From NCBI RefSeq assembly GCF_022045235.1, contig NW_027266319.1:55862001-55926000 (forward strand): a stretch of DNA of 64,000 nucleotides, given 5' to 3'. Source of the DNA: Haliotis cracherodii (taxonomy: Eukaryota). Positions 1 through 64,000 of this stretch are shown one piece after another. The position numbers and the translations under genes are program-made. The first letter of the stretch is position 1. The number at the start of each line of letters is the position of its first letter. The notes below the pieces were generated by a model that had not been told where the DNA came from, did not search any database, and saw nothing but the letters and a program-made list of their open reading frames with translations.

Positions 1-2144
1 GGTTGACCATGTGATATTTTCTGGGGAGGGTCGGGTCCTGGAATATTATCGAAAAAATATATTGTCACCGAAAATTCTTGACAAAAATAATTACGGTTCA
101 GACTGGTGAAAAAAATGCCTGCCACAAAAAAATTACATAGATCTAGATGCAAGGTGCTTATCTTCAGGCTCATAGAGTTAAAGAAAATCATATATCTGCT
201 TTTGTAGCTGTGACCGAAAACATATGTAATCTCCATAGAAAAGTTCCAGGTCCCCACCTCCTTCAATATTAAATGGTCGGTCTCTAATCAAGTCCATATT
301 GTATACTTCAACTTTCAGTCATGCGAAGTCACCATTCAACAAAGAACTCCAAGACACATTTGCGTTTACATTTTATTATTTTTAGATTATAGAAAATGTA
401 TACACTTTTCGAAATTATTGAATGCCAGAATCTTCTTTCTTTGGTGTTCACTTCCACTTCCCTGAAATACAAACAGCTTAATAAATCTCGAGCAGGTATT
501 TGAAAGATTTCGTATGAGGAGAAACATTCATTTGGAGATAAGGTTTTATCAATATTCAAACTATAATGTGTAATTCAAGTGACTGATGGAAACAAATTTT
601 AACATTCATTCAGAGACATCAAGAATCAGGTTGAATACAAAACGTGGTATGAGCATAGATTTATATAAATAGATCTTAGCATTCATTTCAAGCCTAAAAA
701 AACCCACCAATTAACATGGATATAGACAATGGAATGTAACCGTAAACAATTGTACTTACGTTAACATAATTCACAGCCCAGGGTTTATTTGGTGTGTTCC
801 TCAATGATTCAACATTCTTGATTTTATCTCCTGGAATGGTCGTGTAACATTTTCCCCCTTGCTGCAACGAAAACAAGAAAAAAAGTCAAAACTAAAACTA
901 TATTCAATAAGCATACATTTAGATCTGTAGTCTAAACAAAAAGATAACATACATTGTATAATTGCCTAAAATTTAGGAAAACTGTAAATCTAAAGTCTTC
1001 ATGTATAAGGTCCGATCGGAAATAAACTCAGGCTACAGATATAAGTAACAAAATTATGAGTACCATCATAAAAAAAAAACACCTAATGTAATTTGGTTTT
1101 ACATATACACCGGTCTGACAAACCAGTGATTGTTATAGTGAGCCACGTCTCACAACCTCTGTCAGAGTACAATGACACACAATCATGTTAGTACAAACAT
1201 GGTTTGTTGGGGACCTTTTCTAAACCGGAATCCAAACGGGAACAGATATATTTGACAGACTTTGTAGCTAATTACGACTCACATCTTCATCGCAGCGCTG
1301 TTTATAAAGATCTAGCTACAGTACGATTTCGTAGCTAGCACTGGAACTTACTCGTTCAGTTTTCGATCACCATTTTATTCTCTCTCATTGCCAAAACGTT
1401 TCAGAGAACCAAGTATCATATACTTACTACGTTTATTAACATAATACAGTTCAATATCGTTAAATATAATTCTATAGTATGGTAGCCTGGCAACATACCG
1501 AGATCGAAAACCGAACGAATATGGTTGCTATCAATTCCATTGTATTTTTCATTGGTGCACATTGACTAGATCTACACCTATCTCACATTAATAATCAACA
1601 AACGATGACCAAATCACTGACAATGTATGGTGATATTTAACTTTTGATTATCGACTAGCTTATCATCACCAGCGAGAACAATACCGCAAACACCCCGTTA
1701 TAGCGCGCGACGAGACTCGTTTTAATTTTGCTCGTTTTCATTAGAAGGGAGTCGGACATAGATCTAGTTATCGGAAAATGATGGATTGATTCTTTTTTGG
1801 GAAATATTAAAAATACACATGATAAGCGCCTTTCTCAAATAAACTTTATAGACAGCACCAACAACCATATGATCCACGTTTAGGCTACTTCAGTCAGTGC
1901 TAATTGAGCCTTTTCGGGAACAACAAGTATGTTTCTGTCTCTTCCCGAAAATACAATTTTTCATAACATCATTGAGCGCTTTAGACAAGGGCTATAACTA
2001 GCAGCCTACAGAGAGTCGATCTGAAAATACTTCCATTGTTTTGATTCCCTCTCTTCGCTGTATAAGAGAAATCTACTCAACCTTTCCCATGGCCTGAATG
2101 AGCCACATTGTTTCACAAAAATCAAAGTCAGAATATAATTATAG

Positions 2145-2799
2145 TTACAACACACCAAGACGAGTTGTTTGGGCAGTAAGAGCACGGTTTGGCTGGGCAT
2201 TTGATTGACAGACAAAAGGACCGAGGGGCGGAGCCCCGAGGTGATCCTTTCGTCTGTCAATCAAATGCCAAGCCAAACCGTGCTCTTACTGCCCAAACAA
2301 CGAGTGGGTGGGTGTGTTGTAAGTGACTTGTAGCACGGGTTGCGACGGTCATTCCAAAATTGCGCGAGTTTGTGTAAAATTTAGTGACGTATAATATGAC
2401 GTTAACTTTTAACGTTAACGTTTAACTTTTAATCTAATTGTTAAATCAAGTGTAAACTTTGGTATTTTCAAAAGCACATTAGAAATGTCAACTATTAATT
2501 TTCCGAATTTAGCAAAATGCGTTCTGTGTCCAGTTGTTTTTATTTTTGACCGTTACATTGTAATCTTTTAATTAAGTTATAAACATTTCTGTTGTTTTTT
2601 TTGTTTATTTACGTTATTACTCTTGAAAACTGTACAACACTAAAGAAACATTGTAAGTTTGAAATTTCTCAAGCCAATAGGCGGGGCTTGCTGATCTTGG
2701 CATCAGCCAGTGGTAATAATCTTTAACAAACCGTGCTCTTACTACCATGATACAGCACGGGTAAGATCAAAGGTACCGCTCGCAACCCGTGCTACAAGT
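2145..2799. mobile_element. Non-autonomous element: long terminal hairpin plus 20-bp inner inverted repeats
   Basis: Palindrome 2145-2322. Perfect IR ACTTGTAGCACGGGTTGCGA at 2326-2345 / 2780-2799. Confidence 0.65.
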
Positions 2800-3604
2800 A
2801 CATGTAAACTTTCAGATTTCAGAAATAACACGGAAGAAATGGCGATAACTGTCAGTGGTCAGTAGGCGATGCATACGTTAAGCCTATTTAGGCCTACAGA
2901 CCTTATACGCTTACGATCGAAACCCGAACATAATATGACGACCACAAAACGCCGCCAGACTGAATTCTGGTCAAATATATACCTACTGCTTGCCCTAGGT
3001 AATTACCCTTGGTATCCATAAAATAATAATATGGTAAAAAGTCATGGGCTTCCTTCACCTCTATATACATCATGTTCTGTGTTTCAAATATTACTATCAA
3101 CATTGACGCTCAGCTCAGTGAAAGTGACCGGCAAACTACATTCTAAACCCCGCCACTTCTGAATAATACGATACATTTAAATCATTTGACTATCTGCATG
3201 TACAGAAACATATCAACAAGCGGAGACTGCTTTTGAAAAATAACTTACCTTATCCGAATTCACAGATCATCTGTCCAGTTCCCGTTGCTGCACAATCACT
3301 TGGTTGTATTATATCCAGAGTGAGCTTGAACTAAGATGGCTGGTGACAACAAATCTTCCGCGACAATGTGACGTCATTTTGACGTCACTTCACGAGGCAA
3401 CAGGCTAAACTTTTCAGCAGTCGCTCTCACGCCACAAAAAATGCGCGCCAATGTGCTTTTAACTGTAATTTTGCTTTAGACAACATTTAGTCGACAGATA
3501 ACTTCGTTCATAGATATATATGTTTAAAATAAATAAAACTAAGAGATGGTAGATCTACAAGTGGTTTCCTAAACATCATTTACAAAAAGTGTTGTAATGT
3601 CAAA

Positions 3605-4118
3605 GCATAACGTTATCACAACGTTAATTTGCAACGTTGTTGTTACGTTGTGGAATAACGTTACAATGTAACGTAATATTAACGTTGTAATAGAGATAAG
3701 CAATTACGTTCTGGAAATTTTAGTATTAAGAGATGAAAATTCAAATGCCAAATATACAGAAAGGTAATGCATTACTGCCTTGGTATTCTGACAAATTCAT
3801 GTTGATTTTGATAAAGCAGTTCTATTCCTTTATAACTATCAAGAAGCAAACTTTATAACGTTTCACCGACGTTTCAGAAACGTAGTTACGAAACGTTGTG
3901 CGATGTCCGATGCACAACGTTTTCACAACGTGAATGTGCAACGTTGTTATAACGTTGTGAAATAACGTTGCACGTTGACGTTATAAAAATGTTGTGACAA
4001 CGTTATTTCACGACGTTTCCAATCCACAACCTTTCCACAACGCTGTGACAACGTTATTTCACGACGTTACCAATCCACAACCTTTCCACAACGTTGTGAC
4101 AACGTCGTGTGTTAGCTG
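3605..4118. repeat. AACGTT-rich repeat tract, probable DNA-transposon/MITE end
   Basis: Many ACAACGTT motifs, a 51-bp direct duplication near 3993-4095, ending GTGTTAGCTG. Confidence 0.5.
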
Positions 4119-6475
4119 ACTTACTGAAAGTATATGTAGCTTCAAATTCCAAGTGGGGAGGGGATGAGAAAACCCTCCTCAACTGTACAGAGCACTTATT
4201 CGCTCTAAACTTGATGTTTCTATCATCTATGGTGGAGCCTGCAAAAGCAATCTAAACGTTTGGATTCTATTTACTATCAAGGTCTCAGACTCTGTCATGG
4301 ATCTTTCCGAACTTCTATTGACAGTCTGTACGTTGAGGCCGATGAGGCATCTCTTAAACAATGACGAATTAAATTATCCTTACAGTATATCTCTAAATTA
4401 CGTTCTAATAACTCGAATCCAGCATATGTCTGTGTTTTAACTCCCTTTAAAAGATCTCTACAAGTAGAACAGATGATCTCTACTTGTAGAGATCTTCTGT
4501 TCTCCCACCACTTGGAATAAGACTACAATCTGGTATTTCTGCAGCTAAAATAAGTTTTGAAAATATAGCCCCACTCAGCTTTTGTCTTCTCCACCATGGC
4601 AGTTAGTAAAGCCAGAAGTGGACCTAACATTAACTAAATTAAAGAAATCTGAGTGAGTGAGTGAGTGAGTTTATGCTTTACTTCACATCGGCAATATTTT
4701 AGCCATATCGTGACGAGATGTTAAACATTACATATATTAAACGAATTGAAAACTTGTCATAGATGTAAAGAAATCTAAAACATATCAACTATTTTATCAA
4801 CAACAATATAATAAATTAAGATACACATATGATACTTCCAAATCTATATTTATACATGGATCCAAGGATAGGGGCTTGGGTGCAGGATCATCACCTCCAT
4901 ACCTGATAATAGTTCGAGTTTCAAAGCAGAGGCCAATACCATTTTAACAGCTTTACAATATATCAGTAAACAGTCAAAATATAAGAAGTTTATCATATTT
5001 TCCTATTCTCTTTCGTGTCTACAGGCTATTCATAACATGTCGTGTCTACATCCACTTTTAATCGATTTTAATTGATGAACTTGCCGCTGGCCATTGAGAC
5101 ATCATCCTTGGTTGGTTACCCAGCCATGTTGGCATCATTGGTAAACACAATGGCTGATGCTGCGGCTAAGGCAGCACTCAATAAATCTGTGACAACATGG
5201 TACACTTTTGCTCCCATACACTGATTACAAACCATTTATTAGATCCTATATCTGAGATCTAATGCAAAAGAAATAGGACACCCAAGTAGGTATAAATATA
5301 TTACATGAAATAAAAACAATTTTGGTTTACACCTACAGGAATATTTACTGAAAGGTGAGGATCCTCCATTGTGTATCCCTTGTGATGAGAGAATCACGGT
5401 CAAGCATGTCCTGCTTGACTGTATTGCGATCACAAGGGATAAATATTTCAAATCATCATCTCTTGAGGATCTCTTGAATACACTCTTCAAAAAAAGAAAC
5501 GCATAGGTACATCCGGTTGCATCACCCTAGGAATCGATTTGCTACAGCAACGGACACTGCAGGACGGCCAAAAGTTGGACCTGTCTTGCGACGTCTACAC
5601 CGTCAACGACGTGTCCGGTGGTGCAACAGAGTACAGGTATAGGATCTCAGGAACTGGCGACCCGTTTGGTTCAGCGATGAGTCACGTTTTCTTCTTCAAC
5701 GACGGGATGGAAGACAAAGTGTATATATACTGACGTCGACATGTACGTTTCGCGCCGAACTGCGTTGGAAAGGTGGATTGGTTAAGTGGAAGGAGTGTCA
5801 TCGTTTTGGGAGCCATATCCTACACGGGTAGATCACAGTAAGTGGTTGTCCAGGGCATTCTAACAGCAAACCTATACATAGACCAAATTCTGCGCCCTCA
5901 CCTCCTGCCAACTTTGAGTGAGTGAGTGAGTGAGTTAAGTTTTAAGTCACATCGGCAATATTTCAGCCATATCGTGACTAGCAATGGTTAAGTATAATTC
6001 ATAGATTGAAGCTTATGTAAAAACCTGTCAACGAGGGACAGTAAAATGACTAGATATATCACAGAAATAAATGTAAAACTAGTATTTAATCATAAAATCA
6101 ATAGCACTATACAAAACATGACAGTATAAAAACGGGCTATAGATCGCCAGCAACTGAAGGTAGACCACCATGCTAGGGTCCATGGGGACTTACAGTACTT
6201 TTGCTACCTGCATGGACCCCAGCAGGATTTACACCATCCCTTCAGTGGTTGGCGATTATTGTCAATTTAGCCGAATTAAAAGAACATATATCCTGCAATT
6301 AAAACCATGGTAGTAATAAATACACTGTGAATGCCGTGGACTTACGTACCATCTCCGGGGGACAATTATTTTACACTACTTCAACCCCCTTCGAAGTACA
6401 GCCACTGACAATCTTAGTTATCCAATTTATTCAACCAGTATTAAAAGATCATTTATTAATTACAAAACACATTTA

Positions 6476-9400
6476 TCAAAATTTGTGTACAAGTTCTATT
6501 TCTTTTATAAAGTTAATTATTAAATGAGACGAAACATTATTAAAAAGATCCATTATTGAATTTGCACTGAAATATTTATCCCTTGTGATGGCAAAATCAA
6601 CACAGTCAAGCAGGACATGCTTGACTGTGATTCTCTCATCACAAGGGATACAAAATGGAGGATCCTCACCCTTTAAAAGATATTCGTGTGTATACCTGCT
6701 ATGGCCAATACGACATCGTCGCATAATGACCTCTTCAAATCTGGACTGACAGCCCAAGTAGGTGTAACCAATATTTGGTTTAATTTCACGTAATTTATTG
6801 ATACCGACTTGGGAGTCCCACTTCTTTTGCATAAGATCACAAATATAAGATCTGATTACAGGTTTAAAATCAGTGTATGGGATAAGAAGTGGTGTCACAG
6901 ATTTGTTGAGTGCTGCTTTAGCAGCAGCATCAGCCATTGAGTTGCCTTTGATGCCCACATGACTGGGCAACCAACAAAAGACGATGTCATATTGGCCAGT
7001 AGCAAGTTCATTAAATAATTCAATGATTTTGATTAAAAGTGGATGTTGACATGATACGTTATGGATAGCCTGCAGGCAAGAAAGAGAATCGGAAAATATG
7101 ATAAATTTCTTATATTTTGACTGTTTACTGATATATTTTAAAGCTGTTAAAATGGCATTGGCCTCTGCTGTGAAAATAGAACTATTATCGGTTAATCTGG
7201 AGGAGATAATCCTGGATCCAATGACAGTGGCGCTGTTGCCAGCGCCACTATCCTTGGATCCATCTGTAAATATAGATTTGTAAGTATTATATGTGTGTCT
7301 TAATTCATTATATTTTTGTTGATAAATAAGTGGATTAGTTTCCGATTTCTTTAAGTTAGTTAATGTCAGATCCACCTCTGGCTTTACTAACTGCCAAGGT
7401 GGAGAAGACAAAAGCTGCGTGGGGGCTATATCGTCAAGATTAATTTGAGCAGCTGAAATATCAGATTGAAGTCTTATTCCAAGTGGGGGAGAACCGATGA
7501 TTTTTTTTTATAGAGATTTTCATAGAGGGGGTTAAAAACACAGTCATATGCTGGATTCGAATTATTAGAGCGTAATTTAGAGATATACTGTAAGGATAAT
7601 TTAATGCGGCGTTGTTTAAGAGATGGCTCATCAGCTTCAACGTACAGACTGTGAATAGGAGAAGTTCGGAAAGATCCAAGACACAATCTTAGACCTTGAT
7701 GATGGATAGTATCCAAAAGGTTAAGGTTGCTTTTGCAGGCTCCACCATAGACGATGGAGCCATAATCCAGTTTAGAGCGAATTAGTGCTCTGTATAATTG
7801 GAGTAGGGTTTTCTGATCCCCTCCCCACTTGGAATTTGAAACAACTTTCAGTAGGTCAGTATTTTTCAAATATTTTATATGTGGTAAAAAGGTTAAATGG
7901 TGGTCAAAAATAATACCCAGGAATTTAGCCTCTTTTACAACTTTAATCGGAATGCTATCTAAAACTAACTCAGGGTCTTTATGAGGTTTGTATTTCCTAC
8001 AAAAGTGTAAACAGTTTGTTTTGGATTTCGAAAATTTAAAACCATTTTCTAAACACCATTTATTTATCTTATTTAGACATAATTGTAATTGTCTTTCGAT
8101 AGTATGCATGTTTTTACCACGACATGATATGTTAAAGTCATCCACGAATAAAGATCCATCAATGGAGTCATTTATAACCTTAGAGAGGCTATTTATTTTA
8201 ATGCTGAACAATGTGACAGACAAAATACTGCCTTGTGGGACACCCTGATCCTGATTATAATGATCAGACAGGGTAGTACCCACGCGGACTTGAAATTGTC
8301 TGTCAGATAAAAACTTGGATATAAATTGAGGCAAACGGCCTCGCAATCCAAAGTCATGTAAGTCTTTTAAAATACCGTGCTTCCATGTAGTGTCGTATGC
8401 TTTTTCTAGATCGAAAAAGATAGACACTGCATGTTGCTTATTTACAATGGCATTCTTAACGAATGACTCCAATCGAACTAAATGGTCAATGGTACTGCGA
8501 TTTTTACGGAATCCACATTGGATATTTGTGATTAAGTTATTAGATTCTAAGTACCAGGTTAATCTGTTATTGACCATGCGTTCCATGGTTTTGCAAACGC
8601 AATTAGTCAATGAAATTGGTCGATAATTGGAAGGATCAGTATGATCACGACCAGGTTTAGGTATGGGAATTACAATAGCATCATGCCATGAAGAAGGAAA
8701 TTCTCCTGACGTCCAGATTTTATCAAAGATCATCAAGAGGGTTTCTAAACAGGATTGCGGTAAATGTTTTAAGAGTTGATAATGTATATTATCAGACCCG
8801 GAAGCAGTGTCATGAGCTTGCCCAAGGGCAGTATTGAGTTCATGAATGGAAAAGATTTCATTGTAATCCTCCCCATTATCGGAATTAAAATTAATAGGTT
8901 TCTTTTCTTGTTGCTTTTGATATTTTTGGAATTGAGGGGCATAGTTCGAGGAGGAAGAATGTTGAGCCAGAGTTTCACCAAGTTTGTTAGCAATATCATA
9001 AGTATCAGTTAATAATTCATTCCCATTTTTAAGGTGGTGGACACTAGATTTAGAACCCTTACCTTTTATTTTCTTATTCATGTTCCATACCTTAGATATC
9101 GGCGTACGTGAATTTATCTTGGAGACATAATTTTGCCAAGATTGACGCTTGTTTTGTTTAAAAGTACGCCGTGCTTTAGCGTTTAATATTTTAAATTTAT
9201 TTAAATTGTGGACCATAGGATGGCGACGGAAATAGTGTTCAGCTTTTGTCCTTGCCTTCCTAGCTAGCTTGCAATCATTGCTGAACCATGGTTTACGTAT
9301 GTGAGGATTTGAGGAGGACTTCGGAATACATTCATCAGCTATTTTATTAAGTTCATCAGAAAAAATTTTAATAGGATCGGTCACATCAAGAAAACCATCA

Positions 9401-9979
9401 GGTTTTAGTTGATTAGTGCAAAGGACTTCATATAAAGCCCAGTTTGCCTTAGTAAAATTCCATCTTGATGATGGCGGAACATCAGATGGTGTCACAGATT
9501 TTAAAATGGTAGGAAAGTGGTCACTTCCACAGAGGTCATCGTGGACTGACCATTCAAATTCCTGAAGTAAATTAGAATCTACAACTGACAAGTCTAGACA
9601 AGAGTACGTGCCAGTTGCAGGATGTAGATATGTGTGAGTATCATCATTAAAAATGCACAAATCGTTATTTATGAAAAAGTACTTTTCCTTTATTATTAGT
9701 GTCACTACTACCCCAAAGAGGGTTATGGCCATTCAAATCTCCCATGATAACACATGGCTTAGGGAGTTGGTCATATAGTGCTTGAATATCAGACTGTCGA
9801 AGAGAGTACGACGGTGGTACATACAATGAACATAATGTAAAAACAATATTTAATGTCACACGTACCGCAACAGCCTGAATAGTTGATTCTTTCAAATCTT
9901 GAATTAGTAGCTGAAGATCATTAAAATTATTCCGAAGTCCTCTACAATTCCATTGAATGAGGGTAGCAGAGCAACTCAT
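6476..9979 (-). pseudogene. LINE ORF2 endonuclease/reverse transcriptase/RNase H (frameshifted)
   Basis: WNCRGL, GDLNGH, SDHFP, YRPISL, FFDLEKAYD, GVPQGS, FVDD, FTDGS, WLPSHVGIKGN spread across ORFs 9665-9979, 7474-9732, 6476-7411. Confidence 0.9.
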
Positions 9980-11368
9980 GGGGGTTCAACTGGAGATCTT
10001 GAGCGGGAGGAAGACCCTCTCCGTTGAATTGGTGGAGATGGGGTGACTTCCATATCTAGAGGTTCAAAGGGGTTATGAACCTCCAGAGGGACTGTCAATG
10101 GTAAAGGCACCTCGCAGTGTTTCAGGGCCTTTGATTCTTTTTTCTTTTGTTGTTTTTTTCCTTTTCTTGTCATGCTTACATTATGTAGCATTGCAGTAAT
10201 AGTTTCAGGTTCAGGTTCAGGTTCAGGTGCAGATCGTGGCCGAGTTTCTGTAGTTTGTGAAGCTGTTGACGATGAAACAGTGGTCTTGTCAGTATTAACT
10301 GGAAATAAAATGGTCTGTTCGTCTGAGACCCGTTTGGCATGAAGCATCAACTTTGAGTGGAGACAAGGAGACTGCAGCAGAGTAATTCAGCCTAGAAGTG
10401 GAAGTAGGTGACTCTTGGTCTAAAAGCTTTTTAGCATCTGTGAAGGAAATGTCATTATTGTATTTGATTTTTAGAATTTTTGTTTGTCTCACATAACAGG
10501 GGCACGATTTAAATGTGGACATGTGAGCACCGTTGCAGTTTGCACATTTGATGGCATCTGTGCAGTCTGTGCTGTCATGAGACTGGCTGCAGCGGGAGCA
10601 AACAGGTGAGTTTCGACAAGATTTAGCACCATGTCCAAATTGTTGGCATTTGAAACACCGGAGTGGATTTGGTATATATACATCCACCCCAATGTTGAAA
10701 TACCCCGCTTTGATAGACGATGGAAGCTTTGCGAGAGCAAACGTGAAAAGATATGTATTTGTTTTTACGAAGGAGTCACCATCTTTCCTTGTGAATCTCT
10801 TCACAGAAGTCACACCCTGATTTTTCAGTTCCGTTGCAATCTCCTCCTCAGACATGTCGGAAAGGCATTTAGCACGATCACGTACAATACCTCGACATGA
10901 ATTCAGAGTCTTGTGCACTGAGACAACAATCTCAGTATTTGCAAAGTGATGAGCTTGGAGTAGATTTAGAGACTGTTGTCTCCGTGCACATTCCACAAGC
11001 AAGGAGCCGGAACGGAGACGAGTAACATTGATCACATTTCCACAGATACCTTCTATGGATTTGGAAACTACAAAGGGGTTGATTTTGAGGGGTACACCAT
11101 CAACTCCTTCTACAACAAGAAAACGGGGCCAAGAATCAACAATATGTGCAGACTCTTCATCAGAAGAAGTTGCATTATTTGTGTCAATATGACGTCTTTT
11201 TGTTTTTGATCGAGAACCAGTGGACATGGGGGTAGCCATGATGAAAGAAAGATATTCGACACCCCTGCTCCCCACCCGCCATGGAGTGTCAACAAGGACA
11301 GTGTTGTAGTGGTAACCGACTACAAACACCAGGGTTACAAGGGTGCTATACTCCAGCAAAAAGGACAC
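9976..11368 (-). pseudogene. LINE ORF1 gag-like nucleic-acid-binding protein (frameshifted)
   Basis: ORF 10295-11368 has PNPLRCFKCQQFGHGAKSC plus two more Cys/His knuckles; it continues in ORF 9976-10350. Confidence 0.85.
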
Positions 11369-24300: not shown

Positions 24301-26660
24301 ATGTAATGAGTCAACAGTTGAATGTTCTTTTAGAAGCATACATTGTTTACCCACTGAATGGTTTTCGAATTCTGGCCCGGAAACGAACCCGTTCCTCAAT
24401 GGAGTCTAGGTCCAACTTCTTTTCATAAAAATCGTAACCAAATAAAAATTCGTAAAAACAAAATATCAAAAGGCATCACTTCAGTATGTGCCTGATAGCT
24501 GTGCCAAGTTTCAATAAAATACACTGAATGGTTTTCGAATTCTGCCCCGGAAACGAACTCCATCCCCAATTGAGTCTATGTCCAACTTCATTCCATAAAA
24601 ATTTAAAAAAATTAAAATTAGAAAAATCCCAAAATATCAAAAGGAATCACTTCAGTATGTGCCTGATAGCTGTGCCAAGTTTCAATCAAATACACCGAAT
24701 GGTTTTCGAATTCTGCCCCGGAAACGAACTCCATCCCCAATTGAGTCTATGTCCAACTTCATTCCATAAAAATTTAAAAAAATTAAAATTAGAAAAATCC
24801 CAAAATATCAAAAGGCACCACTTCAGTATGTGCCTGATAGATTTGCCAAGTTTCAATCAAATACACTGAATGGTTTTCGAATTCTGCCCCGGAAACGAAC
24901 CCCATCCCCAATTGTGTCTATGTCCAACTTCATTCCATAAAAATTTAAAAAAATAAAAATTAGAATAATCCCAAAATATCAAAAGGCACCACTTCAGTAT
25001 GTGCCTGATAGATTTGCCAAGTTTCAATCAAATACACTGAATGGTTTTCGAATTCTGCCCCGGAAACGAACCCCATCCCCAATTGTGTCTATGTCCAACT
25101 TCATTCCATAAAAATTTAAAAAAATAAAAATTAGAATAATCCCAAAATATCAAAAGGCACCACTTCAGTATGTGCCTGATAGATTTGCCAAGTTTCAATC
25201 AAATACACTGAATGGTTTTCGAATTCTGCCCCGGAAAAGGAAATGATTACGGACGGAAAGACGGTCAGACGGACGGACGGACGGACAGACAGACTGGCTG
25301 ATCGCTATATACCCCCGCATTATATGCCGGGGGGATAACAAATCGTTTGCCTTCAGACATTTAGCTTTAGGGTATTTAATATGCGGAAGGAAAGTTAAGT
25401 GGTTATTAAAAATAAGTCCCAAGAACCTGGCCTCCTTCACAACTTTGATGGGGGTGCCATTCAAAAATAGTTAAGGGTCCTTATGCGAATTATGTTTCCT
25501 GCAGAAATGATGTATACAGTTAGTTTTCTTATTGAGAAAATTTCAACCCGTTTTCAAGGGACCACTTATTATTATTTAGACTGCCTCTCTATTGTATGCA
25601 TATTTTTACCTGGACAAGTAATATTAAAATCATCCACGAAAAGTGATCCATCTTCTGAATCACTTAAACCCTTTGGCAGCCTATTTATTTTAATACGAGT
25701 AAGTGAAAAACAAAATACTGCCTGATTCTGATTAGCCTGAATGGTCAGACGGGGTTGTACCCACTCGGACTTAAAATTGCATGTCTGTTAAAAACTGATA
25801 TGAAATAAGGTACATGAATTCTTAACCCCAAAGCAGATAAATCCTTTAAATGCTATGCTTCCATAGTGTAGTAGTGTATGCTTACCCAAGATCAACGAAA
25901 ATTGATACTATGTGTTGTTTGTTTGCTAGAGCATTTTAACAAAGTATTATAATCGTATTAATACTTAATAGTACTTCTATTTCCCCCCGGAAACCACATG
26001 GAATATTTGTGTGAAGATTATTGGTTTCCAGATACCCAACTAATCTATTATTCAACATTCGTTCCATTGTTTTGCAAACGCAACCGGTTAAAGAAACAGG
26101 GCGGTAATTTGGGGGACCTGTATGATCCCGGCTAGGGTTTTGGTATTGGGAGTACAATGGCCACGAGTGATGTAAAATATCCTGATATCAAAAATATCAA
26201 AAAGTGTCTGAAGACATGTTTCAGACAATTGCTGCAATAATTGGAGTGGATATCATCCAATTGACCAATCATAGGTTTCAATAATGACTTGAAGACCACA
26301 TGGCCACTGCACATTTGGTTCCTAATTAAACTAAGTGCCATTAGATATCCATGTAGCACACATCACCACATTGACATCAAGGTAATTTTATTTTCTAGAA
26401 TCTTACCTGACTTTTACTTTTATAAACTTTCAGACAGTAAGGTCTCCAGCTACTACTTCGATGGTTCAGATGCGACAAATGAAGGACAGTGGGTATTCCA
26501 CGATGGCCGACCTATGACCTACTTTGCCTGGAGTCCATCCTTCCCGGTTAATCTTACAAACAAACATTATGTTGTCGCCAGCAAAGCTAGCAATGCATTT
26601 CTGTGGCAAGACAGGAAGAAGGCCGAAACAAAGTACTACATTTGCGAGAAAGATATTTGA
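17745..26660 (+). CDS. Secreted PAN/apple + C-type lectin-like domain protein (~237 aa, 3 exons)
   Basis: Exon 17745-18051: signal peptide and PAN-like TCVSLC..CVSVFY..CQL. Exon 21058-21237 (or 21240): CPSGY..FCY..C..HFVVIDS. Exon 26434-26660: FDGSD..EGQWVF.DG.PMTYFAW..WQD..YICE*. GT-AG with compatible phase-1 junctions. Confidence 0.8.
18109..19340. mobile_element. Hairpin/inner-IR element in lectin intron 1, with nested SINEs
   Basis: Palindrome 18109-18255 centred on CGAGCGAAAGCGAG. The partner of the imperfect inner IR is split by a SINE. Confidence 0.5.
21270..21445 (+). repeat. (CA)n microsatellite plus ACACTA minisatellite
   Basis: Directly visible. Confidence 0.9.
22323..22680 (+). 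mobile_element. tRNA-derived SINE family B (Meta/MESC-like core); other copies ~12598-12935, 18708-19328(-)
   Basis: A/B boxes, core CGTCATACCAAAAGACGTTAAAAGATGGTAC, (CACCT)n tail, flanking near-duplication TCCAGCT(A/G)GCAAC. Superfamily assignment is from memory. Confidence 0.75.
23150..26260 (-). mobile_element. Highly degraded LINE fragment in lectin intron 2
   Basis: Fragments YRPVSLTGCVCKTMERM, PIKVVKEARFLG, EVDEPSL, FIDSLSCLQA. Confidence 0.75.
24223..25338 (+). repeat. 171-bp tandem array inside a HINE/MITE-like element inserted in a LINE remnant
   Basis: Period 171 (24472, 24643, 24814, 24985, 25156). AACAAGAG start, ATCCCCCCGGC/GCCGGGGGGAT IR, (GACG)n tract. The LINE reading continues across it. 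Confidence 0.82.
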
Positions 26661-27260
26661 TCTGGTGTTGTTTTGTCAAGATTAGGACGATACCTTGGTG
26701 TATTGTGCTCTCCAAGCAAAGTTTCATATACAGAACATGACTTGGCCCCATACCTGGCACTTATGGAACATGAAGACTTGCCGTGATGTTCAGCACACAT
26801 ACTTTTAATCTGTAAAATACCTGATTGTTCTGCACCGATGTTTTCTGTAGAAAATCAATTCGACATTAGTATGTGGAATCAGACATGTATAACCATTTTT
26901 ACATAAATCTATAAAGTAAACTACGTTTATACCGCACCCGTGAGGTTTAGGGGAAGAATAGGTCTTCAGCAACCCATGCTTGCCGTAAAAGGCGACTATG
27001 CTTGTCGTAAGAGGCGACTAACGGGACCGGGTGGTCAGGCTCGTTGACTTGGTTGATACATGTCATTGATCCCAATTGCGTGGATCGATATTCATGATGT
27101 CAATCACTGGATTGACTGGTCCAGACTCGATTATTTACAGACCGCCGTCATATAGCTGGAAAATTGCTGATCCCATCAGTCGCCTCTTACGACAAGCATA
27201 AAAACGGTATAGTCAAAAGTATATTACAATAAATTGTTCTATACCAACTACAGATTTAGA

Positions 27261-27598
27261 GTGAGTGAGTTGGGTTTAACGCCTCCTAACGTGTGCATAC
27301 CAACTCCTGCGGGGAACAGTTGGTATTATTGTAGTCATGCCTTGCGAGTTGGGTTTAACGCCGCTTTTAACAGTATTCCAGTCATATTGCGGCTTTTCAG
27401 CTTAATGTGGGAGGAAGGCCCGAAGTGATGCAGGTCTCAGACGTTTACCACTTTGGTGAAACCCACGAGCACGGGTATGGTACTGACACACCTAGAAACA
27501 TAATCGGAGCGAACCGGGATTCGAACCCACAATCATTCTAGGTTTCTGGCGTGTCCAAAGGACGCAATTTTGCATAGCAACTCGGCCACCCGTGGCCC
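27261..27598 (-). mobile_element. tRNA-derived SINE family C; copies at ~35685-35930, 45755-46020 and in the first intron of every peptide-gene copy
   Basis: B box GGTTCGAATCCC, TTCCTCCCAC motif, (ACTC)n tail, 13-bp TSD CTACAGATTTAGA. Confidence 0.8.
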
Positions 27599-28476
27599 CT
27601 ACAGATTTAGAATGACCAGAGGACACTCTAAAAGACAATATAGCAAGAGGGCTGCTTCAACTTTCCAACTTGGGACCAGCTGCTCTAAACTTTGGTGTAA
27701 ACATTCAACGTCTTTTGAGGTAGAAGAGGCTCTTTTTCGAAGATTTCAAAGAGCGTCATTCTACTGTTACACAAACGTTGTTTGATCAGGGTTAAACATT
27801 TTAAACTTTTTCAAAAGGTTTATGGTAGACTCGTTGAAGCTTCACTGACAAAAATGATGTTTCATGAAGTGAGTCAGGGCTCCAGTCTATAATAAACTCC
27901 GGAAACGTACACACATCAGTGAAACCTGCTACAAGAGAGATGATGAGCCATTAGGACGTCAGGGCGTACTCATTGTTGCATCACCACACAGCTCATAATC
28001 TGTAGTGATCTGGTTGTTTTATTCCTTGTGACATGGTATCAACATAAATATTCAGCCAGCGTTTCTTCATGAACATATATTCGTTTGACGGTTTCATGTC
28101 TTGAATTGGGCGGTCGGGTAGCCTAGATGTTAAAGCGTTCGCTCGTCACGCCGAAGACCCGGGTTACGATTCCCGTCATGGGTACAATGTGTGAAGCGCA
28201 TTTCTGGTGTCCCCCGCCGTCATATTGCTGTAATATTGCTTAAAACGGCGTAAAACCAAACTCACTCACTCATGTCTTGAATTGATTATCCTGCATTTGT
28301 TATTGAACTAATTAATTTTAAAAACTGGTTACCAGGTTATTAACGCATCTTTATGAAACAGAATAAATCTAACAACATCAATCAATCAACCATTAGCTAT
28401 ACCCTTTTCAGTGATATATAAGAACATCGTGTGACAGTTGTATTTACTCTGCAATCATTAGTGTACATGCAACCGG

Positions 28477-28742
28477 ACCCGTGAAGATCCGGGGAAGAAT
28501 AGGTCTTCAGCAACCCATGCTTGCCGTAAAAGGCGATTATGTTTGTCGTAATAGGCGACTAACGGGATCGGGTGGTCAGGCTCGCTGACTTGGTTGATGC
28601 ATGTCATTGATCCCAATTGCGTGGATCGATGTTCATGATGTCAATTACTGGATTGTCTGGTCCAGACTCGATTATTTACAGACCGCCGTCATATAGCTGG
28701 TATATTGCTGAGTGCGGCGTAAAACAAACAACCAACCAACCA
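28477..28742 (+). mobile_element. ~270-bp retroposon with no tRNA head (LINE-like 5' and 3' ends); copies ~26937, 29447, 31238, 32265, 33035, 35119-35399(-), 37448, 44460(-), 47710, 56072
   Basis: 12-bp TSD ACATGCAACCGG here; 14-bp TSD CGCCTCGGTAAATG at the 35119-35399 copy. (CAA/CAAA)n-type tail. Confidence 0.85.
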
Positions 28743-28763
28743 ACATGCAACCGGGACTTGAGA

Positions 28764-29081
28764 ATGACTGCATTCGTCTCAAGGATTAATTCCGGAGTGG
28801 TTACACTATTCCTTATTCATTTTGTAACAAGTTCGCCCTCTTTGATGAAGACTGGCTTAGGAATCAAGTGGAAAATGTTCACAAATGTTATAGTACCCTC
28901 ACTGCAGTTTCAAACGTTCAAAGCAGTTTGACATGTGTGACGCTGTGTCATCGGAACGAGGCTTTTGCATGTGTGTTCTACAGACGGCAGCACCGACGCT
29001 GTCAGCTCTATTGTTGTGTTGTTCCTGTCGCCCGAGGACGGAGATCAAGAGGCGGACACCGACTACTCATTGTTACTACAG
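28764..29081 (+). pseudogene. Frameshifted paralog of exon 1 of the PAN-CTLD gene
   Basis: KTGLGIKWKMFTNVI / SSLTCVTLCHRNEAFACVFYRRQHRRCQL / FLSPEDG match exon 1 in different frames. Donor G|GTGAG at 29081/2. No downstream exons recognised. Confidence 0.7.
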
Positions 29082-29779
29082 GTGAGACGTGTTTAGGGAA
29101 ACTGTTCAAACGTTTACCCTGCTCTTGTCCTGGGGAAAAGTATACGTGTAACTCTGTCTCAGGAAGGAACGATTGTCCTTCATTCATTCTCGAATCCTTG
29201 GTGAATGTATGCCAGCTGAATACACTAAAGTGGTGAACGATGTCCGATGCAGCCTTTCTCCAAATCATCGGTATGTATCAAACCGCTATTTACATACTGA
29301 AAATACTAAACAAGATTATTAGCGGGTTCTTTTATTCAAGACCTCAGTAAAGCTTTCGAAAGAGTTATGGTAAACATGTGATAATTATTTCAAAATTTTA
29401 CGAATCATTGACAAATATACATTACATCTGATACAATTGCCTATGGACCCGTGGAGATTCGGGGTAGAGTAGGTCTTCAGCAACCCATGCTTGTCGTAAA
29501 AGGCGAATATACTTGTCGTAAAAGGCGACTGACGGTATCGGGTGGTCAGGGTCGCTGACTTGGTTGATGCCTGGGCGATATCAATGTCATCGGATAGAAA
29601 AAACATTGAACAATAAATAAAGAAGATTTTGGTGAGTTGTGATTGAAATGTACAGACAAAAACATCATGGTAACACAGGTACTGCTTTTTACCGTGGACA
29701 ATGCCTTAAAAAAGTGCGGAGCTGTAGGATTAAGTAAACGAGTAACGTTTGATGTTTCATGTGAAAGTGTTCCTTAAAG

Positions 29780-30730
29780 TCACATGACACATGAAACAGA
29801 TCAGTAGCGGGTATAACCGCCACGTGCCCGGATGACACATTCCACCCTACGTCTCATGCCTGCAGTCAGACGTTGGATCTGTTTATAGGTCAACAACAAC
29901 CACTCCTGACGCAATGCTGCTTCCAATTGGGGTAAATCTTATACAGGACGATCTTGTGGCTGTATGCGCCGCCCGAGAATATCCCAAAAAAATATAAGGG
30001 GGTTCAAATCTGGGCTCATTGCTGGCCAGGGTAGAGTCGTTATTGCATTGGCCCTCATGTAATCCACGAATGCATGCGAACGACGAGGCCTGGCATTGCG
30101 ATCTATGTACTGAGGTATCATGATCAAGAGGGTGGTTGTCAAATTAAGGAACTACGACTGGCCTTAAAACGTCCCGGATGTACTGAGCCCCATGCAATCA
30201 TGGGAGATACACCCCCAAACCATTACCGAGCCCCCACCGTATGCAACAATCAGTTTAATGTTCCTGGGGGCGTAAGTCGTGTTCCGGTGCCTCCAAACAC
30301 TCGTTCTTCCACCAGTGACGTGCAGAAGAAAGCGAAATTCGTCTGACCAATGGATCCGTCTCAAAGTTCTCAGATTCCAGTTCTGTCGCGCAATACACCA
30401 TGCTAAACGAGCAGCTTTGTTGTGATCTCTATGCCAGGGACGCTTTATGACTCGTCTAGCGCTCAGTCCTGCTGCTTTCAGCCGGTTCCTGACGGTTCTG
30501 GTGCTTAATCGACGATTGGGCAGCCACACCTATTTCAGAGGAGTACTTGTTAAAAAGGGTTCTCGGCGTATGAGACGAAGAAGGTCCCTGTCTACGCGAT
30601 GTGTCGTCACAGAAGGTCTTCCGGTTCTGGGACGGTCCTGTACATCACCGGTCTGAGCATGTTTCTCGACTAAAGGGCTTACGACAGTGAGATGATTCCC
30701 CAAATTCCGACCAATGGCAAAAACATTCCT
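29780..30730 (-). mobile_element. Tc1-family transposase remnant
   Basis: STRTVRNRLKAAGL, WSDEFRF, GGGSVMVWGCIS, WPAMSPDLNP motifs across frameshifts. Confidence 0.85.
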
Positions 30731-33700
30731 GCGTTATGCTTGCCGATTATTTGCCATCTTGTGGCGTTTGATAATCGCCTTCGTGCCACGGCCACACAAT
30801 GTCATGGAATCACCGTTTAAAACCGAGCTTAAGAAAGCAATTTTAACGTTTGGATATACTGCTTTCACAGATACTCGAGGGTAGCATGCTGCACGGGCAT
30901 ACCATGCATGGTGAGCTTTGGTCACGCATGGCTGATTACATCATTTCGAAAAAATAATTCTTCCCGTAATTATATCTTTCATAACTGTTACAAATATTGG
31001 GACCAAACAATAATGAAATATATAACAGTGTGCTGAACTCTTTCTTTGTGTACATAACACCTAATAATATGTCAGCTAAACACAGCTTTTGAACGTTGTT
31101 CAATAAACACCGACTGTATGGTTGTATTGATATAAATTAAATACTGTAGCGCTATTTTATTCATTAAGATCAAGAAGTTGTACATATTTTATAAACTATC
31201 TTATTTTGTATTAATGATTTTAGCGTGTCTCACATTGCCGTGAAGATTCGGGAAGGAATAGGTCTTCAGCAACCCATGCTTGCCGTAGAAGGCGACTATG
31301 CTTGTCGAAAGAGGCGACTAACGGGATCGGGTGGTCAGGTCCAAAGACTTCATTGATGCATGTCATCGATCCCAATTGTGCGAATCGATGCGCATGATAT
31401 TAATCATTGGATTGTCTGGTCCAGACTCGATTATTTACAGACCGCCGTCATATGGCTGTAATATTGCTGAGTGCGGCGTTAAACAACATAAACTTTATTG
31501 ATGGCGTTACTTTTTACCTGTTGTACCAATCCACTGTAATCAATATCTAATACAACCAACCTATTGTTTTATTAATCACGACAACTGTAACACGTTACAC
31601 GTAAATAAACTATTTCTCTTCATAGACACAGATGTGTATGCTTGTCCACTGAAGGAATAGGGGTCAGGATTGATTTGGCGGACTGCATTTCAGTGTTGCC
31701 CATGTCGTGTATGTGAAGCTTTCAGTGTCTTGTTTGTCTGACCAAGGCTCGATTATTTACAGGTGTTGATCTAGCAATGTTTATTTGTTTGTGACGGCTT
31801 TGCAGCAGCACTCGGTAATAATGGAGTCAGGACCACACAATCCAGTGATTGACGTCACCAGCTTCGATCTACGCAAATGGAAGACGATAACTTGGAAACC
31901 AAGTCAGCGAGTCTGACCACCACCAGATCCCGCTAGTCGCCTCTCTCGTATTGCTTACTGTGGTGTTTAGGATTCACGTGTTCACTACAATACTATACCA
32001 TACCAATTCTATCGTGACACTGAAGAATAATAACAGACGTCAAAATAACATTAAAATCGGGTGTTTAATTCAATGCCATCTAATTCACTTAAATACCTCA
32101 AAATTAAGCCTTTTCACACACTAAAATGCGTGCGAATGTATCGATCTATCGTTAGCCTTCATATAATCAATGCAACGACAGTGGTTTCCGATTACATTAT
32201 CAGATGTTTTTGTCACTGACTGGTACATTGCACAAGCACTTGGTCACATCGATTTCAGAACACATAAAAGGCGACTATGCTTGTCATATGAGGCGACTAA
32301 CGGGATCGGGTGGTCAGGCTCGCTGACTTGGTTGATGCATCTCATCGATCCCAATTGCGTGGATCGATGCTCATGATATCACAATCACTGGATTGTCTGG
32401 CCCAGACTCGATTATTTACAGACCGCCGTCATATAGCTGGAATATTGCTGAGTTCAGCGTACAACAACAAACCAACCGACCAACCAACATGCAATAGTTA
32501 AAACATACAGAAGCCACGAGTCAAAATCAAGCTCAATCTAAAGCGCTCGGTTCCGAACTAAAATAACAGTTATCTATTTTACAATTACAACCTCAAATTT
32601 CAAAATACAATAGGTTTATCTCTTAATTAACTGGTTTAGCCAGGTGGATAAAGGGAGAATCGAAATAGAATTGATTTATGCCGACATTTACCCACTACTA
32701 CCATGTCAACTCGTTAGTTCCTGTAGCATTGAACACGTATTCAATGCTGTGCTATCACGGCACAATGGATAGACTGAAACCTTGTGACGGGTTAATGCAT
32801 TAAGTCGAGACACCGAGCACTAATTAATACTAAGTTTTTCTATGGTCAGGTGCACACAGGCCGCTCATTAACCCAGATTCACATTATAGCGTTTTGTTCG
32901 TGTTACTATCCATTTGATTTATTTATCAAATTCAACTGAAACCCGATTTTGTGTTACAGGCATGGCTCATCCATTGGTGATGCATTGCACACGGGGGCTT
33001 CACGACTTCAACTCGCGCTTCACAACGATTGCGGCCTGTGAAGTTCCGGGGTAGAAGAGGTCTTCAGCGACCCATGCTTGCCATAAAAGGCGACTATGCT
33101 TGTCGTAAGAGGCGACTAACGGGATTGGGTGGTCAGGCTCGCTGACTTGGTTGATGCATGTCATCGATCCCACACTGCGAGGATCGATGCTCATGATGTC
33201 AATCACTGGATTGTCTCGTACCGACTCGATTATTTACAGAGCTAGAATATTGCTGAGTGCGGCGTTAAACAACAAGCAAATCACAGCGGTTACACACGCA
33301 TGTCAAAGGTGTGCAACGTGTGGAGCACCCGTGTACCATGCGTTCTCAGCGTTTGAAGGGGTAACGAACATCTGTGCAGTAGTGTATATCAAGACAGATT
33401 TACATAAATCGTATGTCACCTTTCCTTTGTATTTCATAAGGAATTCTTTGAATACATACCTTTTTCTCAAACATAATCATGTCCATTAAAAAAAAAAAAT
33501 ACGACCTCAAACATACGTGTACCGCGTCATGATCGATTATCGTTGATGTCCGTTCATCTCGAATGTCAAGATATCTGTAAAACATTTCCCACTGAGGCAC
33601 GGATATAACGGCATATATTTTCGGTAATTTTCAATGAACATTATCGTTTCCTTCATGGGGATTGGCTTGTCAGCACGAATTGTTCCATTGCATTCAAGTT

Positions 33701-34580
33701 ATTTGAAAATGTCATAGTGACGTCATATGAACGCATTGTCATAAGTAATTGAAGATGACGTCAACCATAGGTTCAGGCGTTTTCACGAGCGGGTGTTCCC
33801 AAGGTTTAACACAGTATTATTGATCATTATACAATACCTGTTAAAAATAACAGATATCACATCGCTCATAATACATGAGAAAGATTTGCATAAGCATTCC
33901 GTCCATCGGCAATAAAGGTGGCATAAATACGTATTGAATAATTCAACTGTGTGTCTAGCGCCAAGACAAAGGTATTCAAATCTTTGAAATAAATTAGTAG
34001 ATTTAAAAGAATATCTTTATGCGGCAGGAACGACATTAAAGGTTGTGTACAATCTAATATAAATCTAATATCTAATTATAAATGCGTTTTTACGCAATTA
34101 CGACATTTACTACGCTAGCCTATTTTAACCAAAAAGCGTGATTGTGTATTGATAATGTACTAACTCAAGAACCGTCAATTTGGCTTACAATGGGGCAAAC
34201 AGGAACTGAATACTTTTCATTGTCAATTCTACTGTGGTTACAGATGATGTCTAAATGAGAACCTCCTTCGTTTGAAGGGGCAGCCTAGTTATTAAAACGT
34301 TCACTCGTCACGCCGAAGACCCAGGTTCGATTCCCGACATGGGTACAATGTGTGAAGCCCATTTCTGGTGTCCCCCGCCGTAATATTGCTGTAATATTGC
34401 TAAAAGATACCATACCCACTCATTCACTCTTCCGTTTACAGTTATACATCCAATTCCTGAGGAATTGTGAACAAACATGAAAACACCATTACTTCTTGTC
34501 ACTGCCTGTCCGTTATTATGGCATTCAATATAAAACGTTAACGCACTAGAGAATGATTATTCTCGAGTCTGTGCCGAAAC

Positions 34581-34746
34581 AGTCAGTGAGTGAGTATGGT
34601 TTACGCCGCTTTTAGTAATAATCCAGAAATATCACGGCGGGGGACACCAGAAATGGGCTTCAAACAGTGTACCCATGTCGGGAATCGAACCCGGGTCTTC
34701 GGCGTGACGAGCGAACGCTTTAACTACTAGGCTACCCGACCGCCCC
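34581..34746 (-). mobile_element. tRNA-derived SINE family A (~170 bp); other copies ~18972-19127(-), 23690-23851, 28108-28270, 34278-34428
   Basis: A box TAGCCTAGTAGTT (TAGCCTAGTGGTT in other copies), B box GGTTCGATTCCC, (ACTC)n tail, 12-bp TSD CTGTGCCGAAAC. Confidence 0.85.
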
Positions 34747-37700
34747 CTGTGCCGAAACTGATTCCATTAGGCGTACATGTAGAAGATAAAGTACTGGTGA
34801 AAATAATATGAATGGATCGAAAATCAATGTTGACACCAGGTGTTCGTGATGAAAAGGGTAATCATGTCCTGCTCTACCGATAGGGGCCGTAATTCATACA
34901 GTTTGCATGACAAGGTAAGTGTATGTTTGTCACCTGTCGACTTCAGCCTGTAAACAATCAAGACTGGACAAGACAATCCAGTGACACGATAACGCGTTTA
35001 CTGAATGTGTTGTCACTAGAAACACCCTGCCATGATTGGGATTGTCGAGTTAAATTCAAGGTCCACCAACCATAGTGAAGGGGACAAGCTGCAATATTCT
35101 GATGCGCCTCGGTAAATGTTTGATTGTTTGTTTGTTTGTTTGTTTGTTTGTTTGTTTTTTCTACTCAGCAATATTCCAGCTATATGACGGCGGTCTGTAA
35201 ATGATCAATTTTGGACCAGACAATCCAGTGATTGACATTATGAGCATCAATCCACGTAGTTGGGATCGATGACATGCAACAACCAAGTCAGCGAGCCTAA
35301 CCACCCGATCCCGTTAGTCGCCTCTTACGACAAGCATAGTCGCATTTTACGACAAGTATGGGTTGCTGAAGACCTATTCTTCCCCGGATCTTCACGGGTC
35401 GCCTCGGTAAATGCACAATTCACATCCACGATGCAGATCAATCATCTTTAAAGCACTGGGTATGAAATGTGTGATTGCTGGTAATAACATGCCAGTAAGT
35501 GCTATCGTGATTGCTTGTTCATTGTTTGTCGGTGTAGTGGCTCTGTTGGTTCTTTGAGGCATGTTCGCAAGATGGAATTTACCACGTCTGCCCCACAGAA
35601 TACAATACATTCAGTTCTTGCTTGATGCATATGACATCCAGTTATTTACCTAGTTCCATAGAAGACTCAGTCAATAATCGAAATCTATGATTGTGGGTTC
35701 GAATCCCAGTTCGCCCCGATTATGTTTCTAGGTTTGTCAGCACCATACCCGTGCTCGTGGGTTTCACCGAAGTGGTAAACGTCTGAGGCCTGCATCACTT
35801 CGGGCGTTCCTCCCACATTAAGCTGGCACGCCACGATATAACTGGAATACTGTTAAAAGCGGCGTTAAACCCAACTCGCAAGGCATGACTACAATAATAC
35901 CAACCGTTCCCCGCAGGAGTTGGTATGCACACGTACATGCTGGTGATGTTACTCTTCAATATTGACTTTTATCACATTACTTTTGATTATGGTTGTAATG
36001 CATCATTAAATACAATGTCTAGATCTATTCATGAATACTGTAAACACACCCAAGAATATTCAGCTGTAGCTGACTGACACTTTACTATTTCATGATGTGT
36101 TACAATGGTCAAATGTATGATCGATGTCATCAGAAAGGATGCATCTATAATTATCATGCACAGATCAATGAATATGTCATTGTCAAAACAAAGCACTCTA
36201 TTTCCAAACCGAAGCAGAATCACTGAGTTTTTCTCATTGCACTAGACCAGTAGCTAAGGTGTATGACGTATGAATACATGACACAATTCATACTACTACT
36301 TTATACTACTTCCGCCTTCTTCCCAAATAGCTGGTCGTGGGTTCAGATTGGCCTTCCAGCACCATACGCATACACTACCTGCGTCATATTAGGCGTGTTC
36401 AAGGGACACGACTCTGCACAGCGAATCGCGGCGCCTTAGACGACTGGGCCATCCGTGACCCCTCATGCAAAAGAAGAGGGACACCCGAGTAGGTGTAAAT
36501 ACGCTACATGAAATTACACCAACCATCGGTTACACCGATTTTGGTTAGTCAGTCCAGATTTGGAAAGGTCAAAACCCGATGATGTCGTATTGGCCATTGA
36601 CGCTAAAGTCATGAACATTTATTGAAAGGTGAGGACCCTCCATTCTGCATCCCTTGTGATGAAAGATCAATGTTTCAAATCATCATCTATTAAAGATCTT
36701 TTTCGTAGAATTAATTCTCGTTTAAATATTGGCTTTTAAAGGATATAGAATTATTTGAAATATTTTTGTTAATATTTTTTTAAAAACATGTTTTCAAATT
36801 CGCAACTGAGATTGTTTGTGGTTGAATCCAAGTACAGTTATATCAGTGTCCCCCTGAGAGGGTACATACGTTCCACATGCATAATGTATATGTATTATTT
36901 GTATTAAACACCTTGAATGCTAACTCTAAATGCACACAGCCGTCTTGATGTACATATTATATTTATCGCTGTACTTTATGTATGCTCTTGTACCACCGTC
37001 GGTGGTCTATGGAGAATAAAGAATCTGATATCAGTGTCCCCCTGAGAGGGTACATACGTTCCACCTCTTTCAAAGTAAATTTAAACTACCACATTTATAA
37101 GCGTAGTATATTTGTTAGTTTTAACTGGTGGATTAAACTGACTACACTTGCCAGCAGCTGAAGGGATAGTGTCAATTCTGCTGGGGAACCGTGCAGGTGG
37201 CAGAAGTATCGTCCCTACGGTTCCTTGTCCGTTTTTTATATTGTGATGTTGTTGTCTTTTACATGCTCTCAACTTGATTTAATTTGAAACTGTAATAATC
37301 TAGTTATGATACTGTCCATCACTGATGCGTGTGTGTGTGTGTATGTGTGTGTTAGGAATGTATTACTATATGTCGTCATGATATGGCTGAAATAGTGTAT
37401 TGTCGATGTGACATTGAACTATCTCACTCACTCGCTTAACATAACGAGCCGTGAAGATCCGGGATAGAATAGGTCTTCAGCAAACCATAAGGCGACCATG
37501 CTTGTCGTAAGAAGCGACTAACGGGATCGGGTGGTTAGGCTCGCTGACTTGGTTGATGCATGTCATCGAATACCAATTGCGAGGAATTATTTTCATGATA
37601 TTAATCAATGGATTGTCTGGTCCATACTCGATTATTTACAGACCGCCGTCATATAGCTGGAATATTGCTGAGTGCGCCGTTCAACAACAAACAAACAATT

Positions 37701-38341
37701 AAACATCATATACCTTTCTCATCTCATGATGATATTATTTGAATATATTTTTTTTAAAACTGCAAAAGATGTCAGTGTAGAACAATGTGAACATACATAT
37801 GCTCATGTCATAAATCCTTTTGAGGAACTACCTTTGCTGGTAATGTTGTACGATTAAACAAACAAAAAACAAAACAAATACTGTATATCAGATATACTTG
37901 ATATAATATACATTTTGCTGATTATGTTGTACGATTGCAGATCAATATTATGTTGAACGAGATGGTGGCAGTGAACACATTAGAAATCAGATACAAGCAT
38001 TACATATTGGATCACCTGTTGTCTGATATCACACCTGTAAAGACGTCTTTAATGAGCAAGACACAACAAAGGTGATTGTTATAATTATTTATTGAAACTA
38101 TTGACTTGTGGGAACACTATTCAGTAATACATTCTCGAAATCGCCTTCAAAGTGCGATGCCAGTGTCTCTTCAATAGAGTGATCTACAAAAGAAATACAT
38201 CAAATCATATGATCTTGGCATATTTGACATGAAATTATTTCTGAAGCATACATTTTCAGATACAGTTATGTTGAACGGATGATGGTTTCTACTGTATAAA
38301 ACGGATCATTGCAGTAAGATTTGCTCCACCTTACATTTGAC

Positions 38342-40557
38342 TCACTGCTCCAAGTTGTTGATGCTCCTTGCGAACTCTTCCAAACTCACGCTTGAGTCTC
38401 CTAAATGGAGAAAGGTTGTTGCAGTCAGTCAGAATAAATGTTCAGGAGTCAGATTTATTCGGGAAAAGGGTCCACATTACCCATGAGCGTCAAAACAAAT
38501 ACAAACACTTGACAAATAATTACATTATTTTAAACATTTCATTTGTATAAATGAAGTTGAAGGCAAAAGCTCTTACCATTTTCATCTGAGAACGAAAGGA
38601 GCTCCATGGCCGATCGTCTGTCCATTAGCGTCTCAGCTTCGGATAGGTCAATTGTGCCGTCCATGTTTGTATCAAGGTTATCCACATTACGTTTGCCTTG
38701 AATGAAAATAGTCATGTTTGGAAAGATACAAAATGAAAGAACACGAATGCATTTTCGGTTAAGGAATATGAGATAGTGGTCACTTTTAATCAGGCTATGA
38801 GTATTGATATCAAATGAACATATTTATATTTATCATATAATGGGTAGGTTTCTCGTCGGGATAAAGCCAACGGATAAAAACGATATCCGTTGGGGTCATA
38901 TGCGGATAGAGATGCAAATATCAAAGGTCAAGTAGGGACTACTTTCAGTGTTTATAAACAAACATGGCGTCGCACTTGTCATTCGGCGATCGAGTCAGAA
39001 TTAACCATCGTGAATCTGGATAAACTACAGGGATTTTAAAAAAACAGTCTTATATACTGAAAGTCAGTGTCGAACTGTGACGTAACTAAGGCATTTTATA
39101 GGTTTGGGCAACTTTGGAGATATAAATTTCGAAACAATTTTGCGAGGGCACAAGGCCTAGCCAAGCGGGATCAGAAGCCATATCTGTGCTTGTAGACCTC
39201 TGCGGCTTGAAACCTTTTCCACAAATAAAATAGTTGGGTTTAGGCAAAATATGTATGAATCGTTACCTTGTTTCGTTTTGGCGCTGTGTATACATCTGAC
39301 TACACTTCTTAACGTTATGACAGAACAGGCCGACTGTGAACAATCACTGGCCGTGACGTCTCATAGACTAGGGTGAGAGTAGCTTCCCTTTGACAAAGGG
39401 CAGTTACTCTAGCGGACAGACCGATGGATTGTCGCGAAAGGCAATTAAAAACAATTGTTGTTTTGCGTATATGTTGCTTCGCCACTGTATAAGAAACAGA
39501 TTTCAGTTTCAACTATATTGGCTTCTGTCACTGTCCGACTGACACATCACCTACCCTGTGACGTAATAAATATTAATGCGCGCATACCAGGAAAACTCGC
39601 AATGTTTAGGTAATGTTTGTGAGTGAGGGGAAGCGATTTTAAAGCACAGAATTGAAGAATGACATTATATGATAAAGAGGTTATCACGCTTGTGTGTTTA
39701 GGGATGGTAAATATCCTGTATTAGGAATAAACACTATGTATTTAGCTCGCCAAGCCTCGCTAAATACAATGTATATTCCTAATGCAGGATATTTACCATC
39801 CCCAAACACACTCGCGTGATAACCTCTATACATCTACAGTAACATTCCAAAACATATACTTGTTTCCATTTCAAATCGTCATCGTATATAGCTCTTCGGC
39901 TGGCTGACTAACATTTACATCAAAACAAATAGCGAACACCATTCTGTCTCATTCTGTAGTGCTTAATGACATGATCACATTTTCATTATGTTCGTTCTCT
40001 AGAATAGACTAGTCCATGTAATATTTTCATACATTCAAAAACAATGTTCGGTGTCCGTTTTCGTTCAGCAATATTCCAGGTAATATAACAGTTGGACTTA
40101 AATAACTGGGTGTGGCACAGACAATCCAGTGACTTATATCATGAGCATCGGTCTACACAACTGCATGATTATAGAAAGCATCTTGTCGGTTACAATTTTT
40201 ACACTGAAAGCAGAGTTGGCCTTTTAGGCATTTAATTTATTACTTTCATTTGAACCTGATGTAAAAGAGAGACGTTAATGTACTTGATACATCACCGATT
40301 TGGTCCTACTACAGCCGCTCATTGTTCTATAACTTAAACCGTAACTCCAGTACAGTTTGGGAAAATAGAAGATACTGTATGTCAGGCACTTAATGAAGTA
40401 CTCTTTGACTTCGCTCACCCAACAACACCCTGGCTCCAATCTTTGCTATTGTGCCAACTGTGCGCCATCTAACGAACCGTCGTCTCCGTCGTCCCCAGGC
40501 ATCAGACTGAGGGATGGAGACTATGGCCACAAGCAGGAGGACAAGGAACAAACGCAT
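38342..40557 (-). CDS. Secreted cationic peptide / EF-hand precursor, copy 1
   Basis: Exons 40557-40419, 38696-38577, 38400-38342 with intact splice sites. Protein same as copy 2 (K39). The intron carries a ~1-kb insertion. Confidence 0.86.
38829..39828. mobile_element. ~1-kb hairpin/inner-IR insertion in the peptide-gene intron (also 49093-50103)
   Basis: Absent from copies 2, 4 and 5 (empty site AACATATTTATA|TACATCTACAG in copies 2 and 4). IR 38829-38842 / 39663-39676. Palindrome 39676-39827. Confidence 0.8.
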
Positions 40558-42127
40558 CTTGGGATGTATTCTGCAGTGAAAATAAATTCTTTTAGCGAGT
40601 GAGCGAGTTGGGTTTAACGCAGCTATTAACAGTTATATCACGGCGTTTCAGCTTAATATGGGAGGGAAGGCCGCAGTGATGCAGGTTTTAGACGTTTACC
40701 ACTTCGGCGAAACCCACGAGCACGGGTATGGTGCTTACAAACTTAGAAACATAACCGGGGTGAACCGGGATTCCAACCCACAATCTGGCGTGCCCAAGGA
40801 ACGCAACTCAGCACCGCGAATTGCGGCGCCTTAGACGACAGAGCCCCCCGTGCCCCACTGAATTGTTTTAAGAAGCCGCATTCTCATGTGGGTGTGATTA
40901 TTGTTGCTGATTGCCTTATGAAACGTTGATTGCTTAAGATGTAATGGATTTGACGACTGACTATCATTACAAACAATTAAATCCTCAGTTAAATCCACAT
41001 TTTGTAACCAATGCCAACTGAAATGATAAGTTACACGTAAACTAATCAGACAGATAGTATTACTCACCAGGAGGACACGAGACAGGTCACAGTTGTTATG
41101 AATGTCATGTCCCTGGTATTTATACATTCTTTCCATTCATCAACCCGTGAAGTGAATCTGTTGCCAAAATATGTTAAGTGCCTGTTTGACAGAAACGTGC
41201 AAATGTAAATATGAAAAGAGATAAGTATCTACTTAGTCCACACCTCTTAATTGTCCTCTTTACGAGGGCTGTGTGTGAAGTGTATTTGTGTGTGATATCT
41301 ATTTTTTTAAATTGTTTGAGAATATTTAAAAGAAACTTATCACACCTCCATGTCAGAATATTCAGATCTAATTGGTTCATGTGATACTGATAAAATTCTA
41401 TGTATTTCCAGTGGGAGGGAAATACATTTCTGAGTGGGAAAATATATCCCATATACCCCGACATGAAAAAAACAGGCTGCACGTGTATTTATGAGCGAGG
41501 CCATATATATTCCACCCTGCTACGAAGCACAAAGCTGCACATTGTTTACGAGTCAAAGAATGACACGAGAGACATCACTAGTTACCCTTAGCTCATTCGA
41601 GCAGTGGTTTTCTATCTGTTTTCAATTTGTTTTAATTTTTAATCGCTGTGGCAGTATCACACGGGGTATATGTGAATTTGTGCGTCCCACGTTAGGTTTT
41701 AAACCACGAGCTGGATACTGCTACAATTTCTTATATTTGTGTACCAGAGGTGTATATGGCCATCTCTGAGAAAAATATATTTTCCATTCAGCAAACACTG
41801 GAAGCCTTCAATTTGTAGATCCAAAATAAAAGAAACCAAAACATTTGCATGTTTATAGAAAGCATCTTGTCGGTTACAATTTTTACACTGAAAGCACAGT
41901 TGTATGTAAACTTGTAGACTTAAATATTCTCAAACAATTTTTTTTAAAAATAAATTTCACACACAAATACACTTCACACACAGCCCTCGTAAAGAGGACA
42001 ATTAGGAGGTGTGGACTAAGTAGATACTTATCTCTTTTCATATTTACATTTGCACGTTTCTGTCAAACAGGCACTTAACATATTTTGGCAACAGATTCAC
42101 TTCACGGGTTGATGAATGGAAAGAATG

Positions 42128-42190
42128 TATAAATACCAGGGACACGACATTCATAACAACTGTGACCTGTCTCGTGTCCTTCTGGTAAGT
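42128..42190 (+). promoter_or_regulatory. TATA box and short non-coding first exon of the peptide gene (copy 2)
   Basis: TATAAATA at 42128-42135, then a GTAAGT donor at 42185-42190 and an acceptor at 42690 just upstream of the ATG. Equivalent TATA boxes at 41117-41124(-), 51393-51400(-), 52392-52399(+), 58753-58760(-). Confidence 0.55.
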
Positions 42191-42703
42191 AATACTTTAG
42201 GCACTATCTGTCTGATTAGTTTATGTGTAACTTATCATTTCAGTTGGCATTGGTTACAAAATGTGGATTTAACTGAGGATTTAATTGTTTGTAATGATAG
42301 TCAGTCGTCAAATCAATTACATCTTAAGCAATCAGCGTTTCATAAGGCAATCAGCAACAATATTCACACCCACATGAGAATGCGGCTTCTTAAAACAATT
42401 CAGTGGGGCACGGGGAGCTCAGTCGTCTAAGGTGCCGCAATTCGCGGTGCTGAGTTGCGTTCCTTGGGCACGCCAGATTGTGGGTTGGAATCCCGGTTCA
42501 CCCCGATTATGTTTCTAAGTTTGTAAGCACCATACCCGTGCTCGTGGGTTTCGCCGAAGTGGTAAACGTCTAAAACCTGCATCACTGCGGCCTTCCCTCC
42601 CATATTAAGCTGAAACGTCGTGATATAACTGTTAATAGCTGCGTTAAACCCAACTCGCTCACTCGCTAAAAGAATTTATTTTCACTGCAGAATACATCCC
42701 AAG

Positions 42704-43812
42704 ATGCGTTTGTTCCTTGTCCTCCTGCTTGTGGCCATAGTCTCCATCCCTCAGTCTGATGCCTGGGGACGACGGAGACGACGGTTCGTTAGATGGCGCA
42801 CAGTTGGCACAATAGCAAAGATTGGAGCCAGGGTGTTGTTGGGTGAGTGAAGCCAAAGAGTACTTCATTAAGTGCCTGACATGCAGTATCTTCTATTTTC
42901 CCAAACTGTACTGGAGTTACGGTTTAAGTTATAGAACAATGAGCGGCTGTAGTAGGACCAAATCGATGATGTATCAAGTACATTAACGTCTCTCTTTTAC
43001 ATCAGGTTCAAATGAAAGTAATAAATTAAATGCCTAAAAGGCCAACTCTGCTTTCAGTGTAAAAATTGTAACCGACAAGATGCTTTCTATAATCATGCAG
43101 TTGTGTAGACCGATGCTCATGATATAAGTTACTGGATTGTCTGTGCCACACCCAGTTATTTAAGGACCACTGTCGTTAAGCACTACAGAATGAGACAAGA
43201 TGTTGTTCGTTATTTGTTTTGATGTAAATCTAAGTCAGCCAGCCGAAGAGCTATATACATGTACGATGACGATTTGAAATGGAAACGTGTATATGTTTTG
43301 GAATGTTACTGTAGATGTATATAAATATGTTCATTTGATATCAATACTCATAGCCTGATTAAAAGTGACCACTATCTCATATTCCTTAACCGAAAATGCA
43401 TTCGTGTTCTTTATTTTGTATCTTTCCAAACATGACTATTTTCATTCAAGGCAAACGTAATGTGGATAACCTTGATACAAACATGGACGGCACAATTGAC
43501 CTGTCCGAAGCTGAGACGCTAATGGACAGACGATCGGCCATGGAGCTCCTTTCGTTCTCAGATGAAAATGGTAAGAGCTTTTGCCTTCAACTTCATTGAT
43601 ACAAATGAAATGTTTATTACTTTTAAAATAATGTAATTATTTGTCAAAGGTTTGTATTTTTTTACTCTCATGGGTAATGTGGACCCTTTTCCCGAATAAA
43701 TCTGACTCCTGAACATTTATTCTGACTGACTGCAACAACCTTTCTCCATTTAGGAGACTCAAGCGTGAGTTTGGAAGAGTTCGCAAGGAGCATCAACAAC
43801 TTGGAGCAGTGA
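42704..43812 (+). CDS. Secreted cationic peptide / EF-hand precursor, copy 2 (105 aa; putative antimicrobial-peptide precursor)
   Basis: Manual splice of coding exons 42704-42842, 43451-43570, 43754-43812 (GT-AG, phase 1/1). Translation: MRLFLVLLLVAIVSIPQSDA|WGRRRRRFVRWRTVGTIAKIGARVLL|GKR|NVDNLDTNMDGTIDLSEAETLMDRRSAMELLSFSDENGDSSVSLEEFARSINNLEQ*. Acceptor cag ends at 42690 just before the ATG. AATAAA at 44061. The function is inferred. Confidence 0.88.
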
Positions 43813-44810
43813 GTCAAATGTAAGGTGGAGCAAATCTTACTGCAATGATTCGTTTTATACAGTAGAAACCGTCATCCGTTCAACATAACTGTATCTGAAA
43901 ATGTATGCTTCAGCAATAATTTCATGTCAAATATGCCAAGATCATATGATTTGATGTATTTCTTTTGTAGATCACTCCATTGAAGAGACACTGGCATCGC
44001 ACTTTGAAGGCGATTTCGAGGATGTATTCCTGAATAGTGTTCCCACAAGTCAATAGTTTCAATAAATAAGTATAACAATCACCTTTGTTGTGTCTTGCTC
44101 ATTAAAGACGTCTTTACAGGTGTCATTTCAGACAACAGGTGATCCAATATGTAATGCTTGTATCTGATTTCTAATGTGTTCACTGCCACCATCTCGTTCA
44201 ACATAATATTGATCTGCAATCGTACACCAACATAATCAGCAAAATGTATATTATATCAAGTATATCTGATATACAATAGTTGTTTTGTTTGTTGTTTGTT
44301 TAATCGTACAACATTACCAGCAAAGGTAGTTCCTCAAAAGGAGTTATGACATTAGCATATGTATGTTCACATTGTTCTACACTGACATCTTTTGCAGTTT
44401 TTAAAAAAATATATTCAAATAATATCATCATGAGATGAGAAAGGTATATGATGTTTAATTGTTTGTTTGTTGTTGAACGGCGCACTCAGCAATATTCCAG
44501 CTATATGACGGCGGTCTGTAAATAATCGAGTATGGACCAGACAATCCATTGATTAATATCATGAAAATAATTCCTCGCAATTGGTATTCGATGACATGCA
44601 TCAACCAAGTCAGCGAGCCTAACCACCCGATCCCGTTAGTCGCTTCTTACGACAAACATGGTCGCCTTATGGTTTGCTGAAGACCTATTCTATCACGGAT
44701 CTTCACGGCTCGTTATGTTAAGCGAGTGAGTGAGATAGTTTAATGTTAACGTCACATCGACAATACACTACTTCAGTCATATCATGACGACATATAGTTA
44801 TACATTCCTA

Positions 44811-44812
44811 AC

Positions 44813-44894
<82 letters not shown>
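44811..44894 (+). repeat. (CA)n microsatellite (mirror (TG)n at 47548-47612)
   Basis: Directly visible; length differs among amplicon units. Confidence 0.9.
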
Positions 44895-44898
<4 letters not shown>

Positions 44899-47544
44899 CA
44901 GTGATGGACAGTATCATAAGTAGATTATCACAGTTTCAAATTAAATCAAGTTGAGAGCATGTAAAAGACAACAACAACACAAAAAAACGGACAAGGAACC
45001 GTAGGGACGATACTTCTGCCACCTGCATGGTTCCCCAGCAGAATTGACACTATCCCTTCAGCTGCTGGCAAGTGTAGTCAGTTTAATCCACCAGTTAAAA
45101 CTAACAAATATACTACACTTATAAATGTGACAGTTTAAATTTACTTTGAAAGATGTGGAACGTATGTACCCTCTCAGGGGGACACTGATATCAGATTCTT
45201 TATTCTCCATAGACCACCGACGGTGGTACAAGAGCATACTTAAAGTACAGAGATAAATATAATATGTACATCAAGACGGCTGTGTGCATTTAGAGTTAGC
45301 ATTCAAGGTGTTTAATACAAATAATACATATACATTATGCATGTGGAACGTATGTACCCTATCAGGGGGACACTGATATCACTGTACTTGGATTCAACCA
45401 CAAACAATCTCAGTTGCGAATTTGAAAACATGTTTTTAAAAAAATATTAACAAAAATATTTCAAATAATTCTATATCCTTTAAAAGCCAATATTTAAACG
45501 AGAATTAATTCTACGAAAAAGATCTTTAATAGATGATGATTTGAAACATTGATCTTTCATCACAAGGGATGCAGAATGGAGGGTCCTCACCTTTCAATAA
45601 ATGTTCACGACTTTAGCGTCAATGGCCAATACGACATCATCGGTTTTTGACCTTTCCAAATCTGGACTGACTAACCAAAATCGGTGTAACCGATGGTTGG
45701 TGTAATTTCATGTAGCGTATTTACACCTACTCGGGTGTCCCTCTTCCTTTGCATGAGGGGTCACGGGTGGCCCAGTCGTCTAAGGCGCCGCTATTCCATT
45801 GAACACACCAGAAACCTATGATTGTGGGTTCGAATCCCAGTTCGCCCCGATTATGTTTCTAGGTTTGTCAGCACCATACCCGTCTCGTGGGTTTCACCGA
45901 AGTGGTAAACTTTTGAAACCTGCATCACTTTGGACTTTCCTCCCACATTAAGCTGACAGGCCGTGATATAACTGGAATATTGTTAAAAGCGGCGTTAAAC
46001 CCAACTCACTCACTCACTCCTTTGCATTAGATCATTGATGTAACATCTAATTACAAGCTAATAATCACTGTCACAGATTTGTTGAGTGTTTTTGCAGCCG
46101 TATCGGCCATTGAAACATGGCTGGGTAACCACCAAAAGACGATGTCATATTGGCCAGTAGCTATTAAAACACGCCATATCATTAAAACACGCAAAAATGT
46201 CGACCGAGAGTGGATGTTTACATGACACATTTTGTAATAGCCTGAAGGCACGAAGGAGAATGGGAAAAGGTATAAGCTGTTTATGTTCAGATTGGTTCTT
46301 GATATATTTTAGTGCTGTTAAAATGACATTTGCTTCTACTGTGAATATGGAACTGTTATATGGTAATCTTGAAGATAGTGTTCTAGATCCAATGATAGTG
46401 ACATTAGCAACTGTGCCACCATCCTTGGATCCATCTGTAAGAAGAAAACAGCGTTATCCCTATCCCCCGCCATTATAATTATATTTGTTCATTTAGTAGT
46501 GGATATAACCAACGCAAAGTATCAATATGCATGTTTCAAAGTAGAGTAGAGGAATGCCTAGAAACATAATCGGGGCGAACTGCGATTCGAACCCACAATC
46601 ATAGGTTTCTGGTGTGTTCATGGGACACGACTCTGCACAGCGACTCGCGGCGCCTTAGACGACTGGGCCATCCGTGACCCCTCATGCAAAAGAAGAGGGA
46701 CACCCGAATAGGTGTAAATACGCTACATGAAATTACACCAACCATCGGTTACACCGATTTTTGTTAGTCAGTCCAGATTTGGAAAGGTCAAAAACCGATG
46801 ATGTCGTATTGGCCATTGACGCTAAAGTCATGAACATTTATTGAAAGGTGAGGACCCTCCATTCTGCATCCCTTGTGATGAAAGATCAATGTTTCAAATC
46901 ATCATCTATTAAAGATCTTTTTCGTAGAATTAATTCTCGTTTAAATATTGGCTTTTAAAGGATATAGAATTATTTGAAATATTTTTGTTAATATTTTTTT
47001 AAAAACATGTTTTCAAATTCGCAACTGAGATTGTTTGTGGTTGAATCCAAGTACAGTGATATCAGTGTCCCCCTGATAGGGTACATACGTTCCACATGCA
47101 TAATGTATATGTATTATTTGTATTTAACACCTTGAATGCTAACTCTAAATGCACACAGCCGTCTTGATGTACACATTATATTTATCTCTGTACTTTAAGT
47201 ATGCTCTTGTACCACCGTCGGTGGTCTATGGAGAATAAAGAATCTGATATCAGTGTCCCCCTGAGAGGGTATATACGTTCCACATCTTTCAAAGTAAATT
47301 TAAACTGTCACATTTATAAGCGTAGTATATTTGTTAGTTTTAACTGGTGGATTAAACTTACTACACTTGCCAGCAGCTGAAGGGATAGTGTCAATTCTGC
47401 TTGGGAACCGTGCAGGTGGCAGAAGTATCGTCCCTAAGGTTCCTTGTCCGTTTTTTATATTGTGTTGTTGTTTTCTTTTACATGCTCTCAACTTGATTTA
47501 ATTTGAAACTGTGATAATCTAGTTATGATACTGTCCATCACTGA

Positions 47545-47615
<71 letters not shown>

Positions 47616-48605
47616 GGAATGTATAACTATATGTCGTCATGATATGGCTGAAATAGTGTATTGTCGATGTGACATTGAACTATCTCACTCACTCGCTTAA
47701 CATAACGAGCCGTGAAGATCCGTGATAGAATAGGTCTTCAGCAAACCATAAGGCGACCATGCTTGTCGTAAGAAGCGACTAACGGGATCGGGTGGTTAGG
47801 CTCGCTGACTTGGTTGATGCATGTCATCGAATACCAATTGCGAGGAATTATTTTCATGATATTAATCACTGGATTGTCTGGTCCATACTCGATTATTTAC
47901 AGACCGCCGTCACATAGCTGGAATATTGCTGAGTGCGGCGTTCAACAACAAACAAACACTCAAACATCATATACCTTTCTCATCTCATGATGATATTATT
48001 TGAATATATTTTTTTAAAAACTGCAAAAGATGTCAGTGTAGAACAATGTGAACATACATATGCTCATGTCATATCTCCTTTTGAGGAACTACCTTTGCTG
48101 GTAATGTTGTACGATTAAACAAACAAAAAACAAAACAAATACTGTATATCAGATATACTTGATATAATATACAATTTGCTGATTATGTTGTTGTACGATT
48201 GCAGATCAATATTATGTTGAACGAGATGGTGGTAGTGAACACATTAGAAATCAGATACAAGCATAACATATTGGATCACCTGTTGTCTGAAATGACACCT
48301 GTAAAGACGTCTTTAATGAGCAAGACACAACAAAGGTGATTGTAATAATTATTTATTGAAACTATTGACTTGTGGGAACACTATTCAGGAATACATCCTC
48401 GAAATCGCCATCAAAGTGCGATGCCAGTGTCTCTTCAATAGAGTGATCTACAAAAGAAATACATCAAATCATATGATCTTGGCATAGTTGACATGAAATT
48501 ATTGCTGAAGCATACATTTTCAGATACAGTTATGTTGAACGGATGACGGTTTCTACTGTATAAAACGGATCATTGCAGTAAGATTTGCTCCACCTTACAT
48601 TTGAC

Positions 48606-50833
48606 TCACTGCTCCAAGTTGTTGATGCTCCTTGCGAACTCTTCCAAACTCACGCTTGAGTCTCCTAAATGGAGAAAGGTTGTTGCAGTCAGTCAGAATA
48701 TATGTTCAGGAGTCAGATTTATTCGGGCAAAGGGTCCACATTACCCATGAGCGTCAAAACAAATACAAACACTTGACAAATAATTACATTATTTTAAACA
48801 TTTCATTTGTATAAATGAAGTTGAAGGCAAAAGCTCTTACCATTTTCATCTGAGAACGAAAGGAGCTCCATGGCCGATCGTCTGTCCATTAGCGTCTCAG
48901 CTTCGGATAGGTCAATTGTCCCGTCCATGTTTGTATCAAGGTTATCCACATTACGTTTGCCTTGAATGAAAATAGTCATGTTTGGAAAGATACAAAATGA
49001 AAGAACACGAATGCATTTTCGGTTAAGGAATATGAGATAGTGGTCACTTTTAATCAGGCTATGAGTATTGATATCAAATGAACATATTTATATTTATCAT
49101 ATGGGTAGGTTTCTCGTCGGGATAAAGCCAACGGATAAAAACGATATCCGTTGGGGTCATATGCGGATAGAGATGCAAATATCAAAGGTCAAGTAGGGAC
49201 TACTTTCAGTGTTTATAAACAAACATGGCGTCGCACTTGTCATTCGGCGATCGAGTCAGAATTAACCATCGTGAATCTGGATAAACTACAGGGATAACTG
49301 ATACAATTATTTTAAAAAAACAGTCTTATATACTGAAAGTCAGTGTCGAACTGTGTCGTAACTAAGGCATTTTATAGGTTTGGGCAACTTTGGAGATATA
49401 AATTTCGAAACAATTTTGCGAGGGCACAAGGCCTAGCCAAGCGGGATCAGAAGCCATATCTGTGCTTGTAGACCTCTGCGGCTTGAAACCTTTTCCACAA
49501 ATAAAATAGTTGGGTTTAGGCAAAATATGTATGAATCGTTACCTTGTTTCGTGTTGGCGCTGTGTATACATCTGACTACACTTCTTAACGTTATGACAGA
49601 ACAGGCCGACTGTGAACAATCACTGGCCGTGACGTCTCATAGACTAGGGTGAGAGTAGCTTCCCTTTGACAAAGGGCAGTTACTCTAGCGGACAGACCGA
49701 TGGATTGTCGCGAAAGGCAATTAAAAACAATTGTTGTTTTGCGTATATGTTGCTTCGCCACTGTATAAGAAACAGATTTCAGTTTCAACTATATTGGCTT
49801 CTGTCACTGTCCGACTGACACATCACCTACCCTGTGACGTAATAAATATTAATGCGCGCATACCAGGAAAACTCGCAATGTTTAGGTAATGTTTGTGAGT
49901 GAGGGGAAGCGATTTTAAAGCACAGAATTGAAGAATGACATTATATGATAAAGAGGTTATCACGCTTGTGTGTTTAGGGATGGTAAATATCCTGTATTAG
50001 GAATAAACACTATGTATTTAGCTCGCCAAGGCTCGCTAAATACAATGTATATTCCTAATGCAGGATATTTACCATCCCCAAACACACTCGCGTGATAACC
50101 TCTATACATCTTCAGTAACATTCCAAAACATATACTTGTTTCCATTTCAAATCGTCATCCTATATAGCTCTTCGGCTGGCTGACTAACATTTACATCAAA
50201 ACAAATAGCGAACACCATTCTGTCTCATTCTGTAGTGCTTAATGACATGATCACATTTTCATTATGTTCGTTTTCTAGATTAGACTAGTCCATGTAATAT
50301 TTTCATACATTCAAAAACAATGTTCGGTGTCCGTTTTCGTTCAGCAATATTCCAGGTAATATAACAGTTGGACTTAAATAACTGGGTGTGGCACAGACAA
50401 TCCAGTGACTTATATCATGAGCATCGGTCTACACAACTGCATGATTATAGAAAGCATCTTGTCGGTTACAATTTTTACACTGAAAGCAGAGTTGGCCTTT
50501 TAGGCATTTAATTTATTACTTTCATTTGAACCTGATGTAAAAGAGAGACGTTAATGTACTTGATACATCACCAATTTGGTCCTACTACAGCCGCTCATTG
50601 TTCTATAACTTAAACCGTAACTCCAGTACAGTTTGGGAAAATAGAGGATACTGTATGTCAGGCACTTAATGAAGTACTCTTTGGCTTCGCTCACCCAACA
50701 ACACCCTGGCTCCAATCCGTGCTATTGTGCCAACTGTGCGCCATCTAACGAACCGTCGTCTCCGTCGTCCCCAAGCATCAGACTGAGGGATGGAGACTAT
50801 GGCCACAAGCAGGAGGACAAGGAACAAACGCAT
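48606..50833 (-). CDS. Secreted cationic peptide / EF-hand precursor, copy 3
   Basis: Exons 50833-50695, 48960-48841, 48664-48606; intact. K39R (AAG>CGG). Same ~1-kb intron insertion as copy 1. Confidence 0.86.
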
Positions 50834-52967
50834 CTTGGGATGTATTCTGCAGTGAAAATAAATTCTTTTAGCGAGTGAGCGAGTTGGGTTTAACGCAGCT
50901 ATTAACAGTTATATCACGGCGTGTCAGCTTAATATGGGAGGGAAGGCCGCAGTGATGCAGGTTTTAGACGTTTACCACTTCGGCGAAACCCACGAGCACG
51001 GGTATGGTGCTTACAAACTTAGAAACATAACCGGGGTGAACCGGGATTCCAACCCACAATCTGGCGTGCCCAAGGAACGCAACTCAGCACCGCGAATTGC
51101 GGCGCCTTAGACGACTGAGCCCCCCGTGCCCCACTGAATTGTTTTAAGAAGCCGCATTCTCATGTGGGTGTGATTATTGTTGCTGATTGTCTTATGAAAC
51201 GCTGATTGCTTAAGATGTAATGGGTTTGACGACTGACTATCATTACAAACAATTAAATCCTCAGTTAAATCCACATTTTGTAACCAATGCCAACTGAAAT
51301 GATAAGTTACACGTAAACTAATCAGACAGATAGTATTACTCACCAGGAGGACACGAGACAGGTCACAGTTGTTATGAATGTCGTGTCCCTGGTATTTATA
51401 CATTCTTTCCATTCATCAACCCGTGAAGTGAATCTGTTGCCAAAATATGTTAAGTGCCTGTTTGACAGAAACGTGCAAATGTAAATATGAAAAGAGATAA
51501 GTATCTACTTAGTCCACACCTCTTAATTGTCCTCTTTACGAGGGCTGTGTGTGAAGTGTATTTGTGTGTGATATCTATTTTTTTAAATTGTTTGAGAATA
51601 TTTAAAAGAAACTTATCACACCTCCATGTCAGAATATTCAGATCTAATTGGTTCATGTGATACTGATAAAATTCTATGTATTTCCAGTGGGAGGGAAATA
51701 CATTTCTGAGTGGGAAAATACCCCGACATGAAAAAAACAGGCTGCACGTGTATTTATGAGCGAGGCCATATATATTGCACCCTGCTACGAAGCACAAAGC
51801 TGCACATTGTTTACGAGTCAAAGAATGACACGAGAAACATCACTAGTTACCCTTAGCTCATTCGAGCAGTGGTTTTCTATCTGTTTTCAATTTGTTTTAA
51901 TTTTTAATCGCTGTGGCAGTATCACACGGGGTATATGTGAATTTGTGCGTCCCACGTTAGGTTTTAAACCACGAGCTGGATACTGCTACAATTTCTTATA
52001 TTTGTGTACCAGAGGTGTATATGGCCATCTCTGAGAAAAATATATTTTCCATTCAGCAAACACTGGAAGCCTTCAATTTGTAGATCCAAAATAAAAGAAA
52101 CCAAAACATTGGCATGTTTATAGAAAGCATCTTGTCGGTTACAATTTTTACACTGAAAGCACAGTTGTATGTAAACTTGTAAACTTAAATATTCTCAAAC
52201 AATTTTTTTTAAAATAAATATCACACACAAATACACTTCACACACATCCCTCGTAAAGAGGACAATTAGGAGGTGTGGACTAAGTAGATACTTATCTCTT
52301 TTCATATTTACATTTGCACGTTTCTGTCAAACAGGCACTTAACATATTTTGGCAACAGATTCACTTCACGGGTTGATGAATGGAAAGAATGTATAAATAC
52401 CAGGGACACGACATTCATAACAACTGTGACCTGTCTCGTGTCCTTCTGGTAAGTAATACTTTAGGCACTATCTGTCTGATTAGTTTACGTGTAACTTATC
52501 ATTTCAGTTGGCATTGGTTACAAAATGTGGATTTAACTGAGGATTTAATTGTTTGTAATGATAGTCAGTCGTCAAATCCATTACATCTTAAGCAATCAGC
52601 GTTTCATAAGGCAATCAGCAACAATAATCACACCCACATGAGAATGCGGCTTCTTAAAACAATTCAGTGGGGCACGGGGAGCTCAGTCGTCTAAGGCGCC
52701 GCTATTCGCGGTGCTGAGTTGCGTTCCTTGGGCACGCCAGATTGTGGGTTGGAATCCCGGTTCACCCCGGTTATGTTTCTAAGTTTGTAAGCACCATACC
52801 CGTGCTCGTGGGTTTCGCCGAAGTGGTAAACGTCTAAAACCTGCATCACTGCGGCCTTCCCTCCCATATTAAGCTGACACGCCGTGATATAACTGTTAAT
52901 AGCTGCGTTAAACCCAACTCGCTCACTCGCTAAAAGAATTTATTTTCACTGCAGAATACATCCCAAG

Positions 52968-54077
52968 ATGCGTTTGTTCCTTGTCCTCCTGCTTGTGGCC
53001 ATAGTCTCCATCCCTCAGTCTGATGCCTGGGGACGACGGAGACGACGGTTCGTTAGATGGCGCACAGTTGGCACAATAGCACGGATTGGAGCCAGGGTGT
53101 TGTTGGGTGAGTGAAGCCAAAGAGTACTTCATTAAGTGCCTGACATACAGTATCTTCTATTTTCCCAAACTGTACTGGAGTTACGGATTAAGTTATAGAA
53201 CAATGAGCGGCTGTAGTAGGACCAAATCGGTGATGTATCAAGTACATTAACGTCTCTCTTTTACATCAGGTTCAAATGAAAGTAATAAATTAAATGCCTA
53301 AAAGGCCAACTCTGCTTTCAGTGTAAAAATTGTAACCGACAAGATGCTTTCTATAATCATGCAGTTGTGTAGACCGATGCTCATGATATAAGTTACTGGA
53401 TTGTCTGTGCCACACCCAGTTATTTAAGGACCACTGTCGTTAAGCACTACAGAATGAGACAAGATGTTGTTCGTTATTTGTTTTGATGTAAATCTTAGTC
53501 AGCCAGCCGAAGAGCTATATACATGTACGATGACGATTTGAAATGGAAACGTGTATATGTTTTGGAATGTTACTGTAGATGTATATAAATATGTTCATTT
53601 GATATCAATACTCATAGCCTGATTAAAAGTGACCACTATCTCATATTCCTTAACCGAAAATGCATTCGTGTTCTTTCATTTTGTATCTTTCCAAACATGA
53701 CTATTTTCATTCAAGGCAAACGTAATGTGGATAACCTTGATACAAACATGGACGGCACAATTGACCTGTCCGAAGCTGAGACGCTAATGGACAGACGATC
53801 GGCCATGGAGCTCCTTTCGTTCTCAGATGAAAATGGTAAGAGCTTTTGCCTACAACTTCATTGATACAAATGAAATGTTTATTACTTTTAAAATAATGTA
53901 ATTATTTGTCAAGTTTTTGTATTTTTTTACTCTCATGGGTAATGTGGACCCTTTTCCCGAATAAATCTGACTCCTGAACATTTATTCTGACTGACTGCAA
54001 CAACCTTTCTCCATTTAGGAGACTCAAGCGTGAGTTTGGAAGAGTTCGCAAGGAACATCAACAACTTGGAGCAGTGA
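52968..54077 (+). CDS. Secreted cationic peptide / EF-hand precursor, copy 4
   Basis: Exons 52968-53106, 53716-53835, 54019-54077; intact. K39R, and C-terminal FARNINNLEQ (S>N). Confidence 0.86.
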
Positions 54078-54678
54078 GTCAAATGTAAGGTGGAGCAAAT
54101 CTTACTGCAATGATCCGTTTTATACAGTAGAAACCGTCATCCGTTCAACATAACTGTATCTGAAAATGTATGCTTCAGCAATAATTTCATGTCAAATATG
54201 CCAAGATCATATGATTTGATGTATTTCTTTTGTAGATCACTCCATTGAAGAGACACTGGCATCGCACTTTGAAGGCGATTTCGAGGATGTATTCCTGAAT
54301 AGTGTTCCCACAAGTCAATAGTTTCAATAAATAATTATAACAATCACCTTTGTTGTGTCTTGCTCATTAAAGACGTCTTTACAGGTGTCATTTCAGACAA
54401 CAGGTGATCCAATATGTAATGCTTGTATCTGATTTCTAATGTGTTCACTGCCACCATCTCGTTCAACATAATATTGATCTGCAATCGTACAACAACATAA
54501 TCAGCAAAATGTATATTATATCAAGTATATCTGATATACAATATTTGTTTTGTTTGTTGTTTGTTTAATCGTACAACATTACCAGCAAAGGTAGTTCCTC
54601 AAAAGGAGTTATGACATTAGCATATGTATGTTCACATTGTTCTACACTGACATCTTTTGCAGTTTTTAAAAAAATATA

Positions 54679-54819
54679 NNNNNNNNNNNNNNNNNNNNNN
54701 NNNNNNNNNNNNNNNNNNNNNNNNNNNNNNNNNNNNNNNNNNNNNNNNNNNNNNNNNNNNNNNNNNNNNNNNNNNNNNNNNNNNNNNNNNNNNNNNNNNN
54801 NNNNNNNNNNNNNNNNNNN
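54679..54819. other. Assembly gap (others at 18766-18907 and 55858-55990)
   Basis: Runs of N. Confidence 1.
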
Positions 54820-56968
54820 TCATAAGTAGATTATCACAGTTTCAAATTAAATCAAGTTGAGAGCATGTAAAAGACAACAACAACACAATATAAAAAAACG
54901 GACAAGGAACCGTAGGGACGATACTTCTGCCACCTGCACGGTTCCCCAGCAGATTTGACACTATCCCTTCAGCTGCTGGCAAGTGTAGTCAGTTTAATCC
55001 ACCAGTTAAAACTAACAAATATACTACGCTTATAAATGTGATAGTTTAAATTTACTTTAAAAGAGGTGGAACGTATATATCCTCTCAGGGGGACACTGAT
55101 ATCAGATTCTTTATTCTCCATAGACCACCGACGGTGGTACAACAGCATACATAAAGTACAGAGATAAATATAATATGTACATCAAGACGGCTGTGTGCAT
55201 TTAGAGTTAGCATTCAAGGTGTTAAATACAAATAATACATATACATTATGCATGTGGAACGTATGTACCCTATCAGGGGGACACTGATATCACTGTACTT
55301 GGATTCAACCACAAACAATCTCTATTTTTTTAAAAACATGTTTTCAAATTCGCAACTGAGATTGTTTGTGGTTGAATCCAAGTACAGTGATATCAGTGTC
55401 CCCCTGAGAGGGTACATACGTTCCACATGCATAATGTATATGTATTATTTGTATTTAACACCTTGAATGCTAACTCTAAATGCACACAGCCGTCTTGATG
55501 TACATATTATATTTATCTCTGTACTTTAAGTATGCTCTTGTACCACCGTCGGTGGTCTATGGAGAATAAAGAATCTGATATCAGTGTCCCCCTGAGAGGG
55601 TACATACGTTCCACATCTTTCAAAGTAAATTTAAACTGTCACATTTATAAGTGTAGTATATTTGTTAGTTTTAACTGGTGGATTAAACTGACTACACTTG
55701 CCAGCAGCTGAAGGGATAGTGTCAATTCTGCTGGGGAACCGTGCAGGTGGCAGAAGTATCGTCCCTACGGTTCCTTGTCCGTTTTTTATATTGTGTTGTT
55801 GTTGTCTTTTACATGCTCTCAACTTGATTTAATTTGAAACTGTGATAATCTACTTATNNNNNNNNNNNNNNNNNNNNNNNNNNNNNNNNNNNNNNNNNNN
55901 NNNNNNNNNNNNNNNNNNNNNNNNNNNNNNNNNNNNNNNNNNNNNNNNNNNNNNNNNNNNNNNNNNNNNNNNNNNNNNNNNNNNNNNNNNTTGTCATGAT
56001 ATGACTGAAATAGTGTATTGTCGATGTGACGTTAACATTGAACTATCTCACTCACTCGCTTAACATAACGAGCCGTGAAGATCCGGGATAGAATAGGTCT
56101 TCAGCAAACCATAAGGCGACCATGCTTGTCGTAAGAAGCGACTAACGGGATCGGGTGGTTAGGCTTGCTGACTTGGTTGATGCATGTCATCGAATACCAA
56201 TTGCGAGGAATTATTTTCATGATATTAATCACTGGATTGTCTGGTCCATACTCGATTATTTACAGACCGCCGTCACATAGCTGGAATATTGCTGAGTGCG
56301 GCGTTCAACAACAAACAAACACTTAAATATCATATACCTTTCTCATCTCATGATGATATTATTTGAATATATTTTTTTTTAAACTGCAAAAGATGTCAGT
56401 GTAGAACAATGTGAACATACATATGCTCATGTCATAACTCCTTTTGAGGAACTACCTTTGCTGGTATTGTTGTACGATTAAACAAACAACAGACAAAACA
56501 AATATTGTATATGCGATATACTTGATATAATATACATTTTGCTGATTATGTTGTTGTACGATTGCAGATCAATATTATGTTGAACGAGATGGTGGCAGTG
56601 AACACATTAGAAATCAGATACAAGCATTACATATTGGATCACCTGTTGTCTGAAATGACACCTGTAAAGACGTCTTTAATGAGCAAGACACAACAAAGGT
56701 GATTGTTATAATTATTTATTGAAACTATTGACTTGTGGGAACACTATTCAGGAATACATCCTCGAAATCGCCTTCAAAGTGCGATGCCAGTGTCTCTTCA
56801 ATAGAGTGATCTACAAAAGAAATACATCAAATCATATGATCTTGGCATATTTGACATGAAATTATTGCTGAAGCATACATTTTCAGATACAGTTATGTTG
56901 AACGGATGATGGTTTCTACTGTATAAAACGGATCATTGCAGTAAGATTTGCTCCACCTTACATTTGAC

Positions 56969-58184
56969 TCACTGCTCCAAGTTGTTGATGCTCCTTGCGA
57001 ACTCTTCCAAACTCACGCTTGAGTCTCCTAAATGGAGAAAGGTTGTTGCAGTCAGTCAAAATAAATGTTCAGGAGTCAGATTTATTCGGGAAAAGGGTCC
57101 ACATTACCCATGAGCGACAAAACAAATACAAACACTTGACAAATAATTACCTTAATTTGAACATTTCATTTGTATAAATGAAGTTGAAGGCAAAAGCTCT
57201 TACCATTTTCATCTAAGAACGAAAGGAGCTCCATGGCCGATCGTCTGTCCATTAGCGTCTCAGCTTCGGATAGGTCAATTGTGCCGTCCATGTTTGTATC
57301 AAGGTTATCCACATTACGTTTGCCTTGAATGAAAATAGTCATGTTTGGAAAGATACAAAATGAAAGAACACGAATGCATTTTCGGTTAAGGAATATGAGA
57401 TAGTGGTCACTTTTAATCAGGCTATGAGTATTGATATCAAATGAATATATTTATATACATCTACAGTAACATTCCAAAACATATACTCGTTTCCATTTCA
57501 AATCGTCATCGTATGTAGCTCTTCGGCTGGCTGTCTAAGATTTACATCAAAACAAATAACGAACAACATTCTGTCTCATTCTGTAGTGCTTAATGACATG
57601 ATCACATTTTCATTATGTTCGTTTTCTAGATTAGACTAGTCCATGTAATATTTTCATACATTCAAAAACAATGTTCGGTGTCCGTTTTCGTTCAGCAATA
57701 TTCCAGGTAATATAACAGTGGGACTTAAATAACTGGGTGTGGCACAGACAATCCAGTGACTTATATCATGAGCATCGGTCTACACAACTGCATGATTATA
57801 GAAAGCATCTTGTCGGTTACAATTTTTACACTGAAAGCAGAGTTGGCCTTTTAGGCATTTAATTTATTACTTTCATATGAACCTGATGTAAAAGAAAGAC
57901 GTTAATGTACTTGATACATCATCGATTTGGTCCTATCACAGCCGCTCATTGTTCTATAACTTAAACCGTAACTCCATTACAGTTTGGGAAAATAGAAGAA
58001 ACTGTATGTCAGGCACTTAATGAAGTACTCTTTGACTTCGCTCACCCAACAACACCCTGGCTCCAATCTTTGCTATTGTGCCAACTGTGCGCCATCTAAC
58101 GAACCGTCGTCTCCGTCGTCCCCAAGCATCAGACTGAGGGATGGAGACTATGGCCACAAGCAGGAGGACAAGGAACAAACGCAT
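56969..58184 (-). CDS. Secreted cationic peptide / EF-hand precursor, copy 5
   Basis: Exons 58184-58046, 57323-57204, 57027-56969; intact. K39, and LSFLDEN (S>L before EF-hand 2). Confidence 0.86.
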
Positions 58185-59974
58185 CTTGGGATGTATTCTG
58201 CAGTGAAAATAAATTCTTTTAGCGTGTGAGCGAGTTGGGTTTAACGCAGCTATTAACAGTTATATCACGGCGTGTCAGCTTAATATGGGAGGGAAGGCCG
58301 CAGTGATGCAGGTTTTAGACGTTTACCACTTCGGCGAAACCCACGAGCACGGGTATGGTGCTTACAAACTTAGAAACATAACCGGGGTGAACCGGGATTC
58401 CAACCCACAATCTGGCGTGCCCAAGGAACGCAACTCAGCACCGCGAATTGCGGCGCCTGAGACGACTGAGCCCCCCGTGCCCCACTGAATTGTTTTAAGA
58501 AGCCGCATTCTCATGTGGGTGTGATTATTGTTGCTGATTGCCTTATGAAACGCTGATTGCTTAAGATGTAATGGATTTGACGACTGACTATCATTACAAA
58601 CAATTAAATCCTCAGTTAAATCCACATTTTGTAACCAATGCCAACTGAAATGATAAGTTACACGTAAACTAATCAGACAGATAGTGCATAAAGTATTACT
58701 CACCAGAAGGACACGAGACAGGTCACAGTTGTTATGAATGTCGTGTCCCTGGTATTTATACATTCTTTCCGTTCATCAACCCGTGAAGTGAATCTGTTGC
58801 CAAAATATGTTAAGTGCCTGTTTGACAGAAACGTGCAAATGTAAATATGAAAAGAGATAAGTATCTACTTAGTCCACGCCTCCTAATTGTCCTCTTTACG
58901 AGGGCTGTGTGTGAAGTGTATTTGTGTGTGATATCTATTTTTTTAAATTGTTTGAGAATATTTAAAAGAAACTTATCACACCTCCATGTCAGAATATTCA
59001 GATCTAATTGGTTCATGTGATACTGATAAAATTCTATGTATCTCAAGTGGGAGGGAAATATATTTCTGAGTGGGAAAATATATCCCTTATTCCCCGACAT
59101 GAAAAAAACAGGCTGCACGTGTATTTATGAGCGAGGCCATATATATTGCACCCTACTACGAAGCACAAAGCTGCACATTGTTTACGAGTCAAAGAATGAC
59201 ACGAGAGACATCACTAGTTACCCTTAGCTCATTCGAGCAGTGGTTTTCGATCTGTTTTCAATTTGTCTTAATTTTTAATCGCTGTGGCAGTATCACACAG
59301 GGTATATGTGAATTTGTGCGTCCCACGTTAGGTTTTAAACCACGAGCTGGATACTGCTACAACTTCTAATATTTGTGTACCAGAGGTGTATATGGCCATC
59401 CCTGAGAAAAATATATTTTCCATTCACAAAACACTGGAAGCCTTCAAAACAACTGATGCATGAAAATACCACTGGGTCACAGGTCAATTAAATTTATTGT
59501 ATAAGCGCACTTTACAGATATTGTCTCGGTGGGGCGTCCTCTGGCCACTTTGGTTCAGCTGCTGTCACATCTGTCAATCACTTTAACATACATCACAGGG
59601 GAAAGGTCAACAAGAAAGGTGACATCGATTTCGAGTAGTTCACATAAGTTTGATAAATACATGATGCCTATGTTTGAAGTAATTTGTTACTTATTGAATA
59701 TTGAGTCACGGTCAAAAAATTGTTTTCTATTCCTCCTTGTAATGACAAACATGTTTATACCATATCGCCATAGCTTGAAACTTAAAAAACACTTGGGACA
59801 GAGAATTCGAAATTCGTCGTAGTTCTTAAGTTCTTAAATGTGTACCCGAGTCTGTAAATGTGTACGTGAGGCTATTGTTGTGTATAGAATACAGCACTTA
59901 AGTAACTGTTAGGTCTTCAAATCTGCACATACACCATTTCGCAAACTACAATGTATATTTATCTATGCTGTAAA

Positions 59975-62900
59975 AAGCCTGCACGTCAGTCTACACGTCA
60001 GCCTTCACAAAGTACTGAACATGCAAATATTCAAAAAAAGGAAAGGAAACGACAAAACAAAAAACAAACTCAAAGAAGCGCATCTCCTCTTGAGGTACCT
60101 CTTACTAACTCGTTTGGACCTCTGGATATGGAGGTGACCCTGTCTTCCGATGACAGAGGTAGAAATTCTTCTTCCTCACGACCACGTGAGAGGTCACCTA
60201 TTGAACCACCGTGACTCCATCAAATAACCTACTCCAATGGAATTGCAAAGGATTTTAAACCGTCTGCTTTATGTCTACAGGAGACATACCTTAAAAGTAC
60301 TGACAAATTTGATATTAGGCAGTATAACTGTCATCATTCATATTCTCCTCCAGGCGACAAAGCAACTGGAGGGTCATCTATTTTGGTGAGACAGGGCGTG
60401 ATTCACAGCCCTGTTTCTATCAATTCAAATCTTCAAGCTGTTGCTGTTCGTTTAACTTTGAACATTGTCTTTACTCTGTGTTCCTTGTATATTCCTCCAT
60501 CCACTATGCTTCAACAAACAGATCTTCAAAATCTATATGATCAGCTACCCAAGCCATGCATCATCGTGGGTGATTTGAATGGACACAACCCTTTATGGGG
60601 AAGTGTTACCACAAACAATAAAGGGAAAATACTTGAGGAATTCATTTCAGATAATAATTTATGTATCTGTAATGATGATTCAAACACTTATTTACATCCA
60701 GCCACTGGAACGTACTCATCTCTTGATCTGTCTCTCAACGATTCAAATCTATTTAATGAATTTGACTGGTCGGTCCATGATGACCTCTGCGGAAGTGATC
60801 ACTTTCCCACCATTCTTAAAGCTGTGAACCCGAATCCTGAAAACTCGACATCCAGGTGGAATTTTAAGAAGGCCGATTGGTCATTATATGAAATATTGTG
60901 CACTGCAAAATTAACCCCTCATCATTTTCAAAATGTTGAAGATCCGATTCAATTGTTTTCAGATCAGCTCAATGAAATAGCTGATCAAACAATTCCAAAG
61001 TCCTCTGCAATTCCTCATATTCGCAAACCGTGGTTTACCTACGAATGTAAACAGGCACGGAAGTGTAGGAAGAAAGCGGAAAAGTACTTTCGCCGACATC
61101 CCACAGTTCATAATTTAGATCAAGTAAAAATTACAAATACAAAAGCCAGGCGGGCTTATAAACAAAATAAGTGTCAATCTTGGAGGACCTACGTCTCCAA
61201 AATAAATTCCCGTACTCCTATATCCAAAGTATGGAACATGATCCAAAAAATTAAAGGCAAAGGATCAAAATCTTCTGTTCACCGTTTGAAGGAAGGTGAT
61301 CAGTTATTAACTGATAAATCAGATATTGCCAATAAACTTGGTGAAACATTGGCAAAACATTCGTCATCGTCTAATTATGCCCCTGAATTCATAAAATATC
61401 AGAAACAACAGGAAAAGAAAAATGTTAATTTTAACTCTGATAACGGGGAAGACTATAATGAAGTGTTTTCCTTCCATGAGCTACATACAGCCCTTGGGCA
61501 AGCTCATGATACAGCGGCTGGTGCTGATAATATTCACTATCAGCTCCTGAAACATTTGCCTGATTCATGTCTAGAAACACTATTAGATATATTTGACCAC
61601 ATATGGACGTCGGGGAATTTTCCTCCTTCTTGGCATAATGCCATTGTAGTCCCTATCCCAAAGCCGGGTCGGGATCATACAGATCCATCCAATTACCGTC
61701 CTATATCTTTAACCAGTTGTGTCTGTAAAACCATGGAGCGAATGGTAAATAATAGATTGGTTTGGTTCTTAGAAACCAATAACCTACTAACTAATATTCA
61801 ATGTGGTTTCCGCAAAAATCGAAGTACTATAGATCATTTAGTACGATTGGAATCGTTTGTGAAAAATGCTCTTGTTAACAAACAACATGCTGTGTCAATT
61901 TTTTTCGATCTTGAGAAAGCTTATGACACTACCTTGAAGCATGGCAATTTAAAAGATTTACACGAGTTTGGTCTGAGAGGCCGCTTACCACATTTTATAT
62001 CACAGTTTTTAGCGGGCAGGCAATTTCAAGTCCGAGTGGGTTCAACCCTGTCTGACCATTATAATCAGGATCAGGGTGTCCCACAAGGAAGTATATTGTC
62101 AGTTACTCTATTTAGTATTAAAATCAATAGTCTTTCAAAGGTTTTAAATGATGCAGTAGATGGGTCACTTTTCGTAGATGATTTTAATATATCTTGTCGT
62201 GGTAAAAATATGCACACTATTGAGAGACAGCTACACTTATGCCTCAATAAAATACATAAATGGTGTCTAGAGAATGGGTTTAAGTTCTCTAAAGTCAAAA
62301 CAAACTGTATCCATTTTTGCCGCAAATATAAACCGCATACGGACCCAGAACTGTTTTTGGCTGGTTTTCCTATTAAAGTTGTCAAGGAAGCCAAGTTCTT
62401 GGGTATTATATTTGATAATCATCTAACATTTTTACCACATATAATATGGGGAGGGGATCGGACAACACTCCTTCATTTATATCGTTCTCTCATCCGTTCC
62501 AAACTCGATTATGGCTCCATTATTTATGGTGGTGCCTGTAAAAGCAACTTAAAATTATTGGATTCAGTACATCATCAAGGACTGAGGCTATGTCTTGGTG
62601 CCTTTAGAACTTCACCAGTTGACAGTTTATATGTAGAGGCAGACGAGCCATCTCTTAAACAACGTCGAATTAAACTTTCATTGCAATATGTGACTAAATT
62701 ATACTCAAATCCGTCGAATCCAGCATACGACTGTGTGTTTAATCCCATGTATGAAAATCTATTCCAGTCAAAACCAAAGCTTGTCACCCCTCTAGGGTTC
62801 AGAATTAAGCCACATATTACCGCAGCTACTATTGATCTTTCTACTATCTCACCATACCGGTTACTGTCTACACCTCCTTGGCAACTAGTCAAACCTTAGG

Positions 62901-64000
62901 TAGACCTGACACTAACTACCCTAAAAAAAGCTGATACAAACAAGTTGATTTATCAACAAGAATATGCCCAGTTGCGGTCAAAATATGATACCCATCGCTC
63001 TATTTTTACTGATGGCTCCAAGGATGGTGGCAAAATGTCAAGTGCTACTGTCATTGGATCTAAAAGGGTGTCTTCTAGAATCCCAGATAATAGCTCTATT
63101 TTTACAGCTGAGGCCAATGCTATTCTTATAGCTTTGGACTTCATTCAAAACCAATCATCTCAACAGTTCATCATCTTTTCTGATTCCTTGTCATGCTTTC
63201 AGGCAATACATAATTGTTCTTCAAATCATCCGTTAATACGTGACATTTTAGAATTGAATAATGTTCTCGCCACTGCCCAATACGACATCGTCTTTTGCTG
63301 GTTGCCCAATCATGTTGGCATCGCTGGTAACACTATGGCTGATACTGCTGCAAAGGCAGCCCTCACCAAATCAGTAACACCACTTCTTTTACCATACAGT
63401 GATTACAAGCCAGTAATTCGATGCTACATCAATGATCTGATGCAAAAGAAGTGGAACACCCGAGTGGGTATCAACAAACTTATTGTTATAAAACCATCAA
63501 TAGGGTATATCTACTTGGGTTGCTCTTCAAGACATGATGAAGTTGTTTTGCAACGATGTCGTATTGGACACAGTCGATATACCCACGAGTATCTTTTAAA
63601 AGGTGAGGATCCCCCGTTCTGTGTCCCTTGTGATGAGCGAATCACAGTCAAGCATGTTTTGCTTGACTGTTGATTTTTCTCTCACAAGGGATAAATATTA
63701 TCATTCAACATCTTTAAAGGATCTTTTTTATGATATCAGTGCTCATTTAATTCTCGGTTTTTTAAAAGAAATACTATTATTTGATAAATTTTGAATTGTT
63801 TTAGAATAGTTGGATATTTTTGTCAACTGAGATGTATGTAGGCAGTGCCACTGAGGGGGTTAAAGCAGTGTAAAATTAATGTCCCCTGACAGTGGCACGT
63901 GAGTTCATATATATTGAAGTAATTAATATCAACTAGTGTTTTAATTCCTTGATTGTGTTTTCTTTTTTAATATTGGTTAATATTTCATACAACCACTCGT
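59975..64000 (+). mobile_element. 5'-truncated I/Nimb-like LINE with stops and frameshifts
   Basis: ORF1 tail (RERSPIEPP vs RSRSPVEPP). ORF2 60383-62899 (APE+RT) and 62945-63673 (RNase H). Clearly related to the 5918-11906 element. Confidence 0.9.

Follow-up and report, generated by a model that had tools for sequence, protein, structure and literature searches.

Why does one region of the black abalone (Haliotis cracherodii) genome hold a chain of nearly identical genes in alternating orientation, and what do these genes make? We consider these questions in a window of 64,000 nucleotides (contig NW_027266319.1, positions 55,862,001 to 55,926,000, forward strand), by which we mean the whole stretch of DNA that was analysed; positions are counted from its first letter. 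Our preferred answer, to which we give a probability of roughly two in three, is that the locus encodes a dosage-amplified family of linear antimicrobial peptides, whose probably secreted precursor would be cleaved into an amidated, Arg-rich peptide and an acidic EF-hand tail. Identical proteins in the databases are labelled Haliotis cracherodii and uncharacterised.

Gene copies in the window

The original prediction placed five intact copies here, and all five were recovered at the predicted positions and strands when the gene models were rebuilt. From TATA box to poly(A) signal, they are copy 1 (38088-41124, minus strand, CDS 40557-38342), copy 2 (42128-44066, plus strand, CDS 42704-43812), copy 3 (48352-51400, minus strand, CDS 50833-48606), copy 4 (52392-54331, plus strand, CDS 52968-54077) and copy 5 (56715-58760, minus strand, CDS 58184-56969). 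Each has a 318-nt open reading frame (105 aa) with GT..AG introns, a TATA box, an exon-1 donor, an exon-2 acceptor and a poly(A) signal. The only amino-acid variants are the three already predicted, namely K39R (copies 3 and 4), S83L (copy 5) and S99N (copy 4), and three further codons differ silently.

In copy 2, the non-coding exon 1 ends at 42184 and is followed by exon 2 (42691-42842), exon 3 (43451-43570), exon 4 (43754-43819) and, after an intron at 43820-43970, a 3'-UTR exon starting at 43971; this fifth exon goes beyond the original prediction. Splicing is shown for transcripts of relatives only: contigs join across intron 3 in all four putative RNA runs from related organisms and across intron 4 in three of them. 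A run search listed no RNA run for this exact stretch, which counts neither way. In two such runs, exon depth is 1e4-1e5 against an intron depth of about 0-30; the runs, from other organisms and without tissue labels, are only guessed to be RNA, and contig depth is a poor measure of expression.

Organization of the array

The window holds only the left end (36392-64000) of an array that continues to contig position ~56,057,700. In the assembly, the array spans 155 kb and contains 22 copies, 21 with an open frame; 17 copies lie to the right of the window. Two further paralog clusters of five copies each are found on the same contig. Neighbouring copies are inverted relative to each other in 19 of 21 pairs (p 1e-4). 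The predicted chain of palindromes is indeed present: copies 1 and 2 are head-to-head, copies 2 and 3 are tail-to-tail, and copies 4 and 5 are joined by a fold-back palindrome. Likewise, pair 1/2 recurs as pair 3/4 at the expected distance of ~10.3 kb (measured offsets 10264-10276), and the block at 36392-44413 is 97.9% identical to that at 46611-54678.

The inverted arms are 95.6-97.0% identical. Palindrome 1/2 has a spacer of 590 bp (41330-41919) that is also present at 51606-52184 and in pair 7/8, palindrome 2/3 has one of 693 bp (45864-46556), and the fold-back palindrome 4/5 has one of only 35 bp (55323-55357, centre 55340), with inner arms 96% identical. Between most palindromes of the array the junction spacers are dissimilar; this comparison covers pairs up to 19/20, excluding 3/4, 8/9, 11/12, 13/14 and 14/15, for which neighbouring repeats were picked.

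Intron 2 of copy 1 contains a TA-flanked, high-copy insert of 1 kb (38827-39826, joint 38826-39827), closed by a 158-bp hairpin at 39673-39830, which is likely a non-autonomous transposon. It occurs in copies 1, 3 (49091-50102) and 7 only, and copies 2, 4, 6 and 8 carry a 128-bp deletion in the same intron. The 590-bp spacer, the insert and the deletion all move together with the duplicated block. For copies 1-4, this agrees with the proposed inverted duplication followed by tandem duplication. For the whole array the two-step model is insufficient, because the copies number 22 and their inversion junctions are of many kinds; several rounds of fold-back inversion and block duplication would produce the observed pattern.

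Copy number

Short-read depth over the array is about 8-9 times that of a single copy in all four DNA runs. The proposed amplification of an effector-like gene is thus real, and one or two copies per haplotype, the contrary outcome of the read-depth check, were not seen. Depth is not equal to copy number here, and contigs lose rare variants, which lowers the depth for copies that differ by 1-3%. The number 22 is an assembly count and is unproven, and the exact count stays subject to a haplotype caveat because the depth is below 22.

The original prediction had allowed for uncollapsed haplotypes. It is possible, though in our view doubtful, that the assembly inflates the count by setting the two haplotypes one after the other, with a true number nearer 10 per haplotype. 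The low depth ratio in all four runs would fit this, as would the similarity of large blocks (97.7-98.0%), which is near the published heterozygosity of the species, given as 1.56% in the part of PMC9709981 available to us, and that of copies 15 and 16, which show no difference along the aligned gene and 99.8% identity over 3.5 kb. However, one block is seen three times (at 36-44, 46-54 and 70-78 kb of the joined region), more than two haplotypes allow, and most palindromes have differing junction spacers. Moreover, the loss of rare variants by itself lowers the depth, and the sequenced runs may come from other individuals with other counts. Inflation would concern the count only and is compatible with the antimicrobial-peptide explanation. 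In a population-genomic paper (PMC13229213), a term search of the main text found no occurrence of antimicrobial, EF-hand or copy number.

Age of the copies and gene conversion

The amplification had been called very recent. This is not supported: most copy pairs differ by 1-3%, copies 15 and 16 being the only ones identical along the aligned gene, and the ortholog in red abalone, found under at least eight accessions, is also multi-copy. Gene conversion appears to account for the uniformity of the protein better than a young age does. Introns 1-3 of copies 20 and 22 are 23-32% divergent from those of the remaining 20 copies, exon 2 is ~1.4% divergent, and a conversion test found one silent difference in ~38 silent sites (p ~6e-4). 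Across the copies, 929 of 2775 site pairs are incompatible, and neighbouring sites are more compatible than shuffled ones (p 2e-4). The copies thus look like recombinant mosaics with apparently gene-converted coding exons, and homogenisation peaks in short islands that surround these exons, within arms of 1-4 kb that are 95-97% identical. Gene conversion of this kind would keep the coding exons uniform within the species.

The precursor and its predicted products

The precursor reads as a signal peptide, a Cys-free 26-mer with a charge of +9, Gly-Lys-Arg and an acidic EF-hand pair. In copy 2 (plus strand), the predicted signal peptide, assigned from hydrophobicity and alignment, comprises residues 1-20 (42704-42763), and the predicted mature peptide comprises residues 21-46 (42764-42841; nine Arg/Lys, no acidic residue, no Cys, 3181 Da). 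The Gly-Lys-Arg, a predicted cleavage and amidation signal, lies at 42842-43458, with its Gly codon split by the phase-1 intron 2. The acidic pro-domain (residues 50-105, 43459-43812) spans exons 3 and 4, has a net charge of -11 and a pI of 4.05, and contains two putative EF-hand loops at residues 55-66 and 84-95.

We propose that the signal peptide is removed after residue 20, that a convertase cuts at Lys-Arg, and that carboxypeptidase trimming is followed by amidation at Gly47. The resulting peptide (26 residues, +9), basic at its head and hydrophobic and presumably helical in its tail, would bind and disrupt microbial membranes, and the acidic EF-hand pair may neutralise it during storage. 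The array would then increase the amount of a single peptide, and any new variant of it could spread through the copies. A classical amphipathic helix was considered and dropped: the helical hydrophobic moment of the peptide is not above that of shuffles (p 0.57), with p<0.05 in only 11 of 32 family members. A LEAP-2 match on exon 2 (E 0.069) and one Moricin match were treated as compositional.

The tail is predicted to be a calcium-binding EF-hand pair. Loop 1 is canonical (acidic ligands at 1, 3, 5 and 12; Gly at 6) and loop 2 has Ser at position 6. The tail matches EF-hand models and calmodulin-type chains, with Pfam EF-hand_1 giving 22.8 bits, under the curated cut-off of 25.4. A first structure model (pLDDT 59, pTM 0.20) was too poor to use. 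With a second (pLDDT 66), the best Foldseek match had an E-value of 0.011 (troponin C, parvalbumin, calmodulin), and nothing was found at E 0.001 or better. A predicted complex of peptide and tail, computed without an alignment, scored 0.02 and was counted neither for nor against the proposal.

Relatives and the location of divergence

The same precursor layout is found in other abalones, in Gigantopelta and in the pearl-oyster protein EFCBP; such relatives in other molluscs are so far filed as uncharacterised or shell proteins. In an alignment of 32 hand-picked full-length matches, Gly-Lys-Arg is present in 26, the middle segment has a net charge of at least +4 in 30 and is Cys-free in 30, and the tail charge is -5 or lower in all 32. 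The relatives keep the charge of the peptide, but not its sequence or length (23-46 aa). Between the red-abalone orthologs and the black-abalone consensus, 5-6 of 26 peptide residues differ and none of the 79 others (Fisher p 7e-4 and 1e-4). Between cluster B and the array, 33 of 124 sites differ in exon 2 and 7 of 120 in exon 3. Family-wide, the contrast is modest: identity is 37% in the signal, 29% in the peptide and 40% in the tail. Conservation across the family is highest in EF loop 1.

Co-variation of peptide and tail charge was rejected; its rho of -0.35 (p 0.065, n=29, three truncated or near-duplicate rows dropped) fell to -0.12 (p 0.56, n=25) when one clade was thinned. An ESM Atlas search gave a best score of 0.80, which is chance level. 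In the literature covered by our search, which leaves out subscription journals and hence much mollusc immunology, the family is nowhere described as peptides.

Alternative functions

On the side of the antimicrobial reading, we counted the concentration of divergence in the peptide, the conserved Gly-Lys-Arg layout, the precedents of myticalins and mytimycins, the splicing in relatives, and the amplification, inversion and conversion patterns of the array. Against it, we counted the hydrophobic moment no higher than in shuffles, the modest family-wide contrast, the lack of charge co-variation, the EF-hand scores under the Pfam cut-offs, the limits of the RNA runs, the depth below 22, and the description of EFCBP, the only named relative, as shell-related. 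One alternative, which corresponds to how EFCBP has been interpreted in print and seems improbable to us here, is a shell or wound-repair protein: mantle calcium would be handled by the acidic EF-hand domain or by the whole, uncleaved precursor, and the basic segment would serve as anchor or spacer. In its favour, EFCBP (P0035, ABF48089.1) is a full-length profile match (E 1.2e-9, profile positions 3-122) and scores 55.7 bits on a profile built without it, against at most 38 for generic EF-hand proteins. An immediate rise of EFCBP following damage to the shell is reported in the part of PMC3120837 available to us, which cites Huang et al.; such damage is, however, also a wound, and such induction fits defence. 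EF loop 1, as the best conserved part, favours calcium handling, and Lottia EFCB1 and EFCB2 are given as minor shell-proteome components in the excerpt of PMC4094399 that we used, P0049 and P0185 being linked to them by name. Against this, a term search of PMC6003135, on the shell proteome of H. laevigata, found no mention of EF-hand in the main text. Hdh-SMP5 is a different protein, with 134 aa, three EF-hands, nine Arg+Lys and a pI of 4.31 (from part of PMC10741955), compared with two loops and 15 Arg+Lys here. A shell function leaves unexplained the conserved Gly-Lys-Arg, the +9 segment, and the confinement of interspecies change to that segment.

Quite improbable, too, is a fast-evolving reproductive or signalling peptide (a membrane-active gamete peptide, a pheromone or a neuropeptide) that undergoes the same processing and is not aimed at microbes. 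Neuropeptides also use Gly-Lys-Arg processing, and species-specific change of the peptide fits sexual selection equally well. Abalone sperm store fast-evolving cationic proteins with an acidic partner, according to the section of PMC6952181 consulted. FITZAP (sp6) was rejected as an identity for our protein; the same section describes an N-terminal poly-Asp, disorder and two exons, and makes no mention of an EF-hand. In addition, EFCBP is reported from mantle (PMC3120837, in part), and the relatives keep charge rather than sequence or length, a pattern that differs from that of receptor ligands whose C-terminal motif is fixed.

Implications

The locus provides a candidate antimicrobial gene, strongly amplified, in a species that is endangered and has been depleted by a bacterial disease. 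Molluscs have few linear antimicrobial peptides, and the abalone antimicrobials in the literature, as far as our partial sources go, are molluscidin, macins and peptides cleaved from other proteins. The family would unite two mussel designs, give a handle on the role of the mytimycin-type EF-hand tail, and reopen the shell-protein reading of EFCBP. Immune-effector arrays themselves are ordinary; this one would be a clean case of exon-island gene conversion.

A bolder combination of claims is unlikely to hold in full. It supposes a widespread, unnamed molluscan family spanning abalones, Gigantopelta, pearl oyster and oyster, in which a calmodulin-like EF-hand cage holds each peptide until calcium or cleavage frees it. 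On this view, precursors of such peptides would have been mistaken for "shell EF-hand proteins", EFCBP among them, the chain of palindromes would act as a conversion machine sweeping one species-specific peptide through ~20 copies, and copy number would be a candidate factor in withering-syndrome resistance.

Comparison with known systems

On our best reading, the family combines a myticalin-like peptide with a mytimycin-like EF-hand tail. Myticalins, as described in the portions of PMC5577615 and PMC12294457 available to us, have a tripartite layout, an amidation signal and tested antimicrobial activity. They share with our genes the signal peptide, a Cys-free, Arg-rich, hypervariable peptide of similar length, a dibasic site with an amidation Gly, an anionic C-terminal extension, organization as a clustered multigene family, and a non-coding exon 1 followed by an ATG at the start of exon 2 and a phase-1 intron. 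They differ in having a low-complexity extension rather than an EF-hand pair, three exons rather than five, the dibasic site inside exon 2 rather than in exon 3 after intron 2, and hyperdiverse rather than homogenised copies within the cluster. No Mytilus or Modiolus myticalin was found among the named matches, names having been looked up for a minority of the 212 matches. In mytimycins (PMC8004829, in part), an anionic C-terminal extension with an EF-hand, there too without an assigned role, directly follows the dibasic site; their mature peptide, however, is Cys-rich (54 aa, 12 Cys), whereas residues 21-46 here contain no Cys.

The EFCBP of Pinctada fucata, described as a shell-related calcium-binding protein in the part of PMC3120837 cited above, has a signal, a Trp-Arg-rich +15 segment, Gly-Lys-Arg and an EF-hand pair. 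It is matched over its full length at ~35% identity and differs by a short Cys-containing insert after Lys-Arg.

Concerted evolution is familiar from inverted multi-copy arrays such as the mammalian Y palindromes, in which arm-to-arm and copy-to-copy gene conversion keeps copies similar. The abalone array resembles them in this respect, but its arms are short and less than fully alike, and homogenisation peaks around the coding exons.

Structure and extent of the array

The window contains five intact copies of the gene, with coding sequences at 40557-38342 (-), 42704-43812 (+), 50833-48606 (-), 52968-54077 (+) and 58184-56969 (-) (copies 1-5), and both positions and strands of the original prediction were reproduced by self-comparison and exon rebuilding. 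Each rebuilt copy is an open reading frame of 105 residues with canonical introns; the TATA box and splice sites are kept in all five, as predicted, as is a poly(A) signal. K39R, S83L and S99N are indeed the only amino-acid variants among them. The gene consists of five exons, including a 3'-UTR intron (43820-43970) that had been overlooked. Evidence for splicing comes from relatives only, in runs guessed to be RNA: contigs join across this intron in three of four such runs. Intron 1 carries a SINE-like high-copy repeat (window 42405-42670), which copies 20 and 22 lack.

Exon 2 used as a query has 32 matches: 22 in the array and five in each of two paralog clusters (B and C) on the same contig, C56 (NW_027266319.1). 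The five-copy observation is confirmed, and the array is larger than first reported: its 22 copies match exon 2 at 97-100%, span 155 kb starting in the window, which covers C56:55,862,001-55,926,000, and retain an open frame in 21 cases. One copy has a premature stop (R30), one has the amidation Gly replaced by Val, and one is missing one Leu. Copy 6 (C56:55,928,178, +), with the codon-30 stop and Gly47Asp, is the sole clear pseudogene of the 22.

Copy orientation across the array is -+-+-+-+--+-+-++-+-+-+, and 19 of the 21 adjacent pairs are therefore inverted (p = 1e-4). The palindrome spacers are 590 bp (pairs 1/2 and 7/8), 693 bp (2/3) and 35 bp (4/5, a fold-back), and elsewhere in the array 257, 458, 832, 948 and 1493 bp. 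Since the spacers differ between palindromes, many independent inversions and block duplications are needed to build the array. The proposed inverted duplication followed by tandem duplication is therefore only partly supported: pair 1/2 does recur as pair 3/4, at a spacing of about 10.27 kb, but two events are insufficient for 22 copies. The array type itself is ordinary.

Other repeats are also present. Inside the array are LINE-type retrotransposon frames between copies 5 and 6 (window 60215-63670, +; 894 and 257 aa) and, separating copies 20 and 21, about 3.4 kb of a tandem repeat with a 207-210-bp unit (C56, about 56,030,600-56,034,100). A second LINE-type element (window 6479-9732 and 10298-11374, both -; 752, 343 and 359 aa) is 73% alike to the first, the class being judged from the sequence as printed. 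Two distinct 171-bp tandem repeats (window 16515-17249 and 24352-25237; 4.3 and 5.2 copies) are about 65% alike.

Copy number

Depth was taken from contigs of four DNA runs over window 29400-41350, three from the same organism (two studies) and one from a relative. The ratio of four gene bins without high-copy repeats to two single-copy-like bins, computed by hand, was about 9, 9, 9 and 8 (runs X1, X5, X6 and X8); contig depth is not equal to copy number and would be lowered by the loss of variants. This depth excludes one or two copies per haplotype, the case named in advance as contrary to the prediction, and does not confirm 22. In red abalone, at least eight accessions of the 105-aa ortholog are listed with a 13-Mb contig. 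Some array units may nevertheless reflect haplotype doubling in the assembly, because large array blocks match one another near 98%, which approaches the heterozygosity of 1.56% that the accessible text of the H. cracherodii genome report gives (PMC9709981); one block, however, is present three times, which haplotype doubling alone cannot produce.

Age and probable gene conversion

The amplification had been called very recent on account of the near-identical proteins, a view that our comparison does not bear out. Most copy pairs are 1-3% different (copies 15 and 16 are identical, and the larger values of copies 8 and 14 stem from flank ends). Intron markers sort the copies by arm (an insert in 1, 3 and 7; a deletion in 2, 4, 6 and 8), whereas K39R, a two-base change, sorts them by pair (3, 4, 7 and 8 versus 1 and 2), the pattern expected of arm-to-arm conversion. 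Incompatibility is seen in 929 of 2775 pairs of informative sites when 19 copies are compared (20 and 22 being set aside as divergent and 16 as a duplicate), and neighbouring sites are more compatible than in shuffled order (p = 2e-4). Measured against the remaining copies, 20 and 22 diverge by 23-32% in introns 1-3 and by about 20% in exon 5, but by about 1.4% in exon 2. This island of identity reaches about 15 bases upstream and 60 bases downstream of the exon. Of about 38 silent sites, 1 differs (p about 6e-4). Because silent sites are also uniform, and selection at the protein level cannot hold them, we infer that gene conversion homogenises the coding exons, in which case protein uniformity is no sign of youth.

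The predicted precursor and its family

More interesting than the array is the gene product, a candidate new variant of linear cationic peptide precursor. Databases list identical sequences as uncharacterised proteins of Haliotis cracherodii. Residues 1-20 form a predicted signal peptide; residues 21-46 contain nine Arg/Lys, no acid and no Cys, and are followed by Gly-Lys-Arg and a 56-residue tail of net charge -11 with two predicted EF-hand loops. Pfam EF-hand models match the tail with scores below their cut-offs, and a structure model of moderate confidence (pLDDT 66) has weak best matches to troponin C, parvalbumin and calmodulin.

When 1.84 billion proteins were searched with a profile, 212 matched, 21 of them at E 1e-10 or better. 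Among 29 proteins looked up by name, full-length matches occur in four Haliotis species, Gigantopelta aegis, Pinctada fucata (EFCBP, an EF-hand protein published as shell-related) and Saccostrea echinata. In a hand-selected alignment of 32 full-length members, which leaves out redundant rows, fragments, two proteins with long N-terminal extensions, a lancelet repeat protein and long multi-EF-hand proteins, Gly-Lys-Arg is found in 26, a middle segment with a net charge of at least +4 in 30, and the acidic tail in all. Between the red and black abalone orthologs, 5-6 of 26 peptide residues are changed, against 0 of 79 elsewhere. A Branchiostoma belcheri protein (P0092) has a similar signal, a Trp-Arg run and an acidic follow-on, without a clear EF-hand; this likeness may be convergent.

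Cluster B (C56:53,858,600-53,902,100; L049-L055) comprises five paralogs on one strand, of 100 aa with a distinct 22-residue peptide. In exon 2, 33 of 124 sites differ from the array; in exon 3, 7 of 120 do. The EF exon of this cluster is 90-93% identical at the protein level. Cluster C (C56:815,800-840,600; L057-L060) comprises five paralogs (-,+,-,-,+), also laid out in inverted pairs; its 142-aa protein (P0003) has a 39-residue peptide and a longer acidic tail. An exon-3 search adds five weaker matches (C56 2.35-2.37 Mb and 0.72 Mb; contig C23 41.1 Mb), probably further family members.

Proposed mechanism and comparison with known systems

A variable, strongly cationic segment between conserved processing signals is the pattern of host-defence peptide precursors. 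As the abalone precursor has this arrangement, as in myticalins, a host-defence role is suggested. The precursor would be secreted, cleaved at Lys-Arg and amidated at Gly47; the peptide, with its basic head and hydrophobic tail, would attack membranes, and the EF-hand tail may act as a charge-neutralising pro-domain (residues 21-105 contain 14 basic and 14 acidic residues). Two sequence properties count against such a membrane peptide and pro-domain: the hydrophobic moment of the H. cracherodii peptide 21-46 is not above that of shuffles, and the charges of peptide and tail do not co-vary across the family.

Hdh-SMP5 (PMC10741955) and FITZAP (PMC6952181) were considered as identities and rejected as different proteins, judging from the accessible portions of those reports. 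No description of the family as cationic peptides was found in the accessible open-access literature, subscription journals being outside this coverage. Judged by sequence and by what is accessible of its description, EFCBP is likely homologous to the abalone precursor. With myticalins, as far as their published excerpts go (PMC5577615, PMC12294457), the predicted likeness is in the way of working, a variable cationic peptide between conserved processing signals, whereas the tail and exon structure differ. Compared with mytimycins, as the available part of the source presents them (PMC8004829), the abalone peptide lacks the cysteines, but an EF-hand tail, predicted in the abalone protein, is common to both precursors.

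Follow-up and report, generated by a model that had tools for sequence, protein, structure and literature searches.

In the 64,000-nt stretch of black abalone (Haliotis cracherodii) DNA analysed here (the window), a short spliced gene encodes a strongly cationic peptide on the same precursor as an acidic pair of EF-hands. A first-pass annotation, made from the sequence alone, had taken the product for an amidated antimicrobial peptide (AMP) released from a Ca2+-binding propiece. Our own reading, to which we assign a probability of about 0.5, is that the gene would encode a host-defence prepropeptide precursor with a Ca2+-binding propiece, the activity of the peptide being predicted.

Gene structure, transcription and copies

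The three coding exons splice in frame to give a protein of 105 AA, with GT..AG at all borders; both coding introns are in phase 1, each lying within a Gly codon (G47 and G87). The arrangement is the one proposed by the first-pass annotation, and it was recovered as intron-less contigs in the RNA-like runs X1 and X2, where exon bins had depths of 1e4-1.5e5 and intron bins of 0-13, excepting for one repeat. Junction 43570>43754 was found in X1 (depth 25000), X2 (9631) and X6 (8.5) and was absent from X17, a DNA-like run that showed no coding splice junctions and in which the introns were evenly covered (intron 1 at a depth of about 370-470). The other proposed junction, 42842/43451, stood in part: its acceptor (43450/43451) is joined in X1 and X2, seen only through variant exon-1 ends, namely one X1 contig and loose ends of X2 contigs that differ by one base from the window sequence. 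Moreover, three exons are not the whole gene, since a fourth one, confined to the 3'UTR, follows a further intron, whose junction 43819>43971 was observed in X1 and X2 (depth 7270); this intron is kept in one X2 contig. Transcript contigs of X1 begin at about 42695, and the TAAAAG upstream of them is a putative core promoter (Table 1). The gene is thus real, spliced and strongly transcribed in black abalone.

The locus had been described as a hidden gene, but RefSeq already holds models in H. cracherodii (e.g. XP_071081953) and in H. rufescens, under the name of uncharacterized protein, and the RefSeq protein is identical to our gene model, exon by exon. The exons were searched separately, and the full-length analyses below were carried out on the database proteins returned by those searches. 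Rfam gave no match in 40500-44200. Three runs of N are present within the window.

Table 1. Features of the reported gene, its copies and the surrounding palindromes (window coordinates).
Feature	Position	Strand	Remarks
TATA-like TAAAAG, putative core promoter	42668-42673	+	Sequence; ~27 nt 5' of transcript contig starts
Exon 1	42704-42842	+	ATG start; sequence read and RNA-like depth
Signal-peptide coding part of exon 1	42704-42763	+	20 aa, S-D-A at end
Variable cationic peptide coding part of exon 1	42764-42841	+	26 aa, +9
First base of Gly47 codon	42842	+	Last base of exon 1
Intron 1	42843-43450	+	608 nt, GT..AG, phase 1; donor GTGAGT, acceptor ..TTCAAG
High-copy repeat within intron 1	about 43070-43203	+	
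Exon 2	43451-43570	+	Remainder of Gly47, K-R, EF-hand loop 1, inter-loop helices, loop 2 start
Lys48-Arg49	43453-43458	+	In exon 2; five residues to loop 1
EF-hand loop 1	43474-43509	+	In exon 2
EF-hand loop 2, first part	43561-43570	+	3' end of exon 2
Intron 2	43571-43753	+	183 nt, GT..AG, phase 1; donor GTAAGA, acceptor ..ATTTAG; interrupts Gly87 in EF-hand loop 2
Exon 3	43754-43819	+	Remainder of loop 2 (to 43779), exiting helix, stop, 7 nt 3'UTR
TGA stop	43810-43812	+	In exon 3
Intron 3	43820-43970	+	151 nt, GT..AG, in 3'UTR
Exon 4	43971 to about 44075	+	3'UTR only; RNA depth stops ~44075; present in all five window copies
AATAAA	44061-44066	+	In exon 4
Copy A	38079-40557	-	Head-to-head with reported gene; same protein
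Copy A exons	40557-40419, 38696-38577, 38400-38335, 38183-38079	-	Intron 1 = 1722 nt
Copy C	48345-50833	-	Tail-to-tail with reported gene; peptide change K39R
Copy D	52968-54340	+	Changes K39R, S99N
Copy E	56706-58184	-	Change S83L
Head-to-head palindrome	40088-43173	.	Arms 40088-41058 / 42203-43173, 98% complementary
Tail-to-tail palindrome	43659-44788 / 47672-48759	.	Next after head-to-head palindrome

Five copies of the gene lie in the window; a palindromic array of ~157 kb holds at least 22 near-identical ones, and no fewer than 15 diverged paralogues occur elsewhere in the genome. The arms of the head-to-head palindrome take in the putative promoter, all of exon 1 and the first part of intron 1, and the whole palindromic unit recurs every 10.26 kb. 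Frames are open in 21 of the 22 array copies, the remaining one carrying an in-frame TGA in exon 1. Identity among the window copies is uninformative on coding constraint, because their introns and spacers are equally 97-99% identical; the evidence for such constraint is the comparison of sequences across species.

The predicted precursor and its family

The precursor begins with a 20-residue segment having a hydrophobic core and S-D-A at positions -3 to -1, judged to be a signal by the -3/-1 rule alone; the junction between S-D-A and the following Trp is conserved in the family, with Ala at -1 in 29/47 sequences and Trp at +1 in 38/47. The predicted peptide that follows (26 AA, charge +9) contains nine basic residues, eight of them Arg, two Trp, and neither acidic residues nor Cys, and is directly followed by G47-K48-R49. 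The propiece of 56 AA has a net charge of -11 and two 12-residue loops with canonical ligands at positions 1/3/5/12, bringing the charge of the whole precursor to about 0; five residues separate the KR from loop 1. These counts bear out the composition given in the first-pass annotation (a 20-residue signal ending in S-D-A, nine basic residues and two Trp in the peptide, a tail of net charge -11 with two loops), which had also placed an intron exactly in the codon of the amidation Gly. This placement holds for the subfamily of the reported gene, while in a long Haliotis subfamily the phase-1 intron is located four codons upstream.

The amphipathic pattern claimed for the peptide is unsupported in the reported copy, as its best 18-residue hydrophobic moment (0.36) is not above that of shuffled sequences (mean 0.47, p = 0.73), and by this measure we do not place the reported copy in the alpha-helical AMP class. 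Relatives did exceed their shuffles (Gigantopelta, p = 0.002; Saccostrea, 0.001; the long Haliotis subfamily, 0.046).

On the single sequence, Pfam EF-hand_1/_7 scored 22.8 bits against a curated cut-off of 25.4, and a family profile compared with EF-hand pairs in PDB matched lobes of calmodulin, CaBP1 and Entamoeba CaBP with E values of 1e-10 to 2e-12. Both loops have the ligand positions of a calmodulin-type pair, and Ca2+ binding by two EF-hands is predicted. Unlike calmodulin, the abalone protein has a single pair and would be secreted; its loops start 29 residues apart instead of 36, position 6 of loop 2 is Ser and not Gly, and the mature propiece would lack the entering helix of EF-hand 1, given the five residues left between KR and loop 1 after cleavage. 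For this reason the protein could also work uncleaved. Structure prediction reached a mean pLDDT of 59 with 13 aligned sequences and 56 with 47 (pTM 0.20-0.23), models that we take as informative for helix positions alone, and the predicted complex of residues 21-50 with residues 51-105 and two Ca2+ scored 0.02, which bears on neither side. Matches in the ESM Atlas were all below 0.9 and serve as leads only.

A profile was built from 13 Haliotis proteins only, leaving out EFCBP, a Pinctada fucata protein. The best 150 of its 212 matches include about 25 short relatives that align over their full length and share this layout; they come from Gigantopelta aegis, Saccostrea echinata and P. fucata and have peptides of 22-45 AA mostly charged +7 to +18 and propieces charged -8 to -22. 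The check proposed in the earlier annotation, whether a variable cationic peptide and G-K-R precede the EF-hands in other species, came out positive in gastropods and bivalves. Within the 13 Haliotis proteins, pairwise identity averaged 0.83 in the signal, 0.42 in the peptide, 1.00 in the processing site and 0.62 in the propiece; the peptide differs in both length and sequence, against a constant signal, G-K-R (13/13) and EF loops. In an alignment of 47 sequences Gly47 was found in 36, Lys48 in 40 and Arg49 in 41, and the loop-1 ligands D55, D59 and E66 were invariant (47/47).

At the protein level, H. cracherodii and H. rufescens differ in 6 of the 26 peptide residues versus 0 of the 79 elsewhere (Fisher p = 1.4e-4). 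When compared with a paralogue at 53.86 Mb by the Nei-Gojobori method, dN was 0.37 in the peptide and 0.033 in the exon-2 propiece, an 11-fold difference; dS was likewise raised in the peptide segment (1.65 vs 0.18), and since it is inflated along with dN we do not claim a dN/dS above 1. At the sequence level, what the paralogue comparison shows is focal hyperdivergence of the peptide. Charges of peptide and propiece correlated over all 24 sequences (rho 0.44), but the correlation was gone after thinning to one sequence per subgroup (rho 0.18, p = 0.52), and charge compensation across the family is not robust.

By these comparisons the gene belongs to a mollusc-wide family defined by a predicted signal, a hypervariable Arg-rich peptide initiated by Trp, G-K-R and an acidic EF-hand pair, of which the only named member appears to be the pearl-oyster 'shell' protein EFCBP. 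A layout kept in gastropods and bivalves, with its variable part at the position of the mature peptide, is the signature of host-defence precursors, which makes the AMP proposal reasonable.

Known precursors and competing explanations

The first-pass annotation knew of no characterised AMP family with an EF-hand propiece; such a precedent exists in the mytimycins, a multigene family whose precursors consist of a signal, the mature peptide, a dibasic site and an anionic C-terminal extension containing an EF-hand (PMC8004829). In the abalone gene, too, an extension with EF-hands comes after a dibasic site. However, the mytimycin peptide has 54 AA with 12 Cys, whereas the abalone one is linear, with 26 AA and no cysteine, and for want of the 12 Cys we rejected identity with mytimycins. 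A Cys-rich segment was found in 0/5 of the proteins of 142-148 AA checked from the best 150 of the 212 profile matches.

Myticalins have a signal, then a linear peptide that is rich in Arg and hypervariable, a Gly with Lys-Arg serving amidation, and an anionic extension (PMC5577615, PMC12294457). The abalone gene presents the same layout, with a predicted signal, a linear cationic peptide as its hypervariable core, KR and an anionic extension; in both this family and the myticalins/modiocalins a conserved signal and extension flank the core, a phase-1 intron lies near the processing site, and the genes are multicopy with pseudogenes (same sources). Nevertheless, the myticalin extension is unstructured and that of abalone is an EF-hand pair, their intron comes after the dibasic site instead of before it, and myticalins have three exons including one in the 5'UTR and are restricted to Mytilida. 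Their published signal consensus differs from the abalone signal (PMC5577615), and no myticalin was recognised among the matches examined by name or sequence (a subset of the best 150 of 212), thus membership was rejected. By analogy, the abalone gene would work like a myticalin, although its layout does not show it to be one.

The strongest competitor is a role in the shell. The first-pass annotation had named small secreted EF-hand proteins of the mollusc shell, such as EFCBP, as its alternative; EFCBP (ABF48089; Huang et al. 2007) turned out to be closer than merely similar, for the Haliotis-only profile finds the same full architecture in it (E = 1.2e-9, query 3-122 vs protein 5-125), making it a true homologue. 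As in the abalone protein, the predicted signal of EFCBP ends in D-A, the next segment starts with Trp and is rich in Arg and Trp, and G-K-R then precedes two EF-hand loops; in contrast, it has about 20 residues from KR to loop 1 instead of 5, an unlike inter-loop region, an identity of about 22-30%, and no reported multi-copy array. EFCBP is described as a shell-formation protein, reported to be up-regulated on shell damage (PMC3120837, citing Huang et al. 2007); in H. diversicolor, a transcript bearing the name EFCBP is at its highest in postlarvae (PMC3517415), and larval shell proteomes contain small acidic EF-hand proteins (PMC6231486). The literature searched on EFCBP makes no mention of processing and offers no AMP interpretation. 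The abalone product could accordingly be seen as a Ca2+-binding protein that acts intact outside the cell in forming or repairing the shell, an explanation favoured also by the invariant Ca2+ ligands and by a KR site that falls in the position expected for the helix leading into EF-hand 1, and yet one that we regard as rather unlikely, as we do its more explicit form, in which the cationic segment anchors to chitin, acidic matrix proteins or mineral and the EF-hand pair handles Ca2+. A matrix anchor is not expected to be hypervariable beside a Gly and dibasic site kept across classes, induction by shell damage equally fits a wound or immune response, and dozens of near-identical copies with peptide-confined change between species recall effector families.

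Fast peptide divergence and gene amplification are also known from toxin and reproductive gene families, and a balanced polycation/polyanion precursor of net charge ~0 could form coacervates. The product may then be a secreted effector that is not primarily antimicrobial, for example a reproductive protein, a cytolytic or deterrent mucus component, or a polycation-polyanion pair that serves as an adhesive or forms coacervates; with a layout nearest to known molluscan AMP precursors (PMC5577615, PMC8004829), we hold this to be slightly less probable again than a shell role.

A signal and G-K-R are the classic signature of amidated neuropeptides, and a gastropod precursor joining processed peptides to a region with an EF-hand motif is known in HCS2 of Helix lucorum (1998, ref. 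88 in PMC8398477). A signalling-peptide precursor for a neuropeptide, hormone or pheromone, an HCS2-like hybrid of amidated peptide and EF-hand, is nevertheless improbable, because signalling peptides are normally conserved, being constrained by their receptors, whereas conservation in this precursor is lowest in the peptide; the strong peptide charge (+9 to +18) and more than 35 gene copies also argue against it. HCS2 is described as specific to command neurons and as encoding several short peptides, and it is likened to the abalone gene by description only. Finally, that the copies are transcribed with no functional protein, or that one gene, or a few, were multiplied into an array by misassembly, as might be suspected from palindromic copies 97-99% identical including their introns, hard to assemble, and from the one in-frame TGA, is very improbable in view of the 21/22 intact frames, a protein conserved in two molluscan classes, several loci modelled in H. 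rufescens too and abundant correctly spliced contigs.

Proposed processing and significance of the putative host-defence precursor

Under the host-defence prepropeptide reading, transcription and splicing of the four exons, which are observed, would be followed by entry into the ER and removal of the signal after Ala20, as suggested by the -3/-1 rule and the conserved S-D-A and Trp. The EF-hand pair, having canonical and invariant ligands, would take up Ca2+ in the secretory pathway. The conserved G-K-R, in which Gly directly precedes the dibasic site downstream of the signal segment as in amidated precursors, points to a proprotein convertase cutting behind Lys-Arg, a carboxypeptidase trimming the new end and peptidylglycine alpha-amidating monooxygenase acting on Gly47, which together would yield a 26-residue peptide with a C-terminal Leu-amide. 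The genome contains genes with Cu2_monooxygen and proprotein-convertase P domains, the Cu2_monooxygen matches being indistinguishable from dopamine-beta-hydroxylase-like genes. Composition (a poly-Arg/Trp head and a small-hydrophobic tail), focal hypervariability and gene amplification suggest that the free peptide would act on microbial surfaces. With low certainty, the propiece, which balances the precursor charge to about 0, would keep the peptide harmless and soluble or sorted to granules, and, with low certainty as well, it may have a second extracellular role.

Against the host-defence reading, helical amphipathicity of the reported copy is at chance level (p = 0.73), and EFCBP, the sole homologue studied, is tied in the literature to shell formation. 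In our incomplete search of the literature, no paper interprets the EFCBP-type or abalone family as AMP precursors.

A bolder version, which we consider doubtful and a little less probable than the general effector explanation, is that of an ancient molluscan host-defence system predating the gastropod-bivalve split, with the Ca2+-binding propiece as an active partner and not a spacer. The C-terminal half of the peptide and G-K-R would then stand in for the helix that leads into EF-hand 1 in the intact precursor, and convertase cleavage would both release the peptide and change the Ca2+ site. EFCBP would be an AMP precursor and its induction by shell damage a wound-immunity response, and mytimycins would have acquired a comparable EF-hand module independently.

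Few of the known molluscan AMPs are linear and free of cysteine (PMC12294457). Gastropod AMP families are poorly known, and if the peptides are active, they would constitute a large candidate AMP family common to abalones, a vent snail, oysters and pearl oysters. If the host-defence reading is true, it would add to the mytimycins another, independent example of an AMP that shares its precursor with an EF-hand propiece, turning the unexplained EF-hand of mytimycins into a general, testable question, and EFCBP, cited as a biomineralisation protein, would deserve re-examination. Withering syndrome, which is caused by bacteria, has put black abalone in danger, and an amplified family of mucosal or haemocyte effectors would be of practical interest for breeding and conservation genetics.

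Gene model, transcription and annotation

The first-pass annotation proposed a hidden gene at 42704-43812, spliced in frame from three short exons. GT..AG borders, exon-by-exon translation and junction contigs in RNA-like runs bear out the three coding exons, and a fourth exon and a 3'UTR intron, missed in that reading, exist as well. The gene is not hidden: exon 2 used as query retrieved two RefSeq proteins of Haliotis cracherodii, the protein cluster comprises 13 sequences of H. cracherodii and H. rufescens, every one named "uncharacterized protein", and one of them, P0012 (XP_071081953 and others), equals the window model exon by exon. Database proteins, rather than the joined exon model, were used for full-length analyses.

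The proposed composition holds on re-reading: a hydrophobic 20-residue signal with S-D-A at its end, a 26-residue peptide that contains 8 Arg, 1 Lys and 2 Trp but lacks acidic residues, G-K-R, and a 56-residue tail (propiece; net charge -11) in which there are two EF-hand loops of 12 residues each. Introns 1 and 2 are both phase 1, the former interrupting the Gly codon of G-K-R and the latter splitting that of Gly87, within loop 2.

Contigs of one public-run set, whose runs are coded and so name neither species nor tissue, were placed on 42400-44400. In X1 and X2, whose RNA nature is a guess, contig depth, an imprecise gauge of expression, was 1e4 to 1.5e5 over exon bins and 0-13 over intron bins outside a high-copy repeat in intron 1; in the DNA-like run X17 it was even (~370-660) across exons and introns. 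Over that repeat the DNA-like run gave a depth of 2e5 and the RNA-like runs 1e4-2e4, the remaining intron being silent. The predicted joint 43570>43754 (GT..AG) was found in X1, X2 and X6 and was absent from X17. The predicted 42842/43451 junction was recovered in part: exon 1 is joined to 43451, but only via variant exon-1 ends, one codon shorter in one X1 contig and, in X2 contigs, loose ends that match the final 19-21 exon-1 bases except at one position. Transcript contigs begin at 42695, with TAAAAG 27 nt upstream, and no upstream 5' exon was seen in the contigs over this region.

Features of the reported gene (copy B), its array and its surroundings (C56, genome-wide coordinate handle for H. 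cracherodii)
Feature	Coordinates	Strand	Remarks
Exon 1	42704-42842	+	ATG at start; GTGAGT directly after
Exon 2	43451-43570	+	preceded by pyrimidine-rich tract ending AG; then GTAAGA
Exon 3	from 43754	+	TTTAG directly before; TGA stop 43810-43812
3'UTR intron	between 43819 and 43971	+	joint 43819>43971, GT..AG
Exon 4 (3'UTR)	43971 to ~44075	+	AATAAA 44061-44066; RNA depth ends just beyond
Copy A	38079-40557	-	complete, four exons
Copy B (reported gene)	42704-44075	+	complete, four exons
Copy C	48345-50833	-	complete, four exons
Copy D	52968-54340	+	complete, four exons
Copy E	56706-58184	-	complete, four exons
Diverged paralogue cluster	C56:53.86-53.90 Mb		5 copies
Diverged paralogue cluster	C56:0.82-0.84 Mb		5 copies
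Diverged paralogue cluster	C56:2.35-2.37 Mb		3 copies
SINE-like element	42405-42670		
Intron 1 repeat	43070-43203		high-copy
Non-LTR retrotransposon	6476-9732	-	
Non-LTR retrotransposon	60383-63673	+	
Open frame	10295-11368	-	357 aa, beside retrotransposon ORFs; no Pfam match
(AC)n microsatellites	44784-44954 / 47488-47640		mirrored, copy B-C tail-to-tail spacer; as ORFs, Thr-His repeats
N run	18766-18907		142 bases
N run	54679-54819		141 bases
N run	55858-55990		133 bases

Array, paralogues and nearby elements

The five window copies alternate in orientation and their proteins are 0-2 residues apart; inverted repeats, 97-99% complementary, lie at both head-to-head and tail-to-tail junctions, with a pair period of 10.26 kb, and spacing is uncertain between copies D and E because two N runs lie there. 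Genome-wide search gave at least 22 matches each for exon 1 and exon 2, at 95% identity or more, in C56:55.90-56.06 Mb. Introns are as alike as exons, so the likeness of the copies reflects recent amplification or gene conversion rather than coding constraint. One array exon 1 outside the window (G000:C56:55928178-55928315) has an in-frame TGA; of the array variants P0011 and P0001, one RefSeq protein carries Val for the amidation Gly47 and one is without a Leu ahead of G-K-R.

Further diverged paralogues occur elsewhere in the genome, beyond the three C56 clusters. In the sister cluster L021 (G000:C56:53857800-53860600) exon 2 is 90-92% identical to that of the window gene and exon 1 codes for another Arg-rich peptide, 22 residues long; the two are joined by splicing in a loose end from X1, thus this cluster is transcribed too. 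P0159, an H. cracherodii protein from another chromosome, has a hydrophobic, nearly uncharged segment ahead of G-K-R, so the cationic pattern is not common to every paralogue.

The SINE-like element, resembling a tRNA-derived SINE (box-A-like GAGCTCAGTCG, box-B-like GGTTGGAATCCCGG; no Rfam match), ends ~25 nt upstream of the gene's TATA-like box and is mirrored upstream of other copies, e.g. ~40590-40860; its contig depth of 1e5-7e6 in all runs marks a very high-copy repeat. The retrotransposons on either side of the array encode endonuclease, reverse transcriptase (RVT_1, E = 1e-35 to 1e-38) and RNase H domains.

Conservation and variation across molluscs

In the alignment of 13 Haliotis proteins from four species all have Trp after the cleavage site, a nearly invariant signal, an invariant G-K-R and a conserved EF-hand pair; it is the Arg-rich segment (24-43 aa) that differs from protein to protein, both in sequence and in length. 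Members of a long subfamily (140-146 aa) have an extended peptide plus an additional acidic tail. A profile from these proteins gave 212 hits against 1.84 billion representative sequences, with ~25 short end-to-end matches among the best 150. Hits looked up came from Haliotis, the vent snail Gigantopelta aegis (Neomphalina), the oyster Saccostrea echinata and Pinctada fucata, the last being EFCBP (ABF48089). The layout is the same in all placed relatives (signal, Arg-rich peptide, G-K-R, EF-hand pair). Across a 47-sequence alignment D55, D59 and E66 of loop 1 are invariant, G60 is kept in 45, Trp directly follows the signal in 38, and the processing site has Gly in 36, Lys in 40 and Arg in 41. 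The propiece profile matched calmodulin-type EF-hand pairs in PDB (E down to 2e-12); the single sequence scores slightly under Pfam EF-hand cut-offs. Loop starts are 29 residues apart versus 36 in calmodulin, and with just five residues between KR and loop 1 the cleaved propiece would lack the entering helix of EF-hand 1.

All six differences between P0012 and H. rufescens P0010 fall at peptide residues 36-44, the 79 residues outside the peptide being unchanged (Fisher p = 1.4e-4). Between the window gene and its 53.86-Mb paralogue dN is 0.37 in the peptide and 0.033 in the exon-2 propiece; dS is raised in the peptide too (1.65 vs 0.18), which indicates focal hyperdivergence, positive selection not being demonstrated. 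The intron was said to fall exactly in the amidation Gly codon, which is true of the window gene's subfamily only: long-subfamily genes carry the corresponding phase-1 intron in another Gly codon, four codons ahead of that glycine. Both share a modular plan, exon 1 coding for signal and variable peptide and exon 2 for processing site and first EF-hand.

An amphipathic pattern had also been claimed, but the best 18-residue helical moment of the window-copy peptide is 0.36 against a shuffle mean of 0.47 (p = 0.73). This peptide is a polar-block design, with a 12-residue Trp/Arg head and a small-hydrophobic tail; significant amphipathic windows occur in Gigantopelta, Saccostrea and long-subfamily Haliotis relatives. 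Charge compensation between peptide and propiece across the family was not robust once relatedness was considered.

Proposed processing and comparison with known precursors

We class the window gene as a putative precursor of a molluscan cationic peptide whose anionic propiece is, in this case, an EF-hand pair; its family spans gastropods and bivalves. We give about even odds to its encoding a prepropeptide from which an amidated host-defence Arg/Trp peptide is processed, with a Ca2+-loaded propiece. Beyond transcription, splicing and the conserved layout, which are observed, the signal would be removed after Ala20, the propiece would take up Ca2+ within the secretory pathway, a convertase would cut after Lys-Arg, a carboxypeptidase would trim and Gly47 would direct amidation, and the freed peptide, membrane- or surface-active, would act in host defence. 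Cu2_monooxygen-domain and convertase P-domain genes were found in the genome, as expected of a mollusc. The invariance of the Ca2+ ligands across two classes indicates selection on the propiece for Ca2+ binding, not for charge alone; possible roles are peptide masking, granule sorting or a second extracellular role. Docking of peptide with propiece gave no answer, and monomer models were too poor in quality for use.

Myticalins are built on the same logic: a signal is followed by a linear, hypervariable peptide rich in Arg, then by Gly plus KR and an anionic extension, and a phase-1 intron lies near the processing site. Their signal is another one and they have no EF-hand (PMC5577615, PMC12294457); no similarity to them was detected among the profile hits examined. 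Mytimycins join a dibasic site to an EF-hand extension of unknown function, although their peptide has 12 cysteines (PMC8004829). The layout thus has a precedent, contrary to the first-pass annotation, whose interpretation is supported in part: the gene, its splicing and its conserved layout hold up, and the "hidden", amphipathic and no-precedent claims do not. A Helix gene, by its title, combines neuropeptides and an EF-hand region (ref. 88 in PMC8398477).

A shell-matrix role had been offered as the alternative, with EFCBP as example. By the Haliotis profile Pinctada EFCBP, with the same layout, is the one named homologue; PMC3120837 cites it as a shell-formation protein induced on shell damage, and a transcript named "EFCBP" peaks in postlarvae of H. 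diversicolor (PMC3517415). No literature reading EFCBP or the Haliotis family as a peptide precursor was found, the original EFCBP paper lying outside the search. Should the predicted functional steps hold, abalone would plausibly possess a large candidate antimicrobial peptide family, and EFCBP would be open to a testable reinterpretation.
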